NCBI GenBank assembly: GCA_016928835.1
Contig: JAFGJW010000001.1
Coordinates: 86,306-150,305, forward strand
Length of the DNA: 64,000 nucleotides
Origin: Candidatus Woesearchaeota archaeon
GTDB lineage: Archaea; Nanobdellota; Nanobdellia; Woesearchaeales; GW2011-AR15
Direction of reading: 5' to 3'
The position numbers and the translations under genes were made by a program. This document shows positions 1 through 64,000 of the stretch, piece by piece. Position 1 is the first letter of the stretch, and every line of letters begins with the position of its first letter. Under the pieces are notes generated by a model. The model was not told the origin of the DNA. It did not search any database and was given only the letters and a program-made list of their open reading frames with translations.

Positions 1-76
1 CATCAACAAACTAACAGGGAATATTTTAGTTAAAAAGTTACCTAATTTCGGTTCTAGAATTAATACCAGAAACATC

Positions 77-367
77 ATGAAAAGAGATATATTGTTAGTG
101 GACAATATTGGAATTACCAGCAGTAAGATCATTGCGGAGTTAAAAAATAAAATTGAAATTCTAATCTATAAGAAAAATAGGAATAAAGCACTTGCAAATG
201 ATTTTATACTTATTCCACAAAATGCATTGAAAATTATTGAGATTGAAGAGTTTGCGTTGGTTGATGAAAAATCATTAAGAGATGCAATAAAAGAAATTCA
301 AAAAAATAAATTTAATGCATCAATCTTAAAAGATATTCTGGATGAATATAAGAGAGAAAGAGGGTAA
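77..367 (+). CDS. hypothetical small protein (96 aa)
   Basis: ORF with Lys-rich composition typical of this genome. No recognisable motif. Confidence 0.3.
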   Translation: MKRDILLVDNIGITSSKIIAELKNKIEILIYKKNRNKALANDFILIPQNALKIIEIEEFALVDEKSLRDAIKEIQKNKFNASILKDILDEYKRERG

Positions 368-398
368 TACTGCCTCTTTTTAGTTTATATAACGCTGT

Positions 399-1340
399 TC
401 AAACCAAATAAATCCTCTCTTCATTAATTACGACTTTAACTTTTTCTCCTGACTTTACTTTTGTTTTATTCTGCGGTTTTACACTTTGATACGTTTCTGG
501 ATGCAGTACTTCAATATTTGGATAGGTTTTAGAAACAGTAGTCTGGTATTTTTGCAGTTTTCTATAATCTTTGTTTTTTAAATCTATTGAAGTGCTCTTG
601 TCATTCTTAAGATTCTTGCCGTGGACTAACCTTCCTAATTTTGTTATTTTGATGACTTTACTATCTGTTTCAATGACTTCTCCAACATCAAAAGGAAAAG
701 CTTCATAAAAAACATTTACTCTGTATATCTTTTTGCTTTTTTGGCTGTCGTAGGAATGCAAATGCGGGCTAATCTTTAGTTTGCCACCAAATCTCTCCAC
801 CAACTTTTTCCCCAGGTTTTGAAGCTCTTTCTTGTTGTTGACCTTTATCTGGTAAATATCCTTCTTCTCCTTTTTTTCACAACAATATACCTCCTTTTTT
901 TTGAAATAATTCTCAGCGAAACTGCGTATCAGATCATTAATATTTTTTATCTGCAGTATGCCTTCAAAATAATCTCCCTGCTGTTTTGAGCATTTGTCAC
1001 AGATTGTAAGACATATATCTGCTGGCACTAAATAAGAATTGTTGCCCCTAATTATTTCAACCTCAATTTTTGCATTTACTCCTGGGTTGAATTTGAACTT
1101 GGGAATATGGGGTTTCACAGAAAATTGGTCTATCTTTCCTGATAGTCTCTTCTCGAATATCTCTTCAATAATGAGCTCTACACTTTTGAATTTTTTCCAT
1201 TTATTGCGGTAGTTGTACTTGTAACATTTTGTGCAGACCATTATTTTTGTGTCTCTTAAATTCAAGTTTGGCATGGGCCTGCAGTCTCGACAAAAGACAC
1301 CTTCCTTTATATCTTTTCCGCATCCAGGACAAAATTTCAT
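399..1340 (-). CDS. NMD3-family protein (archaeal 60S export adaptor homolog)
   Basis: N-terminal paired CxxC zinc knuckles (MKFCPGCGK...CRDC...CTKC...CDKC) followed by an approx 250-aa body. Length and architecture match archaeal Nmd3. Confidence 0.55.
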   Translation of the reverse strand: MKFCPGCGKDIKEGVFCRDCRPMPNLNLRDTKIMVCTKCYKYNYRNKWKKFKSVELIIEEIFEKRLSGKIDQFSVKPHIPKFKFNPGVNAKIEVEIIRGNNSYLVPADICLTICDKCSKQQGDYFEGILQIKNINDLIRSFAENYFKKKEVYCCEKKEKKDIYQIKVNNKKELQNLGKKLVERFGGKLKISPHLHSYDSQKSKKIYRVNVFYEAFPFDVGEVIETDSKVIKITKLGRLVHGKNLKNDKSTSIDLKNKDYRKLQKYQTTVSKTYPNIEVLHPETYQSVKPQNKTKVKSGEKVKVVINEERIYLV

Positions 1341-1418
1341 AAGAAGGAGGAAGTGATATTAAGTTATAAATATAATTCTTTGATTAACTTTATTAAAAAG
1401 ATTTATTTCTAGGATATT

Positions 1419-2120
1419 ATGCTCCAATTTAACAATTTAACTATCTTAGGTAGCTCTCATATTGCAAAACAGAGTATTAATGAAGTGGAACGGGCATTTG
1501 AAGAGATTAAACCAAGTATTGTGTGCCTTGAGCTAGATGCAAACAGATACATGGCTCTTATGAATAAAAAGAAAAGGGCAAGTAAATTCTCAATCATGAT
1601 TAACTTCGGTATTACAGCATTTGTTTTTGCAATACTTGGAGAATTTGTTCAGAATAAGCTGGGTGATATTGTGGGGATATCTCCCGGGGCAGAGATGAAA
1701 ACAGCAATCAAACTGGCAAAAAAAAATAAGTCAAAAATTGTATTTATTGACCAGCCGATTGAAGTCACCTTAAAAAAACTGTCAGAGAAAATGACTCTAA
1801 TTGAAAGATTGAGGTTTATCTATGACCTATCATTTGGGTGGATATTTAGCAAAGAAAAGGTTAATTTTAATTTGAACGAGGTTCCTTCAGAGGAAATTAT
1901 CCAAAAGCTAGTGCATCAACTGAAACATAGGTATCCGGTTATATATACTGTTTTAATTAAGGAGAGAAATGTAATAATGGCATCGAATTTATTGAACCTC
2001 ATGAACCTCTACCCAAATGACAGCATTCTAGCTATTATGGGTGCAGGTCATGTAGCAGATAGCTTTAGTATTATCAAAGACAAGTTCAGCAATATTAGTT
2101 ATAGCTTCTCAATATCTTAA
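1419..2120 (+). CDS. TraB/PrgY-family protein
   Basis: N-terminal ILGSSHIAKQS...VCLELD motif characteristic of the TraB family. Confidence 0.55.
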   Translation: MLQFNNLTILGSSHIAKQSINEVERAFEEIKPSIVCLELDANRYMALMNKKKRASKFSIMINFGITAFVFAILGEFVQNKLGDIVGISPGAEMKTAIKLAKKNKSKIVFIDQPIEVTLKKLSEKMTLIERLRFIYDLSFGWIFSKEKVNFNLNEVPSEEIIQKLVHQLKHRYPVIYTVLIKERNVIMASNLLNLMNLYPNDSILAIMGAGHVADSFSIIKDKFSNISYSFSIS

Positions 2121-2160
2121 AAGAAAAAACTTAAATACTTCTCTGCTTAGATTATGTTCT

Positions 2161-2925
2161 ATGGGCAAATCCTATATGCATTATGCTAGGTCTTTTTATT
2201 ATAATCTATTTAACTATGGATTAAAACTCTCTTCAAGAGAGATAAAAGAGAGCATTATTTCAATTCTTATTATTGCCTTTATTCTTTCATTTAAAGAATG
2301 GGGTGACCAGACTTTTAATTTTGTTACCGGGATAACCAATTTTGCACTAGCAATCTTATTCAGCATTATTGCTATGGCTGTAAATCAGTTTGGCCAGAGA
2401 ATTATTGCGGTGTACTATGGTTATGATCCAGAGTACTATGGTAATACTATCGGTTTAATGATATCAATTGTTATTGCATTTGCATCAAGGGGAAGCATTA
2501 TACTCTTTGTTCCGGGTTATATAGCTATTAATCACCTGGCTGCCTCACGTTTGGGAGAATTTCGTTATTACACAAATCAGTGGGAATGGGCAAAATCAAG
2601 CTTTGGAGCCCCTCTCTTTAATTTCCTTTTTATTGTGATACTGGGATTCCTGCCTTTCAGGGAGATAATCCTGCTTAGAAAACTATTAATGACCAACCTG
2701 TGGTTCGCTGTATTCTCTCTTCTCCCGCTGCCCAATAATCCAGGAATCTACATGTTTTTTGGCATGAGGTGGTTCTGGGCTTTTGCAGTTGGCTTTACTG
2801 TTGGCGGGTGCCTTCTAGTTTTATTTACAAAGCCCCTAATAGGCCTAATCGGTGCACTTTTGCTTGGTACAGCAGCAATAACCTGGTATTTTATTAAAGT
2901 TGATAGCCTGCCAGAAGTATCATGA
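2161..2925 (+). CDS. polytopic membrane protein, function unknown
   Basis: About 7 hydrophobic segments. No HExxH or other catalytic motif seen. Confidence 0.35.
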   Translation: MGKSYMHYARSFYYNLFNYGLKLSSREIKESIISILIIAFILSFKEWGDQTFNFVTGITNFALAILFSIIAMAVNQFGQRIIAVYYGYDPEYYGNTIGLMISIVIAFASRGSIILFVPGYIAINHLAASRLGEFRYYTNQWEWAKSSFGAPLFNFLFIVILGFLPFREIILLRKLLMTNLWFAVFSLLPLPNNPGIYMFFGMRWFWAFAVGFTVGGCLLVLFTKPLIGLIGALLLGTAAITWYFIKVDSLPEVS

Positions 2926-3488
2926 TTAGCAAAATAGCAAAAAATATATGGAAAATAAATGCAGATTCTAATGTATACCTCCTTGATTTTGAAGATAAGA
3001 TAATCATAGACACGGGCAATAGGGCTAAACGACATATACTTAAGCAATTTCTCAGCAAGCTTGTTGATTTTGACAAAGTGGGTATTGTGATCTTTACACA
3101 CTTGCACTATGATCATATTGGAAATTTTGATCTTTTTTCAAATGCAACTCTGTATGCTTCCAAGAAGGAGATAAATAACCTCTCAAAGAATGCAATTGAT
3201 ACTGTTCTAAATGAAGATATGGCGAAGAAATTTAAAAATGCAAAGGTTGAAGAGATTCCCAAAAAGATTTCAAAGCTAGAAATAATTGAGACGCCAGGAC
3301 ACACTTCTGGCAGTATTTGCGTTTGGTATGATGAGGAAAAAATACTTTTTTCAGGAGATACCTTATTTGATAGAAAAATTACTGGCAGGACAGATCTCCC
3401 CACTTCTCAGTCAGATAAGATGAGAGAATCGCTGATGAAACTTGTGAATTATAATTTTAAGATACTTTGTCCAGGACATGATTACTAG
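2922..3488 (+). CDS. MBL-fold metallo-hydrolase
   Basis: HLHYDH (HxHxDH) zinc motif plus a C-terminal GHD. Start overlaps the upstream stop by 4 nt. Confidence 0.7.
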   Translation: MISKIAKNIWKINADSNVYLLDFEDKIIIDTGNRAKRHILKQFLSKLVDFDKVGIVIFTHLHYDHIGNFDLFSNATLYASKKEINNLSKNAIDTVLNEDMAKKFKNAKVEEIPKKISKLEIIETPGHTSGSICVWYDEEKILFSGDTLFDRKITGRTDLPTSQSDKMRESLMKLVNYNFKILCPGHDY

Positions 3489-3489
3489 C

Positions 3490-3780
3490 TTATTCGGTTT
3501 CTACTTCAATTCCACCTATCCACCTAGCTATCAAATTATATAGCAAGGCTGTTATCAATCCGCCGATAAAACCCATTACTCCATAGATTATTGGCATTGT
3601 AATAATAGCGCCTATACCAAATATAAAACCAAATATGCCTGGATACACTGATTCTGAAAAAGCAGAAAAAATAATGGCAAGTGTGGAGTATAATATCCCA
3701 ATAAGCAGTCCCATTATAGCATATAGAATACCTAATACCTTCCCTGCTGAGATAACTCCTATTTTTTTTATTCTTTTCAT
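3490..3780 (-). CDS. small membrane protein (2-3 TM)
   Basis: 96-aa Gly/Ile-rich hydrophobic ORF. The overlapping ORFs in this interval look spurious. Confidence 0.35.
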   Translation of the reverse strand: MKRIKKIGVISAGKVLGILYAIMGLLIGILYSTLAIIFSAFSESVYPGIFGFIFGIGAIITMPIIYGVMGFIGGLITALLYNLIARWIGGIEVETE

Positions 3781-3876
3781 TTTTTATCACCTTCTCTTAA
3801 TATATAACAAACTTGATTATCTAAATTATATATATTTATCTAAAAAAATAGTTTTTTAATTGAATCTTGATTTCTT

Positions 3877-6060
3877 ATGTGTATGATAAAGAATTTCACT
3901 CCACGCCTATACCAGCAGACTATTCTTGCCACATGCACTGAAAAAAACACTTTAGTTGTGCTGCCTACTGGGCTGGGAAAAACAAATATTTTCTTAATGT
4001 TGGCAGCACACCGCTTGAAACAATATCCTGACTCAAAGGTTTTATTTCTCGGACCAACCAGACCATTAATCTCTCAGTATTATAATATGTTTAAGAAGCA
4101 TTTTGATATTGATGAAAAGCAAATGACTATATTTACAGGTTATGTTAAACCAGAAAAAAGAGAAGAGTTATGGAAAAGCAAAAAAATAATTTTTTCAACT
4201 CCACAAGGTTTGGAAAATGATATCATTACCAATAGAATCAATCTTCAAGAAGTCTCCTTGCTTGGATTTGATGAAGCTCACAGAGCAGTCGGAAATTATT
4301 CGTATGTATGGATTGCACAGCAATATAAAAAGATGAGCAACATGGCAAAAATTCTCGCCCTTACAGCAAGTCCTGGCAGCAAGCTGGAAACAATAGAGGA
4401 GGTGTGCAAGAATCTATTTATTGAAGCAGTTGAAGTCAGGACAGAGAACGACCCCGATGTTAAACCATATATACAAGAGATTAAAATAAAATGGATCTAT
4501 GTAGAATTGCCAAAACCCTTTAATGAAATAAAGGTTTTTTTAGAGAACTGTTTTAAATCAAAAATAAATCAAATTAAAAATCTTGATATAGATATAAAAA
4601 AAGATTTTAGCAAACGGGACCTTCTTGAACTACAGTCGCAGTTAAGAGCTGAAATAATCTCAGGAAACAGGCAGTTTGAGATATTGAGAGCAGTATCAGT
4701 ACTCGCTGAAGCAATTAAAGTTCAGCATGCCCTGGAACTGCTTGAAACACAGGGAATCCATGCGTTAATTGAATTCATGGAAGACATAAATAGCCAGTCA
4801 AGAACAACCAAAGTGAAAGCAGTCAAAAACCTTGTTAAAGACTTGCACTTTAGGTCGGCACTAATCAAGGCAAGAACACTTGAAGAGCTTAATTTGGAAC
4901 ATCCAAAATTGTCTGAATTAAAAAAGATTGTTAAGCAGGAGATTTTGAAAGATGAGGCAGTAAAAATCATTGTATTCAGTCAATATAGGGACTCTCTTAC
5001 AAAAATCGAAGAAGAGTTGCGCAGGTTTGCCAAGGTCAAGATGTTTGTTGGCCAACAAAAGAAAAAAGGTATTGGACTAAGTCAAAAACAGCAACTGCAA
5101 ATATTAAAAGAATTTGAGGAAGGGCAGTTTAATGTAGTGGCAATGTCCAGTGTTGGAGAGGAAGGTCTTGATATACCCTCTGTGGACTTAGTAATATTCT
5201 ATGAGCCTATTCCAAGCGCTATCAGGACAATCCAAAGAAGAGGGAGGACCGGAAGACATGAGGAGGGCAGAGTCATTGTGCTTGTGACAAAGGACACTAG
5301 AGATGAAGCGTATAGGTGGGTTGCGTATCATAAGGAAAAAAGGATGTACTCGGTACTAGATAGGATAAGAGAAAAGTTCCAGATAAAAGAAGTGCCAAAA
5401 TTGGAGACCCATGATAAACAAGATATTATGATAATTGCAGATTATCGCGAAAAATCCTCGGGCATAATAAAAGGTTTAATTGAGAAAGGAGTTAAGATAC
5501 AACTTGAGAAGCTTGACATTGGTGATTATTTATTAAGCTCAAGGGTATGCGTTGAATATAAGACAATCCCTGATTTTGTTGATTCTATTATTGACAAAAG
5601 GTTGTTTATGCAGCTAAGAGAATTAAAAAAATATGATTGCCCTGTTATTGTTCTTGAGGGAGAAGAAAACATTTTTGCACAAAGAAACATCCATCCAAAT
5701 GCAATAATGGGTATGATTGCTGCTATTACAGTTGATTATTCTATACCTATAATCAGTACCAAAAATTGGGAGGAAACACAATTACTTTTAGAGACTATAG
5801 CTAAACGGGAGCAGCTTGGTGAGGATAAAAAATTTACTACACACAGCATGAAACCATTGACACTTAGAGAGCAACAAGAGTATATTGTTTCTGCTTTGCC
5901 TGGCGTTGGAGCAGTAATAGCAAAACCATTGCTGAAAAAATTCGGGAGTGTAAAGAATATTGTTAATGCAAGTGAAAAAGAATTGAAAGAGGTAGAGCTA
6001 ATCGGAGATAAAAAGGCGCAGAAAATAAAAGAAGTGACAGATTCTATGTATGATAATTAA
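3877..6060 (+). CDS. hef: Hef-type helicase-nuclease (SF2 helicase + ERCC4/XPF nuclease + HhH2)
   Basis: Walker A (LPTGLGKT) and DEAH box (GFDEAHRA) with a helicase C-terminal region (RRGRTGR). An ERCC4 nuclease block follows (IIADYREK...LDIGDY), then a C-terminal tandem helix-hairpin-helix (LPGVGAVIAKPLLKKFGS). Confidence 0.85.
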   Translation: MCMIKNFTPRLYQQTILATCTEKNTLVVLPTGLGKTNIFLMLAAHRLKQYPDSKVLFLGPTRPLISQYYNMFKKHFDIDEKQMTIFTGYVKPEKREELWKSKKIIFSTPQGLENDIITNRINLQEVSLLGFDEAHRAVGNYSYVWIAQQYKKMSNMAKILALTASPGSKLETIEEVCKNLFIEAVEVRTENDPDVKPYIQEIKIKWIYVELPKPFNEIKVFLENCFKSKINQIKNLDIDIKKDFSKRDLLELQSQLRAEIISGNRQFEILRAVSVLAEAIKVQHALELLETQGIHALIEFMEDINSQSRTTKVKAVKNLVKDLHFRSALIKARTLEELNLEHPKLSELKKIVKQEILKDEAVKIIVFSQYRDSLTKIEEELRRFAKVKMFVGQQKKKGIGLSQKQQLQILKEFEEGQFNVVAMSSVGEEGLDIPSVDLVIFYEPIPSAIRTIQRRGRTGRHEEGRVIVLVTKDTRDEAYRWVAYHKEKRMYSVLDRIREKFQIKEVPKLETHDKQDIMIIADYREKSSGIIKGLIEKGVKIQLEKLDIGDYLLSSRVCVEYKTIPDFVDSIIDKRLFMQLRELKKYDCPVIVLEGEENIFAQRNIHPNAIMGMIAAITVDYSIPIISTKNWEETQLLLETIAKREQLGEDKKFTTHSMKPLTLREQQEYIVSALPGVGAVIAKPLLKKFGSVKNIVNASEKELKEVELIGDKKAQKIKEVTDSMYDN

Positions 6061-6506
6061 TAAAGCCTATTAAAATAACTGGTTCCAAATCTCTCCTTGG
6101 CTTCCTTGTCAAACTTAACAAATGATATATACTTATATGCTGCAATATCTCTTACAACGCCCACATAGTCTCCATTATCCTTTGTGAGCACAAGTCTTGT
6201 TGTCTGTAATTCTTTGAAGCACTTTATAAGTTCAGGTATACTGATATCTTTGTGCACTGTGATTACTGGTGAGGACATAATCTGTCTTGCTGTGACTTCA
6301 TGGATATCACGATTCCTTGATATGAATCTAAGTATATCTCCTGTTGTGACAATTCCTGTGGTCTTTCCATGCTTGCTTTTAACTATTATCGAGCCAATGT
6401 TGTACTTCTGCATTCTGTCTGCAACAGCAGGCAGGAAATCTTCCTCAGAACAAAAGAATATATTTTTCCTAGCTATGTCATAAGCAGTCTTCGACATAAT
6501 AACCAC
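6057..6506 (-). CDS. CBS-domain pair protein
   Basis: Two CBS-like repeats (IMSSPVITVHKDISIPELI ... LVLTKDNGDYVGVV). Confidence 0.6.
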   Translation of the reverse strand: MVIMSKTAYDIARKNIFFCSEEDFLPAVADRMQKYNIGSIIVKSKHGKTTGIVTTGDILRFISRNRDIHEVTARQIMSSPVITVHKDISIPELIKCFKELQTTRLVLTKDNGDYVGVVRDIAAYKYISFVKFDKEAKERFGTSYFNRLY

Positions 6507-6554
6507 CCCGCGGTCCTATATAATTAGAATATATTGTTTTGCTAATTTAAAAAA

Positions 6555-6908
6555 TTAACTGCTATTATTGATATACCTTGCCAAGCCCTCTATCTGCCTT
6601 AACTTCGTTTTCTTAAATAAAAATTCTCTGAACTGATTATCAATTGTCACTCCATGTTCCTGGAGATGTCTTCTTAGTTTTGAAAACAACTTCTTTCCTT
6701 CACTATCCAGATCTGTGAGGATAACTACTTCTTTGCTTTCTTTACTTATTTCTTCCACTACTTTATAAATCGGTTCCTTAAGTGTTTGTACCTTAATAAT
6801 ATCAAATTTTTCCAAACAGGCTTTATCTTTTTTGCCTTCGACTATAACTAATCTGTTTGAATTTCTTAGTTTAGTCAATTGTTCAAGAAGTTCTTCTATG
6901 TTATTCAT
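6555..6908 (-). CDS. small Toprim-domain protein (COG1658-like)
   Basis: Toprim signature VIVEGKKD ... [11 protein letters not shown] in a 117-aa protein. Confidence 0.55.
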
Positions 6909-7293
6909 TTGATTCTGTATAATCAGCTAGTATCTTACCATGGTCAAATGCAAGCTCTGGCATTTTGTTTAGAGGAAAGACTTTTGCATCCGCTGCATCA
7001 TCTTGTGCTTTTAGCTCTCCTGTACCATGGGCAATAAATACAGTAGTGACAGTATGAAATCTTGGGTCTCTTTTTGGATCAGAGTAAGTATGAAATTGTT
7101 TCTCTAACTCAACATCAAGATGGGTCTCTTCTTTTGCTTCTCTTACTGCAGCTTGCTCTAATGTTTCACCATAGTCAACAAACCCGCCGGGCAGTGCCCA
7201 ACCATATGGAGGATTTTTCCTTTTAATAAGAACAATCCCTCCTTGATATCTAATTATTATATCAACAGTTATTTTGGGTTGTTTGTGTTGCAT
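6901..7293 (-). CDS. NUDIX hydrolase
   Basis: Nudix box [24 protein letters not shown] (Gx5Ex7REUxEExGU). Confidence 0.75.
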
Positions 7294-7384
7294 GGCATAT
7301 GAAATAGAAATATTGCTTTTAAATCTTGTGCATCATTTTTCCTTTTAGACAAACTTATAAATTTTCTTTGTTTCTAGCAAAAGT

Positions 7385-8968
7385 ATGGGGGTTATAGAGC
7401 TCAGCAATAGACTGATGTATTATAAGAGAAAAGAGATTCAAGAGGCAATTGTCCAGAGTTGCAGGAACCGAGAAGTTGGTGTAAGATACGGGGACAAGGG
7501 ATTTGGAAAAAGACCTGATACTTTGGAATACCCCGGTGATGCTTTAGAATTGGCTAAAAAAGGGGCTACAAGTTTCCATGTTTCAGAGGAGAGATGGTCA
7601 AATCCGTTGCATTTGGAGCCAATGATGAAAAAAAGTACACTTGACATGCTGAGAACGGGATGGGACCTTGTTTTGGATATTGATTGTCCTTACTGGAATT
7701 TTAGTAAATTAACTGCGCATTTGTTTGTAAAGGCATTAAAAGCACATGGAATACATTCAGTAACCTGCAAGTTTTCTGGTAACAAGGGTTTTCATATTGG
7801 TGTGCCTTTTGAAGCATTTCCAGAGCATATTGGTGAAATAGCCTTTAAGGATTGGTTTCCAGAGGGTCCTAAACGGATAGCACTTTATCTCCTTGCATAT
7901 ATCGGAGAGAGATTGGTACGTGTTGAGAATGAAGACATCATTTTTGATAACAAAGTAAAAGTGCCTATATCAAACCTGATTAGAACAACAGGAAAAGAAA
8001 TGGAAGAAATAACAAAGATAAAATGTAAAGACTGCGGCAAGGAAATATCTAATCTAGTTACTCCAAAAACAGAATTCGTGTGTCCAAGATGCGAGCTAAG
8101 ATTGTTTGATGATAGCAAATTCAAGCAGTGTCCCAAATGTAAAATAATCATGACAAAAAGTTTTTCGCAGAAACCTGTATGCAAGTGTGGTTCTTATGAA
8201 TACTCTGTTGAATTTGATGCTTTGGTTATTATGAATGTTGATACATTATTAATATCCTCGAGACATATGTACCGCTCGCCCTACAGTTTACATGAAAAAT
8301 CTGGATTGGTGTCTTTACCGATCCACCTTGACAACATTATAAGCTTCGCAAAAGAACAGGCAAAACCTGGGAACATTAATGTGGCAAGAAATCCTACCTT
8401 TCTGGATACGAGAAACACAACATCAGAGGAAGGTAAGGTGCTCCTGATCCAGGCATTTGACTTCGCTGCAGCAGACAAAATCCTTCCGCATAAGAAAATA
8501 TTAAGAAACACAAAATATGAGCTGATTGACTCCATACAAATTCCAATGGAACTATTTCCACCTTGCATGCTCAACATACTTAAAGGACTAGATGACGGAA
8601 GGAAGAGAGCTTTATTTTCATTGCTGAATTTTCTGCAGAGTGTGGGTTGGTATGATAATCAAGTGGCAGAATTAATCCATGACTGGAATAAAAAAAACAC
8701 AGAACCATTAAGAGAGACATATATGAAAACCCATATTAATTACCACCTAAAAAAAAAAGATAAAATACCCCCTCCAAACTGCCGCAGTTATTATCAAGAT
8801 CTTGGTGTCTGTGTTCCTGATGCACTATGTGATAAAATCAAGAATCCAATTAATTATTCTAGAATAAAAGCAGGTTCTTTTAAAAAAAAAGGAGGAAAAA
8901 GGAAATTAACTAAAGATCAAAAAGAGATGCGCAGAAAATATAGAGAAAAATTAAAAAATAATAAATAA
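7385..8968 (+). CDS. DNA primase: PriS catalytic domain fused to a PriL-type Fe-S C-terminal domain
   Basis: PriS motifs LVLDIDC (catalytic DxD) and FSGNKGFHIGVP (SGxxGxH), with internal zinc knuckles (CKDCGK...CPRCE, CPKCK...CKCG). The C-terminal 150 aa carries the FPPCM motif plus three more Cys (NCRS, GVCVPDALC), consistent with the 4Fe-4S PriL-CTD. Confidence 0.7.
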   Translation: MGVIELSNRLMYYKRKEIQEAIVQSCRNREVGVRYGDKGFGKRPDTLEYPGDALELAKKGATSFHVSEERWSNPLHLEPMMKKSTLDMLRTGWDLVLDIDCPYWNFSKLTAHLFVKALKAHGIHSVTCKFSGNKGFHIGVPFEAFPEHIGEIAFKDWFPEGPKRIALYLLAYIGERLVRVENEDIIFDNKVKVPISNLIRTTGKEMEEITKIKCKDCGKEISNLVTPKTEFVCPRCELRLFDDSKFKQCPKCKIIMTKSFSQKPVCKCGSYEYSVEFDALVIMNVDTLLISSRHMYRSPYSLHEKSGLVSLPIHLDNIISFAKEQAKPGNINVARNPTFLDTRNTTSEEGKVLLIQAFDFAAADKILPHKKILRNTKYELIDSIQIPMELFPPCMLNILKGLDDGRKRALFSLLNFLQSVGWYDNQVAELIHDWNKKNTEPLRETYMKTHINYHLKKKDKIPPPNCRSYYQDLGVCVPDALCDKIKNPINYSRIKAGSFKKKGGKRKLTKDQKEMRRKYREKLKNNK

Positions 8969-8981
8969 TTGAATTACTCTT

Positions 8982-9773
8982 ATGAAAATAAAAAGGAAGC
9001 AGAAAAAACGGGAAAATGGGACTGTGTTAGTTGTAGGTGGCTGTCCAGATTATGTGGGTGCTCCAGCACTAGCTGGCATGGCTGCTCTAAGAACAGGTGT
9101 TGATATTGTAACAGTATGTGCCCCAGAAAAAGTGGCATGGGCAATTAATTGCTGTGCTCCAGACCTTATAACAAAAAAATTTCTTGGCAACGAATTTGAC
9201 TTGACACACTGCCGGGAGATCATAAATATGAGTCAGAACTATGATGTTGTCCTAATAGGTAATGGTCTTGGGATAAAGAAAGATTTTGTGCTTAAATTAT
9301 TAAGATACATTAAAAAACCTTTGGTTTTGGATGCAGATGCACTTAAAGTAATTAATCTGTCTGCAGTTACTAACTCTATTTTGACACCCCACCTTAAAGA
9401 ATTTGAGATTCTATTCACAAATAGCGTCAAGAAAAAAAAGTTCTATGAAGAGGATTTGGATACAAATATTAAAAACTTCAAACCAGTTACTGGAGACAAT
9501 GTAATCTTGCTCAAAGGAAAGGAAGACCACATTTTTACTAAACATAGAATGCATATTAATAAGACTGGAAATGACGGTATGACTGTGGGAGGAACAGGAG
9601 ATATCCTGGCAGGCCTATGTGCTGGATTTTTAGCACAGACTAAAAATCTCTTTGAATCAGCAAAACATGCAGCCTACGTCAATGGAAGAACAGGGGATCA
9701 TCTGCTTAAGCAGAGAGGATATAGCTTCATCGCGAGTGACATGATTAATGAAATGTGGAGATTTATTAAGTAA
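8982..9773 (+). CDS. nnrD: ADP-dependent NAD(P)H-hydrate dehydratase (YjeF C-terminal / carbohydrate-kinase-like)
   Basis: VVGGCPDYVGAPALAGMAALRTG, GNGLG, DADAL and GGTGDILAG motifs typical of YjeF_C. Confidence 0.65.
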   Translation: MKIKRKQKKRENGTVLVVGGCPDYVGAPALAGMAALRTGVDIVTVCAPEKVAWAINCCAPDLITKKFLGNEFDLTHCREIINMSQNYDVVLIGNGLGIKKDFVLKLLRYIKKPLVLDADALKVINLSAVTNSILTPHLKEFEILFTNSVKKKKFYEEDLDTNIKNFKPVTGDNVILLKGKEDHIFTKHRMHINKTGNDGMTVGGTGDILAGLCAGFLAQTKNLFESAKHAAYVNGRTGDHLLKQRGYSFIASDMINEMWRFIK

Positions 9774-9796
9774 AGTATCGTCTAAATAAATTAGAA

Positions 9797-9811
9797 ACTT
9801 TTATAAATGAC
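9797..9811 (+). promoter_or_regulatory. candidate BRE/TATA promoter of the r-protein operon (GAAACTTTTATAAAT)
   Basis: The same 15-mer occurs about 25 nt upstream of the tRNA-Asn 5' end. Here it lies about 130 nt upstream of the uL3 start, implying a roughly 100-nt leader. Confidence 0.3.
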
Positions 9812-9940
9812 TGGAATTTCCCTCATGCTACAAACATAATGTTGATTATGTTCCTGACCTGAAAAGGGCTGCTTTTATAGATTTCTGCTAAAAGGGTCCA
9901 ATAATAGGTCATTAATACTAAAAAAGATACAACAGATAAA

Positions 9941-10930
9941 ATGCCGACTACAAGACAACCACGCTCAGGTTCACTACAATTTTGGCCCAGGAAAAGAGCA
10001 AGAAGGGCTACTGCTAGAATAAGGACTTTTCCAAAACATACTAAGCCAACATTAGGCGGTTATGCAGGATATAAAGTTGGCATGACACACATTATTGTTG
10101 TTGAGAATAGAAAAAATTCACCGAACAAAGGTAACGAAGTAATGGTTCCAGTTACAATTATTGAATGTCCCTCACTCAAGATACTGTCTGCGAGATTTTA
10201 TAAAAAAACCGTATATGGCTTGAAACTAATTACAGAAATTTTCAAGGAAAGACAAGATAAAGAATTGTCAAGAAGACTATGCCTACCAAAGAAAAAGGAA
10301 AAAAAATCACTTGATAAATTGGATATTAGTTATGATGAAGTGAGAGCACTAGTATATACACAGCCAAAAACAACCTCCTTGGGTAAAAAAAAGCCGGAGA
10401 TATTTGAAGTTAATATTGGTGGATCAAAGGAAGAGCAATATAATTATGTTAAAGAAAATTTTGACAAGGAAATTAATATTAGGGATGTCTTTAATGAAGC
10501 AGATATGGTTGATGTTCATGCAGTGACCAAAGGTAAAGGATATCAAGGCCCAGTTAGAAGATTTGGTATCTCATTGAGGCAAGCTAAATCAGAAAAGGCA
10601 ATAAGGAACCCTGGTTCACTTGGCCCATGGTGCGGGCAGGGGCATGTTATGTGGAGAGTTGCGCACGCTGGAAAGATGGGTTATCACCAAAGAACACATT
10701 ATAATAAACAAATATACAAAATTTCAGATCAGATTGAGGAGATTACACCTGCTGGCGGGTTTTTGAATTATGGTAATCTTAAGAACACATATGTCTTGAT
10801 TAGAGGGTCTGTTCCAGGGCATAGAAAACGACTTGTGCTTATGACTTTTGCTGGAAGGTCTAATAAAAAAGCACCCACCAAAATTCCTGCTATTGAATAT
10901 ATAGGGATTAAATCAAAACAAGGCAGATAG
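9941..10930 (+). CDS. rpl3: 50S ribosomal protein uL3
   Basis: Archaeal L3 N-terminus (PRSGSLQFWPRKRA) and first position in the conserved operon. Confidence 0.9.
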   Translation: MPTTRQPRSGSLQFWPRKRARRATARIRTFPKHTKPTLGGYAGYKVGMTHIIVVENRKNSPNKGNEVMVPVTIIECPSLKILSARFYKKTVYGLKLITEIFKERQDKELSRRLCLPKKKEKKSLDKLDISYDEVRALVYTQPKTTSLGKKKPEIFEVNIGGSKEEQYNYVKENFDKEINIRDVFNEADMVDVHAVTKGKGYQGPVRRFGISLRQAKSEKAIRNPGSLGPWCGQGHVMWRVAHAGKMGYHQRTHYNKQIYKISDQIEEITPAGGFLNYGNLKNTYVLIRGSVPGHRKRLVLMTFAGRSNKKAPTKIPAIEYIGIKSKQGR

Positions 10931-11902
10931 ATGAAAACCGTAGTCAAATCAGTTCAAGGAGAGAAAAAAAAGGATATTGATTTACCTATTCAGTTTAATG
11001 AGAAAATCAGGCCTGATTTAATAAAAAGAGCAGTCCTCGCTGCCCAGAGCCACAGTAGACAGCCTTACGGAGCTATGCCAGATGCTGGAAAAAGGGCCTC
11101 AGTGGATATCTCAAAAAGGAGAAGGGATTATAAGACTTCATACGGTTATGGAATCTCCAGAACGCCAAGAAAAGTGCTTAGCAACAGAGGGACAAGATTT
11201 AACTGGGTTGGAGCTTTTGCGCCACAAACTGTTGGGGGAAGAAGAGCACATCCACCAAAAGCAGAAAAAAAATGGTACAAGAAAATTAATAAGAAAGAGA
11301 GGAGAAAAGCAATCAGGGTTGCATTATCCGCTTCAGTTATTAAGGATTTGGTTCAGGAGAGAGGCCATATCGTTGATGATTATCCGCTGGTTGTAGAGAC
11401 AAAAATTGAAGAAACTGGAAAGACAAGCGAGCTCAAAAATATACTAAATAAACTTGGCATTAAAAAGGAATTATCAAGAACAAACACAAGAAAAGTTCGT
11501 TCAGGAAAAGGGAAACGAAGAGGAAGGAAATATATAAAAAAGACTGGCCCGCTAATAGTTGTTTCAAAAGAATGCGATATATTAAATGCAGCCAGAAATA
11601 TTCCAGGGGTCGAAGCTGAAATAGTCCATAAACTTAATGTGCAATTACTAGCTCCCGGAACAAGGCCTGGAAGGCTTACAATTTATACTGAGGATGCAAT
11701 CCAAAGGATAAAGGACGAAAGGCTTTTTACAGATAAGCCTCTTAAGATGTCTATCAAGAAACAGGAAAAAGTAATCCAAAAAAAGGAAATTAGGGAAAAA
11801 CTAGACAAAGTAGAGAAAAAGGGTGAGTCAACTACAAAAGCATCAAAGAAACTTACTAAATTCAAAAAGACAACAAAAAAATCCACTAAGGCTAAAAAAT
11901 GA
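10931..11902 (+). CDS. rpl4: 50S ribosomal protein uL4 with a Lys-rich C-terminal extension
   Basis: L4 core with operon position after L3. The C-terminal approx 70 aa form a K/E-rich low-complexity tail. Confidence 0.85.
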   Translation: MKTVVKSVQGEKKKDIDLPIQFNEKIRPDLIKRAVLAAQSHSRQPYGAMPDAGKRASVDISKRRRDYKTSYGYGISRTPRKVLSNRGTRFNWVGAFAPQTVGGRRAHPPKAEKKWYKKINKKERRKAIRVALSASVIKDLVQERGHIVDDYPLVVETKIEETGKTSELKNILNKLGIKKELSRTNTRKVRSGKGKRRGRKYIKKTGPLIVVSKECDILNAARNIPGVEAEIVHKLNVQLLAPGTRPGRLTIYTEDAIQRIKDERLFTDKPLKMSIKKQEKVIQKKEIREKLDKVEKKGESTTKASKKLTKFKKTTKKSTKAKK

Positions 11903-12156
11903 GTATTAAAATAATCAAGTATCCTCTATCAACAGAAAAATCAATAAGATTGATGGAATCAGATAATACCCTGATATTTATTGTAGACAATAAATCAAAC
12001 AAGAAACAGATTAAAGAAGAAATAGAGAAGCTCTACAAAGCCAAAGTAAAGCGTGTTAATACAACAATTGGACCAGATACCAAAAAAAGAGCATATGTAA
12101 AATTTGACGATGAGACTCCAGCAATTGATATAGCAACACAACTTGGCATTATGTAG
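11899..12156 (+). CDS. rpl23: 50S ribosomal protein uL23
   Basis: 85 aa with operon position and L23 fold motifs (KYPLSTEKS...KAYVKF). Confidence 0.85.
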   Translation: MSIKIIKYPLSTEKSIRLMESDNTLIFIVDNKSNKKQIKEEIEKLYKAKVKRVNTTIGPDTKKRAYVKFDDETPAIDIATQLGIM

Positions 12157-12167
12157 CCTCAGAAAAA

Positions 12168-12875
12168 ATGGGTAAGAACTTAATTCAGCAGGCGCGTGGC
12201 AAAGGTGGCCCAACCTACAGGGCACCTAGCTTTAAGTATAAGGCTAAGGTTGAGTACATATTTAGTGCTAAGAGTGCAGAGATTGTCAACTTTGTGAAAT
12301 GCAGAGGCCATTCAGCACCTCTTGCCTATGTAAAATATGATTCAGGTGAAACAGGCTATTTGATTGCGGCAGAAGGTCTTCGGGTTGGAGATATCTTGAC
12401 TTTTGAGAGCAGTGCCTCTTCAATTGTTGGAAATACAATGAGATTAGAGGAGATTCCTATAGGTACAAATATATTTAATATAGAGAGCGTTCCAGGAGAT
12501 GGAGGTAAATTTATTAGAAGCAGTGGAACATTCGGAAAAGTTTTAGCTAAAATGAGAAACAAGGTTATTGTTCAGTTGCCTTCAAAAAAGGAGAGAAGTT
12601 TTGACCCGAAATGTAGAGCCACAATAGGTGTGATAGCAGGGAGTGGAAGAAAAGAAAAACCGTTTTTAAAGGCAGGCAGGAAATATCACTATATGAAAGC
12701 AAGAAACAAATTGTATCCAAAAGTAGGGGGACTTGCTATGAATGCAGTTGACCATCCTTATGGTACCTCAAGATCCTCTAAAAAAGGCCATCCTACAATA
12801 GCAAGAAAAAATGCACCACCTGGTGCAAAAGTCGGAAAATTAAGACCCAGAAGGACAGGTAGGAGGAAGAAGTAA
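12168..12875 (+). CDS. rpl2: 50S ribosomal protein uL2
   Basis: L2 signature region ([24 protein letters not shown]). Confidence 0.9.
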
Positions 12876-12877
12876 CC

Positions 12878-13261
12878 ATGGCAAAAAAAGAATTTACATA
12901 TTATGGGAAAACACCAGAAGAGCTTCAAGAGATGTCACTTACAGAGTTTTCAAAGTACCTCTCTAGCAGAAAAAGGAGAAGTGTAAAGAGAGGATTATCA
13001 GAAGAGCATAAAAAACTTTTGAATAAGATATCAAAGCAGGATAAGAATATAAAAACCCACTGTAGAGATATTATTATTGTGCCAGCAATGGTAGGAACTA
13101 TTATAAAAGTATATGATGGCAGGGAGTTTGTCCCAATATCAATCACCGCAGAAATGCTTGGCCATTACCTTGGGGAATTTGCCCTAACAAGAAAGAGAGT
13201 TGCACATAATGCTCCTGGCGTTGGAGCTACTCGAAGCAGTGCGGCAATTTCAGTAAGATAA
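12878..13261 (+). CDS. rps19: 30S ribosomal protein uS19
   Basis: S19 motif ([26 protein letters not shown]). Confidence 0.9.
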
Positions 13262-13262
13262 A

Positions 13263-13712
13263 ATGAGATACAATTATGCTGTAAAACAAATAACGGAGAA
13301 TTCAGCCAAAGCAGTTGGCAGGAACCTTAGCATATCGACCAGAATGTCAGTTGAGATATGCAACTATCTTAGAGGAAAAAAGGTGAGTCAGGCCAAAAAT
13401 ATACTTGAACAAGTGATTCAGAAAAAACATGCAGTCCCAATAAGAAGATTCGGTGACAGCACAGCTCACAAGCCAGGAATTGGAGCTGGCAAATATCCAA
13501 TAAAGGCTGCGAAAGGGATATTAGCAGTCATTCAGAATGCAGAGTCAAATGCGCAAAACAAGGGACTCAGCACACATCACCTAGTAATTTCACATATACT
13601 TGCACATAAAGCATCAGCTCCTTGGCATTATGGGAGACATACAAGAAGAAAAATGAAAAGAAGCCATATAGAGATAGTGGTTTCAGAAGAAAAGGAAAAA
13701 GAAAAAAAATGA
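13263..13712 (+). CDS. rpl22: 50S ribosomal protein uL22
   Basis: Operon position and L22 core, with a short KEKEKK tail. Confidence 0.85.
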   Translation: MRYNYAVKQITENSAKAVGRNLSISTRMSVEICNYLRGKKVSQAKNILEQVIQKKHAVPIRRFGDSTAHKPGIGAGKYPIKAAKGILAVIQNAESNAQNKGLSTHHLVISHILAHKASAPWHYGRHTRRKMKRSHIEIVVSEEKEKEKK

Positions 13713-14428
13713 TGGAAAGAGAATTTATTACACGTAATCTGAAAGAATTTGAGATTCAAGAATATGTCAAAGCATCATTAAGAGGCGTTGGTCTTAGTGA
13801 TATTAAGATTCAGAGGACACCACTTGGTGAGAAAATCATTATATCAGCATCAAGACCAGGATTAATTATTGGTGGCGGTGGCTCAAATATCAAGAAACTC
13901 ACAAAGAACCTTAAAAGAGAGTTTAATCTAGAAAACCCTCAAATAGAGATCAATGAAGTACAAGACCAAAATCTTGTGGCCCAGGTTGTTGCAGAGCGTA
14001 TTTCCATATCCCTTGAAAAATATGGTTCAGTTCGATTTAAAAGCATAGGACATAGAATTATGGGGGATGTCATGAATTCAGGTGCACTCGGCATTGAAAT
14101 TTTGATTTCAGGTAAAATTCCAAGTGCTAGGGCTAGAACATGGAGATTTTACCAAGGATATCTTAAGAAATGCGGGGATCCTGCACTTACACAGGTTGAT
14201 GTTGCGTATAAAGCAGCAAAATTAAAATCAGGAGTTGTAGGAATCAAGGTAAGCATAATGCCACCAGATACAAGATTGCCTGATGATATAAAAATTTTGG
14301 AATTTCAAGAGACACCAGGTTTGGAAGAAGTTGAAGTTAAAGAAGATGAGAATAAAGACAAAGAAAAGGAAGAGAAGGTACAAAAATTAGAAAATGAAGA
14401 TAAAGGAGATAAGGGCAAAAAAGCCTGA
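13709..14428 (+). CDS. rps3: 30S ribosomal protein uS3 (KH domain), acidic/Lys-rich C-terminal tail
   Basis: KH motif (GLIIGGGGSNIKKL). The ATG at 13709 overlaps the uL22 stop (ATGA). The ORF-track start at 13622 is probably an in-frame upstream artefact. Confidence 0.85.
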   Translation: MMEREFITRNLKEFEIQEYVKASLRGVGLSDIKIQRTPLGEKIIISASRPGLIIGGGGSNIKKLTKNLKREFNLENPQIEINEVQDQNLVAQVVAERISISLEKYGSVRFKSIGHRIMGDVMNSGALGIEILISGKIPSARARTWRFYQGYLKKCGDPALTQVDVAYKAAKLKSGVVGIKVSIMPPDTRLPDDIKILEFQETPGLEEVEVKEDENKDKEKEEKVQKLENEDKGDKGKKA

Positions 14429-14582
14429 GGAGTTAAAGGAAAGATTGGGAGAGTTAAGGAGAGAGTTGATTAAACTTAACACTCAAATTGCTACAGGGAC
14501 GACCTTAAAAAGCCCTGGACAAGTAAAAAAAATTAAAAAAACAATAGCTAGAATATTGACCGTATTAAATAAAAATGAGTGA
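14394..14582 (+). CDS. rpl29: 50S ribosomal protein uL29
   Basis: 62 aa (ELKERLGELRRELIKL), position after S3. Confidence 0.85.
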   Translation: MKIKEIRAKKPEELKERLGELRRELIKLNTQIATGTTLKSPGQVKKIKKTIARILTVLNKNE

Positions 14583-14883
14583 AATATGCGTTACATGTGG
14601 GTTACCCAAAGATTTGTGTGTTTGTGAAAGCATAGCAAAAGAGACCCAGAATATCGAGATCAAAATCGTCAAGAAAAAATTTGGGAAAAAGAACACGTTG
14701 ATAGAAGGAATCGACCAAAAACAGATAGATATTAAAGAATTGACAAAAAAGCTTAAGAATCAGCTTGCCTGCGGTGGAACTACAAAAGAAGGAATTATTG
14801 AGCTGCAGGGAGATCACAAACACAAAGTCAAAGACTTATTGGTGGAAAAAGGTTTCCCACCTGAAACAATAAAAGTGAAATAA
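14575..14883 (+). CDS. translation initiation factor SUI1 (aSUI1/eIF1)
   Basis: N-terminal CxxC...CxC motif followed by the SUI1 fold (IKIVKKKFGKKNTLIEGID). It sits at the conserved archaeal position between L29 and Rpp29. Confidence 0.7.
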   Translation: MSEICVTCGLPKDLCVCESIAKETQNIEIKIVKKKFGKKNTLIEGIDQKQIDIKELTKKLKNQLACGGTTKEGIIELQGDHKHKVKDLLVEKGFPPETIKVK

Positions 14884-15113
14884 TGAACGAAAAAATCCCG
14901 ATAGGGGAGTTCATTGGTAGAAAAGTAAGAATACAATACAATAAAAAAGAATTTGAAGGAATTATAATTGATGAAACAAAAAATACATTTGCCCTAAAAA
15001 CATTGAATGGAGTGAAAAAGATCATAAAAAACAATGCAATCATCGAGATTGACAGAATTCAAATTCATGGCAAAAACCTTATGAAGAGGCCTGAAGATAG
15101 AATCAAGATGTGA
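14883..15113 (+). CDS. RNase P protein component 1 (Rpp29/Pop4-like)
   Basis: GRKVRIQ...EGIIIDETKNTF...IIKNNAIIEI resembles the Rpp29 Sm-like barrel. It occupies the conserved slot between SUI1 and S17. Confidence 0.55.
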   Translation: MNEKIPIGEFIGRKVRIQYNKKEFEGIIIDETKNTFALKTLNGVKKIIKNNAIIEIDRIQIHGKNLMKRPEDRIKM

Positions 15114-15433
15114 TTTATATGACAAAAGCAAAAGATGCAACAGTTGATTGCCAAGATAACCATTGTCCGGTCCATGGTCATCTAAAATTGAGAGGAAGGT
15201 CCTTTCTAGGAACCGTGCTCTCAGCCAAGATGCAGAGAACAGCAATCATTAAATGGGAAAGAAAGAGCTTTGTTAAGAAATATGAGAGATATGAGACAAA
15301 GAGAACTAAAGTCAAGGTACATAATCCAGATTGCATTAATGCAAAAGAGGGCGATATTGTTAAGATAATTGAGTCAAGACCTTTAAGTAAAACAAAGAAA
15401 TTTTCCATAATTGAGATAGTCAAGAAAAAATGA
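15110..15433 (+). CDS. rps17: 30S ribosomal protein uS17
   Basis: [29 protein letters not shown] matches the S17 OB fold. Confidence 0.85.
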
Positions 15434-15831
15434 AAGCACTTAGATCAACCGTAACAAGAGCATTGCCAGTTGGCGCCACACTAAATGTATGTGATAATTC
15501 AGGTGCTAAGGAAATTGAGATAATCTCTATAAGAGGTTATAAAGGAGTTAAAAGAAGAAAACCTGCGGGGGGAGTAGGCGATTTTATTAATGCTGCTGTG
15601 AAAAAAGGCAGGCCAGATATGATGAAACAAGTAGTACCAGCAATTATTGTGAGACAAAAGAAGGAATATCGGAGACCAAATGGAACACGAATTAAATTCG
15701 AAGATAATGCAGCAGTCATACTAAAAGATGATAAAGGAAACCCTAAAGGCACAATTTTCAAAGGGCCAATAGCAAAGGAGGCAACCGAAAGATGGCCAGC
15801 GGTGGCAAAAGTAGCTAGTATTATTATATAA
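15430..15831 (+). CDS. rpl14: 50S ribosomal protein uL14
   Basis: [10 protein letters not shown]...AAVKKGRPD is an L14 signature. Confidence 0.9.
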
Positions 15832-15832
15832 A

Positions 15833-16213
15833 ATGAAAACAAAATTTTCAACAAACTGGAAAAGCAGTACGCAACCGAGGAAACAACGTAAGTATAGGTA
15901 CAATGCTCCTAAGCATATTAAGGGAAAAAATTTAGGTTCACATCTCACCCAAGATTTACGGAAAAAATATGGCAAAAGAAGTGTGAGAATAAGAACAGGA
16001 GACAAAGTAAAAATAATGAGAGGACAATTCAGGGGAAAAACAGGAAAAGTTGAGAAAGTAAATGTAAAAACAGAGAAGGTATTTATCTCAAATATTGCAA
16101 TTGAAAAGAGGGACGGAACAAAAGTCGCGTATCCTATACATGCATCCAATCTTATGATTACTGAGTTGAATCTGCAGGATAAAAGAAGAACAGATATCTT
16201 AAAGAGGAAGTAA
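15833..16213 (+). CDS. rpl24: 50S ribosomal protein uL24 (KOW)
   Basis: KOW motif (GDKVKIMRGQFRGKTGKV). Confidence 0.85.
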   Translation: MKTKFSTNWKSSTQPRKQRKYRYNAPKHIKGKNLGSHLTQDLRKKYGKRSVRIRTGDKVKIMRGQFRGKTGKVEKVNVKTEKVFISNIAIEKRDGTKVAYPIHASNLMITELNLQDKRRTDILKRK

Positions 16214-16214
16214 G

Positions 16215-16910
16215 ATGGTAAAGAAACATATGAAGAGACAGACAGTACCAAAAACATGGCCTATTCAGAGGAAAGGCTCAAAATTCATAACAAGACCTGT
16301 CCCAGGCAAATCATTCACACTAAGTATTCCTATTAATGTTATATTTAAAAATATATTAAAATACTGCAAAACAACAAAGGAAGTAAAAAATATCTTGAAT
16401 GACAAGGAGATTCTAATTGATGCGAAAAGAGTATTAGACCCGCGCGCCCTTGTCGGATTTGGAGATGTTCTTTCTGTCCCAATATCCAATAAGTTTTTCA
16501 GGCTGACTATGAGCAATAAAGGTAGACTCAACTTAACAGAGATTGATAAGAAAGAGGCCAATCAGAAACCCTGTAAGATAATAGGGAAAAAAGTGTTAAA
16601 AAAAGGCATAGTCCAGCTCAACCTTAATGACAGCAGAAACATCCTGGTTAAAAAAGATGATTACAAAAAAGGAGACAGTATAATATTAGAACTTCCGTCC
16701 CAAAAAATTATTGAGCACTTAAGCCTAAGCCCAAAGCATGTTATTATGCTCACTGGAGGGAAGCATACTGGTAAGACAGGAGTTGTCGAGAATATTAAGG
16801 GGAAGGAGATCTATTTTAAGACTATTTCGGGAGATACAATAATTACAAATAAGAAATTTGCCTTTGTTATTGGAAAGGAGAAACCTTTACTAAAGATTCA
16901 AAATGAATAA
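16215..16910 (+). CDS. rps4e: 30S ribosomal protein eS4
   Basis: HMKRQTVPKTWPIQRKGSKFITRP N-terminus typical of S4e. Confidence 0.85.
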   Translation: MVKKHMKRQTVPKTWPIQRKGSKFITRPVPGKSFTLSIPINVIFKNILKYCKTTKEVKNILNDKEILIDAKRVLDPRALVGFGDVLSVPISNKFFRLTMSNKGRLNLTEIDKKEANQKPCKIIGKKVLKKGIVQLNLNDSRNILVKKDDYKKGDSIILELPSQKIIEHLSLSPKHVIMLTGGKHTGKTGVVENIKGKEIYFKTISGDTIITNKKFAFVIGKEKPLLKIQNE

Positions 16911-17415
16911 AATGAAACAGATTCGAATAGAAAAAGTAACAATTAATCTAGGAACAGGTACAGACCAAGAGAAACTGAAAAAGGCAATGAAACTTGTCCA
17001 AAACCTTACTGGTGTGGTTCCTGTTAAAACACATAGTAAAAAAAGGATTCCCTCATGGAACTTGAGGCCGGGGTTGCCAATTGGATGTAAAACTACGCTA
17101 CGGGGAGAAAAAGCAATCGGATTGTTGAAAAGGCTACTTATGGCAAAAGAGAATTTGCTTTCTGAAAATTCCTTTGGAGAAGAGGGTAATGTTTCGTTTG
17201 GCATTCCAGAATATATTGACATCCCAGAGTTGAATTATGATCCAGAAATTGGGATTATGGGGCTGCAGGTTTGTGTTACTCTTGAAAGACCAGGATATAG
17301 AGTAAAGAGAAGAAAAAACTCAAAACGTAAAATATCAAAGAGTCATTTAATAACAAAGCAAGAAAGTGTTGATTTTTTTAAGGAAAATTTTGGTGTTGGT
17401 GTGGAGGAATCATAA
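16903..17415 (+). CDS. rpl5: 50S ribosomal protein uL5
   Basis: L5 motifs ([12 protein letters not shown] ... FGIPEYIDI). Confidence 0.85.
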
Positions 17416-17651
17416 TGACAACTAGCGACCATACAAAAGTGCTTAAGCAGATAAAAGGAAAGCCTGCTAAACTAAAAAGATTCAATAAATACAATACTCC
17501 TAAAGACAGGAGCTGCGGCAGAAAAAATACGAAATGCAGAAGATGTGGCAGAACAGGTGTAGGCGGTTTTATTAATAAATATGGTTTGAACCTATGCAGG
17601 TGCTGTTTTAGAGACATTGCCACAGAATTAGGATTTAAGAAATATAGTTAA
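17415..17651 (+). CDS. rps14: 30S ribosomal protein uS14 (zinc type)
   Basis: CxxC...CxxC (CRRCGR...CRCCFR). Confidence 0.85.
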
Positions 17652-17652
17652 G

Positions 17653-18054
17653 GTGAAGCGTATGAGTCTAAACGATCCATTGGCTAATATCTTGTCAAGT
17701 ATAGAGCTTGCTGAGAAGAGCGGGAAACAGCAAGTGTTAGCCAGTCCTAGCTCTAAACTTATCAAGAATGTCTTGAAGATTATGCAGTCAAATCATTATA
17801 TAGGAGATTTCAAGGAAATAAATAATAATAAAGGAGGAATACTCGAGATTAACCTAATAGGCGCGATTAATAAATGTGGCACAGTTAAGCCTAGGTACAA
17901 TGTCTCTCTGGTAAATTATAAGAAATTCGAAAAACGCTATCTTCCAGCGTTTGGTTTTGGCATATTACTTGTTAGTACCTCTAAGGGTCTTATGACACAT
18001 GAAGAGGCAATAAAAAATAATGTTGGGGGCAAAATTATCGCATTTGTTTATTAA
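17653..18054 (+). CDS. rps8: 30S ribosomal protein uS8
   Basis: MSLNDPLANILSSIELAEK is a typical S8 N-terminus. Confidence 0.85.
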   Translation: MKRMSLNDPLANILSSIELAEKSGKQQVLASPSSKLIKNVLKIMQSNHYIGDFKEINNNKGGILEINLIGAINKCGTVKPRYNVSLVNYKKFEKRYLPAFGFGILLVSTSKGLMTHEEAIKNNVGGKIIAFVY

Positions 18055-18056
18055 AT

Positions 18057-18599
18057 ATGAGAAAGAGAATTGTTGTTGAGATTGAAATTCCAGAAGGGGT
18101 TACACTTAATAGGGAGGGTAACCAGTTCACCATTAAAGGTGAATATGGAGTGGTTAGGAGAAAATTTTATGTTCCTGGCATAATTATCGAGCTCCATGAA
18201 AACAAACTTATTATAACCTCAAAAAAGGTATCCAAACGCGAGAAGACAATTATTCATACTTTTAGGGCACATTTTAATAATGCTTTCAAAGGAGTGCAAC
18301 ATGGATATACATACAAGCTTAGGATATGCTCGGGTCACTTTCCAATGAATGTGTCTTTTAATAATAACCTACTTTCAATTAGCAATTTCCTTGGAGAGAA
18401 GGTGCCTAGGACAGTCAAGATAAATCCAGAAGTCAAAGTGAAAATTGACGGCAGAGAAATCACCTTGGAGGGAAGCGACAAAGAAATGGTTGCCCAGGCA
18501 GCAGCAGACATAGAGCAGCGCACAAGAAGACCTGGTTTTGATAAAAGGATTTTTCAAGATGGGATATATGTTGTCCAAAAAGCAGGAAAGGAGATATAG
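18057..18599 (+). CDS. rpl6: 50S ribosomal protein uL6
   Basis: Two-domain L6 pattern (VEIPEGVTLN..., GYTYKLRI). Confidence 0.85.
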   Translation: MRKRIVVEIEIPEGVTLNREGNQFTIKGEYGVVRRKFYVPGIIIELHENKLIITSKKVSKREKTIIHTFRAHFNNAFKGVQHGYTYKLRICSGHFPMNVSFNNNLLSISNFLGEKVPRTVKINPEVKVKIDGREITLEGSDKEMVAQAAADIEQRTRRPGFDKRIFQDGIYVVQKAGKEI

Positions 18600-19115
18600 A
18601 TGGGAAAAGGTTTTATTAGAGACGATTGGTACAAGAAAAAAAGATTATCTACTAGTTGGAGAAAGCCGCGTGGAGTAAATTCAAAAAGAAGGCTTAAAAA
18701 AGGGAAGGAAAAAATTGTGTCAATTGGCTATGGTTCACCTAAAAGAGAAAAAAACCAGATAAAAGGTAAGGAACCTGTTAGAATAAGTAATCTGTCTCAG
18801 CTCTCAGGCATAAAAAGTGACCAAGGAATTGTAATCTCTGGTAAAATTGGCGCTAAGAAGAGATGTAAACTAATCCAAAAAGCGGTTGAAAACAAAATAA
18901 TGATATTAAATATAAAAGATGCTCAAGCTTATTTGAACAAAATTAAAGAACTGAAAAATAAAAAATCAAAGGAAAAAGAAGAAAAAGAAAAAGCAAAGGT
19001 AAAGAAAGAGGTTACAAAACCTGGAAAAGAGTCGATAGAAGACAAATTAAGTGAAGAAGAAAAGAAAGAGCTCGAGAAAAAAGAAGTGGACAGATTGCTC
19101 ACAAAAAAGTTTTAA
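18600..19115 (+). CDS. rpl32e: 50S ribosomal protein eL32 with K/E-rich C-terminal extension
   Basis: SWRKPRGVNSKRRLKKGK core followed by an approx 60-aa KEKEEKEK tail. Confidence 0.8.
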   Translation: MGKGFIRDDWYKKKRLSTSWRKPRGVNSKRRLKKGKEKIVSIGYGSPKREKNQIKGKEPVRISNLSQLSGIKSDQGIVISGKIGAKKRCKLIQKAVENKIMILNIKDAQAYLNKIKELKNKKSKEKEEKEKAKVKKEVTKPGKESIEDKLSEEEKKELEKKEVDRLLTKKF

Positions 19116-19118
19116 TGG

Positions 19119-19562
19119 TTGAAAATGAAACTAAGCATGCAAAAAAGATTGGCGTCTGATGTGTCAAATGTGTCTAGTAAGAGAGTTAAATTTGATCCGA
19201 ATAGATTAGAAGACATTAGGGAAGCTATAACAAAAAAAGATATCAGAGACCTGATTGAAGAAGGTGCAATTGAGATACTCCCTAAAAGAGGAGTTTCAAG
19301 AGTACGTGCGAGAAAAAGACAAGTCCAGAAAAGAAGCGGGAGACGCAGAGGGCATGGGACAAGAAAAGGTTCACACAACGCAAGGCTTAGTAGCAAAAGA
19401 AGATGGATTAATAGTGTGAGATTGCAGAGGAGTTTTATAAAAGAACTGAGAGATAAGAAAAAAATCTCAAATGAATTTTTCACTGAACTGAGCTTGAAGA
19501 TAAAAGGAGGTTTTTTCAGAAGCAAGAGGCATCTAAAATTATATTTAACAGAGCATAAATAA
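19119..19562 (+). CDS. rpl19e: 50S ribosomal protein eL19
   Basis: MQKRLASDV...RVKFDP N-terminus and operon position. Confidence 0.8.
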   Translation: MKMKLSMQKRLASDVSNVSSKRVKFDPNRLEDIREAITKKDIRDLIEEGAIEILPKRGVSRVRARKRQVQKRSGRRRGHGTRKGSHNARLSSKRRWINSVRLQRSFIKELRDKKKISNEFFTELSLKIKGGFFRSKRHLKLYLTEHK

Positions 19563-19563
19563 A

Positions 19564-20172
19564 ATGGCTAAAAAAAGAATTTATACAGTCTACCACAGGA
19601 GGAAGAGATCAGGAAAAACTAATTATAGAAAAAGAATTGCTCTCCTTAAATCAAACAAGACTAGGTTTGTGGTCAGAAAAAGCAATAGAAACTTAGTTGT
19701 GCAGTTTATTGATTTTTATACTAAGGGAGATAAAGTCTTAGTGACTTTGAACTCTTCAAAATTAGAAGAGTATGGATGGAAACTTAGCAAGAAAAATATT
19801 CCAGCAGCATATCTTCTTGGACTTTTGGCATCTAAGAAAAGTCCTGTTAAAGAAGCAGTGCTTGACATTGGTCTTCATACACCTACTAAGGGAGCCAAAA
19901 TATTTGCTGTATTAAAAGGTGCTGCAGACGGAGGTCTTAATATTCATTATACCGAAGGGAAATTTTCTGATGAAGAAAGAATAAGTGGTGCACATATAGG
20001 AAAGTGGTTAGAGGAATCAAAGAGCAATAAAAAAGAGGGAATATTTTCAACATATATTAAAGAGAAGATAACTGATAAATCAATCAATGATCTTTTTATT
20101 AAAACCAGGGAGAGAATAATAAAAGATGAAAAAGAAAAATCAAGAGGAAGAACAACAACAAAAGGAAAGTGA
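19564..20172 (+). CDS. rpl18: 50S ribosomal protein uL18
   Basis: RRKRSGKTNYRKRIALLKS...RLVVRKSNRN is an L18 signature. Confidence 0.85.
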   Translation: MAKKRIYTVYHRRKRSGKTNYRKRIALLKSNKTRFVVRKSNRNLVVQFIDFYTKGDKVLVTLNSSKLEEYGWKLSKKNIPAAYLLGLLASKKSPVKEAVLDIGLHTPTKGAKIFAVLKGAADGGLNIHYTEGKFSDEERISGAHIGKWLEESKSNKKEGIFSTYIKEKITDKSINDLFIKTRERIIKDEKEKSRGRTTTKGK

Positions 20173-21007
20173 AGAACTAGCTATCGAGGACATAAGTTCT
20201 GATGAAGAGGAAGCTTTTACTGGGATTGTGCCTGAAGACACTAAAGTCAGAACAGACTTGGGAGAAAAGGTTAACCGGGGAGAGGTTAAGGATATTGATG
20301 AGATATTAGATAAAGGATACAGGATACAAGAAGCCTGGATAGTTGATGCTCTGGTTCCTAATCTTGAGACAGATCTTCTTTTGATTGGACAATCTAAGGG
20401 GAAATTTGGTGGGGGCAAGAGAAGAGTTTTTAAACAGACCCAGAAAAAGACAAGAGAGGGCAATAAGCCAAGATTTGCCACAATGGCAGTTGTAGGTAAT
20501 AAAAATGGGTACATTGGTTTAGGTTATGGAAAGGCTAAAGAGACTGTCCCTGCAAGAGAAAAAGCGTTCAGAAACGCAAAACTCAATCTTTTTAAAATCA
20601 GAAGAGGATGCGGTTCGTGGGAATGCGGATGTGGCGAACCACATTCATTACCTTTCTGTGTGGAAGGCAAATCAAGCTCAGTCAAGGTCAAATTGATCCC
20701 TGCTCCCAAAGGCACAGGATTATGCACTGAAAGAGAAATAGCAAAAATCCTTGAGATGGCGGGAGTACAGGACGTGTGGTCAAAGACTCTTGGTCAGACA
20801 CGTACTAAGATGAACCTGATTAAAGCGACAGAAAAAGCCTTGAGGAAACTGCTTAAAACGAAAATACATGAGAAACATATAAAAGTGCTGAGTGTCGTTG
20901 AGGGCCGTGTTCAGAAAACAGAGCCTGAACAGCCATCAGAGGAAATTGTTGAAAATAAAAGTTCTAAAAGCAAAAAAGAAGTAAAAGGAAAGAAGAAGAA
21001 AAAATGA
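20126..21007 (+). CDS. rps5: 30S ribosomal protein uS5 with acidic N-terminal and Lys-rich C-terminal extensions
   Basis: S5 dsRBD/S5-C core (MAVVGNKNGYIGLGYGKAKE...). The N-terminus overlaps the uL18 3' end by 47 nt in another frame, within an AAG/GAA repeat tract. Confidence 0.8.
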   Translation: MKKKNQEEEQQQKESEELAIEDISSDEEEAFTGIVPEDTKVRTDLGEKVNRGEVKDIDEILDKGYRIQEAWIVDALVPNLETDLLLIGQSKGKFGGGKRRVFKQTQKKTREGNKPRFATMAVVGNKNGYIGLGYGKAKETVPAREKAFRNAKLNLFKIRRGCGSWECGCGEPHSLPFCVEGKSSSVKVKLIPAPKGTGLCTEREIAKILEMAGVQDVWSKTLGQTRTKMNLIKATEKALRKLLKTKIHEKHIKVLSVVEGRVQKTEPEQPSEEIVENKSSKSKKEVKGKKKKK

Positions 21008-21465
21008 CTGAGCAAAAGCAAACAAAGCAAAAGGAAAAAGAAAGATTAGCTGCTGTTCGTGTTAGAGGAGATATCAAAGCTAGAAGAGATATTAAGGAAA
21101 CGATGAGGCTATTGAACCTCTTTGCACAAAACCATTGTGTTGTTGTAGATAATAACTCTTCAAATAATGGTATGCTCAATAAGGTGAAAGATTATATCAC
21201 CTGGGGAGAGCTAGAACCTGAGTTATATATAGAATTAATAAAAAAACGAGGAGAGAGGTATAAAGGTTTGCTTGAGGATAAAAAGGGAAAGGTGAAATAT
21301 AATAGATTCATCATATACAACAAGATTAAATATAAAAAATATTTTCGTCTAAATCCTCCAAAAGGGGGATATGAGCGTAAAGGTGTTAAAAAGAGTTATG
21401 CCCAGGGCGGTGCTCTTGGTTATAGGGGAAAAGAAATAAACAAATTAATAGAACGGATGCTCTAA
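21004..21465 (+). CDS. rpl30: 50S ribosomal protein uL30
   Basis: AAVRVRGDIKARRDIKETMRLLNL. Confidence 0.85.
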   Translation: MTEQKQTKQKEKERLAAVRVRGDIKARRDIKETMRLLNLFAQNHCVVVDNNSSNNGMLNKVKDYITWGELEPELYIELIKKRGERYKGLLEDKKGKVKYNRFIIYNKIKYKKYFRLNPPKGGYERKGVKKSYAQGGALGYRGKEINKLIERML

Positions 21466-21466
21466 A

Positions 21467-21934
21467 ATGCAACACAGAAGAAAAAAAGTTACAAAGATGA
21501 GGGGCTCAAGGACCCATGGTTATGGCTCTCACAAGAAGCATCGGGGAGCGGGAAGCAGAGGAGGCAGAGGTAGAAGCGGCTCAGGAAAAAGAGGAGATGC
21601 AAAGATAATGAAAATTACTAAGGGCAAGAGATATCTTGGTAAACATGGATTTACAAGTAAATCTGCTCGTCTTATTAAATCAGTTAACATATTCTATCTT
21701 CAAAGTAAACTAGCTTCATTAGTATCAGAGGGGAAGATTAAAAAGGAAAAAGAAAGCTTTATTATCAATCTTAACGATCTCGGATTTAATAAATTACTCT
21801 CAAAAGGCCCGGTAGATCATAAATTTATTATTACAACTAAATATGCTTCAAAAGGTGTAATTGAGCAGGTGAAAAAGGCGGGCGGAGAGGTAATACTACC
21901 TGCTGTAAAAGAAGCTAAACAGGAAAAAGAGTAA
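21467..21934 (+). CDS. rpl15: 50S ribosomal protein uL15
   Basis: Gly/Arg-rich N-terminus (GSRTHGYGSHKKHRGAGSRGGRGRSG). Confidence 0.85.
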   Translation: MQHRRKKVTKMRGSRTHGYGSHKKHRGAGSRGGRGRSGSGKRGDAKIMKITKGKRYLGKHGFTSKSARLIKSVNIFYLQSKLASLVSEGKIKKEKESFIINLNDLGFNKLLSKGPVDHKFIITTKYASKGVIEQVKKAGGEVILPAVKEAKQEKE

Positions 21935-21936
21935 AA

Positions 21937-23373
21937 ATGTCGTTTTTTGACAAGATAATCTTTAATCTGCCAGAGGTGGCAGGACCTAAACAAAAAAAGC
22001 TTCCATTCAAAGAAAAATTGAAATGGACTTTGATTGTTCTAGTTGCTTTTTATATTTTAGGTTTAATAACAATATGGCCGCTTGGAGATAATGCACTGGC
22101 ACAATTTGAATATCTTTCAATCATACTCGGTGCCAAATTTGGTAGTCTAATCTCCCTTGGAATTTCTCCCATTGTTAATGCATCCATTATTCTTCAATTG
22201 CTTAATGGGTCAGGAATCCTTAAATTTAATCTGACAACACCCGAAGGAAGACAACGGTTTGAAGGCGTCCAGAAATTAATGGCAATATTTTTTGCAGTGT
22301 TCATGGCATTAATTTATGTTTTTATGGGGGGCTTAACTCCTCCGGCCCAATATGTTGGTGCTGCGCGAGTGCAGATGCAGCTGTTACTTGTTTTGCAGCT
22401 TTTCTTAGGAGGTATGATAATAATATTTATGGATGAAATAGTGAGCAAATGGGGTTTTGGCTCTGGTGTTTCGCTTTTTATCGCGGCAGGCATAAGCATG
22501 GAGATAGTGCTAAAAGCTTTCTCAATCTCAGATAGTTCAGGTAATCTCCTTTTTAATCCAAACTTTCAGGCTGAACAAATAGTAGGCAGGGTCTGGGGAT
22601 TAATAATATCACTCACAAGACAGGATCTTCAGGGAGCATTACTTGCTCTAGCTGCAATCCTTGCTACAGGAATTGTTTTTTCAATGGCAGTCTATGCTCA
22701 GTCAATGAAAATAGAGATACCTCTCTCATTTGGAAGAGTCAGAGGACATGGCATAAGGTGGCCTTTGCATTTTATCTATACAAGTAATATCCCTGTTATA
22801 CTTGTTGCTTCGTTATTTGCCACAATGCAGCTTTGGGTGAGACTTATGCAGAATTGGATTGGCGGAGGAAATCCTTTACCAATCATTGGAGGCTTTACAG
22901 CCAATGGCTCGCCTGTGGGTCTGATGGAAGTATTGAATGGTCCGAATCTAGTGCAAACCCTTATTGTAAGCAGAGATTTCAGTGTTATTGGTCCGATCTT
23001 ACTAAATTCATTAGTATATATCCTATTAATGGTTATAGGATCTGTTATATTCTCCTTGTTTTGGGTACAGACATCAGGTATGGACGCCCAAAGCCAGGCA
23101 GACCAGATATTAAGCTCTGGATTGCAGATACCTGGTTTTAGGAGAGATCCGAGAATATTGGAGAGGTTATTGAACAGGTATATAGGTCCATTGACAGTTA
23201 TGGGCGCAATTGTGGTAGGATTATTAGCAGCAGTGGCTGATTTGTTTGGGGCATTATCTAGAGGAACAGGAATTTTGTTGACAGTGATGATAGTCTATAA
23301 ACTTTATGAAGACATAGCAAGAGAGCACATGTATGATATGAATCCAATGCTTAGGAAAGTTATGGGAAAGTAG
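21937..23373 (+). CDS. secY: preprotein translocase subunit SecY
   Basis: 10-TM protein at the conserved position after L15 with Sec61/SecY-like loops. Confidence 0.9.
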   Translation: MSFFDKIIFNLPEVAGPKQKKLPFKEKLKWTLIVLVAFYILGLITIWPLGDNALAQFEYLSIILGAKFGSLISLGISPIVNASIILQLLNGSGILKFNLTTPEGRQRFEGVQKLMAIFFAVFMALIYVFMGGLTPPAQYVGAARVQMQLLLVLQLFLGGMIIIFMDEIVSKWGFGSGVSLFIAAGISMEIVLKAFSISDSSGNLLFNPNFQAEQIVGRVWGLIISLTRQDLQGALLALAAILATGIVFSMAVYAQSMKIEIPLSFGRVRGHGIRWPLHFIYTSNIPVILVASLFATMQLWVRLMQNWIGGGNPLPIIGGFTANGSPVGLMEVLNGPNLVQTLIVSRDFSVIGPILLNSLVYILLMVIGSVIFSLFWVQTSGMDAQSQADQILSSGLQIPGFRRDPRILERLLNRYIGPLTVMGAIVVGLLAAVADLFGALSRGTGILLTVMIVYKLYEDIAREHMYDMNPMLRKVMGK

Positions 23374-23389
23374 ATTAAAGTAGATTATA

Positions 23390-24526
23390 TTATTCATATC
23401 TTGTTAATTGATTGCCCCTCATAACAAAAAACGGCCTTTGTGGGAATCCTAATTGTTTATTTTCGCTTCTTCTGGTTTCATATAGGCGATTTTGGGTTAT
23501 AGCGGTCCTTATAGGGATAGTAGTCTTATCACCAGTATCCCAAAGAAAAAATTCACATTCTTGTGGATTCCTTCCTAGAGGTAGCTTGGCATCACCTCTC
23601 CTGATTAACATATCAGCATAGGCTCCAAGACTTAAGACTCTTAATGTTGGTGTGTATTCTGGTTCTTTCGCCCATCTTTCAATAGCCGATTTCTCCAAGT
23701 AAAGTATACTTCCTGGGCCATTTCCTTGTGACAATTGGTGTAATTCTATCACTTTTCTTCTCATTAGGGTCTCATAAACCCATCTACCTAGACATTGCCC
23801 ATAGCATTTAACACTTAATCTTTCAGCATCACGAAAAACACTATTATTCTCCTCAGTTCTTATCCTGTCCAACACAGACAAGTCCAGACCGCCAATATCA
23901 AATCCTATAACATTATGTTTTTGACAAATTTGTTCAATTGACGCATCGAGTTCGCTGAGTGTTAAATCCCCCCGATTAAGACCAGCTGATGCAGGAAAAT
24001 TCTTAATAACATCGAGATCAACACTAATTTGCAAGGTCGATCTTGCCAACCCAACAATACTACCTCGACCTATATGTGCTTCTTCGCTAATACCCTCGGT
24101 GCATGATGGATCTCTAGTAGCAACAGCAACTAATTGGGTGCCAAATATTGTTTCAATAAGCTGAATGTTTTTATTTTGCAGCAGTAAAGCAGAAGCGTGA
24201 TTAGTGCAATCAACAATTCGTTGCTCTCTTGCAGCAGAAAGACAAAAATCAGTATGGGCGTCAAAAGCAGCTTTATAAAAGTCCATTTTAGGAGTTATTA
24301 ATAGTGAGAGATGGTGCCAAAATCCAGTTCCCCATATCAAACCACAATATTCTGGAAATTCTTCCTCTAATGGATGTGTAATTGAAAGTCCCTTGATAAC
24401 AACCTGATCAAGAGGCAACTCTCTAAACTCTACATTTTGGCGAAAGAAGGAATCCCTATTTAAAGCAGCAACAATATATTGTGATTCAGGTTGGTCTGTA
24501 TAATATACAACTACTTTCTCTGACAT
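23390..24526 (-). CDS. ureohydrolase (arginase/agmatinase)-fold protein, divergent
   Basis: A DAHTD motif and a downstream GFDIGGLD block resemble the arginase metal-ligand motifs (DAHTD; SFDVDGLDP), but one Asp is replaced by Gly. The gene is visibly more GC-rich and Arg/Gln-rich than its neighbours. Confidence 0.4.
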   Translation of the reverse strand: MSEKVVVYYTDQPESQYIVAALNRDSFFRQNVEFRELPLDQVVIKGLSITHPLEEEFPEYCGLIWGTGFWHHLSLLITPKMDFYKAAFDAHTDFCLSAAREQRIVDCTNHASALLLQNKNIQLIETIFGTQLVAVATRDPSCTEGISEEAHIGRGSIVGLARSTLQISVDLDVIKNFPASAGLNRGDLTLSELDASIEQICQKHNVIGFDIGGLDLSVLDRIRTEENNSVFRDAERLSVKCYGQCLGRWVYETLMRRKVIELHQLSQGNGPGSILYLEKSAIERWAKEPEYTPTLRVLSLGAYADMLIRRGDAKLPLGRNPQECEFFLWDTGDKTTIPIRTAITQNRLYETRRSENKQLGFPQRPFFVMRGNQLTRYE

Positions 24527-24634
24527 TTTTTGCTTGAAGAATTAGTTTATATTTAAAATTAACTTATCTACTTGAGCTCACTTATCTTTTTATAATCAAT
24601 AACATTTATAAAATCATGCCAAATCTAGATTTAT

Positions 24635-25390
24635 ATGCTTAATGCAATCTTTGATCCAATATTAGGCCCTTTGCTTAAATTGCCTTCTCTTGTAGCTATA
24701 CTTACTATATCGTTAGCAATGTCTGCGCTCATAACTGTCGTATACAAACTACTAACAGATCAAAACCTTATGAAGGATTTGAGAAATGAGATAAATGACC
24801 TGCAGAAAGAGCTGAAGACATTAAAGAACAATCCTAAAAAAGCAATGAAAGTGCAATCTCAGATGATGGAGACTAACAGCAAGTATATGATGCATTCGAT
24901 GAGGCCAACATTATTTACTTTTCTGCCAGTTATTCTTATATTTAGTTGGTTTAACACGCACCTTGGTTATTATCCCCTGCAGCCAGACAATCCATTTGAT
25001 GTAATTGTGATGTTTGACAAGGAAGCGACAGGGACTGCAGTCATGCAGGTGTCAGAGGGACTAACAGCCCTAGATGAAAAAAGCAAAGAGATAATAAGTG
25101 AGAAATTGGTTTGGCATTTGAAAGGAACAGAAGGAAGGCATAACCTTACAATTATCCATAACAACAAAGATTTTAGTAAAGATCTTTTAATTACTGAAAA
25201 AAGAGAATATATTAATCCTATTCAGAAAGTTAGGGGGAACTCAGTGAAAGAAATCATTGTTGGTAATGAGAGGATATACCCTTTTGGGGATCTTAGCTTC
25301 TTTGGCTGGAGACCGGGTTGGCTCGGAACATATATCATCTTTTCTCTGGTATTCAGCATGGCACTCAGAAAACTTCTTAAGATTTACTAG
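24635..25390 (+). CDS. DUF106/EMC3-Oxa1-like membrane insertase homolog (tentative)
   Basis: N-terminal TM, a coiled-coil with Met/Gln-rich segment (LQKELKTL...MKVQSQMMETNSKYM), further TMs and a C-terminal TM. An approx 80-aa soluble insertion is present. Confidence 0.4.
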   Translation: MLNAIFDPILGPLLKLPSLVAILTISLAMSALITVVYKLLTDQNLMKDLRNEINDLQKELKTLKNNPKKAMKVQSQMMETNSKYMMHSMRPTLFTFLPVILIFSWFNTHLGYYPLQPDNPFDVIVMFDKEATGTAVMQVSEGLTALDEKSKEIISEKLVWHLKGTEGRHNLTIIHNNKDFSKDLLITEKREYINPIQKVRGNSVKEIIVGNERIYPFGDLSFFGWRPGWLGTYIIFSLVFSMALRKLLKIY

Positions 25391-26561
25391 TTAAGAGATT
25401 AATAGGGCCTCTGTTTCCCTTATAAACCTGCTCACTAAATCTTATTAATTCTTTCCAGAAAATTTGCTGGTCAACTGATTTAATCCTTTTCTGTGCTCTC
25501 CTTCCCATTTCCTTCCCCTTTCTAAGATTTGTGAGCATATAGACAAGCCCATTTTCAAGACCTTTACTATCCCCCCTTTTACATATATATCCCTCCTTCA
25601 TATGCCTAACATATTCCTCCACGCCCTCGATGTCACTTGAAACAATTGCCAGACCTGTAGCCATTGCTTCCATAAGCACTGTTGGTATGCCTTCATTTAA
25701 TGAGCAGAATACAAAGATATCACTGCTTTTATAATATTCCCTTATACGGCTCCAGGGAACTTTGCCTACAGATATAATCCGCCCCTTGCACCATTTTGGT
25801 ATATCCCAAGAGAATTTTTCTCCCACATGGATTAATTTAACATTGATAAATTTCTTAAATATTACTGGAATAACTCTCTCTAAGTAGATGATTCCCTTTC
25901 TAACTTTTTCTTTGCCAGAAGAGACAAATAATATCTTGGTTCCCTTAATCTTATGCTTCCTGCCTTTATTTAGATACTCAAATTTGATGTCTTTGTTCGG
26001 AACAAAATGTGGAATCTTTTTTACCCCATAATATTTTATGCATTCTCTCCTATTTTCCATTGATGAATATATTATACCAGCGGCTTTTTTTGTTATCAGT
26101 GAATCTATAGGAAGAAACATTGTGAAGTGCAGCCTTCTAGCTATTCTTGATAAAAGGGAAGTTTCCTTTTTTGCAATATCCATATTCCTTAAAAAAGTGC
26201 GTACAGGCTGATCAGGCGCCCTTAAAATATATCTTCTATTAACAACTCCTACTGCCGCATCTCCGTTTGCAATTATTATGTCCCCTTCTCTTAGTTTATT
26301 CTTTTTGAAATAGTTGCTGACATGTAGGGCAAGAATAAGTATGTATGAGATATGTTTGAACAAAGAAAATCCTGCGACAGGGAACCTGTGCACCTCGGCA
26401 TAGTCAAGTTTCTCGTACTTTCTCAAGGTTTTCTTTGTTAATCCGCACAGTATAGTCACGTTATATTTCTTAGAAGCACTTTTGGCAAGTCCTTCAACAA
26501 ATCCATAGTAAGATCCTTTGTTCTCTTCAAAGCCCTGCGAGACAATGTATAACTTATTCAT
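25377..26561 (-). CDS. glycosyltransferase family 4 (GT-B)
   Basis: C-terminal EX7E region (EGIPTVLMEAMATGLAIVSS). Clear paralog of the GT4 at 38400-39599. Confidence 0.75.
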   Translation of the reverse strand: MNKLYIVSQGFEENKGSYYGFVEGLAKSASKKYNVTILCGLTKKTLRKYEKLDYAEVHRFPVAGFSLFKHISYILILALHVSNYFKKNKLREGDIIIANGDAAVGVVNRRYILRAPDQPVRTFLRNMDIAKKETSLLSRIARRLHFTMFLPIDSLITKKAAGIIYSSMENRRECIKYYGVKKIPHFVPNKDIKFEYLNKGRKHKIKGTKILFVSSGKEKVRKGIIYLERVIPVIFKKFINVKLIHVGEKFSWDIPKWCKGRIISVGKVPWSRIREYYKSSDIFVFCSLNEGIPTVLMEAMATGLAIVSSDIEGVEEYVRHMKEGYICKRGDSKGLENGLVYMLTNLRKGKEMGRRAQKRIKSVDQQIFWKELIRFSEQVYKGNRGPINLLTSKS

Positions 26562-26601
26562 TTAGGCTTATGAATATTATCCTATTTAAATTATTTTTTC
26601 C

Positions 26602-27045
26602 TTAGAGATAATATCTTAGTGAGAAAAATGGTCTTTCTTTGTCTTTCTCCTGAAATCCGATTCTTTTATAGAACTCCTTTGCTTCTGCCCTTCGTGTGTT
26701 GACATCAATAAAAGCTGCGCCAAAATCCTGTGCCACCTCAAGCAACTTTAGTGTAAGTGCTTTACCTACGCCCTGGCCTCTGCTTGCTTTATCAACGATA
26801 ACATCCTCTATCACACATACCTTGCCACCTAATTTGTCATAACAGACTATCGAAGCCATGCCAACTATTTTATCATCAATAAATGCAGTATAAACCTGAG
26901 ACTGGTCCAATTGGATGACTTCCTTGTATCTGTCAAATGCAATTGGGGCGTTTTTTGGATATAATTCGCTTAGCAAGACTCTGATTCTTTCATACACCCT
27001 CTTATCTGGTGGTGATTCTATTTTCCTAATGCTGAGCTTAGTCAT
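26602..27045 (-). CDS. GNAT-family N-acetyltransferase
   Basis: Acetyl-CoA binding motif RGQGVGKAL in a 147-aa protein. Confidence 0.7.
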   Translation of the reverse strand: MTKLSIRKIESPPDKRVYERIRVLLSELYPKNAPIAFDRYKEVIQLDQSQVYTAFIDDKIVGMASIVCYDKLGGKVCVIEDVIVDKASRGQGVGKALTLKLLEVAQDFGAAFIDVNTRRAEAKEFYKRIGFQEKDKERPFFSLRYYL

Positions 27046-27048
27046 TTT

Positions 27049-28191
27049 CTATTGTTTGCATTTTTCCAGTGCTTTGCAGATAGTTACAATAATCTTATCC
27101 ATCTGTTTCTTTGTCATTGAGGGAAACATTGGTAAAGTAACAACCCGCTTGGCTACATTTTCTGTTATTGGCAAGTCTCCCTCCCTGCATTTATATTCAT
27201 TCATATAATAAGGATGCAGATGAACTGGAGGCTCAAAATGAACACTGGCTTCAACATTATTGTTTCTTAGGAATATAACAAAGTTGTCTCTGTCCACAGA
27301 TTCACTTACTTGTATAACATACATCTGATAGACGTGATATGCATCCTCTGGCTCAGAAGGAACAGTAATCTGTTTATACCTAGATAAACCTTTGCTCAAG
27401 TATTTAGCATTCTCTCGTCTTTTTTCATTAAATCGGTCTAGTTTTTTAAGTTGTGTCAATCCAAGTACTGCAGATATCTCATTCATCCTAAAATTGTATC
27501 CTGGCATTACTGAAACTCTAATCCACGGCTTATCTAATTTTTCTCTCTCAAATGCTCCTTTTTTAACACCATGACCCCTTATGGTTCTTGCATTTTCTGC
27601 TATCTTCTCATCATTGGTGGTAATCATGCCTCCTTCTCCTGTTGTAATATTCTTGGTTGGGTAAAAACTAAAGCATCCAATATCAAAAGAACCTGTCTTT
27701 TTAGATTGGTATGTACTGCCAATTGCTTCAGCAGAATCTTCAATAACTGTTAAGTCATGATTTGTAGCTATCTCCATAATCTTGTCCATTTTGCAGCTTA
27801 GGCCAGCAAAATGAACTGGCATAATTCCAACAGTATTATGATTGATTTTTTTCATTATGTCTTCAGGACTGATATTCATTGTATCTTTTTCTATATCTGC
27901 AAATACAGGGACACAGCCTGCATTGACTATTGCATTGGCAGAAGCTGGGAATGTAAAACTTGGAAGGATAATCTCACCTTTTAGACTCTTTGCCATTATC
28001 GCTGCTTGAAGTGCTGATGCGCAGGAATTAAGTGAGACAGCATATTTTGCTCCGATATATCCTGCAAATTTTTCCTCAAATTCCTTTACCCTTGGACCAT
28101 GAGCAAGCCATCCTGACTCAAGAACTTCTCCAATTCTTTTTAGCTCTTCCTTTCCAAATCCGGGCTTGCAAAGCGGAACTCTTTCACTCAT
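27049..28191 (-). CDS. DegT/DnrJ/EryC1/StrS-family PLP-dependent sugar aminotransferase
   Basis: Approx 380 aa with the characteristic fold-type I layout. Neighbours are an epimerase and glycosyltransferases. Confidence 0.8.
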   Translation of the reverse strand: MSERVPLCKPGFGKEELKRIGEVLESGWLAHGPRVKEFEEKFAGYIGAKYAVSLNSCASALQAAIMAKSLKGEIILPSFTFPASANAIVNAGCVPVFADIEKDTMNISPEDIMKKINHNTVGIMPVHFAGLSCKMDKIMEIATNHDLTVIEDSAEAIGSTYQSKKTGSFDIGCFSFYPTKNITTGEGGMITTNDEKIAENARTIRGHGVKKGAFEREKLDKPWIRVSVMPGYNFRMNEISAVLGLTQLKKLDRFNEKRRENAKYLSKGLSRYKQITVPSEPEDAYHVYQMYVIQVSESVDRDNFVIFLRNNNVEASVHFEPPVHLHPYYMNEYKCREGDLPITENVAKRVVTLPMFPSMTKKQMDKIIVTICKALEKCKQ

Positions 28192-29146
28192 TTTTCTTAT
28201 AATAATTAAGATATTCTTTTACACCCTTTTCAAGAGGATATTCAGGTTTATAACCTATTCTTTCTTTGGCTTTACTTATATCCAATCCGCCTCTTCTTGG
28301 CAATGAGGGGTCTGCTTCACCAATCTGCATCTTGAGCTTGGGAAAATGTTGCTTTATTATCTTTGCTAACTCTCCTAATGTCCTGCCCTGACCGTATGTA
28401 ATATTAAAAATTTGATTTTCTGCATCAGGGTGCAAGGCAGCTAGCACAAATCCCTGGGCAGTATCCTCTGCATAAGTAAAATCAATCGCACTTGTCGGGT
28501 CATTCACAATAATCTCTTTGCCCTGCAGGGCATTTTCAATGAAGATCTGGACAACCCTTCTATTAATGTCAGTCGGTCCATATACTCCGCTTGGTCTGAT
28601 GATTACATAAGGTAATTTGAACTGTCTACAAAAAGAGCAAGTGAGATACTCTCCTGCTAATTTAACGCCTGCGTATACTCCCCTCGGATTTTTTGGATGG
28701 TTTTCATCTGCCGGGTCACACTCAAAGTCCCCATAGACTGTGCTTGAAGAGGTATAAATAAATCTTATATCAAGATTGAGATCATGTATTGCCTGTATTA
28801 TATTGCCAGTGGCTTTAACACCTTCCAATGCCTCTTCCACATAGATATTTGAAGCTTTTGCCAAAGGTAGACCTGCTAGATGAATAACAGCATCTGGCCT
28901 ATGCTCTTCTAATGCCTTTCGAACTTCACCATAATTGGCTGCATTTCCCCTTATCTCCACAACTTTCTCTGTAATGCCCTTAAACCGCTGTGTTAGAGCT
29001 TTTATTTTATTTTTATCTGGTTGAACTGTTGGCAGATACTGGAAAAATGAGTCAAAAATTATTGGAGTCACATTCTTCTGTACGAGTGCTCTGGCAATAT
29101 AGCTTCCAATAAAGCCAGCCCCCCCAAATAGAAGAATTTTTTTCAT
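28184..29146 (-). CDS. NAD-dependent nucleotide-sugar epimerase/dehydratase (extended SDR)
   Basis: Rossmann GGAGFIGS motif and catalytic YAGVK (YxxxK). Confidence 0.8.
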   Translation of the reverse strand: MKKILLFGGAGFIGSYIARALVQKNVTPIIFDSFFQYLPTVQPDKNKIKALTQRFKGITEKVVEIRGNAANYGEVRKALEEHRPDAVIHLAGLPLAKASNIYVEEALEGVKATGNIIQAIHDLNLDIRFIYTSSSTVYGDFECDPADENHPKNPRGVYAGVKLAGEYLTCSFCRQFKLPYVIIRPSGVYGPTDINRRVVQIFIENALQGKEIIVNDPTSAIDFTYAEDTAQGFVLAALHPDAENQIFNITYGQGRTLGELAKIIKQHFPKLKMQIGEADPSLPRRGGLDISKAKERIGYKPEYPLEKGVKEYLNYYKKNE

Positions 29147-29244
29147 GTGCTCTCTGAAAATAGTCTGGATGTTTTAAATTTTTTGGTTGAATTATATACT
29201 CAAATTATTTTTAGAGAGAAGATAGAAGATTTTATATATTTTTA

Positions 29245-29266
29245 AATACTCTTAATCAAGAGTATT
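29245..29266. promoter_or_regulatory. perfect 9-bp inverted repeat (AATACTCTT-AATC-AAGAGTATT) between a TATA-like tract and the radical-SAM start codon
   Basis: Read directly from the sequence. It lies 9 nt upstream of the ATG at 29275, in the divergent promoter region shared with the epimerase gene. Confidence 0.35.
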
Positions 29267-29274
29267 AATAAAGA

Positions 29275-30774
29275 ATGAAAATAACAATTATTACTCCAAA
29301 CATTGTGACTCAGAAAGGAGATTTTTTTGGCACAGGAATTCCATATATCCCTTTTACAGCAACTTATCTTGCCGCATACCTCATACAAAATGGGCATGAT
29401 GCCATAATTATTGACTCTTTTGGTGAGGCGCCTATGAATATAAGAAATTCTGGTATGTTTTTCTACCAGGGACTTTCCCCTAAGGAGATAAAAAACAAAA
29501 TTCCTTCTGATACAGATATAATTGTTATCTCCGCAGAAAGGGTGGTTGCCCATCAATCCATAATGCAACTTCTTAAGTTATTTAAGCGATTTGAGCTTCC
29601 AATAATTGTTGTTGAAAATTCACAGGCAGTAAGTGCGTATTCTGTGCAAGAATTAGCTAAGATACTTCTTGATTTAGGGGCGAAATTTATTATAGCCGGT
29701 GAACCAGAATATCGTACTAAAGAGCTTATTGATTGCATTAAAAGATCAAAAGATCCAACTCATATTGATGGTTTAATATTCAAAAAAGGAAACAAGATGG
29801 CGGTAAACAAAGTCAAATCATTTATTGAAGATCTTGATGAGCTGCCTTTTCCAGCATGGCATTTGTTGCCAATGAAAAATTACTGGTCTCTTGGATATGC
29901 TCATGCTCCCCTTTCCTCTGAAAAATATTTACCTATACTCACTTCTAGGGGATGTCCTTATAATTGCAGATTTTGTGTCATCCCTACAACAAACCAGAAT
30001 AGATGGAGACCTCGGAGCCCTACTAATGTAGTTACTGAGATACAATATTTTCATGACAAGATGCAGGTGAAAGAATTTCATCTTGAGGATCTAAATCCCA
30101 CTGTCGATCAGGAACGTATAGTAAATATGTGCTGCGAGATTATTAAGCGTAAGCTGGACGTCATATGGAAAATTGGATCAGGTACTAAGCTTGACGCCCA
30201 TTTTACAAAAGAGACTATATCTTTAATGGCTAGGAGTGGATGTAAATACATTTCCTTTTCTCCAGAGTCGGGATCAAAGGAGCTTCTGTCAAAGATAGGC
30301 AAACCCTTTAACTATAATAGGGCCCTTAGATTAGTTAGACATATGAATCGATTAGGTATTATAACACAAGCATGCTTTGTACTTGGGTTTCCTGGAGAAA
30401 AGGCAGAAGACTTGGCAATGACAAAAGGATATATCAAAAAACTTACTAAATCAGGCATTGATGAGATCGCTCTTTTTATCTTCAGCCCGGTTCCTGGTTC
30501 ATATTTTTATACTCATATTAAAAAACGATTTATTAAAATAAACTCACTTACCTTTTCTCCCATATGGAGGAAGGATTTTAAGCAACTAAATAGTTTCAGG
30601 ACCAAGACGTATTTTTCTTTTTTTATTTGGAAACTTATGCATCATCCGCTGAAAATTTTCAGACAAGTATACGCATTAATTACTAGGAACTTCGTGACAA
30701 AAATGGAGATGACTTTTTTTAGGTTGATTAAAATTAGAACAAGGTATCTGCTTTCAAGAATTCACAGAACTTGA
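29275..30774 (+). CDS. cobalamin-binding (class B) radical SAM enzyme
   Basis: N-terminal B12-binding-like Rossmann domain followed by a CxxxCxxC cluster (SRGCPYNCRFC) and a radical-SAM core. Confidence 0.8.
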   Translation: MKITIITPNIVTQKGDFFGTGIPYIPFTATYLAAYLIQNGHDAIIIDSFGEAPMNIRNSGMFFYQGLSPKEIKNKIPSDTDIIVISAERVVAHQSIMQLLKLFKRFELPIIVVENSQAVSAYSVQELAKILLDLGAKFIIAGEPEYRTKELIDCIKRSKDPTHIDGLIFKKGNKMAVNKVKSFIEDLDELPFPAWHLLPMKNYWSLGYAHAPLSSEKYLPILTSRGCPYNCRFCVIPTTNQNRWRPRSPTNVVTEIQYFHDKMQVKEFHLEDLNPTVDQERIVNMCCEIIKRKLDVIWKIGSGTKLDAHFTKETISLMARSGCKYISFSPESGSKELLSKIGKPFNYNRALRLVRHMNRLGIITQACFVLGFPGEKAEDLAMTKGYIKKLTKSGIDEIALFIFSPVPGSYFYTHIKKRFIKINSLTFSPIWRKDFKQLNSFRTKTYFSFFIWKLMHHPLKIFRQVYALITRNFVTKMEMTFFRLIKIRTRYLLSRIHRT

Positions 30775-30780
30775 GCAAGG

Positions 30781-32241
30781 TTATTTCGTCCATGCTTCGA
30801 TTTGTAAAATTAGTCCAAAAGCGCCTAGAGTCAATTCTTTGAACTCATGGAACGAGGATAGTGATCGTAGAATATTCCATATTGCTTTTGGTCTAAAATA
30901 GAATCTTCGATAAGCGCTGGCAATTGCTTTTTTTAGCTCTCCTTGTGTGAGATTAGAGTGAGGTAAAGGAGGATTAACACCAATACCAACAAAATTTTGC
31001 CAATCTTTTATCTTATCAACTGCATCACCTGAAAAACATTGATCAAACAGCTCAGTTCCAGGATAAGGGCATATCACATTGAAAAATGCCATTGTGGGAT
31101 TGGTGTCTAATGCAAATTTGATTGTGTTCTCAATAGTCTCCTTTGTCTCTCCAGGTGCACCAAATAAAAAGTTAGCTTGAGTTCTTAATCCCAATTTATT
31201 GGAGAGTTCAATCGCTTGCTTATTTAACTTTACTGTAGTGCCTTTCTTCATAATTTTCAGAATTTTCTGATCTCCAGATTCAATACCAAAATTGACTGTA
31301 TAGCATCCAGCTTTTTTCATTATCCTCAGCAAATCTTCAGTGATACTTGTAACCTTTGAGTAGCATGACCATTTAAGTTTCCTATTTAGTCCTTTTTCAA
31401 TCATGAGTTCGCAGATTTTCTTTGCTCTTTTAACATCGAAGGTAAAAGTATCATCCTCAAATCCAATATGGTTTATATTGTATTTTTTTATTAAATATTC
31501 AACCAGTTTAATTATGTATTCTGCTGAGTGAGCCCTATATCTCCTTCCATGGACTTTATGAGAGGCACAGTATATGCAGAAAGATGGACATCCTCTTGAG
31601 CTGATAATAGTTGCTGTTCTTGTACCTTTTGATTTATAAACATTGGGTTTGTACAGATTAAAATCAGTGAGATGATATGCAGGGAAAGGAAGCTTGTCCA
31701 TGTTTTCAATGGGAGGTCTAAACCCAGTATTGAATATTTTTCCTTCCTTCCCTCTGTATACAATGCCCCTTATTTCTTTGAGTTTTCTAATTTGGCCTTT
31801 GACATACTGGCATATGTCATTCATTATTTCCTCTCCTTCACCGATAGCAACAATATCTATCTCCTTTGCAACCATGAGAGATTGTTCTGGGAAAGAAGAC
31901 ACGTGAACCCCACCCATAACAATAATTGCATCCGAAACTCTCTTTGCAATTTTGGCGACTTCTACAGCGTTATTAAAGTTTGGTGTTGCACTAGTTATTC
32001 CAATTATGTCTGGTTTAATAAGCCGGATTGCTTTTTTGATATCTTTATGCTGCATATGTTGGGGTTCTGGATCTAGTAACTTTACTTTGTGACCTTTACT
32101 AATACAGTATGATGCAATATATCCGATGCCCATGGGAAAATACTTCCCCGCCGCAAGTTTTATTGGCCCATATAAATCTCTATGTGGAGCATTAATAAGT
32201 AGTAGACGAATTTCCCTGTCTTTTATGAATCTTTGTTTCAT
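30781..32241 (-). CDS. cobalamin-binding (class B) radical SAM enzyme
   Basis: SRGCPSFCIYCASH CxxxCxxC after an N-terminal B12-like domain. Clearly paralogous to the next gene (shared GIESG..LLKI..KGTT and FYFRPK blocks). Confidence 0.8.
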   Translation of the reverse strand: MKQRFIKDREIRLLLINAPHRDLYGPIKLAAGKYFPMGIGYIASYCISKGHKVKLLDPEPQHMQHKDIKKAIRLIKPDIIGITSATPNFNNAVEVAKIAKRVSDAIIVMGGVHVSSFPEQSLMVAKEIDIVAIGEGEEIMNDICQYVKGQIRKLKEIRGIVYRGKEGKIFNTGFRPPIENMDKLPFPAYHLTDFNLYKPNVYKSKGTRTATIISSRGCPSFCIYCASHKVHGRRYRAHSAEYIIKLVEYLIKKYNINHIGFEDDTFTFDVKRAKKICELMIEKGLNRKLKWSCYSKVTSITEDLLRIMKKAGCYTVNFGIESGDQKILKIMKKGTTVKLNKQAIELSNKLGLRTQANFLFGAPGETKETIENTIKFALDTNPTMAFFNVICPYPGTELFDQCFSGDAVDKIKDWQNFVGIGVNPPLPHSNLTQGELKKAIASAYRRFYFRPKAIWNILRSLSSFHEFKELTLGAFGLILQIEAWTK

Positions 32242-32289
32242 CTTCCAGCACGTTTCTTAATAATCTGTGATATGTCTTCGGGTATAAAA

Positions 32290-33801
32290 TTAGCTAAATG
32301 CAAACGCAAGTCTAAGGCCAGTTAGGTATCTTTTCATATCTTCCATAGACCTAATCTTTCGGAGATGTTTAAAAATATATTTTGGTCGAAAGTAGAATTC
32401 TCTATTTGCCCGTTTAATCATCTTCTCTACTTCTTTGCTGTTCTTATAACCAAATGGCACAAAAACCGCGGACTGTTGAGTGAATTCGTCATATCTCACT
32501 TTTAATGTTCCATATCTTTTTGCGTCTTCAAAGAGCTTTGTTCCAATGTGAGGTGTTGTAGCTGTGAACTGGGCATAGTCTAGATCTAATTCCTTGGCAA
32601 AATTTATTGTTCTCTTTGCGTGCTCTGGTGTCTCTCCTGGCAGTGCAAGCATAAATAATCCTCTTATCTCAATCCCATTTTTTTGTGTAAGGCGGACAGT
32701 TCTTCTAATGCTATCTAATGTTGTTCCCTTGTTAATTATTTTAAGTAGGTCTTCATTTCCTGACTCAATACCATACCATATACAGAAACAGCCAGCTTCC
32801 TTCATTTTTCTTAAGAGCGAATCATCTACTGTGTTAATATGGCTATAGCAATTCCAAATAATGTCCAGTTTCTCATTAATAATCAAATTGCATAGGTTTG
32901 TCATCCACTTTTTATTAATGGTGAGCGTGTCATCCCAGAAGGATATCTGCCTGGCCCCATACTTTTTGATAACAAATTTTATTTCCTCTATTACCTTTTT
33001 AGGGGAACGGAATCTTGCTTTATGACCAAAGGCTGCATGAGTTGAACAATAAGTACAGTTAAAAGGGCATCCCCTGCTTACCATCATATGTATTACAGGA
33101 AGCCTCTTGTATTCTATAGGCAAGGGGATACATTTGTCAATAGGTATGAGGTGTCTTGCGGGAAACGGTAGGATGTCCAGATTAGGTATAAGTTCTCTTG
33201 GTTCTGTAATTACAATCTTTTTTTTCTCTTTAAAGCCGATTCCCTTAATCTTATTTAGTGACTTATAATCTTTAACAACCTTTTCATAACTATAGCTCTT
33301 TTTGCGGAAAAAGTTCATAAGATTAAGTAGTGTGAGCTCACCCTCTCCAAAAATAAGAAAATCAATGCTGGGACAATCTTTGAAAGTATTTTTACGAAAT
33401 AGTGTAATGTGGTGGCCGCCCATGAGCAGAATTTTGTTGGGAAATTGTCTCTTAATTTTTCTGGCGTATCTAATACCTTTTGAATACATAGAAGTCAAAA
33501 CAGAAATGCCGATAACCTTGGGATCTCTTTTTCTGATGTAGTTTAAAATCTGTGTCATGTTAATATCCATTAGGATTGGCTCAATTACTTCAACATTATA
33601 TCTTTCCTCAATAAGGAATGCTGCCAAAGACAGTACACCAAGGGGGGGGAGAAATCCGCCTGCATTTCTCCTTACTTTTTTACCTGCAAATCGTTCCTTT
33701 TCACTTAAAGAAGGAAAAATCAACAAAAGATCAGTCTGCTCTGATTTCATTTTTTTAGATAAAAAAAGTTTCTTAAAAAATCTTTCGGTCGACCATGGCA
33801 A
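32290..33801 (-). CDS. cobalamin-binding (class B) radical SAM enzyme
   Basis: SRGCPFNCTYCSTH CxxxCxxC. Tandem paralog of 30781-32241. Confidence 0.8.
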   Translation of the reverse strand: MPWSTERFFKKLFLSKKMKSEQTDLLLIFPSLSEKERFAGKKVRRNAGGFLPPLGVLSLAAFLIEERYNVEVIEPILMDINMTQILNYIRKRDPKVIGISVLTSMYSKGIRYARKIKRQFPNKILLMGGHHITLFRKNTFKDCPSIDFLIFGEGELTLLNLMNFFRKKSYSYEKVVKDYKSLNKIKGIGFKEKKKIVITEPRELIPNLDILPFPARHLIPIDKCIPLPIEYKRLPVIHMMVSRGCPFNCTYCSTHAAFGHKARFRSPKKVIEEIKFVIKKYGARQISFWDDTLTINKKWMTNLCNLIINEKLDIIWNCYSHINTVDDSLLRKMKEAGCFCIWYGIESGNEDLLKIINKGTTLDSIRRTVRLTQKNGIEIRGLFMLALPGETPEHAKRTINFAKELDLDYAQFTATTPHIGTKLFEDAKRYGTLKVRYDEFTQQSAVFVPFGYKNSKEVEKMIKRANREFYFRPKYIFKHLRKIRSMEDMKRYLTGLRLAFAFS

Positions 33802-33890
33802 ATTATATAAACATAGGAATTTTTATCCATTCAATTCATGCGAATATGGAGTTTAATATTGCTTTGTTTACTTTTAAGCATGATTGAACA

Positions 33891-34577
33891 ATGAAAGTAT
33901 CAATAATTATCCCTGTATACAATGAATATAAAACCTTACCTGTTATTTTAAGGAAAGTTCAGAATCTTAAGATAAATAAAGAGATTATTGTCGTAGATGA
34001 TGGGTCTAATGACGGAACAAGAGAATTTTTAAGGAGATACCAGGATAGTGCCAGAGATAATCTGAAGATACTTTTTCATAAAAAAAATCAGGGGAAGGGA
34101 AGAGCTATTAGAACAGCTATTCCTTATACTACCGGTGATATAATCCTTATCCAGGACGCAGATCTTGAGCTGGATCCATCAAATATTTATGATATTGTAG
34201 CACCAATCATGGATCAAAAAACAAAGGTAGTATATGGAAACAGGTTTTTAGGAGATGCTCCTGAGATTCCTATAACTAGCAGATTTGCGAATTTTGCAGT
34301 AACATTTGCAGCCAATTCACTCTACGGAGTTAATATAGGTGATGAAGCAGCTGGTTATAAGGCGTTTAGGGGGGAGATACTAAGAAATATGAATCTCAAG
34401 TGCGAGAGATTTGAGTTTTGTCCTGAAGTAACGGCAAAATTGGCTAAACAGGGACACACAATTCATGAAGTGCCGATTTCTTTTTCTCCTAGGACTCTTG
34501 CAGAGGGTAAGAAAGTAGGGTGGAAGGATGGCGTCCATGCACTCTGGACACTCTTGAAATACAAATTCATTGATTGA
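33891..34577 (+). CDS. glycosyltransferase family 2 (dolichyl-phosphate sugar synthase-like)
   Basis: GT-A motifs (IIIPVYNE, VVDDGSNDGT, QDADLE as DxD) in a 228-aa soluble protein. Confidence 0.8.
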   Translation: MKVSIIIPVYNEYKTLPVILRKVQNLKINKEIIVVDDGSNDGTREFLRRYQDSARDNLKILFHKKNQGKGRAIRTAIPYTTGDIILIQDADLELDPSNIYDIVAPIMDQKTKVVYGNRFLGDAPEIPITSRFANFAVTFAANSLYGVNIGDEAAGYKAFRGEILRNMNLKCERFEFCPEVTAKLAKQGHTIHEVPISFSPRTLAEGKKVGWKDGVHALWTLLKYKFID

Positions 34578-35518
34578 CAATGCCACTCAGTAAAGAAGAA
34601 AACGTAGTTTGCAACCTTTGCGGTGCAAATGATTATCGCGTTGTGTATCCAAAGCTGAGAGATGCATCTGATACTCCACTGCATGAGAAATATTCTGCTT
34701 CAAAAGGAGTTCTTTGTACAGATCAGATAGTGCAGTGCAATAAATGCTCTCTTGTCTATATAAATCCTAGGCCAACTGCAGACCTAATTGTGAGTGCGTG
34801 TAAAAAAGGAAAGGACGAGACATATGTATCTCAGGAAAAAGCTAGGCTAAAGACTTTTTCAAAAGAACTTGCTTTAATACATAATAATGCTCAAAAAGGA
34901 AAGCTCTTAGATATAGGTTGTGCTGCTGGTTATTTTGTGAAAATAGCGCAATCCCATGGCTGGGAAGTAGAAGGCATTGAGCCCAACAAGTGGTTATGTA
35001 ATTATGGAAATAAGAAATTCGGACTTAGCAATAAGGCTATTACTCTAGAAAAGGCCAAATTCAAAATAGAAAGATTTGATGTAGTTACTTTGTGGGATGT
35101 AATTGAGCATGTGCCCGATCCAATAGTTACTCTTAAGAATGTTCATAGGGTTCTTAAACCAAAGGGACATATTGTACTAAGTACTCCAGATTTTGACAGC
35201 ATTTTTTCAAAGATGTTCAGAAGGCGGTGGTGGTTCCTATTGTCGCATCACCTCTTTTATTTCACTCCTTTAACAATTAAAAAGATGCTGTTTAAATCAG
35301 GGTTTAGAGTGATAAAGATCAAAAAGCATTGGCAGTACATGGAGATAGGATATATGATTAGAATGATGAAGAATCTAAATAAAGGATTCTTTTTGGGTTC
35401 AGTATTTGATTTATTTGAAAAAGTTCTAAACAGAGTCAAACTCAATAATTTTATGATACCTTATTATGCAGGTCAGATGGACATTGTCGCTAGAAAAACA
35501 AAAAGAAAACAGATATAA
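34574..35518 (+). CDS. class I SAM-dependent methyltransferase with N-terminal zinc ribbon
   Basis: CNLCG...CNKC ribbon followed by SAM motif I (LLDIGCAAGYF) and motif II (VVTLWDVIEHV). Confidence 0.7.
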   Translation: MTMPLSKEENVVCNLCGANDYRVVYPKLRDASDTPLHEKYSASKGVLCTDQIVQCNKCSLVYINPRPTADLIVSACKKGKDETYVSQEKARLKTFSKELALIHNNAQKGKLLDIGCAAGYFVKIAQSHGWEVEGIEPNKWLCNYGNKKFGLSNKAITLEKAKFKIERFDVVTLWDVIEHVPDPIVTLKNVHRVLKPKGHIVLSTPDFDSIFSKMFRRRWWFLLSHHLFYFTPLTIKKMLFKSGFRVIKIKKHWQYMEIGYMIRMMKNLNKGFFLGSVFDLFEKVLNRVKLNNFMIPYYAGQMDIVARKTKRKQI

Positions 35519-36897
35519 TGACAAAAATAGTAATTTTGGGGGCAGGACTATCGGGATTAAGCACAGGGTATTTCCTAGCTAAACTAGGCTACAGAGTTAT
35601 TATCCTCGAAAAAGAGAATTATTTAGGAGGATTATCTACTACATTCCGCTATAAGGAGTTCTTGCTTGACCTGGGTCCTCATAAACTATTTTCTCAACTT
35701 GAAGTAATAGATGAGATAAAACGATTAATGTCAGGTAAATTACATGAAATACCCAAAAAAAGCAGAATTAGATTAAGGGGAAAGTTCTATGATTTTCCTG
35801 TTAGTTTTCAGCAGATACTATTTGGACTTAATCCTATAATAAGTCTTAGACTTATGATGAGCTATTGCATGGCATTTATTCAGGGAAAAAAGAACAGCAA
35901 TTATGAAACCTATCTTGAAAGCAGATTTGGAAAGACAGGCTATCTTCTCTTGTTTAGACCTTATGCCGAAAAGGTATGGGGGACTCCTGAAAAATTATCA
36001 GCAGACTTAGCAGCTTCTAGAGTAGCCATACCTTCATTGTTTGAGATAATAAAGCGCCTTTTTTTTGGGGATGAAGGAAAAGAGGTAATTGATGCTAAAA
36101 GCTTTTTATACCCAAAAAAAGGGATTATAGAGCTCTCAAAAAGCTTTGCACGGGCTGTGAAGAAAAGGTCTGGGCAAATAATATTTAATGCAGAAATCAC
36201 AGAAATCCAGTTAGAAAACAATAAGATATCAACAATTAAATACAAAAAGAAAAACAAGAGTTTTAATCTTTCACCTGATATTCTTATCTCGACTATCCCG
36301 TTAAAATCTTTTACTAGGTACATTAAGACCACGCCTTATTCTGTACGCAGAGCTGTAAAACATCTTAAATTCTCCGACCTGTCAATAGTATTTATTATTG
36401 TTAATAAACCAAGGCTTTTTTCTGATAACTGGATATTCTTTCCAGAGCAGGAATTTAGCTTTAACAGGATTTCTGAGCAAAAGGGGTTCAGTTCACATAT
36501 GGGTCCCAAGGATAAAACAGTACTTATGGTTGAAGTGACTAGAAGTGATATACTTAGAAAACCAAACCAGGAGATAATAAATAGAGTGTTGAGAGATCTG
36601 CATAATGCTCATATATTAAAGAAAAGAGATGTGCAGGAGACATTTATCAGAAGAATGAAGGAAGTGTATCCAATTTATGATGTTAATTACAGGAGAAATA
36701 TTGAAGAAGTCTTTTCTTTTCTTGATTCCATTAAAAATTTTTATTCTGTTGGAAGACAAGGTGCATTTAGTTATTCTGGTATGGTAGATTGTGTTGATAT
36801 GGGTTTGACTACCGCAAATTTTATTAATTCCAGTAAATCCCAAAATTCCTGGAAAAAAGTTCGTCAGAAATTTTACAATTATCAGGTTATTGATTAA
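35518..36897 (+). CDS. FAD/NAD(P)-binding oxidoreductase (amine-oxidase / UDP-galactopyranose-mutase-like)
   Basis: N-terminal dinucleotide fold (KIVILGAGLSGLSTGYFLAKLGYRVIILEKENYLGG). Confidence 0.6.
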   Translation: MTKIVILGAGLSGLSTGYFLAKLGYRVIILEKENYLGGLSTTFRYKEFLLDLGPHKLFSQLEVIDEIKRLMSGKLHEIPKKSRIRLRGKFYDFPVSFQQILFGLNPIISLRLMMSYCMAFIQGKKNSNYETYLESRFGKTGYLLLFRPYAEKVWGTPEKLSADLAASRVAIPSLFEIIKRLFFGDEGKEVIDAKSFLYPKKGIIELSKSFARAVKKRSGQIIFNAEITEIQLENNKISTIKYKKKNKSFNLSPDILISTIPLKSFTRYIKTTPYSVRRAVKHLKFSDLSIVFIIVNKPRLFSDNWIFFPEQEFSFNRISEQKGFSSHMGPKDKTVLMVEVTRSDILRKPNQEIINRVLRDLHNAHILKKRDVQETFIRRMKEVYPIYDVNYRRNIEEVFSFLDSIKNFYSVGRQGAFSYSGMVDCVDMGLTTANFINSSKSQNSWKKVRQKFYNYQVID

Positions 36898-36899
36898 AA

Positions 36900-38378
36900 A
36901 TGGGAAAAAAATATTCTAATTATTTATTAATTACACTAATGCTGATCCTAGCTGCGCTTCCTTTTCTAATACAGCTTCCTCAGATCTATCTTAAGAATAA
37001 AACTTTTTTAGGTTTTATAGACCATCCTAGATATATGGCGCAAGCAGAATTCATTAGGTATAGGTTTATTCATCCCTGGGCTACACAGGATAAAGGTCTG
37101 ATTGGAGATCCGAATCTGGGTTCAACACCTCTGAATTTGTTTATTGGATTCATCAGCATCTTAACTGGAATTGATGTTGTTATTCTGGTTTTCCTTGCAC
37201 AGATTACCGGTACCTTCCTTTTTTTGTACGGAGCAAAAAAATTGATCGATGCATTTGACGTTGAAAATGCATTGTATGCTTTCCTACTGCTGATTTTAAC
37301 TCCGGGAATTGGTGGTATTGCTAGAGCCTTATTCTCCAAAAATCATGCAGTATGGGTTAATATTGGCACAGCGTATTCTCCGCATGAAAGTCTTGCCATT
37401 GGTTTTGGGTTGCTGGTAATATCCTTTTTAGTAAAAAACCAAACGATAAAGTCGACGTTAATTGCTACCTTAATGTTATCTCTGTCAGTATTAATTCATC
37501 CTACAACAGGTCTGATTTTGTTGGGACTAAGTTTAGTATACCTAATAATTGAAAAGAGAAAACTCAGTCAATTTACCATTATGATAGCGTTATTAGCAGC
37601 CATTCCATGGATGATCTTCACGAGAAAATACAATGGATTTTCTTTTGGCATTTGCGACTATGTTTCAGTATCGAATCTAGTCCTCCATATTGGAGGATGG
37701 ATACTCAATTTTGGACATTTATTTCTTCTTTCTCTCATACCTTTTTGGAGAGTGTATACTAAGAGTGAAAAAGGAACAATAAAACTTGATTTCATAAACC
37801 TATGGATCATAGTTTTTCTACTTTTCAGCCTGTCTCCAGAAACTAAGTATGCCATAATGAAAGACGTATACTTTTATCTCTTACTTACTATCCCTCTCTC
37901 ACTCAGAGCAGCACAAGGAATTAGGATCATCGAAGAAAATTTATTTATACCTGCACAAATCATTCTAATTATTCTTATAATCTTTAGTATTCCTTCGCTC
38001 TATTATATTTATGTTGTGACTGATGATAAAGTAAATCTTTTTGATGAGGATGTATCTAATGCACTTATTGCTCTTAGGGAGTATCCAATGGGGGTAGCTT
38101 TCGGTCCAATTGATATTGCTCATGCAATTCCTGTACTTGGAATAAAGAGGACTCTATGGGAAGAGAATATAATTGATATAAAAGGCTGTAATAAGTTAAT
38201 GACAGAGTACCAGGAGATTAATGATCCTAATGTCTCCCAAAAAGAAAAAGAGAAGATTCTGAAACAATATGGTGTGGGTTACTTCATCACTGAACTGAGC
38301 ACCAGACCTTATGATAGTATGAAATTGCTATATAATACTGAGAGATGGTATGTCTATAAGGTGGATTTAAGTAACTGA
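36900..38378 (+). CDS. polytopic membrane protein with C-terminal soluble domain (possible GT-C-type glycosyltransferase or glycan polymerase)
   Basis: About 10-11 TM segments over approx 370 aa, then an approx 120-aa hydrophilic tail. No WWDYG motif. The call rests on glycan-locus context. Confidence 0.35.
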   Translation: MGKKYSNYLLITLMLILAALPFLIQLPQIYLKNKTFLGFIDHPRYMAQAEFIRYRFIHPWATQDKGLIGDPNLGSTPLNLFIGFISILTGIDVVILVFLAQITGTFLFLYGAKKLIDAFDVENALYAFLLLILTPGIGGIARALFSKNHAVWVNIGTAYSPHESLAIGFGLLVISFLVKNQTIKSTLIATLMLSLSVLIHPTTGLILLGLSLVYLIIEKRKLSQFTIMIALLAAIPWMIFTRKYNGFSFGICDYVSVSNLVLHIGGWILNFGHLFLLSLIPFWRVYTKSEKGTIKLDFINLWIIVFLLFSLSPETKYAIMKDVYFYLLLTIPLSLRAAQGIRIIEENLFIPAQIILIILIIFSIPSLYYIYVVTDDKVNLFDEDVSNALIALREYPMGVAFGPIDIAHAIPVLGIKRTLWEENIIDIKGCNKLMTEYQEINDPNVSQKEKEKILKQYGVGYFITELSTRPYDSMKLLYNTERWYVYKVDLSN

Positions 38379-38399
38379 GAACTAATTGATTACCCCATA

Positions 38400-39599
38400 T
38401 TATTTAAGCAAGTTGATTGATTCAGTATAACTCTTCATTTTGATTTCTTCACTAAACCTCAACAATTTTTTAGCAAAATTACTATAATCCAGCGGCTTTA
38501 CCTTTTTTCTGGCAGTCTCTGCAATATTCTTTCTTGCTTGTGGATTGTCTAATAAATATTGGATTCCAGTTATAAGCCCCTTAACATCTCCCCTTCTATA
38601 AATATAACCTTCTTTAAGATGAGTAATCACTTCACGCATTCCATCCATGTCACTTGTAACTACTGGGGTTCCTGCTGCCATTGCCTCAAATATAATATTT
38701 GGAATCATTTCATTAAGCGAGCATACGACTAATACATCCGAGGAGGCATAATAGTCAGCCATCTTGTCCCAAGGAATTCTGCCGACTGATGTTATACGTT
38801 TAGAACACCAGCCAGGTACATCCCACTTAAACCTATCCCCAACATGCAAAAGCCGGACATTTGGATTTCTCTTCATTATCTCTGGAAGCGCCTTTTCAAG
38901 GTGGATTATACCTTTCCTGATTTTTTCTGTGCCTGCAGAAACAAAAAGAAGTTTTATTCCTGGAACATCTATTTTCTTACCAGCACTGAATTCTCTATAT
39001 CTTAAACCTGAATGTGGTATAAAATAAGGTTTGTTCTTGCCCCCATAAGACCTAACCACGTGGTTTCTGCTTTCCAAAGATGATGATATATAACCAATTG
39101 CATTTTTTGCGCATCTAAGTTCCATTAGATGCTGCAAATAAAAATGAATAAATCTGGCCAATCTTGTTAGCATTGATACATGATGCTTAGCAATTTCCAT
39201 GTTTTTTAAAAAAACGAGTGCAGGCTGCCCTATTCTTAAGACATATTTATATCCTTTAAGAAAAAAAGCAGCCCTGCTGTTAACTATAATTAGGTCTCTT
39301 TCACCAGGAGGATTCTCCCTAAAATATTTTCTAATTTTCCTGCTCAGAAAAATATATTCCTTATTCATGTTCATTATAGGCAACTTGAACAAGGGGATTG
39401 GAAATCTCTTAAGACTGGCATACGGGAATTTTTGTCTGAGAGGCAGTTTCTTATCAATTTGTCCACATAGAATTACTACTTTGTAACCTTGGCTATTTGC
39501 ATACCTTGACAATTGCTCAAACATTCCGGCATATGAGCCGCTATTTGGTGTGAAATGACGGCAAATAAGGTATAGTCTACTATTCATATTATTATTCAT
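38400..39599 (-). CDS. glycosyltransferase family 4 (GT-B)
   Basis: Paralog of 25377-26561 with long co-linear identity (LLFVSAGTEKIRKGIIHLEK ... EMIPNIIFEAMAAGTPVVTSD). Confidence 0.75.
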   Translation of the reverse strand: MNNNMNSRLYLICRHFTPNSGSYAGMFEQLSRYANSQGYKVVILCGQIDKKLPLRQKFPYASLKRFPIPLFKLPIMNMNKEYIFLSRKIRKYFRENPPGERDLIIVNSRAAFFLKGYKYVLRIGQPALVFLKNMEIAKHHVSMLTRLARFIHFYLQHLMELRCAKNAIGYISSSLESRNHVVRSYGGKNKPYFIPHSGLRYREFSAGKKIDVPGIKLLFVSAGTEKIRKGIIHLEKALPEIMKRNPNVRLLHVGDRFKWDVPGWCSKRITSVGRIPWDKMADYYASSDVLVVCSLNEMIPNIIFEAMAAGTPVVTSDMDGMREVITHLKEGYIYRRGDVKGLITGIQYLLDNPQARKNIAETARKKVKPLDYSNFAKKLLRFSEEIKMKSYTESINLLK

Positions 39600-39605
39600 A
39601 TTATC

Positions 39606-40604
39606 CTACTCTAGGGGCTTTCCCATAACCATGGATGCACCGCACTCCTTACATAATTTAAGAGACCTGGTTTTTACTAATTCCCTGGTCTTTTTGTATT
39701 TAGGGCTGTTCCATATCTCCAGGAAAGATTTCTCTAATATATTACCAAAACTATACTCTGCATTAAGGTCATAACAGCAAAGACATACTTCCCCTTCCCA
39801 TGTTATCACTGTTTTTCTGGTAAAACCGCATTTCCCTGTAGCTTTAATTAGCTTCCATTTCTTGCCTTTTTTTGAGTATCTGCGGTACTTATTTGTAGGA
39901 AGGAATTCATCAGCTAGTCTGTCAAAGTCTTTACCCTTATAGAACCAGCTCGGAATTGCTACTGTTTTGATAAATATCTTATCTGGGCCAACATTCTCCA
40001 TGAACTTTTCTAGTTTTTTCACCTCATGCTGGTTATGTTTCATACAGATGAATTGTATTTCAATTTTTGGCTTTTTAAGCCCAAGTTCTTTTTTTCTTTT
40101 ACATAATTTTTTAATATTACCTATGACTTTTGTATAATCAGAGCCGACCCTGTATTTTTTATATGTTTTTTCCGAAAGTCCGTCGAGCGAAATTATCAAT
40201 CTTGATAGGCCACTCTTCAAAAGGCCATCAATATCATCCATTTTTGTTGCATTTGTCGATATAGTTACTTCAATATTTTTCTTAGCAGTGACCTCGATCA
40301 TCTTGATTATATCTGGATGTAAGAAAGATTCTCCTGCAAAAAACAATGTTACTTTTGGGAACATCCCTGAAATCTTATCTATTATCCTTTTGTAATCCTT
40401 GAGTTGCATAAATCCGCTTTTTCTTTTCATAAACTTATGTGAGCAAGGACAAAGAACGCAGCTAAGATTACAGGCATTGGTCGGCTCAATCATCACATCA
40501 CTGGGATAGCCGAAAATTTTGTTTCTGATGTATTTCAGATTGTTTAAGAAAAGACCCAAATCTTTTTCCATTAGCGGATCAAAATAGAGATTCTTTAAAG
40601 TCAT
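39606..40604 (-). CDS. radical SAM protein with C-terminal SPASM/twitch-like Cys-rich domain
   Basis: EPTNACNLSCVLCPC (CxxxCxxC). The C-terminus has 7 Cys (CGFT...CLCCYD...CKECG). Confidence 0.7.
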   Translation of the reverse strand: MTLKNLYFDPLMEKDLGLFLNNLKYIRNKIFGYPSDVMIEPTNACNLSCVLCPCSHKFMKRKSGFMQLKDYKRIIDKISGMFPKVTLFFAGESFLHPDIIKMIEVTAKKNIEVTISTNATKMDDIDGLLKSGLSRLIISLDGLSEKTYKKYRVGSDYTKVIGNIKKLCKRKKELGLKKPKIEIQFICMKHNQHEVKKLEKFMENVGPDKIFIKTVAIPSWFYKGKDFDRLADEFLPTNKYRRYSKKGKKWKLIKATGKCGFTRKTVITWEGEVCLCCYDLNAEYSFGNILEKSFLEIWNSPKYKKTRELVKTRSLKLCKECGASMVMGKPLE

Positions 40605-40740
40605 TTTATTTATATTGCCTAATTAAATTTAATTGCTCTTAAATGGAAAAGCCAAAAGCAAGGAAAACTTATATAGTTTTCGGAACAAATTATTAAAGCA
40701 ATCATTAAGGGCAAGACTATAGAAATTGGTCTTATGGAAA

Positions 40741-42279
40741 TCATCTCGTCTCTTCAGGTTCAAACTTGAAAAAAGGCAATCTTAGTCTATTATTGCTGGC
40801 AATTCCGATAATCCTATTAATCTTCGTAAATGAAACTATCCGTAATACCAATAGTGAGACAAGATAAATGCAACCTGACACGAAAAGAGTTATTAGAAGT
40901 TTAAGATAGATGTCCACATTTATTATTCTTTTTAGAAAAATTATAACAACAACGAAAAATAATGAAGACATCAAAATTTTTAACATTCTCTTTATTGGAA
41001 GCCTGACTTCGAGATATTTGTTCTTTAGGTATACTGTGTACATCGCGCCTATGATTACACACATTAAATCAGATAACCCAGCACCTAGAAGCCCCATACT
41101 GGGTATTAAAACTATGTTAAGTATGATATTGGCAATAACAGTAATGTATGTAATGTTTCTTGCTTCTTTTGGCAGTCCTTTGCTTAAAAAAACCCTTTTC
41201 ATAATCCCATTGAAGCTGTAAAATAGGAAATACACAGCGAAGATTCTTAGCAGAAAAGCCGCCTTAACAAAAGTCTCTGCATAGAGTATTCTTAAAATCT
41301 CTTCTGAAAATAAAAACAGTGTAAGGGAGGCAGGTATCGCAATAAGATATGAGTATGTAATAAGCTCGGAAAAATAGTAATTTAGACCTTTGATGTCCTT
41401 TTTTTCCCAGAGCTCGGACATCATAGGGAAGAACACCTGAATCATTGCTTTTAGGAAGAATATCGTTGCTTTTGCCAAAGACATGGCCATAACATAATAT
41501 CCTACACTATCAAGCCCAACAAAATACGTAAGGAAGAAGATGGTCTGTTGCCCAAAAATCTGAAAGGCAAATGAGGCAGTCATTGTTGGAATCGAATAGC
41601 TTATCATCCTTTTCTTAATTTTGTTAATGGGATAGCATGGTGTAGAAAAGAACCCTGGAAAAATTTTTTTTAGGAATATGATTAAAAAAATAATTGAAGT
41701 GATTATTGCGCCTATTACATAAACTAATCCAAAATAATAAATGGAGTAATTATTCAGGATTACAACTAGGAAGAATAGAAATGCAAGCAGTTGGAAACAG
41801 AATTCAACTCCCTGGTATAAAACCATGTTCTGGTAAGCATGGAATGTTGAATACAGCGCTTCAAGAAAGCCTTCAATGACAAAGTATACAGCGAGGGCTA
41901 TGAGCAGTATCTGCGCCCTGGGATCCTTAAAATATAATTTAGCCAGCAAACCTGAAGAGAAGACAAAAAAGACAGAGATTAGGATACCACATATCACTTG
42001 CATCCGCACTGTAAAAAGTATAGATGACTTTATCTTATTTTTTGATTTTTTAATAATGAAGCGCGGAATAAAATAAACAAGTGATTCAGACAAGCCAAGA
42101 TCACGGAGAAAAGAGAAAAATGTTACAAAGCTTAGAACAGAAAAAAACAAGCCAATATCAGCGACATTAATAGTTTTGGCAAATAATAATTTTTGCGCAT
42201 ATCCCAGCATAGAGGAAAATATAACAAAAAGCATAATTATTATTGTCCCCTGCACAAGTTTTTTCCCGTAATTGGCCAC
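40741..42279 (-). CDS. Wzx-like oligosaccharide flippase (MOP/polysaccharide biosynthesis protein family)
   Basis: 512 aa with approx 12-14 TMs and an N-terminus typical of the MOP flippase family. Confidence 0.7.
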   Translation of the reverse strand: MANYGKKLVQGTIIIMLFVIFSSMLGYAQKLLFAKTINVADIGLFFSVLSFVTFFSFLRDLGLSESLVYFIPRFIIKKSKNKIKSSILFTVRMQVICGILISVFFVFSSGLLAKLYFKDPRAQILLIALAVYFVIEGFLEALYSTFHAYQNMVLYQGVEFCFQLLAFLFFLVVILNNYSIYYFGLVYVIGAIITSIIFLIIFLKKIFPGFFSTPCYPINKIKKRMISYSIPTMTASFAFQIFGQQTIFFLTYFVGLDSVGYYVMAMSLAKATIFFLKAMIQVFFPMMSELWEKKDIKGLNYYFSELITYSYLIAIPASLTLFLFSEEILRILYAETFVKAAFLLRIFAVYFLFYSFNGIMKRVFLSKGLPKEARNITYITVIANIILNIVLIPSMGLLGAGLSDLMCVIIGAMYTVYLKNKYLEVRLPIKRMLKILMSSLFFVVVIIFLKRIINVDIYLKLLITLFVSGCIYLVSLLVLRIVSFTKINRIIGIASNNRLRLPFFKFEPEETR

Positions 42280-42318
42280 TATTGGTTAAATTATGTCAGC
42301 TTATATAAAATTTATTGA

Positions 42319-43152
42319 TTATTGCTTATGACCAAAATATAAATTATTTACACGAGTCTCTTGTTTGATTTTAAATCCATGTTTTTTTAGAATCTTAACT
42401 AAGTCAGCCTCTTTAGTATGTCTTGCTGATTTTTCCACAATGATATTCTCTGTTTTTCTTAAGATTCTATCAGCGCCTTCCAGGATTTCTACTTCAGGAC
42501 CCTCAACATCTATCTTCAGCAAATAAATACTATCCTCTTTATCGCAGCAGATATCCAATGTTGTTGTCTCCACAAGTTCATATTTTTTGTAGTGCTTTCT
42601 ACTATACATTCCATCTTCTTTGAGAATAAGAGAATTGTTCCCGCTTCCTCTAAGGTATAATTTCATTTTTCCCTTTTTAGTATATAATGCTTCTCTGTGG
42701 GCAAGAACATTATCGCAGCCGTTTTCTTTGATATTCTTTTTTAAGAGAGAAAAATTTTTGCTGGAGGGCTCGAATGCATAGATCTTTTTTGCTTTTTTCC
42801 TTTTAGCCAATATCAGACTCATCAGTCCGATATTAGCTCCTGCGTCTATTATAACCTTGTTCTCTGGAATATTCTTCATTAAGTATTCATCAAGGACAAT
42901 TACATCGATTATTATGCCATATAGTTCAATGAAGTGGTGTATGACTATCCCGTCCTTCAACACAATCTTCATCTTGATTGAGGCCAGGTTTGACACATGG
43001 CGCAGGAAAAATTTCATTCTGTTTCTTCCGATTATTTTCGAGCCTGCTTCATAAAAAAAATAATATCCATAGGTAAGCAATTTATGCAAGTATTGGCCTT
43101 TCTTTGCTTCTGTTGCATAAAATTTATTTAGCAACTTGAATGTCTCAAACAT
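42319..43152 (-). CDS. FkbM-family methyltransferase
   Basis: DAGANIGLMS...AFEP...LLKIDVEGPE motifs. Confidence 0.7.
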   Translation of the reverse strand: MFETFKLLNKFYATEAKKGQYLHKLLTYGYYFFYEAGSKIIGRNRMKFFLRHVSNLASIKMKIVLKDGIVIHHFIELYGIIIDVIVLDEYLMKNIPENKVIIDAGANIGLMSLILAKRKKAKKIYAFEPSSKNFSLLKKNIKENGCDNVLAHREALYTKKGKMKLYLRGSGNNSLILKEDGMYSRKHYKKYELVETTTLDICCDKEDSIYLLKIDVEGPEVEILEGADRILRKTENIIVEKSARHTKEADLVKILKKHGFKIKQETRVNNLYFGHKQ

Positions 43153-43225
43153 AGACTTGCCATTGTTTTGTATTATATTAATTTTTCTAGTTTTATATCA
43201 TAATAAAAGAGAATATGGCCAGCAA

Positions 43226-44488
43226 TTACCAGCAAATCCCTTCATAATTTTTTGGTATCTTAGAATTAAATACGTTTTTTCCGTCAATGACTAGCTTATC
43301 TCCGTAATCCAGGTCTTTGAATTCAGGCCATTCAGTCAATATAAGTACAATCTCACTGTTATTAACAACTTCCTGGCCACTGCCTAAATAGTTCAGATGC
43401 GGGAAAATTCTCTTAACTTTGTCCATGGCTTTTGGGTCATATATATAGAGTTCTGCTTCTTCCATCAGTAATTCCTTAATAGTATTTAGTGCAGGACTCT
43501 CCCTAATATCATCTGTGCCTGCTTTAAAAGTAAGGCCCAGCACCCCAATCTTCCTATGGCGCAGTCCTTTTTTTTCTAAAATCTCCAACAATTTCAATGG
43601 CTGGTCTCTGTTGACATCCAGTACAGCTCTTAATAACCTGGGGTTATAACCTAGCTCAGTAGCCTTGTAGATTATTGCGTTAACGTCTTTCGGGAAGCAT
43701 GACCCTCCAAAACCAATACCTGACCTTAGGAAATAGGGGCATATTCTATGATCCAGACCAATGCCTTCTGCGACAACATTAGTGTCAATATTGAATCTCT
43801 TGCATATATTGCCTATCTCATTAATAAATGAGATCTTGGTTGCGAGGAAGGCGTTTGAGGCATATTTAATCATTTCTGCCTCTTTAAAACTGGTGGATAG
43901 TATAGGACACTTGAAATTTGAATATAGTTTTCTAAGTGTTTGGAGAGATCTTTTATCACTCGAGCCAATAACAATTCTATCAGGATTAAAAAAATCCTCT
44001 ATTGCCTCTCCCTCCCTTAGAAACTCTGGGTTCATCAAAACACCAAAGTCTTTTGGGAACTTTTTCTTACTCTCTTTCTCAAGAATAGGGATAACGTTTT
44101 CTTCGCAGGTTCCCGCAACTACTGTAGATTTGATTACCACAGTATGGTACTTCTTCAGCTTCAAGTACATACCAATTTCTTTGCTTACATGTTCCAGCTG
44201 ATGCAATGACATGCTGCCTTGCTTCTTTGATGGAGTCCCAACACAGATAAAAGATATATCTGAATCAAGTATTGCCTTTTTTAGATTGCTGGTGATAGAC
44301 AAATTCCTCGACACAACCCTATCCAGAATCTTTTTCAAGCCTTTTTCGTAGATAGGCGGTTTTTTGTTAATGATACTTTCAATTCTCTCTTTATTTATAT
44401 CTACTCCAATAACCTCGTATCCAAGATCAGCCAAACACACTGCCTGAGTTAGACCAACATATCCTAAGCCAATAACTGAAATCTTCAT
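43226..44488 (-). CDS. UDP-glucose/GDP-mannose 6-dehydrogenase family nucleotide-sugar dehydrogenase
   Basis: N-terminal GLGYVG Rossmann motif and catalytic-Cys block GFGGSCFPKD. Confidence 0.85.
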   Translation of the reverse strand: MKISVIGLGYVGLTQAVCLADLGYEVIGVDINKERIESIINKKPPIYEKGLKKILDRVVSRNLSITSNLKKAILDSDISFICVGTPSKKQGSMSLHQLEHVSKEIGMYLKLKKYHTVVIKSTVVAGTCEENVIPILEKESKKKFPKDFGVLMNPEFLREGEAIEDFFNPDRIVIGSSDKRSLQTLRKLYSNFKCPILSTSFKEAEMIKYASNAFLATKISFINEIGNICKRFNIDTNVVAEGIGLDHRICPYFLRSGIGFGGSCFPKDVNAIIYKATELGYNPRLLRAVLDVNRDQPLKLLEILEKKGLRHRKIGVLGLTFKAGTDDIRESPALNTIKELLMEEAELYIYDPKAMDKVKRIFPHLNYLGSGQEVVNNSEIVLILTEWPEFKDLDYGDKLVIDGKNVFNSKIPKNYEGICW

Positions 44489-44650
44489 CAGCTGTCACCT
44501 CATATAGACTAAAGCTTGAAATAGAGGAAATATATATATCTTACTCTTATCATACTTTATGCGATATGTTTATAAATATGATTAGGTTTTTTCATTTTTG
44601 GGGGGCTAAAAATTAAGAAGAAAATATCTATCACAATAAGCGAGAAAACC

Positions 44651-45421
44651 TTGAGTGATATAGATAGTATAATAGATAATATTTATGTGAGAAACAGAAG
44701 CCAGGCAATAGAACTTCTTGTCAATAATGCTTTGGGCGAGAATAGAGTTGCAGTAATTTTGTTTGGAGGGGAAGAAACATCGCTTAAGATCTCAGAAAAC
44801 CAGTACAGAATAACTGGAAAAATAGACTCCTCAACAGTATTTGAGCTAGCTATAAAAAAATTGAAGGAGGACGGTTTCAAGACAATATATGCTATATCAA
44901 GACATAATATAATTACAGAGCTCTTCAAGCTCGTGCAAAATGGCTCAAAATACGGGGTAAATATCCAATATATTGAGGAGAAAGAGTCACTTGGGACAGC
45001 TGATTCCCTTCGGTTGCTGCGTGGGAAGGTAAAAACTAACTTCTTGGTTGTGTATGGTGACACTATTTTCACAGAGGTTAATATGGATGAACTCTGGAAT
45101 GAGCATATCAAGCGAAAAGGTATGACTACTTTGTTATTGACAACCACCCCCACTCCGAGCAAAAAGGGTGTTGTGAAGATTGAGGGCACCAAGATACTGG
45201 ACTTTGTTCAGAAACCCAAAGATAGTGATGTTTATCTTGGTTTTTCTTCTATTTTTGTTACACAGCCAGAACTTCTTGAGTACCAGGGAAACAGTCTTGA
45301 GGAACAAGTGTTTCCCATACTTGCGCAAAAAGGACTTTTGAATGGGTATCTAAGCACCAGCAAGGTTGTTAAAATCCATTCACTGCCTGACCTGAAGAAA
45401 GCTGAGCATCTAGTCAAATAG
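44651..45421 (+). CDS. sugar-phosphate nucleotidyltransferase-fold protein with degenerate G-loop and N-terminal approx 30-aa extension
   Basis: NTP-transferase blocks are present (GTADSL, VVYGDTIF, VKIEG...FVQKPK). The canonical GGxGTRL loop reads GGEETSL, with no Lys/Arg. Start is TTG at 44651, with an alternative GTG 39 nt downstream. Confidence 0.5.
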   Translation: MSDIDSIIDNIYVRNRSQAIELLVNNALGENRVAVILFGGEETSLKISENQYRITGKIDSSTVFELAIKKLKEDGFKTIYAISRHNIITELFKLVQNGSKYGVNIQYIEEKESLGTADSLRLLRGKVKTNFLVVYGDTIFTEVNMDELWNEHIKRKGMTTLLLTTTPTPSKKGVVKIEGTKILDFVQKPKDSDVYLGFSSIFVTQPELLEYQGNSLEEQVFPILAQKGLLNGYLSTSKVVKIHSLPDLKKAEHLVK

Positions 45422-45506
45422 AGTTTTCATCCTGTTGATTCTTTATTTGGGCCCAGATTTTATTCTCCAAAAACTTTAAAAACCAAGTTATAATTTATAT
45501 TGGATT

Positions 45507-46031
45507 ATGACTGAAGAAGCGCCAGATGTTCTTGAAAAACAACCCTGTCCAATGTGCCATACCAATAACCTTACTTTAATGGAGGCTAGGAAGGAAATAC
45601 CCTATTTTGGAGTCTGCTATATCTTCTCAATGGACTGCACTAACTGCAATTACCACATGAGTGATATTGAAGCGGAAGAGGAGCAGGAGCCTGCAAAATA
45701 TACTTTTGATGTTGAATCAGAAACTGATTTAAACGTAAGGGTGATTAAATCAAGTCAAGCTGTTCTTAAGATACCGCACATTATTACTATCACGCCTGGT
45801 CCGATATCCCAGGGGTACATCACAAATATTGAAGGCATAATCAATAGAGTAAAGAAAGTAGTTGAGGAACAGAGAGATGATGAAGACCCTGCTGTACAGA
45901 AAAAGGCCAAGAATATGCTGAAGAAACTGCAGAGAGTGCTTTGGGGCAGAGAAAAACTAAAGATAATCATTGAAGATAAATCAGGCAATTCTGCTATTAT
46001 AAGCGAGAGGGCTGTTAAGAGTAAATTATAG
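45507..46031 (+). CDS. ZPR1-type zinc-finger protein (COG1779-like)
   Basis: CPMCH...(N20)...CTNC C4 zinc ribbon followed by an approx 120-aa beta-rich domain. Confidence 0.55.
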   Translation: MTEEAPDVLEKQPCPMCHTNNLTLMEARKEIPYFGVCYIFSMDCTNCNYHMSDIEAEEEQEPAKYTFDVESETDLNVRVIKSSQAVLKIPHIITITPGPISQGYITNIEGIINRVKKVVEEQRDDEDPAVQKKAKNMLKKLQRVLWGREKLKIIIEDKSGNSAIISERAVKSKL

Positions 46032-46097
46032 AACTAGTTTCAAAATAACAATTCTAATACTCTTTTACAATGGGGTATACTCACTTTGTTCGTAATA

Positions 46098-46177
46098 CGT
46101 GAATTCTTTGAATTCACGACATAGCCCCCTTGAACCCCCCTACGTCGCTGGGAGAGCGCGAGAACGCCAGTTCTCGC
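46098..46177. other. GC-rich element with two perfect hairpins (CGTGAATTC-TTT-GAATTCACG at 46098-46118; GCGAGAAC-GCCA-GTTCTCGC at 46158-46177) and a C-rich spacer
   Basis: Read directly. The block is about 60% GC in an otherwise approx 30% GC intergenic region and is followed by TTATTAAAATTT. It sits 90 nt upstream of the tRNA promoter. Confidence 0.3.
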
Positions 46178-46231
46178 TTATTAAAATTTAATCTTATTAT
46201 AGGTGTTGTATTTATTTAAAAGTTCTATTCA

Positions 46232-46246
46232 GAAACTTTTATAAAT
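46232..46246 (+). promoter_or_regulatory. BRE/TATA promoter of tRNA-Asn (GAAACTTTTATAAAT)
   Basis: An A-rich BRE plus TATA box lies about 24-38 nt upstream of the mature tRNA 5' end (46270). The identical 15-mer is found upstream of the r-protein operon. Confidence 0.45.
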
Positions 46247-46269
46247 TTATGAAAAGTCCTTTGCATTGT

Positions 46270-46356
46270 GCCTCGGTAGCTTAGCGGTAGAGCACACGAC
46301 TGTTAAAAAAAGGTGCTGACATCGTGCGGTCGCCAGTTCGATCCTGGCCCGAGGCG
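46270..46356 (+). tRNA. tRNA-Asn (GUU) containing a 15-nt intron at the canonical 37/38 position
   Basis: Manual fold of the exon parts: acceptor GCCUCGG/CCGAGGC, D arm GCUU-AGCGGUA-GAGC, anticodon stem CACGA/UCGUG with loop CUGUUA, variable CGGUC, T arm GCCAG-UUCGAUC-CUGGC, discriminator G, no encoded CCA. A 15-nt insert (approx 46306-46320) lies after position 37. Confidence 0.8.
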
Positions 46357-46360
46357 TGTT

Positions 46361-47293
46361 TTATAATCCCATTCCACATTTGAATGCTGCTTTTCTTAAT
46401 TCCTGCTCGATTTCAACTAATTGTTCTCCTGAACCAGGAACCCAGACTTCGGGATCTTCACTTAAATACAGTGTCCATTCGTTAACTAGTTGTTGCATTG
46501 GGCTGATTATTTCTCCCGAAAAGAGTTCCTCAATCACAAATCTTAGTACATCCTCAGGCAGATTTTTATAGTCTATATATCGGGCAATCCTTGGGTTTAG
46601 ACTTATGTTATATGTTTCTGTAATATAACTTCTTGTTCTAGGATCCAGCCTAAATCCTAGATCTGTAGGGAGGTTGAGTCTTGAAACAAGATTTATAACT
46701 CGCACAATGGATGCTTCAGGCCGATCTTCCTCAGGATTCATAAGCCATATTCGTCGCTCTCTTGTTCCTTCAAATGCACAATAGGAGTATACTCTTCCAG
46801 TTCGTAAATCATATGCTATTGAAGATACGTTTATATCACATCCCTGTAATGCATGAGAGAGATCTCTTCTGCCGTCTGGACCAACAAAACTTGAAAACTT
46901 CGTTATATCTATTTCTACTCCATCTATTTCCCATTTTACATTACCAAAAAAATTGGTTTTTATCTCTCCTGGTAAATTGGAACAAAGTGCGAATAGGTCA
47001 ATTTCAGTTCCAGAATCATCAAGGATTAAATCAAGGTCTCTTGGTGTGTAAGGTCTTCTGTACCAATGGAAAATAAGTGCATCCCTAATAGTACCTCCGA
47101 ATTCATATAGTTTAACCTGTGTTGGTCGTCCAATAATTTTACTTCTTTGTTCATATCTTCGCACTTCTTGAAGAAATAGTTCTAGATAAGGTTGAAGTCC
47201 CGACCTTCTTCTTACATCTTCTATTGTCCTAGCTAGTTCTGGAGCGTCAAGATATTGAAGTGGTTCCGGTACCAGATACTGGCTTCCTCGCAT
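46361..47293 (-). CDS. Pol-beta-superfamily nucleotidyltransferase with class-II tRNA-NT/poly(A)-polymerase-type head motifs
   Basis: FGGTIRDALI...PRDLDLILDD matches GGxVRD...DxD of class II CCA/PAP heads. A downstream GRRDLSHAL...DINVSSIAYD resembles the RRD(F/L)TINA motif. Arg-rich rather than Lys-rich; 310 aa is shorter than canonical CCA enzymes. The stop abuts the tRNA-Asn 3' end. Confidence 0.5.
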   Translation of the reverse strand: MRGSQYLVPEPLQYLDAPELARTIEDVRRRSGLQPYLELFLQEVRRYEQRSKIIGRPTQVKLYEFGGTIRDALIFHWYRRPYTPRDLDLILDDSGTEIDLFALCSNLPGEIKTNFFGNVKWEIDGVEIDITKFSSFVGPDGRRDLSHALQGCDINVSSIAYDLRTGRVYSYCAFEGTRERRIWLMNPEEDRPEASIVRVINLVSRLNLPTDLGFRLDPRTRSYITETYNISLNPRIARYIDYKNLPEDVLRFVIEELFSGEIISPMQQLVNEWTLYLSEDPEVWVPGSGEQLVEIEQELRKAAFKCGMGL

Positions 47294-47368
47294 TTTCCAA
47301 TAGAGTGAACAGAGGTTATATTTAAATTCTAGTTGGAATATTTTTTAGAGAAGTATTATTTTAAATAA

Positions 47369-48196
47369 CTAATACCCTTCTAATTTCCTTTGCTTGCCTT
47401 TAGATGAAGATGGGCTTATAGCCATCCCATCTTTTGCAGCAATAGTGTGCACTCCAGTTTGTTTCTGTATCTCTCTTGCTTCGTATAATGGATCAGCCTT
47501 CAGCATTTTGATACCAAAGTGTGTGATAATTGCTAATTGTGGTTTTATCTTCTCAATAAGCTTCACAGCATCATCTGTGTTTAGATTATCTTTTGATTCG
47601 TTATTTGTTGGGTTTACAACATTCAGAATGAGAATATCAATATCTTTAAACTCGTTCACCAAATTTGAAAAATATTCTGTGTCAGAAGTGTATCCAATGC
47701 TAACTCTCGGAGTGTTAAACCTAAAACCGACACCTTTTTTGTCAAGATGTTTTGTTTCAGTTGCTCTAATATCTATATTCTCTATTCCAGCTAACGTGCC
47801 CTTTTCAAGGGTTATGTACTTTTCAACGCAGTGCCTGTAAAAATCCTTGAGAAAAGGCTCATCATTTTCACTTCCAAACAAAACGCTCTTGCTTGCGCAT
47901 AAAACTCCTTTTTTATCAAGGCCGTTATGGGTCATGGCACTTATCACAGCATTGACATCATTAGCATGTATAATGTGGTTGTGGGAAACAAATACTGCTG
48001 TATTTTCCCGTAGATTTATCCCCTGCATCTTGGCCATTACCAGGGCACCAGGGCCCGGGTCAATGTGAAATTGCTTGCTTTCCAGATTAAATATTATGCC
48101 TCCAGAAGCCCTGTATTGTTTTCCGCAGACAATAGAGTCTCCAGCAGTGCCAAGAAAAACAATGCTATCCCCCATACAACTAATAAATGATAACAA
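47369..48196 (-). CDS. MBL-fold metallo-hydrolase with non-canonical metal motif (SHNHIIH)
   Basis: N-terminal IVFLGTAGDS (beta-lactamase-fold start), SHNHIIHAND in place of HxHxDH, and a C-terminal ITHFG. The probable start is the internal Met (MGDSIVFLG). Confidence 0.5.
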   Translation of the reverse strand: MLSFISCMGDSIVFLGTAGDSIVCGKQYRASGGIIFNLESKQFHIDPGPGALVMAKMQGINLRENTAVFVSHNHIIHANDVNAVISAMTHNGLDKKGVLCASKSVLFGSENDEPFLKDFYRHCVEKYITLEKGTLAGIENIDIRATETKHLDKKGVGFRFNTPRVSIGYTSDTEYFSNLVNEFKDIDILILNVVNPTNNESKDNLNTDDAVKLIEKIKPQLAIITHFGIKMLKADPLYEAREIQKQTGVHTIAAKDGMAISPSSSKGKQRKLEGY

Positions 48197-48229
48197 ATAT
48201 AAAAATCTTTTGACGAAAAATATAGATTA

Positions 48230-49990
48230 TTAGTCTCTGGCTGATTTCTCGCTATCCCAAATATGCTTTTGGTTATCTTCTCTCTTTACAAGAAATTTGT
48301 CAATAACAAGGTAATCTATCCCTGTGCCCATCATGCACCTGTAAGCATCATAAGGCGTGCATACAATCGGCTCTCCTCTGATATTGAATGAGGTATTGAT
48401 CAATATTGGTATCTTGCCTAATTTGCCAAACTCTTTTATTAAATCATAATACAAAGGATTCTGGCTTCTTCTTATTGTTTGGAGTCTTCCTGAACCGTCT
48501 ATATGCGTTACAGATGGAATTTTCTTATGCCACTTTTTTTTGACGGGATATACCATAAGCATAAAGTCTGTTGGTGCAGGTACTGGTTTGTCACATTCAA
48601 AATATTCTAGAGCGTCATCTTCGCATACCACTGGGGCAAAAGGACGGAACTTTTCCCTGTGCTTTACTTTCAGGTTGAGCAGATCCTGGGCCTCAGGGTT
48701 GCATGGATTGGCAAGTATGCTCCTTGAGCCAAGTGCCCTTGGTCCCCATTCCATCCTCCCTTGGAACCAGCCAATAACATTGTTTTGAAGAATTAGTTTT
48801 GCGGTTTTCTGAATTAACTCCTGCCTGTTTTTGAATATATTATATTTAATTTTGTTGTTTTCTAGAAACCTCTTAATCTCTGTTTTAGAATAAGAAGGTC
48901 CTAGAAAGGCATTATCCTGGATGTATGTTCTCTTATTCCTAAGGAGCGTGTAGTAAATGTAAGACACAACACCAATGCTTGTACCAGCATCTCCTGCAGC
49001 TGGTTGTATCCAGACATTTTTAAATGCAGTTTGCTGCAGAATCTTGCCGTTTGCAACACTGTTTAATCCGCACCCTCCTGCTATTGTAATATTCTCACAT
49101 TCTGTTTCTTTATGCACATAATTCAGCATTTTTGTAAACACTTCTTCATAGATTAGTTGAAGAGCAGCAGCAATATCCTTGTGTCTTTGTGTTAGTTTTT
49201 CAGAATACTGCCTTACACCCCCGCCAAGTAATTTACATAATTTCCTAGAAGGCATTCTGTCTGCGTATTGATATACAAAATAACTCATATCCAAATAATA
49301 ACTCCCGTCGTCTTTTATGTCAATTACTTTTTTCAATCTCCTATAATAAGTGTTGGTTCTTGAGTTCTTATTGCCATAGGCCGAGAGCCCCATGACCTTA
49401 TACTCTGAGTTGTTAACCTTAAAGCCGAGATAGGCAGTTATCGCAGAGTAAAGCAAGCCAAGAGAATGAGGAAACCTGATTTCTTTCATTAAATTTATTT
49501 CATTTGCATCCCCGGCACCATATGATGTGGTGGTCCATTCTCCAACACCATCTACTGTTAATATTGCCGCTTTTTTAAAAGGGCTAACCAAAAAACAGCT
49601 TGCGGCGTGAGCAAGATGATGCTGAATAAAAAGTACATCCCCTTTATATTTCAATTCCTTTTTAATCTTTTTAGTGACTCTTAGCTTATCATTCACCCAT
49701 GAAGGCATTGAACTCAGAAATGTCTTAAGACTATGTGGAAAAAACTGCAGGTGCTGAGACAGCACTCTCTCGAATTTCAGAAGGGGTTTCTCATAGAAAC
49801 CAATATAACTTAGCTTGTTGGCAGAAATGCCCTGGCTTTGCAGACAATATTTGATTGCATTTACAGGAAAAGAAGTATCATGTTTTTTTCTAGTGAAACG
49901 TTCTTCTTCTGCAGCTGCCACAATTTTTCCGTCTTTCAACAATGCAGCTGAGGAATCATGATAGTAACAGCTTATTCCTAAAATGTACAT
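48230..49990 (-). CDS. NodU/CmcH-family carbamoyltransferase
   Basis: Near-canonical N-terminus (MYILGISCYYHDSSAALLKDGKIVAAAEEERFTRKKHDTSFP) and a 586-aa two-domain layout (Kae1-like N-terminal, carbamoyltransferase C-terminal). Confidence 0.85.
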   Translation of the reverse strand: MYILGISCYYHDSSAALLKDGKIVAAAEEERFTRKKHDTSFPVNAIKYCLQSQGISANKLSYIGFYEKPLLKFERVLSQHLQFFPHSLKTFLSSMPSWVNDKLRVTKKIKKELKYKGDVLFIQHHLAHAASCFLVSPFKKAAILTVDGVGEWTTTSYGAGDANEINLMKEIRFPHSLGLLYSAITAYLGFKVNNSEYKVMGLSAYGNKNSRTNTYYRRLKKVIDIKDDGSYYLDMSYFVYQYADRMPSRKLCKLLGGGVRQYSEKLTQRHKDIAAALQLIYEEVFTKMLNYVHKETECENITIAGGCGLNSVANGKILQQTAFKNVWIQPAAGDAGTSIGVVSYIYYTLLRNKRTYIQDNAFLGPSYSKTEIKRFLENNKIKYNIFKNRQELIQKTAKLILQNNVIGWFQGRMEWGPRALGSRSILANPCNPEAQDLLNLKVKHREKFRPFAPVVCEDDALEYFECDKPVPAPTDFMLMVYPVKKKWHKKIPSVTHIDGSGRLQTIRRSQNPLYYDLIKEFGKLGKIPILINTSFNIRGEPIVCTPYDAYRCMMGTGIDYLVIDKFLVKREDNQKHIWDSEKSARD

Positions 49991-50001
49991 ATTTTATCAC
50001 A

Positions 50002-50247
50002 TTAAAATTGCCTGTAATATTCTTCAATAGGCTTTTGTGTCAAATTCAACCCTGACCAATAGGTGTCCCTGCTCTTTTTTTCTTGGTAATCAAGAAACCT
50101 TTTATTTGATAGTTTGGCAATTACTGATACAATCCCTACACCAATTAAATAAACAATAAAAAGCAAGAGTGAATTAACAATAATACTAATGTTCTCTCCG
50201 AAAGCCTTGCTGCCTTTCTTAAAACCTTTAGTAAATTGTGTTATCAT
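50002..50247 (-). CDS. small membrane protein (1 TM); possible C-terminal half of an SxtJ-like partner
   Basis: Starts at the internal Met MITQFTKGF of ORF 50002-50292. That ATG overlaps the stop of the upstream 67-aa ORF (ATGA). Confidence 0.3.
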   Translation of the reverse strand: MITQFTKGFKKGSKAFGENISIIVNSLLLFIVYLIGVGIVSVIAKLSNKRFLDYQEKKSRDTYWSGLNLTQKPIEEYYRQF

Positions 50248-50447
50248 CCTAACACCTTTTTGAGACCTGTGCCAATAACTACAATGCCGCATGAAATTCC
50301 TGGCACAAGATATTTGCTAATGCTTGGATTAATTCTATGTGTTAGAATTAAAATAAAATATAGTATAATAGTAAAAACAAGGAAACTGGTAATATATCCT
50401 GTGATGCAACCAATTGCCTCAGTACAATCTCCCTTCATCTTGTCCAA
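50244..50447 (-). CDS. small membrane protein (2 TM)
   Basis: Hydrophobic 67-aa ORF between the DUF5989-like sORF and the carbamoyltransferase. Together with 50002-50247 it totals approx 148 aa. Confidence 0.3.
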   Translation of the reverse strand: MDKMKGDCTEAIGCITGYITSFLVFTIILYFILILTHRINPSISKYLVPGISCGIVVIGTGLKKVLG

Positions 50448-50489
50448 TCTATAAAAAAAACTTTTGTTTATTAAACTATGGGTACAGCC

Positions 50490-50651
50490 TCAGAAGAGCG
50501 CATAAATAAATGGGCTTACCGAAGAACTTGAGCCCACGATAATTAATATTCCTACAAGGACAAGCATGATAATGATTGGTGTAAGCCACCATACTTTCCT
50601 TATTTTTAAAAATTCCCAGAGTTCCAATAATAATGATCTGTTTTTTGCCAT
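50490..50651 (-). CDS. DUF5989/SxtK-like small protein (53 aa), not in the supplied ORF track
   Basis: Manual minus-strand translation gives MAKNRSLLLELWEFLKIRKVWWLTPIIIMLVLVGILIIVGSSSSVSPFIYALF*. The ELWEFL.IRK..WL.PII...PFIY.LF pattern matches the small family that typically accompanies carbamoyltransferases. The listed ORF 50476-50706 is a different frame and is spurious. Confidence 0.55.
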   Translation of the reverse strand: MAKNRSLLLELWEFLKIRKVWWLTPIIIMLVLVGILIIVGSSSSVSPFIYALF

Positions 50652-50750
50652 TTATTGATTGATTTTTTAGATAATATTTATTCTTTTTTATTTTTTTCTG
50701 TTGCATTAAAAAACAAAGCTTTTTAAATTATTTGAGTTTCCCTACACTTT

Positions 50751-51026
50751 ATGGAGATAACCATTCTCGAAGACAAAAAGAACCGCCTAGTATTTGAAAT
50801 AAAAGACGAGAACCATACCCTATGCAATCTTTTAAGAGAGGAGTTATGGAATGATAAATCTGTTAAGGTCTCTGCTTATAATATAAGTCATCCGCTTGTT
50901 ATGATCCCAAAATTTATTATTGAAACAGACAGTAAAAAAAATCCTAAGGCTGCATTAAAAGCTGCTATTAAGAGAATAAAAGACAAAAATGCGGACCTTA
51001 AAAAACAGGCTAAGAAACTTAAATAA
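50751..51026 (+). CDS. rpoL: DNA-directed RNA polymerase subunit L (Rpo11/RpoL)
   Basis: EDHTLCNLLREEL...VSAYNISHPL matches the Rpb11/RpoL signature. Confidence 0.7.
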   Translation: MEITILEDKKNRLVFEIKDENHTLCNLLREELWNDKSVKVSAYNISHPLVMIPKFIIETDSKKNPKAALKAAIKRIKDKNADLKKQAKKLK

Positions 51027-51027
51027 A

Positions 51028-51618
51028 ATGCTCTCACTTAACGAGGGAAAACTTCTTGTTGAACTTGCCAGGCACTCTATTAAAACATATTTTTCTGGAA
51101 AAAACCTTAATTTGGAAAATGTAAGAGAATTTTCCAATAAGCAAGGAGTTTTTGTTACTTTACACAAGTATGGAAATCTGAGAGGTTGTATCGGTTACCC
51201 AGAACCTGCTCTGCAATTGTATAAGGCAATTGTGCAAGCAGCAAGAGCAGCTGCATTCCAGGACCCAAGATTTGCACCTCTGCAAGAAAATGAGTTGGAC
51301 GAAGTTGATGTTGAAATCAGTGTATTAACAGTACCTAAGCTAATTGAAGTGAAGGAACCAAAAGAGTATTTGGATAAAATAAAGATTGGTGAAGATGGCT
51401 TGATAATCAGAGCTGGCTTTGCATCTGGACTCCTTTTGCCACAAGTTTTTCCACAATATGATGCAACTCCAAAACAAGCACTTGAAATGACATGCCAGAA
51501 AGCAGGATTAGGCAGAGATGCTTGGAAAGATTTAGACAATAAAATTTACACGTTTCAGGCACAGATATTTGCAGAAGAAGAGCCGAACGGGAATATTGTT
51601 GAAGGGAAGAGTGATTAA
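51028..51618 (+). CDS. AMMECR1-domain protein
   Basis: LRGCIGYPEP motif. The start is placed at the ATG immediately after the rpoL stop, because the ORF-track start at 50989 overlaps rpoL. Confidence 0.75.
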   Translation: MLSLNEGKLLVELARHSIKTYFSGKNLNLENVREFSNKQGVFVTLHKYGNLRGCIGYPEPALQLYKAIVQAARAAAFQDPRFAPLQENELDEVDVEISVLTVPKLIEVKEPKEYLDKIKIGEDGLIIRAGFASGLLLPQVFPQYDATPKQALEMTCQKAGLGRDAWKDLDNKIYTFQAQIFAEEEPNGNIVEGKSD

Positions 51619-51651
51619 CCTTAATAACTACCTTCCATTTCTTAAATTAAA

Positions 51652-52269
51652 ATGAACAAAATACTTTCCAACTTAGAAAAAAATAACTTCAGCGTTTTCT
51701 TTACACAAACAAAACAAGAAGCAGTTGAAAAAGCACTTTCTCTAATTCCTCTTAATTCAACAATTGGCTTTGGCGGCTCTATGAGTGTTGAGCAGATTGG
51801 TTTGAAAGAAGCATTGGTCAAAGGAGAAAAACAAGGAAAATACAAATTATATGATCAATACAAACCAGGGATCAGCAGAGAAAAAAATCTGGCAATAAGA
51901 TACAAAGGAATGCAGGCTGATGTTTTCATTACAGGAACAAATGCAATTACAGAAAAAGGCGAACTGGTTAATATCGATGGTTTTGGCAACAGGGTTGCTG
52001 CACAGATATGCGGGCCAAAAAAAGTAGTAATTATCGCTGGAAAAAATAAGGTTGTTAAGAATTATGAACAAGCTATTAAAAGAATAAAGAGAATTGCAGC
52101 GCCATTAAATGCCAAAAGATTAAATAAAAAAACACCATGTGTTAGAACTGGAAGGTGTATGAGCTGCGATAGTGTGGATAGAATCTGTAACTATACAACG
52201 ATTATCCACAAATCAAGACCAGAAGACAGGATTAGTGTAATTATTGTCAACCAAGATTTAGGTCTTTAA
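51652..52269 (+). CDS. LUD-domain (LutC/YkgG, DUF162) protein
   Basis: IGFGGSMS ... ADVFITGTNAITEKGELVN ... C-terminal CxxGxCxxC cluster. Confidence 0.6.
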   Translation: MNKILSNLEKNNFSVFFTQTKQEAVEKALSLIPLNSTIGFGGSMSVEQIGLKEALVKGEKQGKYKLYDQYKPGISREKNLAIRYKGMQADVFITGTNAITEKGELVNIDGFGNRVAAQICGPKKVVIIAGKNKVVKNYEQAIKRIKRIAAPLNAKRLNKKTPCVRTGRCMSCDSVDRICNYTTIIHKSRPEDRISVIIVNQDLGL

Positions 52270-53541
52270 CAATCTATAAAATAAGAAACCAAATAGTGTC
52301 ATAATTACCCCGGAAATAATAACAATGAGTTCTAAATTAAAAATCATCAATAGGGTAGTGGCAAAACCTACTAATGCAAGCAATGGGAACTTCCCAATAT
52401 TAAAAGGCTCGCGAAACATTTCATGCCGGTGTTTAATATAACGCGATTTAATCAACGCTAGATTTATTAGTGTAAACACAATAAACACAGAAAAATTGGT
52501 TATTTCTGCAACAACTTCAATATTCCCTACTAGAACAAAAGCTATTGTCGCAAGAGCAGAAACCATTATTGCTAAGTGGGGCGTACTTGTCCTCTTATTA
52601 ATCTTTGAAAGGAAGTTTAGTTTAGAATAGTCGTGGCTCATACTGTAGAGCATTCTTGACATCGCGATTAATAACATTAAAACTGTGTTAGCTGTAGACA
52701 CTATGGCAATCACACTTACTATGTACCAGGCATATTCTCCAATTGCAGACTGAGCTACTTCTGCAAGAGGTGCTCTTGATGTGGCAAGACTGGACCAGCT
52801 AAGAGTACTTATTGAAGATATGCCAACAAGGATATAAATCAAAGAGCTGATTCCAAGAGAGAGCAATAGTGCTATGGGTATATTTTTTCGAGGATTTTTT
52901 GTTTCTTCAGAAAGTTTAACTACGCTCTCAAAGCCAATAAATGCAAAAAATATCAGCGAGCTTGCTTTCAAAACACCAACAAAACTCGGTATGTCAAAAT
53001 AATCAATCTTCCCTAATTTTGGTACTGAAGAGACTATTATGATAATTAGCCCAAGCAGACTTAGTATTGTACATATGATATTAATTTTTATTGACTGCCT
53101 TATACCAATGAAATTTATTAAAGAGAATAAAATTATGGAGACAATCGCAATAGGCACGATTGAGCTCAAACCAAAAAACGCATTTAAATAACCAGAGAAA
53201 CCAAGGGCAACTGCAGCAGCCCCAATAATCAGAGACAAAATAACTAAGTACCCTACAACAAATGCTACCTTTTTCCCATAGGTATGCTCAACATAGCTGT
53301 ACTCTCCAGAGTCTTCGGAATATATGGAAGAAAGCTCAGCATAGCTTAATCCTGTAAGATAAGCAACAAAAGCAGATATTAGAAAAGAAATCCATAAACC
53401 ATTTCCAGCATGACCGGCAGCAGCCCCAATTAACACATAAATGCCTGCACCAACTATTATGCCAACACCAGCAATTGTAGCATCAAATAACCCCAAGTCA
53501 CGTCTTAAAGTGATTCCCTCTCTTTTATGTTTTCTCAGCAT
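52258..53541 (-). CDS. APC-superfamily amino acid/polyamine permease
   Basis: 427 aa, 12 predicted TMs and an N-terminal GAGIYVLIG motif. Confidence 0.7.
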   Translation of the reverse strand: MLRKHKREGITLRRDLGLFDATIAGVGIIVGAGIYVLIGAAAGHAGNGLWISFLISAFVAYLTGLSYAELSSIYSEDSGEYSYVEHTYGKKVAFVVGYLVILSLIIGAAAVALGFSGYLNAFFGLSSIVPIAIVSIILFSLINFIGIRQSIKINIICTILSLLGLIIIIVSSVPKLGKIDYFDIPSFVGVLKASSLIFFAFIGFESVVKLSEETKNPRKNIPIALLLSLGISSLIYILVGISSISTLSWSSLATSRAPLAEVAQSAIGEYAWYIVSVIAIVSTANTVLMLLIAMSRMLYSMSHDYSKLNFLSKINKRTSTPHLAIMVSALATIAFVLVGNIEVVAEITNFSVFIVFTLINLALIKSRYIKHRHEMFREPFNIGKFPLLALVGFATTLLMIFNLELIVIISGVIMTLFGFLFYRLLKT

Positions 53542-53606
53542 TACTAATTCAAGAATATATGAGGTTTATAATGTTTTTGATTATTGATACAAATAATATT
53601 TCGTTG

Positions 53607-53969
53607 CTATCTCCGGCGCAGTTGTTCAGCTTTCTTCCTTAGTTGTTCGAAATAAGGGTTGTTTGTAATCTCTGAGACTTGGGCTGCTACTCTCTTCTCA
53701 TCTATTTCTATTTTCAATTCATCTGCACTAAGCTTTTCGATCAACATCAATAAAGCTTTTACATCTCTTTCCACTTGCTGTGTCCATAGTATGTTGAATT
53801 TTGCTTCGAATTCCTTATTTCTCTGTCCTGCTCTTCGATAAGTAATAAGTTCTCCTAGGATTTTCTTTGCTTCTGTAATGTGGGGCGTCTCTAACTCGCT
53901 TAGCACTTGTAGGATATTGTTCATGTCCTCAATTAAGATTTTTTCCCATTTTATCTCCCCATGAGCCAT
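53607..53969 (-). CDS. hypothetical coiled-coil protein
   Basis: Starts at the internal Met MAHGEIKWEK of ORF 53607-54035. The N-terminal 22 aa of the listed ORF are hydrophobic low-complexity. No recognised domain. Confidence 0.3.
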   Translation of the reverse strand: MAHGEIKWEKILIEDMNNILQVLSELETPHITEAKKILGELITYRRAGQRNKEFEAKFNILWTQQVERDVKALLMLIEKLSADELKIEIDEKRVAAQVSEITNNPYFEQLRKKAEQLRRR

Positions 53970-54063
53970 TTTATCTTTTTTAGTATATTCAATATATAAA
54001 ACTATTGTAAGATTCATCACAAGATTTAAATACACTCCTTAAATCACTCTGATTGGGGGTTTA

Positions 54064-55092
54064 ATGACAGGAATTATTGGTTGGGGCGCTTACATTCCTC
54101 ATTATAGAATTAAGGCAGAGGAGATTGCCAAAGCACAAGGTCAGGACGCAGATACAATTAAATCAGGCTTAAGAATAGAGGAAAAATCAGTGCCTGGAAT
54201 TGATGAAGATTCGGCGACTATTGCAGTTGAGGCTGCAAAGAATGCACTCAAACGAGCGAACATACTTCCAACAGAGATAGGTGCTATCTATCTCGGCTCA
54301 GAGAGCCATCCTTATGCTGTCAAGCCGACAGGCACAATTGTTGCTCAGGCAATAGGCATGTCAAACAATTACACTACAGCAGACTTGGAATTTGCATGCA
54401 AAGCAGGAACAGCAGCACTGCAGATAATATATGCAATGGTCAAATCAGATATGATAAGATATGGCCTTGCGGGAGGCATTGATACTGCGCAGGCAGCACC
54501 TGGCGATCCTTTGGAATATACTGCAGCAGCAGGCGGAGCTGTTTTTATTCTTGGCAGAGAAAATATTGTAGCAGAAATTAAGGACACAGTTTCATTTACC
54601 TCTGACACACCTGATTTTTGGAGAAGAGCTTATCAGAAATACCCTTCGCATGGTGGTGCATTCACTGGAGAGCCGGCTTATTTTAAACACATAATAAATG
54701 CAACAGAACTCTTATTGAAAAAGGTCAATAAAAAACCAACTGATTACACTTATGCAATATTTCACCAGCCAAACGGCAAGTTTCCTGTAAGAGTTGCAAA
54801 GAAACTTGGGTTTAACAATGAGCAGATATTGCCGGGCCTGCTTGTCCCAAAGATTGGCAATACCTATTCAGGAAGCTCAATTCTTGGGTTGGCGGCAGTG
54901 CTTGATATTGCCAAACCAGGCGACACCATTCTTGTCACTTCATATGGGAGCGGAGCAGGTTCTGACAGCTTTGATATTGAAGTCACTGATCAGATATTGA
55001 GAATAAGGAATAAATCACAATCAGTACAGGATTATATTGATAATATAAAATATATTGACTACGCAACATACCTGAAATACACAAAAAAATAA
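54064..55092 (+). CDS. archaeal-type HMG-CoA synthase
   Basis: [19 protein letters not shown]...[24 protein letters not shown] matches archaeal HMGCS. Confidence 0.85.
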
Positions 55093-55093
55093 A

Positions 55094-56248
55094 ATGAGAG
55101 ATGTGGCAATTATCGGGGTTGGCCAGACAAAGTTTGGACAATTATGGGACAAGAGCTTGACAAATTTAGCAGTAGAGGCAGGAGTAAAGGCATGTTTGGA
55201 TGCTAATATTGACCAGAAAGATGTAGAGGTCATTTATGGCGGCACTATGTCAGGCGGTCTTTTTGTTAATCAGGAGCATATTGCCTCTTTGCTGTCAGAT
55301 TTTTCCGGTTTTAAGAATATTCCAAGCATAAGAGTAGAGGCTGCTTGCGCTTCAGGCGGCCTTGCACTGAGGCAGGCTTATATAGACATTGCCAGCGGAC
55401 TGCATGATATTGCAGTTGTCGGTGGTGTTGAGAAGATGACAGACATTGGAGGTCATTCTGTGACAAAAGCCCTGGCAACTGCAGCATCTCAGGAGTGGGA
55501 AGCATTTTTCGGAGCAACTTTTCCAGGATTGTATGCAATGATTGCAAAGCTACATATGCATAAATATAAAACAACAGAGGAGCAGCTGGCAATGTGCGCT
55601 GTTAAAAACCATAAGAATGCGCTGAATAATCCTTTTGCGCAGTTTCATAAGAAAATTCAGGTTGAGGATGTCTTGAATTCAACAATGGTTGCAGATCCAT
55701 TAAAATTGTTTGATTGCTCGCCTGTTTCAGATGGGGCTGCAGCTGTTGTGCTGGCCAGTAAGCAAAAAGCAAAGGAGTTGTGCGATGCCCCTGTGTGGAT
55801 TTCCGGATCAGGTCATGCCACAGATGCTTTGTCTTTGCATGACAGAGAAGATATTACCACCTTGAAAGCAACCGTAGAAGCTGCAAAACAAGCTTATGTC
55901 CAGGCAAAAATTGGACCAAAAGACATTGGTTGTGTGGAAGTACATGACTGCTTTACAATAGCTGAGATATGTGCTATTGAAGACCTTGGTTTCTGTAAAA
56001 AAGGAGAGGGGGGCAGGTTTACTGAGCAGGGTAATACAGAGATAGGCGGAAGGATTCCAGTAAATACTTCTGGCGGGCTTAAAGCAAAGGGCCATCCTGT
56101 AGGTGCTACTGGAGTTGCACAGACAATCGAGGCAGTACTGCAATTAAGAGGGGAAGCTAATGGTAGAAATACTAATGCTGAGATTGCCATGATGCACAAT
56201 ATCGGCGGATCAGGAGGAACTGCAGTGGTACATATATTCCGGAGATAG
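55094..56248 (+). CDS. acetyl-CoA C-acetyltransferase (thiolase)
   Basis: [16 protein letters not shown]-terminus with active-site Cys blocks (VEAACASGG; GHPVGATG). Confidence 0.85.
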
Positions 56249-56256
56249 CAAAGAAA

Positions 56257-56673
56257 ATGACAGTTTCAAAGTTTTGGCGCAATATACCACAGTATTATAA
56301 TCTAATTGGGAAGAAATGTCCTGAATGCAATAGCTACTATTTTCCTCCGAGAGATGTCTGCTCACAATGTGGCAATCACAAATTAGAGGAACACAAATTT
56401 GATGGCAGGGGAGAGATTGTAACTTTCACAATAATCCGGACTCCCCTTATGGATCCTGAGGGAGAGGTGATTGATATTCACGCACAGACCATCCCATATA
56501 TTCTGGCAATTGTTAAATTGGAAGAGGGCCCTAAACTGACGGCAGAGATTGTTGACTGTGAAATTGATGAAGTGAAAATCGGAAAAGAGGTTGGGGCTGT
56601 CTTTAGGAAAATAGTTGAAAAAGGTCCACACGGAGTTATTCAATATGGCTACAAATTCAAGCTTGTCAGATAA
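56257..56673 (+). CDS. DUF35 OB-fold/zinc-ribbon protein (thiolase-HMGCS scaffold)
   Basis: CPECN...CSQCG ribbon plus OB fold, in the conserved position next to thiolase/HMGCS. Confidence 0.75.
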   Translation: MTVSKFWRNIPQYYNLIGKKCPECNSYYFPPRDVCSQCGNHKLEEHKFDGRGEIVTFTIIRTPLMDPEGEVIDIHAQTIPYILAIVKLEEGPKLTAEIVDCEIDEVKIGKEVGAVFRKIVEKGPHGVIQYGYKFKLVR

Positions 56674-57871
56674 AGAGATAATTGGTAAATTAGTTAATAA
56701 AGAAATTAAATTCTATGAGATTGATGATCTAGTTGGAGAGACAAGAGCTTCAAAGATAAGGTTGTGTGCAATTCAAAAAATATTAAATATCAATTTACCT
56801 ACTATTAGTTCTTATTCAATTTCTCCTGAAAACTGCAAATCAAATATTGAGAACATGATTGGTGCTGCGCAAGTGCCTATTGGAATAGCCGGCCCTATCA
56901 AAATAAATGGCGAGTTTGCAAAAGGAGAATTTTTCTTGCCTTTAGCAACGACAGAAGGAGCATTAGTTGCGTCTATTAACAGAGGTTGTTCTCTGATAAG
57001 TAAATCCGGTGGCGCGACTGCCTGTATCTTGAAATCAGCTCAGACTCGTTCATTGTTATTCAAAGCTAAGTCTGTAAAATATACAAAAAGATTTGTCTTG
57101 TGGGTTGAAAAAAATTATAATAAGCTTAAAGAGATTGCAGAGTCGACAAGCAATCATCTTGCTTTGATTAGAATCAAACCATATGTTGTAAGCACAAATA
57201 TTTGGCTGAGGCTGGAGGCAGATACTGGAGAAGCAATGGGTATGAATATGCTTACTATTGCTGGAAAAGAAGTTGGTGATTATATTGAAAAAGAAGTTGA
57301 TTTTATTGAATTTGTCTCTGAATCAGGGAATCTATGCGTTGATAAAAAACCAGCAGCAATTAATTTGTTTGAAGGAAGAGGCAAGTCAGTTCTTGCAGAA
57401 GTTTTGATAGAAAAGGATATTGTTGAAAAATATCTAAAGACTAGTCCTGAGAATATTGTTGATTTGAATTACAGAAAAAACTATCTTGGAAGCGCTCTTG
57501 CAGGCAGTCTTGGCTATAACGCTCATTTTGCAAATACTGTTGCTGCAATGTATCTTGCTGCTGGCCAGGACATGGCTCATGTTGTTGAAGGCTCTCTTGG
57601 TTTAACAACAGCAGAGATACAAGAGGACAAATTGTATTTTTCAATTACTCTCCCATGCTTGCAAGTTGGTGTAATCGGAGGCGGAACTAGAATAGAAACA
57701 CAGAAAGAATGCTTGAAAATATTAGGTGTTGATCAAGCTACAGAAAATGGCTCTAATTCAAAAAAACTGGCAGAAATAATTGCTGCGGCGGTTCTTGCTG
57801 GTGAGCTTTCATTACTTGGAGCGCAGGCAGCTGGGCACCTGGCAAAAGCGCATAAGAGACTTAACAGATAA
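56645..57871 (+). CDS. hmgA: HMG-CoA reductase
   Basis: ENMIGAAQVPIGIAGPIKING...LPLATTEGALVASINRG and DAMGMNM motifs. Start taken at ATG 56645 (MATNSS); an upstream in-frame ATG exists at 56615. Confidence 0.85.
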   Translation: MATNSSLSDKEIIGKLVNKEIKFYEIDDLVGETRASKIRLCAIQKILNINLPTISSYSISPENCKSNIENMIGAAQVPIGIAGPIKINGEFAKGEFFLPLATTEGALVASINRGCSLISKSGGATACILKSAQTRSLLFKAKSVKYTKRFVLWVEKNYNKLKEIAESTSNHLALIRIKPYVVSTNIWLRLEADTGEAMGMNMLTIAGKEVGDYIEKEVDFIEFVSESGNLCVDKKPAAINLFEGRGKSVLAEVLIEKDIVEKYLKTSPENIVDLNYRKNYLGSALAGSLGYNAHFANTVAAMYLAAGQDMAHVVEGSLGLTTAEIQEDKLYFSITLPCLQVGVIGGGTRIETQKECLKILGVDQATENGSNSKKLAEIIAAAVLAGELSLLGAQAAGHLAKAHKRLNR

Positions 57872-57932
57872 CATTTCTTATTTTTAGAAAGATATATATA
57901 CTTTAAGACAAAGAAAAAAATTAGGTGATAAT

Positions 57933-59894
57933 ATGAAAAGGAAATTGTGTTATGGTTTGTTTTTGATAATGTTGCTTTTTGTTGCTTCGTGCAATAATAA
58001 TAAGGACACTGCTGGAGAAGCATTTTCAATTGCCGCAGCTCCTGAAGCAAGAAAATGTACAAGCAATGACCAATGCAAGCTAGGAACTTTTTGTGAATTC
58101 CCGCCAGGACTTTGCGGTGGCAAAGGGGAATGCGTGAGAGTCCCAATAGAATGTTCAGGTGAGGAAGAGCCTGTATGCGGCTGTGACAAATACACTTATC
58201 TGAATGACTGCTATCGAAAAATGCAAAAGATGCCGAAATTATTTGATGGAAGTTGTCAGACGAGTGAATCCCTGAAACTGGAAAAACCTCAAAATAAATA
58301 TAACTTGTTTGATACTTTAAAAGATGTCTGGCCTGAGCAGATTACTAAAAATGAACTGGCTGTCTTGCTTGCAGATGAGCACATTGTCTTGCCAGTTTCT
58401 CCTACAGATATTAGCCCTGGAATACCTAAGGTGGCTATCACACAAAGCCTTCTTTTCCCTCAGACAACAGGTATGTTCACTTTTGAACAGGATGATGGTG
58501 AAAATACTGGTTTTTATCTAAATCTTGATGGAGATTATAAATTATACAATTATAGTTTTTCATTTGCGACACCTGTTGATTATAAGGATGGTACGCCGCT
58601 CTTGGGAGCACCACTTGCATTTCAGCACACAAAATTTATTATAACCGGTGCATATGTTACTCCCGCGCAAAATCTTGACTCAGTCACTCTTGTGGATGGA
58701 CTGGATATATGGCTTTCCCAAATGCAGGACTTTACATACCAAGGCCATGATATTATGGTTGCCAGTGTGGCAAATGGACAATGTGCAGTAAACGTGGATG
58801 GGAATCTTCAATGGATTACAAACTATGAGACGCGGGATTTCAATGGCTATTTGGTGACGCTCCTTGATGTAGAAGATGGGAAACAGAAGAGGTGCTACCT
58901 CGCTTTGGGAGGAAGAGAAATTAGGCTCAGAAATAACCAAGAAGTTGAGATAAACCAATATGAAGTTGACGGCTCACTTGTCACTTTTAGCATGCTTCAG
59001 ACAGGGCGTTGGTCAAAATTATTTCTGACTTATGAACCACAGGATGATATTTACTTACCAACAGGAAGCAGCTTCGTTGATCCAATTTTTGGCGCGTGGA
59101 AGTTAGTGTATCAAGGCCATAATGAAAATGATCAAATTATTGAATTTAGCAGAGAAACAGCTAACAGAGCATTACTATCTTTCAAAGATACTGGTCACAG
59201 CGTTGAAATACCTTATTTCTATGACTTGCAGTCTAATAGTGTAAAGCTTGGCAGGGATAATGATGAGCAGCTGTTGTTGCCAGGGGAATGTCTATCTCAA
59301 GGCACAGGAATTGAAGGCACGATGATGCTTTACACAATAGAACAAGGAGAAAGTCACGTGCTTGAGATTTCAGACATTGACACAGCAAACAACCTTGTGG
59401 ATATTACAGATCTTACTTATGGAGTGACTTATGAGGACAAATCCTTTGTACCAGGTCAAATAACAACAATTGTATTGGGATCACTCGGGCCGCTTAAACT
59501 CTTGTTGAATTCAACTTATTTGTCATTTTATCCAACATATGGCTCAGGACCCATCATATCTGGTGAGTCAATGTGGCTTCAATTTAATGATACAGTGCTC
59601 CGCTTTGATGAGTTAAACGCTTCAGAGGCAGGAGAATCAAGCATTGTAGCGGGACTAAGCTATGATTTAGCTGATTCAAAGATAATAATTGAGCAGCCAG
59701 CACTTGTACCTGGTTCTTTTGCATGGTATGAATCTTATGAAGACAGCGACACAGTAGAAGCAGTGACAAAAAAGGGAACACATCTTGTCTATGATTTAGA
59801 AGAGCAAGGCAGCCTTGTGGTTAACCATGCTCATGATGAAATAACAGCTGAAGTATACCTAGCTAGCATTGACTGGACACCTTCTTTGCCTTAA
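57933..59894 (+). CDS. secreted lipoprotein with N-terminal Cys-rich Kazal/follistatin-like module and large beta-rich domain
   Basis: Signal peptide with lipobox-like LFVASC, then a 10-Cys block including PVCGCDKYTYLNDC (Kazal-like). The remaining approx 550 aa are Thr/Asp/Gly-rich and not Lys-rich. Confidence 0.5.
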   Translation: MKRKLCYGLFLIMLLFVASCNNNKDTAGEAFSIAAAPEARKCTSNDQCKLGTFCEFPPGLCGGKGECVRVPIECSGEEEPVCGCDKYTYLNDCYRKMQKMPKLFDGSCQTSESLKLEKPQNKYNLFDTLKDVWPEQITKNELAVLLADEHIVLPVSPTDISPGIPKVAITQSLLFPQTTGMFTFEQDDGENTGFYLNLDGDYKLYNYSFSFATPVDYKDGTPLLGAPLAFQHTKFIITGAYVTPAQNLDSVTLVDGLDIWLSQMQDFTYQGHDIMVASVANGQCAVNVDGNLQWITNYETRDFNGYLVTLLDVEDGKQKRCYLALGGREIRLRNNQEVEINQYEVDGSLVTFSMLQTGRWSKLFLTYEPQDDIYLPTGSSFVDPIFGAWKLVYQGHNENDQIIEFSRETANRALLSFKDTGHSVEIPYFYDLQSNSVKLGRDNDEQLLLPGECLSQGTGIEGTMMLYTIEQGESHVLEISDIDTANNLVDITDLTYGVTYEDKSFVPGQITTIVLGSLGPLKLLLNSTYLSFYPTYGSGPIISGESMWLQFNDTVLRFDELNASEAGESSIVAGLSYDLADSKIIIEQPALVPGSFAWYESYEDSDTVEAVTKKGTHLVYDLEEQGSLVVNHAHDEITAEVYLASIDWTPSLP

Positions 59895-59929
59895 TTAATT
59901 TTTTATATTCTTCTCTTTTCTCTTTTTTC

Positions 59930-60829
59930 ATGGCAAGAGCATGCGGCAAGATAATCCTTTTTGGAGAGCATTCTGTTGTTTATGGAAAACCTGCAATTGC
60001 TGTTCCTGTCAAAAGTGTTTTCACTGAAGTTAATATTGAAAAGAGCGAATCATTCAAATGTTCAACAACTTATAAGTTAACCGATTCTGAAAAAAACAAT
60101 CTTAAAAAGATAATTGGAATAGTCCTGAAAAAATTAAAGATTAGAAATAAAAACTTTAAATTGAAAATAAATTCAACAATCCCAGTCTCCTCTGGAATGG
60201 GGAGCAGCGCTGCATTATCTGTTTCGATTATCAGAGAAATTTCAGCATTTTTTGGTAATAATCTGAACAATAACCAAATTTCTGAAATAGCATTTGAATG
60301 CGAGAAACAGTTTCATGGAACTCCAAGCGGGATTGACAATAATGTGGTAACCTATGAAAAACCAATTTATTTTATTAAAAATAAGAAACTAGAATTTGTT
60401 AGAGTAAAAAGACCATTCACAATAATAATAGCAGACACTGGAATAAAATCTTCAACTAAGGATATTGTTGCAGATGTTGGGAGAATGTATGAAAAAAACA
60501 GACAGCTTTATGACAGATATTTCAATGAAATGGCTGGTATCGCTGTACAAGCTAAAAAGGCAATTGAAACTGGAGAAATTAATCTGATTGGAAACTTAAT
60601 GAATGAGAACCATGGTCTATTACAAAAAATAAATGTCTCATGCGGAGAACTTGATTTTTTGGTTGGAGTGGCATTAGAAAACGGCGCCCTCGGAGCAAAA
60701 ATGGTCGGCGGCGGCAGGGGAGGGAACATCATAGCACTTGCGGAAAATAACAGAAAAAAATTGATTGAGAACTTGCTGAAAGCACAAGCAGTCAATTGCA
60801 TAACTACAGATATTGGAAAAACACAATAA
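59930..60829 (+). CDS. mvk: mevalonate kinase (GHMP kinase)
   Basis: KIILFGEHSVVYGKPAIAVPV and GHMP motif PVSSGMGSSAA. Confidence 0.8.
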   Translation: MARACGKIILFGEHSVVYGKPAIAVPVKSVFTEVNIEKSESFKCSTTYKLTDSEKNNLKKIIGIVLKKLKIRNKNFKLKINSTIPVSSGMGSSAALSVSIIREISAFFGNNLNNNQISEIAFECEKQFHGTPSGIDNNVVTYEKPIYFIKNKKLEFVRVKRPFTIIIADTGIKSSTKDIVADVGRMYEKNRQLYDRYFNEMAGIAVQAKKAIETGEINLIGNLMNENHGLLQKINVSCGELDFLVGVALENGALGAKMVGGGRGGNIIALAENNRKKLIENLLKAQAVNCITTDIGKTQ

Positions 60830-60831
60830 AA

Positions 60832-61197
60832 TTACGGGACGTTTTTCTTTAATCGTTCCATTAAATCATTAATATCAAATGGTTTTGTTATATAATCAAT
60901 AATGTTAGGCTCTCTGAATAAAACCGCTTTCTCCTCCTCTGAAAACCTGACAGCAGTGACGAGAATTATTTTTAGGTTACCCAATCCCATCTTCTTTAAT
61001 TCATTTAAAATTTGGCTTGTATTCAAACCTGGCATCACTACATCCAGTAGAACAAGATTCGGTTTATGTTTTCTCACACTTCTTAGGAACTCCTCTCCGT
61101 CATATGCCATTGCTGTTTTATATCCAGCCTTCTTAACACTAATCTGCAATGTTTGGATGATATCTTTGTTGTCATCAACTATCATTATCTTTGCCAT
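60832..61197 (-). CDS. single-domain response regulator (CheY-like receiver)
   Basis: IMIVDDNKD...LLDVVMPG...KPF receiver motifs with phospho-acceptor Asp in LLDVVMP. No output domain. Confidence 0.75.
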   Translation of the reverse strand: MAKIMIVDDNKDIIQTLQISVKKAGYKTAMAYDGEEFLRSVRKHKPNLVLLDVVMPGLNTSQILNELKKMGLGNLKIILVTAVRFSEEEKAVLFREPNIIDYITKPFDINDLMERLKKNVP

Positions 61198-61439
61198 TTT
61201 ATATCTCCTTTCCCTATATGTTCTTTTTCTTTAAGTAAAATATAATCCACAACCCAATATTTTTTATAACTTTTACTTTATAAATTTTGTTTGCCACTTA
61301 TTTGTAGAAAATATGAATTTTTTTTAAAAATAGTATGCTCTAAAGTCATTTTTATATCTTTTCTGGTAAATTTTATATTTTTTGGATAAATTCGTTATTT
61401 TGAGATTTAGGTAAATAATAAAAATACAATCGTTTTTCA

Positions 61440-62528
61440 GTGAAAGTAATGAATTTTAAAGCAACTTTAACTGGGTATAAGGAACTTTTTGATAAGGAAC
61501 TAAATACTCTGCTTGAAGAAGAATTAAGCAGATATGAAAATAAAACAGTCAAACAAAATATATCTTTATTAAAAGAATATATCCTACCTGGAGGTAAGCG
61601 CTTAAGGCCAATTGCCGCGATGATGGCGTATAAGGCCTTTTCTAGTAATGAGAAACTAATGATACGCCCTGCCTTATTTATCGAGTTCTTCCATAACTAT
61701 ACTCTGATTTTTGATGATTTGATGGATGAAGATGATTATAGAAGGGGAAGAGAAGGCGTGCAGAAAAAACTAAAAAACATTTTTTTAAGCAATAATAATG
61801 AAAAAAGATATGACGGTGCAATCTTCTCTTTTGCATCAAAAAGATACGCAGCCTCTATCTCAATGCTGCTGGGATTAATTTGCGATACCTTAAGCAGAAG
61901 GGTGATTGTTGAAAATCAATTTCCAGATAATAACAAAATAAAAGCACTAGCTGTTTTAAATGATTTATCTAGGATAGTCGCAGAAGGTCAATTAATGGAT
62001 ATACAAATGGAATCGTTGAAGGAGATTAAGGAAGAAGACTACTTAGAAATGATTCAAAAGAAAACAGCATCTCTTTTTATTTCAGCTATTGAAATAGGAG
62101 CGCTATTTGGAAACGCAGACCCAGAACAAATTAATAGATTGAAAGATTATGCTCTTAATATATCCACTGCGTTTCAGATTCAAGATGATATACTTGATAT
62201 CTCTTCTGAGCTGAAAAAAGGACATGACCTAGGCAGTGATATAAAAAAAGGAAAAAGGACCTTACTTGTCATTAAGGCATTTGAAAGGGCTGATGAACAT
62301 CAAAAGAGGATATTACTTGATATATTAGGTAGAGGCAATGCCACTTCAAGCGAAGTGCTGCAGGTAGTTAAAATTTTTAGTGAAACAGGGGCAAAGGAAT
62401 ATTGCCAAAATCTTGCAGAGGATAAGATTCAAAATGGAAAAGATATGTTAACAAAATTAGATCTAAATCAAGAAAGCAAAGAATTTTTTATGCAATTTGC
62501 AGATTATATGTCCAAAAGAGCACATTAA
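61440..62528 (+). CDS. polyprenyl (geranylgeranyl) diphosphate synthase
   Basis: First and second Asp-rich motifs (FDDLMDEDDYRRG; FQIQDDILD). Confidence 0.8.
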   Translation: MKVMNFKATLTGYKELFDKELNTLLEEELSRYENKTVKQNISLLKEYILPGGKRLRPIAAMMAYKAFSSNEKLMIRPALFIEFFHNYTLIFDDLMDEDDYRRGREGVQKKLKNIFLSNNNEKRYDGAIFSFASKRYAASISMLLGLICDTLSRRVIVENQFPDNNKIKALAVLNDLSRIVAEGQLMDIQMESLKEIKEEDYLEMIQKKTASLFISAIEIGALFGNADPEQINRLKDYALNISTAFQIQDDILDISSELKKGHDLGSDIKKGKRTLLVIKAFERADEHQKRILLDILGRGNATSSEVLQVVKIFSETGAKEYCQNLAEDKIQNGKDMLTKLDLNQESKEFFMQFADYMSKRAH

Positions 62529-62529
62529 G

Positions 62530-63522
62530 ATGACCAACAGAAAAAAAGAACATATTGACATTTGCCTTAATAAGAATGTTGAATATGGAGATACAGGTTT
62601 TGAATATTATAGATTTACGCACAATGCATTACCGGAAGTTAATATGCAAGAGATTGATACTTCTGTCGATTTCTTAGGCAAAAATATTAATGCTCCAATC
62701 ATTATATCTGCAGTTACTTATGACAGAGAACATCAGGAGCTAACCACAAATCTTGCTAAGGCTGCAGAAAAGTTGAAGTTGGTTATGAGCCTTGGTTCTC
62801 AGAGAATCCTAATAGAGCAACCTCAAATGGCTATGGATGAAGACATTAGAAAACACTGCCCAACCATTCCTCTGCTTGCGAATCTTGGAGCAATACAATT
62901 GAACTATGGCTTTTCCGCAAATGAATGCAATAAAATCATTCAAAATGTAAAAGCAGATGCACTAGTGTTGCATTTGAATCCGTTGCAGGAAGCTATTCAA
63001 CCAGAGGGCCAGACTAATTTTAAATATCTACTGTCTAAAATTAAAAAAATTGTGGATAATTTGGATTGTCCTGTCATTGTAAAAGAAGTTGGTTCAGGCA
63101 TTTCTAAAGATGTTGCTTTTAAGCTAAAACAAATTGGTGTCTCTATTATAGATGTTGCAGGCCACGGCGGCACAAACTGGGCATTGATTGAAGGGCACAG
63201 GGCCAATAATAGATTGGGTGAGACATTTAGAGAATGGGGAATACCTACTGTCGAAGCAATCTCCCAGTGTAATGATGTTGACCTGCAATTGATAGCTGGC
63301 GGCGGCATCCGTTCTGGTTTGGATATTGCCAAAGCTATTGCTCTTGGAGCAGATTATGTAAGTATAGCTTTACCTTTGTTGAGACCAGCAACTATTTCAG
63401 AAGGTGAAGTCATTAAAATATTGCAACAATTTATTCATGAACTTAAAATTACAATGTTCTGTATTGGAGCAAAAAATATTAAAGAGCTGCAAAATACCAA
63501 AGCATTGGTAAAAGTAAAATGA
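62530..63522 (+). CDS. fni: isopentenyl-diphosphate delta-isomerase type 2 (FMN-dependent)
   Basis: NRKKEHIDICL N-terminus and TIM-barrel FMN motifs (GSQR, AGHGGTNW, GGIRSG). Start at the ATG just after the GGPPS stop. Confidence 0.85.
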   Translation: MTNRKKEHIDICLNKNVEYGDTGFEYYRFTHNALPEVNMQEIDTSVDFLGKNINAPIIISAVTYDREHQELTTNLAKAAEKLKLVMSLGSQRILIEQPQMAMDEDIRKHCPTIPLLANLGAIQLNYGFSANECNKIIQNVKADALVLHLNPLQEAIQPEGQTNFKYLLSKIKKIVDNLDCPVIVKEVGSGISKDVAFKLKQIGVSIIDVAGHGGTNWALIEGHRANNRLGETFREWGIPTVEAISQCNDVDLQLIAGGGIRSGLDIAKAIALGADYVSIALPLLRPATISEGEVIKILQQFIHELKITMFCIGAKNIKELQNTKALVKVK

Positions 63523-64000
63523 AAAAAATAGTTTCAGCATTAGTCTTTCTGCTTCTATGCTTGAGTGTTAATGCAGGTTACATCTCCCTTTCTACCAAAA
63601 TAGATGCCAATGTGACAGATTCAAGTCTATATATAGAAGTTGCCAATACTAATTACGGAAATGATATTGCTACAAACCTCCTTGTAACTACAATTGTGGG
63701 GGATGACTTTAAGACCGGAAAGGCAAAAGATATGTTGAATCCAGAGGAGAGTTCTACAACCCGAACAAAACATAATATTAAAAGCAAATTGCCAGGCACT
63801 TATCCACTCATAGTATCAGTTGATTATTCTGACATTAATTCGTTTCCTTTTCAGATTCTTACATCAAGTTATTATATCTTTCAAAATGAGAGTATTCCAA
63901 AAATTGCTCTGCAGCTCAGCGGAATACAGCTTGTTGACAAGGGCAACATAAAACTATATATTAGAAATCTTGACACCACAAGTAAGGGCATTACTCTTAG
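63519..64000 (+). CDS. secreted protein, 3'-truncated by the window end
   Basis: ATG overlaps the fni stop (ATGA). Signal peptide MKKIVSALVFLLLCLSVNAG, then a Thr/Ser/Asn-rich beta-type sequence. Confidence 0.4.
   Translation, partial: MKKIVSALVFLLLCLSVNAGYISLSTKIDANVTDSSLYIEVANTNYGNDIATNLLVTTIVGDDFKTGKAKDMLNPEESSTTRTKHNIKSKLPGTYPLIVSVDYSDINSFPFQILTSSYYIFQNESIPKIALQLSGIQLVDKGNIKLYIRNLDTTSKGITL

Follow-up and report, generated by a model that had tools for sequence, protein, structure and literature searches.

AprD4 and ArsL have the appearance of class B radical SAM enzymes, yet neither binds cobalamin (PMC12931638); sequence cannot tell whether an enzyme of this kind binds cobalamin. Sugars with C-methyl or otherwise radically rearranged carbons had been called undescribed for archaeal surface glycans in a preliminary description of the locus studied here, and a literature search found no paper describing class B radical SAM enzymes for such glycans. 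The radical SAM subfamilies of this locus include no characterised member, and the proteins fall far below every NCBIfam equivalog cut-off. The window analysed is a stretch of 64,000 nucleotides, and the locus occupies positions 25377-45421 (Table 1). We consider it fairly probable, for the explanation as a whole, that this locus of a Woesearchaeota (DPANN) archaeon makes a decorated lipid-linked cell-surface glycan, with the four radical SAM enzymes acting as sugar-tailoring enzymes of the pathway.

The locus contains 17 closely spaced genes, and Pfam and NCBIfam searches found in 17 of 17 ORFs the domains listed in the preliminary description. Four of the products are Radical_SAM proteins, and all four have a CxxxCxxC motif. 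Gaps between genes do not exceed 163 bp and GC content is uniform, so the region reads as a single locus. The NodU-like carbamoyltransferase is probably an outlying member beyond it; it is 48% identical to a carbamoyltransferase directly after a B12-binding radical SAM gene in L004, a glycan locus of Omnitrophota, and shares 36% identity with its counterpart in L085. The listed domains are thus present, but the "full kit" for a surface glycan is not complete, since AglB, an initiating phosphoglycosyltransferase and Wzy are all absent from the window.

Table 1. Genes of the glycan locus and the main match for each (positions in the window).
Gene product	Position	Strand	Main match or remark
GT4a glycosyltransferase	25377..26561	-	Pfam Glycos_transf_1, 87 bits
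GNAT N-acetyltransferase	26602..27045	-	Pfam Acetyltransf_1, 62 bits
DegT/PseC-like PLP sugar aminotransferase	27049..28191	-	Pfam DegT_DnrJ_EryC1, 407 bits
SDR, NDP-sugar 4,6-dehydratase/epimerase-like	28184..29146	-	Pfam Epimerase, 148 bits
rSAM-A, radical SAM enzyme of predicted class B architecture	29275..30774	+	Pfam Radical_SAM only
rSAM-B, B12-binding-domain radical SAM enzyme	30781..32241	-	Pfam B12-binding 73 bits, Radical_SAM 99 bits
rSAM-C, B12-binding-domain radical SAM enzyme	32290..33801	-	Pfam B12-binding 70 bits, Radical_SAM 90 bits
Short GT2, polyprenyl-phosphate sugar synthase type (AglJ/ArnC/PpgS-like)	33891..34577	+	Pfam Glycos_transf_2, 118 bits
Class I SAM methyltransferase	34574..35518	+	Pfam Methyltransf_23, 104 bits
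UDP-galactopyranose-mutase-like flavoenzyme	35518..36897	+	PDB match to UGM; NCBIfam PRK07208-type, 305 bits
Orphan polytopic membrane protein, soluble C-terminal domain, 492 aa	36900..38378	+	Occupies the PMT_2 slot of the cassette
GT4b glycosyltransferase	38400..39599	-	Pfam Glycos_transf_1, 89 bits
Radical SAM enzyme with SPASM/twitch domain	39606..40604	-	Pfam Radical_SAM 74 bits, SPASM 61 bits
Wzx/MOP-family lipid-linked oligosaccharide flippase	40741..42279	-	Pfam Polysacc_synt 72 bits, MurJ 57 bits
FkbM-family methyltransferase	42319..43152	-	Pfam Methyltransf_21, 73 bits
UDP-glucose/NDP-sugar 6-dehydrogenase (AglM-like)	43226..44488	-	All three UDPG_MGDP_dh Pfam domains
NTP_transferase-like sugar-1-phosphate nucleotidyltransferase	44651..45421	+	Pfam NTP_transferase, 69 bits
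NodU-like O-carbamoyltransferase	48230..49990	-	Pfam Carbam_trans_N 281 bits, Carbam_trans_C 238 bits

Three of the radical SAM enzymes had been described as B12-binding class B proteins. A B12-binding domain is supported for rSAM-B and rSAM-C, the only ones to pass the Pfam B12-binding cut-off of 32 bits. In rSAM-A no Pfam B12-binding domain was found, and where the rSAM-B/C family has an invariant GGxH motif, the rSAM-A family has an invariant E114-N115; the cobalamin use of rSAM-A is therefore unproven. Its cluster motif is C227-x3-C231-x2-C234. In the AF2 model of rSAM-A (pLDDT 92), a Rossmann domain of five strands precedes a TIM-like core, and Foldseek matched the model to MgmA, TsrM, AprD4, CysS, OxsB and TokK at a TM-score of about 0.6. 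This confident model and the NCBIfam coverage suggest that rSAM-A is class-B-like. The model of rSAM-B (pLDDT 91) is also confident and predicts class B architecture, with Foldseek matches to TsrM and AprD4 (TM 0.71/0.76), MgmA and OxsB. rSAM-B and rSAM-C are paralogues with 32% identity; homologues of rSAM-C begin near its residue 18, so that its translation probably begins at the ATG near 33750. The SPASM enzyme had a W-cofactor maturase as its top NCBIfam match (138 bits; cut-off 380) and PDB matches to BtrN, Tes/Mas and BlsE (E between 1e-8 and 1e-7). Its relatives, at no more than 31% identity, lie beside B12-binding radical SAM and GT2 genes in L077, L011 and L032.

The link of these enzymes to glycans is supported by their relatives. 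In other phyla of archaea and bacteria, the closest radical SAM relatives lie inside glycan loci, and a GT2 gene followed by a B12-binding radical SAM gene, at times then by PMT_2, is repeated across many phyla. In related DPANN genomes, where a synteny check had been proposed, glycan-linked radical SAM loci were found. Orthologues of rSAM-B (60% identical) directly adjoin the cassette GT-C gene in Woesearchaeota L002 and Patescibacteria L088, and rSAM-C has orthologues in syntenic loci of Altiarchaeota (L089, 55% identical) and of another archaeon (L009, 53%). Two fusion proteins, each with a B12-binding radical SAM half, point the same way. In P0097, residues 512-830 are 47% identical to the SDR of the window over the full SDR length, and the radical SAM half is 36% identical to rSAM-C; in P0023, the methyltransferase half is 35% identical to the Methyltransf_23 protein and the radical SAM half 40% identical to rSAM-B. 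Glycan-embedded relatives and these two Rosetta-stone fusions indicate that the association is not due to chance. Four radical SAM genes among 12 consecutive genes would occur with a probability of about 2.5e-5 per window in a rough binomial estimate that assumes a 1.5% share of such genes; conserved synteny in other phyla is the stronger argument. A grouping with lipid or peptide enzymes, away from glycan genes, had been named as the contrary outcome. Clustering placed rSAM-B and rSAM-C with glycan-context relatives and not with a separate 50-member cluster that has no glycan genes in its neighbourhood and probably represents the Gmm/Grs-type lipid enzymes (PMC11214058). Together these data support the radical SAM genes as a functional part of glycan biosynthesis, as the preliminary description had proposed.

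rSAM-A is the signature gene of a conserved cassette, in which it is grouped with a polyprenyl-phosphate-type GT2, a class I methyltransferase and a mutase-like FAD enzyme; a GT-C protein is often present too. rSAM-A has 1806 homologues, and the best 120 of these 1806 are 45-55% identical. GT2, Methyltransf_23 and FAD enzyme genes occurred in all five genomic contexts of orthologues that were inspected, namely in Woesearchaeota, Patescibacteria, Altiarchaeota and Aenigmatarchaeota and on an unclassified contig of 372 kb, and PMT_2 in four of them. A metagenome scan covered 26 loci flanked by 4 kb or more on either side; GT2 and Methyltransf_23 lay within 5 kb in 25 of them, and the FAD enzyme was also present in 19. 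This archaeon is not alone in the arrangement, which occurs widely among DPANN archaea, Patescibacteria, Omnitrophota, Nitrospirota and further groups.

The GT2 gene opens the cassette operon. Its top NCBIfam matches are lipid-phosphate sugar synthases without exception (AglJ 99 bits, ArnC 73, Dol-P hexose transferase 60, PpgS 51; all under cut-off), and it shares 52-53% identity with the cassette GT2 of L002 and L088. The methyltransferase has a CxxC...CxxC element at its N-terminus, is 41-53% identical to cassette orthologues and matched TcaB9, a C-methyltransferase acting on sugars, co-linearly but only weakly (E=1e-3). The protein described as an "FAD oxidoreductase" is a flavoenzyme, but rather one resembling UDP-galactopyranose mutase: in the PDB it matches T. 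cruzi UGM best (4dsg, E=5.7e-22), aligned full-length over residues 3-420, and UGM-like positions at least 95% conserved across 33 cassette orthologues include the His loop, K152/W154/G155, R317, Y384-P385 and G412-R413-x-G415...Y419. The membrane protein has roughly eight hydrophobic segments, no match in Pfam or NCBIfam and only 21 relatives among 1.8 billion representatives. Residues 298-491 matched the cassette PMT_2 proteins in hhalign (95.9% probability, E=5e-9), and the C-terminal domain of AglB (3vu0) was matched weakly (E=0.004). Of the earlier label "GT-C/Wzy-like", the GT-C part is retained: remote homology in the C-terminal half suggests a divergent GT-C-like protein.

By domain and context evidence, the other genes supply precursors and assembly. 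The NTP_transferase-like protein (its GxGTRL motif is degenerate and reads GGEETSL), the 6-dehydrogenase and the SDR, DegT and GNAT proteins form a precursor set, which together would produce an NDP-acetamido-deoxyhexose. With 460 bits the 6-dehydrogenase passes the NCBIfam cut-off of 190 for the NDP-sugDHase subfamily, and it scores 465 bits with AglM, under the cut-off of 670. LegB (118 bits) and dTDP-glucose 4,6-dehydratase (117 bits) for the SDR, and PseC (321 bits) and ArnB (292 bits) for DegT, are all under cut-off. DegT is 52% identical to the L006 DegT that stands after the radical SAM-SDR fusion P0097, and the position of the GNAT gene after DegT suggests that its substrate is probably an amino sugar. 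GT4a closes the SDR-DegT-GNAT-GT4 operon. GT4a and GT4b are 43% identical to each other, and 44% and 47% identical, respectively, to the GT4 of L089. They assemble the oligosaccharide, and the Wzx protein flips it. The FkbM methyltransferase passes its NCBIfam cut-off (fkbM_fam, 102 bits against 38).

In the proposed side branch, the UGM-like mutase would form an unusual NDP-sugar, probably a furanose, which the GT2 would transfer to dolichyl or polyprenyl phosphate. The sugar may be altered, perhaps while it is lipid-linked, by the methyltransferase and rSAM-A and probably also by rSAM-B, and the GT-C-like protein would pass it, on the outer side of the membrane, to an acceptor that may be a protein, a lipid or a polymer. 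Some rSAM-A orthologues have an extra hydrophobic helix at the C-terminus, which fits a membrane-associated substrate. At the level of nucleotide sugars, rSAM-C may be paired with the SDR/DegT branch. The stages assigned to the radical SAM enzymes (NDP-sugar, Dol-P-sugar or finished glycan) are inferred from gene order and fusions only. An S-layer N-glycan as the product is not established because there is no AglB at the locus.

For rSAM-B and rSAM-C, methylcobalamin-dependent C-methylation at an unactivated sugar carbon is the most likely reaction. No DPANN archaeon is known to synthesise cobalamin, a point against this reading. The matches of these enzymes do not settle on C-methylation, which had been named as one possible chemistry. 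AprD4, a sugar diol-dehydratase that works without cobalamin, is the top or equal structural match, and the radical step may be a deoxygenation. HpnJ, which putatively contracts a sugar ring, is the top NCBIfam match for rSAM-B and rSAM-C (for rSAM-B, HpnJ 252 bits and BchE 239 bits, both under cut-off), and ring contraction may likewise be the step. Both alternatives apply above all to rSAM-A; C-methylation remains our preferred reading for rSAM-B and rSAM-C.

The sugar loci around the closest relatives of these enzymes, found in numerous uncultured archaea and bacteria, point to an uncharacterised and widespread radical modification of cell-surface sugars. rSAM-B has its highest TM-score to AprD4, which binds no cobalamin. 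ArnC-ArnD-ArnT provides an analogue for sugar modification at the lipid-linked stage, and HpnI-HpnK-HpnJ provides a second.

The window belongs to a metagenome-assembled genome of Candidatus Woesearchaeota (DPANN). Its rSAM-B is 100% identical to an NCBI protein listed under that name, and a Logan contig carries the same stretch. The glycan locus comprises 17 ORFs separated by gaps of at most 163 bp, and its GC content is uniform. Pfam scans found a ribosomal-protein operon, SecY, an unknown gene and a YidC/EMC3-like gene upstream, and ZPR1, two unknown or MBL-fold genes, a NodU-like carbamoyltransferase, unrelated genes and the mevalonate pathway downstream; the remainder of the window consists of housekeeping genes. 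The carbamoyltransferase was the sole further candidate member detected downstream by these scans. Its homologues adjoin B12-binding radical SAM (B12-rSAM) genes in the glycan loci of two relatives, L004 (48% identity) and L085 (36% identity). The locus probably reaches this gene, which as an outlying member suggests a carbamoylated sugar. Every domain named in the preliminary description was recovered with Pfam and NCBIfam, including those of the four radical SAM (rSAM) proteins. The other genes encode two GT4s, one GT2, DegT, an SDR, a GNAT, an NDP-sugar 6-dehydrogenase, an NTP_transferase-like protein, Wzx, FkbM, Methyltransf_23, a flavoprotein and a polytopic membrane protein that has no Pfam match. 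The description of the locus as a full kit for a surface glycan went too far, because Pfam scans found no AglB, initiating phosphoglycosyltransferase or Wzy in the window. The two GT4 genes are paralogues with 43% identity. The NTP_transferase-like protein has a degenerate nucleotide-binding motif (GGEETSL versus GxGTRL), and no ATG precedes the domain in its ORF, so that translation would start at TTG or another alternative codon. The rSAM-C gene was also called from TTG, and its homologues start near its Met18 (about position 33750).

Positions in the window of the genes discussed in the text
Feature	Position	Strand	Remarks
527-aa ORF	7385-8968	+	Primase small- and large-subunit Pfam signatures, weak scores
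Glycan locus	25377-45421		17 ORFs
rSAM-A	29275-30774	+	Class-B-like rSAM
rSAM-B	30781-32241	-	Class-B-like rSAM
rSAM-C	32290-33801	-	Class-B-like rSAM
GT2	33891-34577	+	Putative polyprenyl-phosphate type
MT23	34574-35518	+	Methyltransf_23
UGM-like flavoenzyme	35518-36897	+	Putative mutase
Orphan membrane protein	36900-38378	+	In the GT-C slot of the cassette
SPASM rSAM	39606-40604	-	Fourth rSAM
NTP_transferase-like protein	44651-45421	+	Degenerate motif
NodU-like O-carbamoyltransferase	48230-49990	-	Carbam_trans_N and Carbam_trans_C; 2.8 kb past the locus end
Isoprenoid gene run	54064-63522	+	HMG-CoA synthase-like, thiolase, HMG-CoA reductase, GHMP (mevalonate) kinase, polyprenyl synthetase, FMN-dependent IDI2-like
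653-aa protein	57933-59894	+	Inside the mevalonate run; no Pfam match

The isoprenoid gene run downstream of the locus may supply the dolichol carrier and is notable because DPANN archaea are often said to lack lipid synthesis. A candidate surface glycoprotein is the 653-aa protein encoded inside this run, which has an N-terminal signal, a lipobox-like LFVASC and a Cys-rich segment and contains four N-x-S/T sequons. Elsewhere in the window, the 527-aa ORF appears, from its two domain signatures, to encode a fused PriS-PriL primase.

All four rSAM proteins pass the Pfam Radical_SAM model (PF04055; 71, 99, 90 and 74 bits for rSAM-A, rSAM-B, rSAM-C and the SPASM rSAM, cut-off 29.5) and have an intact CxxxCxxC motif (CPYNCRFC, CPSFCIYC, CPFNCTYC and CNLSCVLC). 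Three of them had been described as cobalamin-type enzymes. This stands for rSAM-B and rSAM-C, which carry the Pfam B12-binding domain (PF02310; 73 and 70 bits, cut-off 32) and are predicted from it to use cobalamin, but not for rSAM-A, which has no PF02310 match in Pfam. A precomputed PF02310 match was present in only 4 of the 120 listed rSAM-A homologues. The GGxH motif is invariant across the rSAM-B/C family, whereas the rSAM-A family has an invariant E-N at this place. rSAM-A can be regarded as class-B-like because the B12-rSAM family models of NCBIfam cover it from residue 26 and because its AF2 model (pLDDT 92) places a five-strand Rossmann domain ahead of the rSAM core. Foldseek matched this model to MgmA, TsrM, AprD4, CysS, OxsB and TokK, and the rSAM-A and rSAM-B (pLDDT 91) models gave TM-scores of 0.6-0.7 with MgmA/QCMT, TsrM, OxsB, TokK and CysS. 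The predicted structures of both proteins have the class B fold (class I type), a 5-strand/5-helix Rossmann domain packed on a TIM-like rSAM core. The fold is not decisive for cobalamin, because Foldseek does not separate true B12 enzymes from the cobalamin-free AprD4, which matches both models equally well or better. Class-B-like proteins without cobalamin are documented, and cobalamin binding is decided by no sequence motif (PMC12931638).

The three class-B-like rSAMs (scores in the order rSAM-B, rSAM-C, rSAM-A) did not reach the equivalog cut-offs of HpnJ (TIGR03471; 252, 218 and 129 bits, cut-off 577.6), BchE (TIGR02026; 239, 209 and 123 bits, cut-off 481) or AprD4 (NF033070; 102, 102 and 46 bits, cut-off 500). 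HpnJ was the best NCBIfam match of both rSAM-B (252 bits) and rSAM-C (218 bits). The fourth rSAM contains a SPASM domain (PF13186; 61 bits, cut-off 21.5) at residues 262-321, and six Cys residues were counted in its C-terminal region. It matched no equivalog, the best score being that of a W-cofactor maturase (138 bits, cut-off 380).

rSAM-A belongs to a large family with a conserved set of partner genes. A search found 1806 homologues at E < 1e-15, and the best 120 of these share 45-55% identity with rSAM-A over 97-100% of its length. They come from Woesearchaeota, Aenigmatarchaeota, Altiarchaeota, Patescibacteria and unbinned metagenomes. In all five orthologue contexts inspected with precomputed Pfam annotation, rSAM-A was accompanied by a short GT2, a Methyltransf_23 protein and an amine-oxidase/UGM-like flavoprotein, and in four of the five a PMT_2 GT-C came next. 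A metagenome scan with the rSAM-A family alignment gave 80 further loci, of which 26 with at least 4 kb on both sides were used for counting. GT2 and MT23 lay within 5 kb of rSAM-A in 25 of these 26 loci, and the flavoprotein was also present in 19; the commonest gene order was rSAM-A, GT2, MT23, FAD. In the window, GT2, MT23 and the FAD enzyme form an overlapping operon (33891-36897) and rSAM-A is 3 kb off. An additional hydrophobic helix at the C-terminus is present in some rSAM-A orthologues and fits a membrane-bound substrate. Synteny searches with single sequences in phmmer were too insensitive, flagging 2 of about 10 glycan genes in L004, and iterated profiles were used instead; even with these, the neighbour counts of GT-C, GT4 and SDR are underestimates.

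rSAM-B and rSAM-C are paralogues with 32% identity, and their family comprises 968 proteins at E < 1e-20 and at least 579 loci in GTDB species genomes. This family is tied to glycans by GT-C adjacency, by a polysaccharide locus of Omnitrophota and by two gene fusions. Orthologues with 60% identity to rSAM-B directly adjoin the cassette GT-C in another Woesearchaeote and in a Patescibacterium. The Omnitrophota orthologue (43%; L004) stands in the order GT2, rSAM, MT23, in a polysaccharide locus that also holds GT4s, SDRs, Bac_transf, Wzy and a carbamoyltransferase. In the fusion protein P0097, a B12-rSAM with 36% identity to rSAM-C is joined to an SDR with 47% identity to the window SDR, and the next gene encodes a DegT that is 52% identical to the DegT of the window. 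In P0023 from Thiovibrio frasassiensis, a B12-rSAM (40% to rSAM-B) is joined to a methyltransferase (35% to MT23). Two archaeal loci are near-syntenic with the window, one in Altiarchaeota (L089; rSAM-C 55%, rSAM-A 50%, MT23 53%, FAD 43%, GT4 44-47%, plus Wzx) and one in another archaeon (L009; rSAM-C 53%, rSAM-B 41%, UGDH 51%, DegT 54%). The contexts inspected place the closest rSAM relatives within glycan loci in archaeal and bacterial groups. Split TPP-dependent transketolase/E1-like gene pairs adjoin DegT, SDR and GT2 genes in two relatives (L002:1654-2774 and L091:4991-6837) and may serve the formation of two-carbon branched-chain sugars; such a pair is absent from the window.

A distance-based clustering covered 143 B12-rSAM sequences from 80 genome loci, with the genes within 3.5 kb of each sequence scored as its neighbours. 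Glycan neighbours were found for 5 of the 7 members of the rSAM-B cluster and 5 of the 8 members of the rSAM-C cluster, and for all members of the adjacent clusters (7/7, 5/5 and 3/3). A separate cluster of 50 members from Methanobacteriaceae, Archaeoglobi, Bathyarchaeia and Thermoproteota (31-40% identity to rSAM-B) had no glycan neighbour in any member within the same distance. An SPASM rSAM, frequently directly upstream, was the only neighbour in ten of them. This cluster (loci L015-L023, L029, L031, L039-L043, L052, L063 and L078) is probably the Gms/Gmm (GMGT synthase/methylase) or Grs-like lipid group of PMC11214058. In Bathyarchaeia and unclassified bacteria (L055, L058, L067, L071, L075 and L084), 5-7 B12-rSAM paralogues are arrayed over about 20 kb, often together with an SPASM rSAM and Methyltransf_23 and with few glycan genes or none; these arrays may serve lipid or natural-product chemistry.

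The enzyme labelled an FAD oxidoreductase in the preliminary description aligned instead over its full length to eukaryote-type UDP-galactopyranose mutases (UGM), with E=5.7e-22 to the Trypanosoma cruzi enzyme (4dsg, residues 3-420) and E values of 1e-13 to 1e-14 to the Aspergillus fumigatus enzyme. In 33 UGM-like orthologues, D51-G53-H55, R317, Y384-P385, G412-R413-G415 and Y419 are at least 95% conserved, and from the UGM literature we take these positions (His loop, FxR, YP, GRxG...Y) to belong to the active site. Because its scores nevertheless lie below the cut-offs of Pfam GLF (23.5 versus 26.3 bits) and TIGR00031 (36 versus 304 bits), we classify this flavoenzyme by sequence as a distant member or sister family of UGM with putative mutase activity. 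The GT2 scored 118 bits in Pfam, and its top NCBIfam matches were AglJ, ArnC, a Dol-P hexose transferase, PgfS and PpgS, all below their cut-offs. Pairing with GT-C and DUF2304 genes in relatives supports its putative assignment to the polyprenyl-phosphate type. In L089 (13841-14194), L006 (2994-3323), L113 and L123, the short GT2 comes with a small membrane protein of the DUF2304 family, reminiscent of the one that partners PpgS, the polyprenyl-phosphate GalNAc synthase of mycobacteria; the window cassette has no such gene. We also considered MT23 as a TcaB9/TylC3-type sugar C-methyltransferase, but the match (E=1e-3), with no Pfam match to Methyltransf_13 or Methyltransf_14, is a weak lead only.

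The GT-C slot of the window cassette is filled by an orphan membrane protein with about eight hydrophobic segments and a C-terminal soluble domain. A word-indexed homologue search with this protein found only itself, and exhaustive HMMER found 21 relatives among 1.8 billion representatives. The protein and 17 aligned relatives gave no Pfam match (0/18), and BLASTP gave none to the PMT_2 protein of L002. In hhalign it matched the cassette PMT_2 proteins with 95.9% probability (E=5e-9) over residues 298-491 only, and its N-terminal catalytic half did not align to PMT_2. There was also a weak match to the C-terminal domain of AglB (E=0.004). This profile alignment indicates that the C-terminal half is homologous to the cassette PMT_2 GT-C proteins.

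We propose tentatively that the cassette of four to five genes (UGM-like mutase, polyprenyl-phosphate GT2, methyltransferase, rSAM-A and GT-C) and its accompanying B12-rSAMs form an unrecognised pathway widespread in DPANN, CPR, Omnitrophota and other groups, in which a lipid-phosphate-linked, probably furanose, sugar is radically rebuilt before GT-C transfer to the cell surface, by C-methylation, deoxygenation or carbasugar ring contraction; in this full form the proposal is possible but doubtful. For the locus itself, a probable course can be proposed. The mutase-like enzyme would supply an unusual, probably furanose, NDP-sugar, and the GT2 would load the sugar derived from it onto dolichyl phosphate. 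This order is suggested by the best characterised relatives of the GT2, which are lipid-phosphate sugar synthases, and by its pairing with GT-C. MT23 and rSAM-A, and probably also rSAM-B, would tailor the lipid-linked sugar, and the GT-C-like protein would pass it to an acceptor outside the membrane. In a second branch, SDR, DegT and GNAT would yield an NDP-acetamido-deoxyhexose; we place rSAM-C in this branch because of the P0097 fusion. The GT4s, Wzx, FkbM, the dehydrogenase and probably the carbamoyltransferase would complete a decorated oligosaccharide.

The gene neighbourhood could mislead if the rSAMs were membrane-lipid enzymes of the Grs/Gmm/Gms/Tes type, which act on isoprenoid chains or head groups, and had glycan neighbours by accident. 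GrsA/B and Gmm are B12-binding rSAMs, Gms is an SPASM/twitch rSAM, and such genes cluster together in archaea, some DPANN included (PMC11214058, PMC13459092). The 50 glycan-free relatives of rSAM-B, often with an SPASM neighbour, favour this reading, as do a weak match of the window SPASM rSAM to Tes/Mas (7tol, E=5e-8) and the mevalonate-pathway and polyprenyl synthase genes 9-17 kb downstream. However, rSAM-B and rSAM-C did not group with the glycan-free cluster and fall among clusters with mostly glycan neighbours, in a set of 143 sequences from which reference Grs, Gmm and Cds sequences are absent. rSAM-A is tied to a GT2 and a methyltransferase in all but one of the loci counted, and the fusions involve an SDR and a methyltransferase homologous to those of the window. 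Moreover, Patescibacteria and Omnitrophota, groups that do not produce archaeal tetraethers, also have orthologues, the mevalonate genes are absent from the relatives' loci, and none of the SPASM genes in the glycan-free cluster closely matches the window SPASM rSAM. Clustering and context together make a role in lipid synthesis very unlikely. B12-rSAM and SPASM enzymes are also typical RiPP maturases, and in some clusters B12-rSAM C-methyltransferases and SPASM maturases accompany glycosyltransferases, so the locus might make a RiPP that is later glycosylated. rSAM-B weakly matches ApyD (160 bits) and rSAM_ocin_1 (125 bits) in NCBIfam, and both GT4s weakly match the rSAM-associated glycosyltransferase family TIGR04157 (41-48 bits, cut-off 400), but all these scores are far below the cut-offs. 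The short intergenic gaps leave almost no space for a gene encoding a precursor peptide. Enzymes of sugar metabolism (UGM-like, GT2, SDR, DegT) make up the conserved partners, and Pfam found no peptidases, transporters or RRE/PqqD domains in the window locus or in the relatives' rSAM-A loci. With neither space for a precursor gene nor peptide-pathway partners, we rejected this explanation as scarcely credible.

If the rSAMs do tailor a glycan, the kind of radical chemistry has to be considered. C-methylation via methylcobalamin is the commonest class B reaction and can be predicted for rSAM-B and rSAM-C from their B12 domain; the majority of characterised class B enzymes are methylases (PMC13459092, PMC12931638). 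Tailoring without methylation is a less likely alternative. One or more of the class-B-like rSAMs, rSAM-A above all, would then be cobalamin-free 1,2-diol dehydratases of the AprD4 type that form deoxysugars, or enzymes of the HpnJ/Cds/OxsB type that form carbocyclic or ring-contracted sugars, and the SPASM rSAM, which weakly matches BtrN and BlsE, would act as a dehydrogenase like BtrN or a decarboxylase like BlsE. Among PDB sequences, rSAM-B matches AprD4 best (E=3e-21), and the TM-score of AprD4 is the highest for rSAM-B (0.71/0.76) and tied for rSAM-A (0.64). HpnJ heads the NCBIfam matches of rSAM-B and rSAM-C, and a GT2 beside a B12-rSAM mirrors HpnI and HpnJ, which act on lipid-linked glucosamine (PMC13459092). 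rSAM-A has neither the GGxH motif nor the Pfam B12 domain, and two conventional methyltransferases are already present in the locus. On the other hand, the AprD4 model covers only the rSAM core (residues 179-401) and does not match the N-terminal domain, the HpnJ and BchE cut-offs are missed more than twofold, and the B12-binding domains of rSAM-B and rSAM-C are clear.

Class B rSAMs are among the largest pools of enzymes without assigned function, and their known sugar chemistry is limited to antibiotic and hopanoid pathways. Conserved gene order and fusions link three uncharacterised rSAM subfamilies, which number hundreds to thousands of proteins among uncultivated archaea and bacteria, to cell-surface glycan assembly. 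NDP-4-amino-deoxyhexose intermediates and polyprenyl-phosphate sugars are gained as substrate hypotheses, and the minimal cassette defined here is open to expression and assay. If the tentative pathway is correct, it would yield surface sugars of a class that no archaeal or bacterial glycan has so far shown. C-methylated or ring-contracted sugars would be new glycan building blocks and could matter for the attachment of DPANN and CPR symbionts to their hosts, and the reduced genomes of these organisms would need scavenged cobalamin for building their surface. A full-text literature search, with most subscription journals outside its reach, found no description of such rSAM enzymes in archaeal or bacterial surface-glycan loci. 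Together with the lack of a close characterised relative and the missed equivalog cut-offs, this makes the sense of novelty in the preliminary description reasonable. The association of rSAM-rich loci with glycans is, however, a widespread trait of the family and not a peculiarity of this locus.

Three-component lipid-phosphate-sugar systems include ArnC/ArnD/ArnT, GtrA/B/C, CsbB/YfhO and PpgS(Rv3631)/Rv3632/Rv3779. In these systems a short GT2 makes a polyprenyl-phosphate monosaccharide and a GT-C transfers the sugar outside the membrane, and in the Arn system a modifying enzyme acts on the lipid-linked sugar between the two steps. The window GT2 resembles ArnC, AglJ and PpgS, and the DUF2304 genes beside GT2 in L089 and L006 extend this likeness. 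Unlike these systems, the window has an orphan GT-C-like protein whose N-terminal half lacks alignment to PMT_2, and no characterised lipid-phosphate-sugar/GT-C system is known to contain an rSAM enzyme or a UGM-like mutase. The archaeal Agl pathways (Haloferax AglJ, AglM and AglB) share with the window an AglJ-like GT2, an AglM-like UDP-glucose dehydrogenase, a flippase and GT4s. The AglJ and AglM equivalog cut-offs are missed here and AglB is lacking from the window, and no Agl pathway with rSAM enzymes was found described in the literature searched.

AprD4 (PDB 6fd2), the radical SAM 1,2-diol dehydratase of apramycin synthesis, has an amino sugar as its substrate. Its fold is class-B-like, and it is the top match of rSAM-B in both PDB sequence and TM-score. 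It binds no cobalamin (PMC12931638), whereas rSAM-B and rSAM-C keep a B12 domain recognisable by Pfam, and the AprD4 family model aligns to the rSAM core only. The HpnI-HpnK-HpnJ pathway of the hopanoid cyclitol ether and calditol synthesis resemble the scheme proposed here, with a GT2 attaching a hexose to a lipid and an rSAM then rearranging the sugar on that lipid. HpnJ is a putative ring-contracting enzyme on a lipid-linked amino sugar, and in archaea the Sulfolobus calditol synthase Cds sets a precedent for an rSAM working on a lipid-bound sugar (PMC13459092). The scores of rSAM-B and rSAM-C are far from the HpnJ equivalog cut-off, and there are no hopanoid or tetraether genes in the window locus or in the relatives' loci. 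The partners in the window are instead a mutase-like flavoenzyme, a methyltransferase and a GT-C-like protein, which suggests that the sugar is passed on and does not end as a lipid head group.

Sugar tailoring by class B enzymes is known from GenK and GenD1 in gentamicin C-methylation and from MoeK5 in moenomycin sugar C-methylation (see also PMC12931638 and PMC11214058). In these enzymes, too, an N-terminal Rossmann (B12) domain precedes a CxxxCxxC rSAM core, and they act on sugars at unactivated carbons, as would the rSAMs of the window by analogy; the pathway of MoeK5 is, in addition, built on a lipid-linked saccharide. They differ in lacking close sequence kinship with the window proteins, whose best PDB and NCBIfam matches have at most about 20% identity or lie far below the cut-offs. 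They also belong to antibiotic clusters, whereas the present genes are part of a primary glycan locus for the cell surface, in an archaeon as well as in CPR bacteria. Sugar tailoring by rSAMs is itself known, and what would be new here is its place inside primary surface-glycan pathways.

Follow-up and report, generated by a model that had tools for sequence, protein, structure and literature searches.

Does an archaeal nucleotidyltransferase (NTase) gene that sits between a tRNA gene and a gene for an MBL-fold hydrolase work together with these neighbors, and what might its product do? The question is raised by a 64,000-nt stretch of DNA from Candidatus Woesearchaeota archaeon (assembly GCA_016928835.1, contig JAFGJW010000001.1, positions 86,306-150,305 of the forward strand), which we call the window; we take the source lineage to be Archaea; Nanobdellota; Nanobdellia; Woesearchaeales; GW2011-AR15 (GTDB). 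The locus is laid out as follows.

46270..46356, plus strand: tRNA gene (Rfam RF00005, 57 bits)
46361..47293, minus strand: NTase gene, an ORF of 310 aa (NCBI: hypothetical protein JW930_00825)
47294..47368, minus strand: spacer of 75 nt from the MBL stop codon to the NTase ATG, holding an A/T-rich TATA-like element, ATTTAAATATA, as read from the sequence
47369..48196, minus strand: MBL-fold hydrolase gene as a 275-aa ORF (47369..48175 for the 268 aa from Met8)

The NCBI annotation and the orthologues start the MBL protein at Met8 (268 aa, from 48175), in contrast to the 275-aa ORF. ARAGORN made no call for the tRNA at 46270-46356; we read the gene as a putative tRNA-Asn(GUU) with a 16-nt intron and without an encoded CCA. 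The tRNA and NTase genes converge, with 4 nt between the tRNA and the NTase stop codon. The NTase, MBL and carbamoyltransferase genes all share the minus strand, as the sequence-only reading of this locus had stated, and the carbamoyltransferase belongs to a neighboring glycan-biosynthesis cluster.

Sequence comparison showed that the 310-aa ORF (46361-47293) is a genuine gene. An exhaustive phmmer/HMMER search found 73 relatives at E<=1e-3, counted as clusters at 50% identity, with a best non-self E-value of 5.8e-40 and with 33 relatives at E<=1e-10. The typical relative is ~240 aa long (median ~243 aa), and the matches span roughly query residues 57-257. All of the named relatives are from Woesearchaeota or Nanoarchaeia and are annotated 'hypothetical protein'. 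Two or more of the family loci appear to be bacterial, one (L006) with a trigger factor gene and another (L009) with sigma-70 genes; given these, the family may not be restricted to DPANN.

The window NTase alone gave no match in NCBIfam, PADLOC (E<=1) or the PDB by phmmer. It likewise matched nothing in Pfam at E<=1, and the gathering threshold of PF01743 (23 bits) was not reached. Its closest subclade showed nothing against PF01743 at E<=0.1, other members scored 15-17 bits, and the model was matched at E<=0.01 by 23 of 62 family members. Where family members matched NCBIfam or PHROGs at all, the models were solely those for PcnB, CCA or tRNA-NTase proteins. A word-indexed homology search with the window protein recovered only the identical self match, and the same search with the family profile was swamped by canonical CCA/PAP enzymes. 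As Pfam models match neither the window protein nor the subclade nearest to it, the assignment to a family rests on profile and fold evidence.

Against the PDB, the family profile matched the Thermotoga maritima CCA enzyme (TmCCA, 3H37; E = 2.3e-18), the Aquifex A-adding enzyme (6e-17), BstCCA (4e-15) and E. coli PAP I (2e-13). A total of 20 class II sequences were matched at 2.3e-18 to 1e-5, with nothing else below 0.5, and the profile aligned to residues 29-232 (of 441) of the T. maritima enzyme. An alignment-based AlphaFold (AF2) model of the NTase reached a pLDDT of 89.2 and a pTM of 0.82, and was used instead of a single-sequence run (pLDDT 36). In a Foldseek search of the PDB with this model, the best 46 matches were all class II CCA-, A- or CC-adding enzymes or PAP I, at query-normalized TM scores of ~0.45-0.5; the first match outside class II was TENT5/FAM46 (1.6e-3), and no CD-NTase or KNTase was among the 50 best PDB matches listed. 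These results supported identification of the 310-aa protein as a class II (PolyA_pol-head type) Pol-beta nucleotidyltransferase. They bore out the earlier claim that this is a class II-type NTase too short for a canonical CCA enzyme, and they matched it to class II enzymes, not to KNTase/MNT-like or CD-NTase-like proteins. On the same profile and model evidence, the family of small stand-alone proteins appears to descend from the class II (bacterial/eukaryotic) tRNA-NTase/poly(A)-polymerase lineage, and, as judged from the alignments, head and neck domains are all that it keeps of the class II architecture. Our literature search turned up no earlier description of a minimal class II NTase from DPANN or Woesearchaeota. 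The window protein divides into two parts.

46523..47125, minus strand: conserved head and neck core, residues 57-257 (phmmer span), common to the ~240-aa family
46364..46522, minus strand: C-terminal extension, residues 258-310, predicted to form two helices (pLDDT 54-73)

The 53-residue extension is unique to the window NTase and has no counterpart in its closest homologues.

We compared motif columns between the 62 family members and 45 canonical class II enzymes. Five segments of the window protein were informative.

47081..47098, minus strand: motif A, GGTIRD, residues 66-71, with the glycine pair and Arg
47015..47038, minus strand: catalytic DxD in DLDLILDD, residues 86-93; D86 and D88 are 98% conserved
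46904..46915, minus strand: EIDI, residues 127-130, with the third carboxylate, D129, 92% conserved
46820..46843, minus strand: GCDINVSS, residues 151-158, counterpart of motif B (RRDFTIN) that has lost the Asn and the two arginines
46694..46732, minus strand: EEDRPEASIVRVI, residues 188-200, corresponding to motif D of the neck; P192 and S195 stand where canonical enzymes have the templating Asp and Arg

Motif A is nearly invariant in the family (G66 98%, G67 97%, R70 94%; each 100% in the 45 canonical enzymes), D129 occupies a column that is Glu or Asp in canonical enzymes (E58/D42), and all three carboxylates (D86, D88, D129) are kept in 58 of the 62 members. By this alignment, a two-metal catalytic site consisting of GG..R and three carboxylates was shown to be conserved in the family. 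The GGTIRD and DLDLILDD segments, which the sequence-only reading had named as class II head motifs, thus fall on near-invariant columns (G66, G67, R70, D86, D88). The same reading had likened an RRD-L-S...DINV segment to RRDFTINA. The likeness of DINV to DFTIN stood up, but the alignment led us to reject the RRD of residues 142-144 as motif B, because it falls out of register and the family does not conserve it; the canonical RRD aligns instead to G151-C152-D153.

In contrast to the catalytic residues, those around them have changed. The motif B columns that are Arg, Arg, Asp and Asn in 100% of canonical enzymes hold Gly, Ser or Thr, then Cys (45%), Asp (74%) and Ser (52%) in the family. Only one of the 62 members has RR in motif B; this protein (P0185, 374 aa) is of canonical type and also has the D..R pair. 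In the neck, the column that is Asp in 100% of canonical enzymes is Pro in 53% of the family, the 100% Arg column is Leu, Thr or Ser, and R198 is kept at 79%. In total, the class II residues lost in the family are RRD, N157, D170, D192, R195 and R201, the motif-C Asp included. [quoted passage not shown] Body and tail are absent from the family, the median length being ~243 aa and the alignment ending at TmCCA residue ~232. Conserved residues specific to the family are the acidic pair D92/D93 (74% and 68%; canonical enzymes have Ala or Gly at position 93), N114, K120, W121, S134 and Y161.

The MBL-fold neighbor matched Pfam Lactamase_B_2 (PF12706) at 9.1e-16, had 2304 homologues, and had relatives in 273 matching stretches of a one-genome-per-species collection. 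By these comparisons it belongs to a DPANN family (Woesearchaeota/Nanoarchaeota) that is widely conserved. Its metal motif lies at the following position.

47966..47986, minus strand: SHNHIIH, MBL motif II, residues 71-77 of the 275-aa ORF, with the Asp of HxHxDH replaced

The replacement had been pointed out from the sequence alone, and our survey extended it to the family, whose consensus at motif II is S-H-N-H-L-N-H-C-N-D. Among 120 MBL sequences, the Asp position held Asn (77), Gly (15), Tyr (10), Ile (6) and then Arg, with Asp outside the five commonest residues; absence of the HxHxDH aspartate is, on this alignment, a family-wide trait. Residues H65, H67, H70, H143, D165 and H219 (268-aa numbering) are 88-98% conserved. 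RNase Z was considered and rejected as an identity for the protein, which scored 48.1 bits against model TIGR02651 (cut-off 292.95), lacks HxHxDH and leaves the arm region (model positions 150-205) unmatched. With RNase Z/ElaC, B. anthracis BA1088 (1ZKP), the arylsulfatase-like MBL 8GYG and Apyc1-type phosphodiesterases it shares the MBL fold (PF12706), the H-x-H-x-x-H, a later His, the Asp of 'DT' and the His of 'HFG'; it differs from them in the family-wide loss of the HxHxDH Asp, and its profile matches in the PDB are weak (9e-8 to 4e-7).

Do these genes then act together? The main idea of the sequence-only reading was that NTase, MBL nuclease and tRNA could make up a module that repairs or modifies tRNA ends, and the NTase and MBL genes are indeed adjacent on one strand, the MBL protein resembles RNase Z models weakly, below their cut-off (48 vs 293 bits), and JGI labels its orthologues 'ribonuclease BN'. 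Gene-pair conservation told against it. A scan of 80 MBL loci (682 kb, E<=1e-2) recovered the window as positive control at 9.5e-73, but 0 of the 80 species-level genomes with an MBL orthologue had an NTase-family ORF within +/-5 kb; conversely, none of 8 NTase-family loci had an MBL or tRNA neighbor, and all 8 have different neighbors. The conserved partner of the MBL gene is a signal-peptide peptidase gene, found beside it in 57 of 80 loci, and this pairing is, by gene order, its ancestral synteny. No tRNA gene adjoining the NTase gene was found in 6 other family loci, and the one here, being convergent, is not co-transcribed with the NTase gene. In our reading of the sequence, an A/T box resembling TATA precedes the NTase and MBL genes separately, and ATTTAAATATA might be an independent promoter. 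Because NTase and MBL are not co-conserved, the module is largely refuted, and we regard it as hardly credible. On comparative grounds, the MBL hydrolase and tRNA-Asn genes would be unrelated housekeeping neighbors of the NTase, adjacent by coincidence; that is, an appealing 'NTase + MBL nuclease + tRNA' layout is a chance juxtaposition of unrelated genes. We consider it very improbable, too, that a defence or nucleotide-signalling cassette, pairing a signal-making NTase with an Apyc1-like MBL phosphodiesterase, was acquired horizontally at the tRNA. The NTase gene does abut the tRNA gene's 3' end, and MBL orthologues carry a precomputed Pfam match to PF23023 (Anti-Pycsar_Apyc1) and a weak match to NF041851. 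The NTase is also the most deviant protein of the window in Arg/Lys usage, its R/(R+K) of 0.79 being the highest of 69 window ORFs (0.22-0.34 in the seven neighboring genes compared), which agrees with the earlier remark that it is Arg-rich in a Lys-rich setting. However, Arg-richness is common to its closest family members (R/(R+K) 0.42-0.68), its GC3 of 0.23 is inside the window range of 0.21-0.39, and AGA accounts for 16 of its 30 Arg codons; thus, its codon usage is adapted to the host. The 28-nt tRNA 3' end has no repeat at <=3 mismatches, no integrase was seen among the flanking genes scanned, and three single-protein scans of IMG/VR gave no relatives, so that the suggested recent horizontal acquisition found no backing. 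The one tRNA-end-like piece, at 46152-46173 (73%), was considered as an att copy and rejected as a short hairpin. Nor did a defence or signalling role hold up: PADLOC had no match (E<=1) for NTase or MBL, the NTase fold matches class II RNA NTases and not CD-NTases (HalB at 2.3e-2, probability 0.38), and the MBL gene is a core, syntenic DPANN gene.

What the NTase does must then be sought in the protein itself. With the RRD arginines, the neck Asp/Arg pair, the body and the tail lost, it is a minimal class II-derived NTase, very unlikely to be a CCA-adding enzyme. On balance, we lean toward the view that it is, most probably, a template-independent RNA 3'-nucleotidyltransferase to which the flanking MBL and tRNA genes are unrelated. 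Such an enzyme would be active, transferring NMP from NTP onto a hydroxyl, most probably an RNA 3'-OH as in all of its characterized relatives. Its nucleotide pocket would be rebuilt and it would have no built-in tRNA-measuring device, which argues that it would not be the cell's CCA-adding enzyme; its task would more probably be the tailing or repair of RNA 3' ends, with a nucleotide specificity that differs and may be relaxed. Frequent immediate neighbors of family genes are translation genes (S7/S12, S3Ae, ELP3, class I aaRS, SRP54/ThrRS), a weak hint of an RNA-related role; translation-related neighbors are common in any small DPANN genome. The acceptor substrate and nucleotide of the family are entirely inferred.

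The missing CCA of the adjacent tRNA-Asn gene means that a CCA-adding activity is required, and the NTase might supply it as the organism's CCA- (or A-/CC-) adding enzyme, a miniaturized class II protein replacing the archaeal class I enzyme. Pfam revealed no class I enzyme among 25 window ORFs; since these represent part of a 64-kb genome piece, this negative carries no weight. A preprint shows archaea, Pacearchaeota among them, in which class II took the place of class I (bioRxiv 10.64898/2026.05.29.728689). We nonetheless give this a slim chance: the Asp/Arg template, invariant in the 45 canonical enzymes, is gone here (P192, S195) and in 61 of the 62 members, as are the RRD arginines and the acceptor/T-arm-binding body and tail from the NTase, and the set of archaeal class II CCA enzymes (CCA2) was curated to full-length ORFs (bioRxiv 10.64898/2026.05.29.728689). 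Moreover, the family comprises 73 clusters at 50% identity, compared with 273 matching stretches for the housekeeping MBL protein, suggesting that the NTase is sporadic and not essential. Loss of the RRD arginines and templating pair could alternatively reflect a non-RNA acceptor or non-catalytic NTP binding, the scaffold having been re-purposed to nucleotidylate a small molecule or protein, or to serve as a mere NTP-binding regulator. None of the class II residues that read the incoming nucleotide or touch the primer is retained, the tRNA-binding body and tail are missing, and D92/D93, N114, K120, W121, S134 and Y161 are conserved in this family specifically. Yet all of the sequence and structure relatives found are RNA 3'-end polymerases, no conserved biosynthetic or target gene lies beside the family loci, and the 92-98% conservation of the triad speaks against a non-catalytic role; we therefore hold such a re-purposing to be possible but doubtful. 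Returning to an enzyme of RNA 3' ends, we suggest only tentatively that the ~240-aa family is an unrecognized archaeal class of RNA 3'-end nucleotidyltransferase, derived from class II enzymes and consisting of head and neck only, with non-CCA specificity and a new pocket. The pocket would be built from D92/D93, N114, K120-W121, S134 and Y161, and the substrates of the enzyme in DPANN archaea would be tRNA or further stable RNAs. Guidance might come from the RNA itself or from a distinct RNA-binding partner, and in some lineages the enzyme could even take over a share of CCA synthesis.

In class II tRNA nucleotidyltransferases the protein itself serves as the template, a textbook case. The NTase family keeps their catalytic engine but dispenses with the template (Asp/Arg, RRD) as well as with the ruler for tRNA (body, tail), and thus shows how far the class II scaffold can be reduced and re-specialized. 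Standard annotation overlooks it: Pfam matches neither the window protein nor its nearest subclade, and the named members are all 'hypothetical protein'. If RNA tailing is true, the NTase bears on RNA 3'-end metabolism in reduced DPANN genomes.

Comparison with known systems places the family among class II enzymes. With the CCA enzymes of T. maritima (3H37/3H39) and B. stearothermophilus (1MIV), which are its best sequence-profile and structural matches, it shares the fold of the head, a helical neck, the third carboxylate and motif A (GGxVRD...DxD), and it keeps a DxT/NxS remnant of motif B and the neck R..LGF segment. Unlike those enzymes, which are 390-450 aa long, its members have ~240-310 aa, lack the RRD arginines, the motif-C Asp/Gly, the Asp/Arg nucleobase template and the body and tail, stand alone and are sporadic in DPANN. 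Short phage and giant-virus tRNA-NTase-like proteins (BFVD, 173-250 aa) are similarly small and head-centered, with Foldseek values of 1e-7 to 1e-3, and phrog_2244, phrog_1614 and phrog_24229 are each matched by 4-9 of the 62 family members; however, identity is 11-20% and the window NTase itself matches no PHROG. These viral proteins appear to be uncharacterized themselves. The Aquifex aeolicus A-adding (1VFG, 4WBY-4WC7) and CC-adding (3WFO-3WFS) enzymes and E. coli PAP I (3AQK-3AQN) are likewise re-specialized class II scaffolds, matched at 6e-17 to 2e-13 by profile and at 1e-8 to 1e-7 by Foldseek, but they keep the Asp/Arg template, RRD and C-terminal RNA-binding domains, of which the DPANN family has none.

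The sequence-only reading had started from the premise that archaea use class I enzymes only, which is now dated. Full-length CCA2 enzymes occur in Asgard, Euryarchaeota and, within DPANN, Pacearchaeota only, according to a 2026 preprint that found them by tblastn (E<=1e-5) with curation to full length and in which the tested Asgard examples were active (bioRxiv 10.64898/2026.05.29.728689). That screen would miss the window NTase family. Archaeal CCA2 is likewise a class II-type NTase in archaea, including the DPANN class Nanoarchaeia, but it is full-length with the CCA-enzyme domains, whereas the window NTase belongs to a truncated, motif-depleted, paralogue-like family; archaea thereby gain, beyond full-length CCA2, a second and independent kind of class II-type enzyme.

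The genes at and beside the 310-aa nucleotidyltransferase (NTase) lie in the window as follows:

46270–46356, plus strand, tRNA-Asn(GUU) gene (Rfam, 57 bits, gathering score 29; identity read from the sequence)
46361–47293, minus strand, ORF of the 310-aa NTase (NCBI name 'hypothetical protein JW930_00825 [Candidatus Woesearchaeota archaeon]')
47369–48196, minus strand, ORF of the MBL-fold protein (MBL)
48230–49990, minus strand, carbamoyltransferase (Pfam Carbam_trans_N/C, 1.8e-83 and 7.2e-71)

The three ORFs share one orientation, as the sequence-only reading had noted. A large glycan-type biosynthesis cluster, surface-glycan or natural-product-like, occupies ~25–50 kb of the window. It holds two GT1 glycosyltransferases, a UDP-glucose dehydrogenase and a sugar NTP transferase; two B12-binding radical-SAM enzymes, one further radical-SAM enzyme and one radical-SAM/SPASM protein; a DegT aminotransferase, an amine oxidase, a methyltransferase-like ORF and a NodU/CmcH-type carbamoyltransferase; and a 512-aa multi-pass, flippase-like membrane protein. 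We concluded that the carbamoyltransferase is a member of this cluster and not a partner of MBL or the NTase. Elsewhere the window carries genes of archaeal type: those of the mevalonate pathway, SecY, ZPR1 and a putatively fused primase. The primase assignment concerns one 527-aa ORF (7385–8968, plus strand), whose weak matches to the small and large archaeal/eukaryotic DNA primase subunits (7e-6 and 3.9e-7) suggest a PriS-PriL fusion. Directly behind SecY lies a second compositionally odd orphan, a 378-aa ORF (23390–24526, minus strand) with no match in a Pfam search; it is the sole other long window ORF to combine a strong Arg bias among its basic residues (R/(R+K) 0.67) with low GC3 (0.26).

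Searched alone, the 310-aa protein gave nothing at E ≤ 1 against Pfam, NCBIfam, PADLOC or PDB sequences, and a word-indexed homology search returned only the self match. When phmmer was run exhaustively with the same query over 1.84 billion representatives, 73 proteins came up at E ≤ 1e-3, 33 of them at E ≤ 1e-10, the best non-self match reaching 5.8e-40 at 40% identity. Nearly all of these homologues were ~240 aa long and matched query residues ~57–257; the named ones were all hypothetical proteins of Woesearchaeota or Nanoarchaeia. In a 62-sequence alignment of the family, the near-invariant columns were G66, G67, R70, D86, D88 and D129, which make up the Pol-beta NTase signature. The profile of this alignment matched the PDB entries of the T. 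maritima CCA-adding enzyme (3H37, E 2.3e-18), the Aquifex A-adding enzyme (6.3e-17), the B. stearothermophilus CCA enzyme (4.3e-15) and E. coli PAP I (1.9e-13), with no significant match outside solved class II enzymes. PF01743 was touched by 23/62 members and by none in the window protein's own subclade, even at E ≤ 0.1; the NCBIfam/PHROGs matches, which few members have, were to PcnB, CCA or tRNA-NTase models.

Given the family alignment, AlphaFold modelled the protein with pLDDT 89.2 and pTM 0.82 (pLDDT 36 from the single sequence). The top 46 Foldseek matches of the model in the PDB were all class II CCA-/A-/CC-adding enzymes or PAP I, followed by TENT5/FAM46 (1.6e-3) and HalB (2.3e-2). 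Neither KNTase/MNT nor CD-NTase appeared among the 50 best matches listed, and the membership in another Pol-beta subfamily that would have spoken against the sequence-only reading was thus not found. Profile and model alike place the 310-aa protein among the class II-type nucleotidyltransferases, as that reading had proposed, and only these two approaches reveal it.

A close 410-aa Woesearchaeota member (P0127, at 2773–4005 of locus L005), 43% identical over the phmmer-matched stretch, has an additional N-terminal region of ~170 residues with no Pfam match, which perhaps serves to bind substrate as an extra domain. By identity over the full alignment (43%), the relative nearest to the window protein is P0312, at locus L009; a Cas4/PD-(D/E)XK gene adjoins it, and the contig also carries two sigma-70 genes and one LigD_N gene. 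This locus and L006, where a trigger factor gene adjoins P0191, are the two bacterial-looking loci; their contigs may be bacterial or viral, and the family may therefore not be confined to archaea.

The family was compared, column by column in a joint alignment, with 45 canonical class II enzymes.

Columns kept and lost in the NTase family (window numbering; canonical, then family)
G66/G67: 100%/100%; 98%/97%
R70: 100%; 94%
D86/D88: 100%/100%; 98%/98%
Third carboxylate, position 129: E/D; D 92%
R198: 100%; R 79% (+K 15%)
LGF segment: conserved; conserved
Motif B RRD arginines: R100/R100; G-S-T / C45
Motif B Asn, position 157: N100; S52
Arg at position 134: R100; S58
Motif C Asp/Gly (170/173): D100/G100; S-D / A71
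Neck Asp, position 192: D100; P53
Neck Arg, position 195: R100; L/T/S
Arg at position 201: R98; L48

Of the 62 members (median length ~243 aa), 58 kept the full catalytic triad and a single one, a 374-aa canonical-type outlier, kept RR with D..R. In canonical enzymes the neck Asp/Arg template CTP and ATP, and the body and tail bind tRNA (PMC3925840); the family has therefore retained the chemistry but is left with neither a nucleotide template nor a tRNA ruler. For motif B, the sequence-only reading was right about DINV; its RRD, at residues 142–144, was rejected, being out of register in the alignment and not conserved in the family. Two further features mark the window protein: 13 residues inserted in the N-terminal helix, and a C-terminal extension of 53 residues that is unique to it and modelled with low confidence.

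The SHNHIIH of MBL in place of HxHxDH (47966–47986, minus strand) is real. Of 2304 homologues detected, the top 120 were 52–65% identical and came from Woesearchaeota, Nanoarchaeota and unclassified archaeal MAGs. In these 120 orthologues the motif reads S-H-N-H-[LI]-[N/G/Y/I/R]-H-x-N-D, Asp is not among the five commonest residues at the HxHxDH position, and H65, H67, H70, H143, D165 and H219 are 88–98% conserved. The Asp is missing across the DPANN family (consensus HxHxNH..ND), and the other metal ligands are retained. Against the RNase Z model (cut-off 293 bits) MBL scored 48 bits and left the model's arm region unmatched; its profile found only weak relatives in the PDB (8GYG, 8.7e-8; BA1088/1ZKP, 4.2e-7). 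A one-genome-per-species collection held relatives in 273 matching stretches. Conserved neighbours in the best 80 of these were a presenilin-type signal-peptide peptidase (57/80), class I aaRS (28/80) and Trp/Tyr-RS (20/80); the closest relative's gene is flanked by IleRS and a ROK kinase. The synteny with the peptidase is broken in the window. We concluded that MBL is an atypical yet widespread DPANN housekeeping protein and no rarity of this locus. The Woesearchaeota-type protein also occurs, at 50–60% identity, in many GenBank TPA MAGs that bear the title 'uncultured Methanosarcinales archaeon' (e.g. L019, L021, L022), alongside Woesearchaeota- or Nanoarchaeota-titled records; these MAGs are probably mislabelled DPANN bins.

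ARAGORN in default mode reported no tRNA in the window. As read from the sequence, the tRNA-Asn gene found with Rfam is interrupted after the anticodon loop, the canonical position, by an intron of 16 nt; CCA is not encoded, TGT standing directly behind the gene. It is convergent with the NTase gene and ends 4 nt from its stop codon. The intergenic stretch that separates the ZPR1-like gene from the tRNA holds two perfect hairpins, CGTGAATTC-TTT-GAATTCACG (46098–46118) and GCGAGAAC-GCCA-GTTCTCGC (46158–46177), with a C-rich tract between them. The region 46060–46200 folds with z = −3.08 and had no Rfam match at E ≤ 1; it may terminate transcription of the ZPR1-like gene or encode a small structured RNA.

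A tRNA repair module of NTase and MBL, proposed from their adjacency to each other and to the tRNA, would require that the genes travel together. An HMM of the NTase family, which scored 9.5e-73 on the window as positive control, found no match within 5 kb either side of MBL in the best 80 of the 273 loci (682 kb in total). Eight NTase-family loci showed eight different contexts (flanked by ribosomal S7 and S12 or by SRP54 and ThrRS; adjoined by S3Ae and ferredoxin, ELP3, a class I aaRS, CoA-transferases, a Cas4-like gene or trigger factor), 0/8 with an MBL neighbour. In the six of these eight that were scanned with Rfam no tRNA adjoined the NTase gene, the sole one found being 5.5 kb off. Since co-conservation is absent and the window's MBL and NTase genes each have their own A/T-rich TATA-like element ahead of them, the pair and the tRNA adjacency are chance juxtapositions; the module hypothesis is largely refuted, and we regard it as scarcely credible. 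The sequence-only reading had also considered a horizontally acquired nucleotide-signalling or defence-type module, and the Arg richness that it noted is real: R/(R+K) is 0.79, the highest of 69 window ORFs. Closest relatives are also Arg-rich (0.42–0.68; some members 0.77–0.81), GC3 is 0.23 within a window range of 0.21–0.39, and AGA supplies 16/30 Arg codons. [quoted passage not shown] Older transfers of the family are possible, given its patchy distribution.

Conservation of the catalytic carboxylates, GG..R and several basic neck residues makes the 310-aa protein most likely an active two-metal nucleotidyltransferase using NTP, its acceptor, by descent, most probably an RNA 3'-OH. Lacking the Asp/Arg template, RRD, body and tail, the protein would be incapable of class II-style C, C, A selection or tRNA measuring, which makes a CCA-adding role, as a miniaturised CCA enzyme, very unlikely. 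An acceptor other than RNA, or a role in NTP binding, is unlikely. More probably, the NTase would be an accessory enzyme that tails or repairs RNA 3' ends, with specificity set by the family-specific residues D92/D93, N114, K120, W121, S134 and Y161; the frequent translation-gene neighbours hint at this weakly.

Largely below Pfam and NCBIfam thresholds, the minimal family had no description that we found in a literature search. Small class II-like NTases of phages and giant viruses, apparently uncharacterised, are 11–20% identical to the window protein. Full-length class II CCA enzymes are present in archaea, within DPANN in Pacearchaeota only (2026 preprint, bioRxiv 10.64898/2026.05.29.728689), so class II in an archaeon is unsurprising in itself. 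In contrast to those enzymes, the minimal family consists of head and neck only, is depleted in motifs B, C and D, and occurs sporadically.
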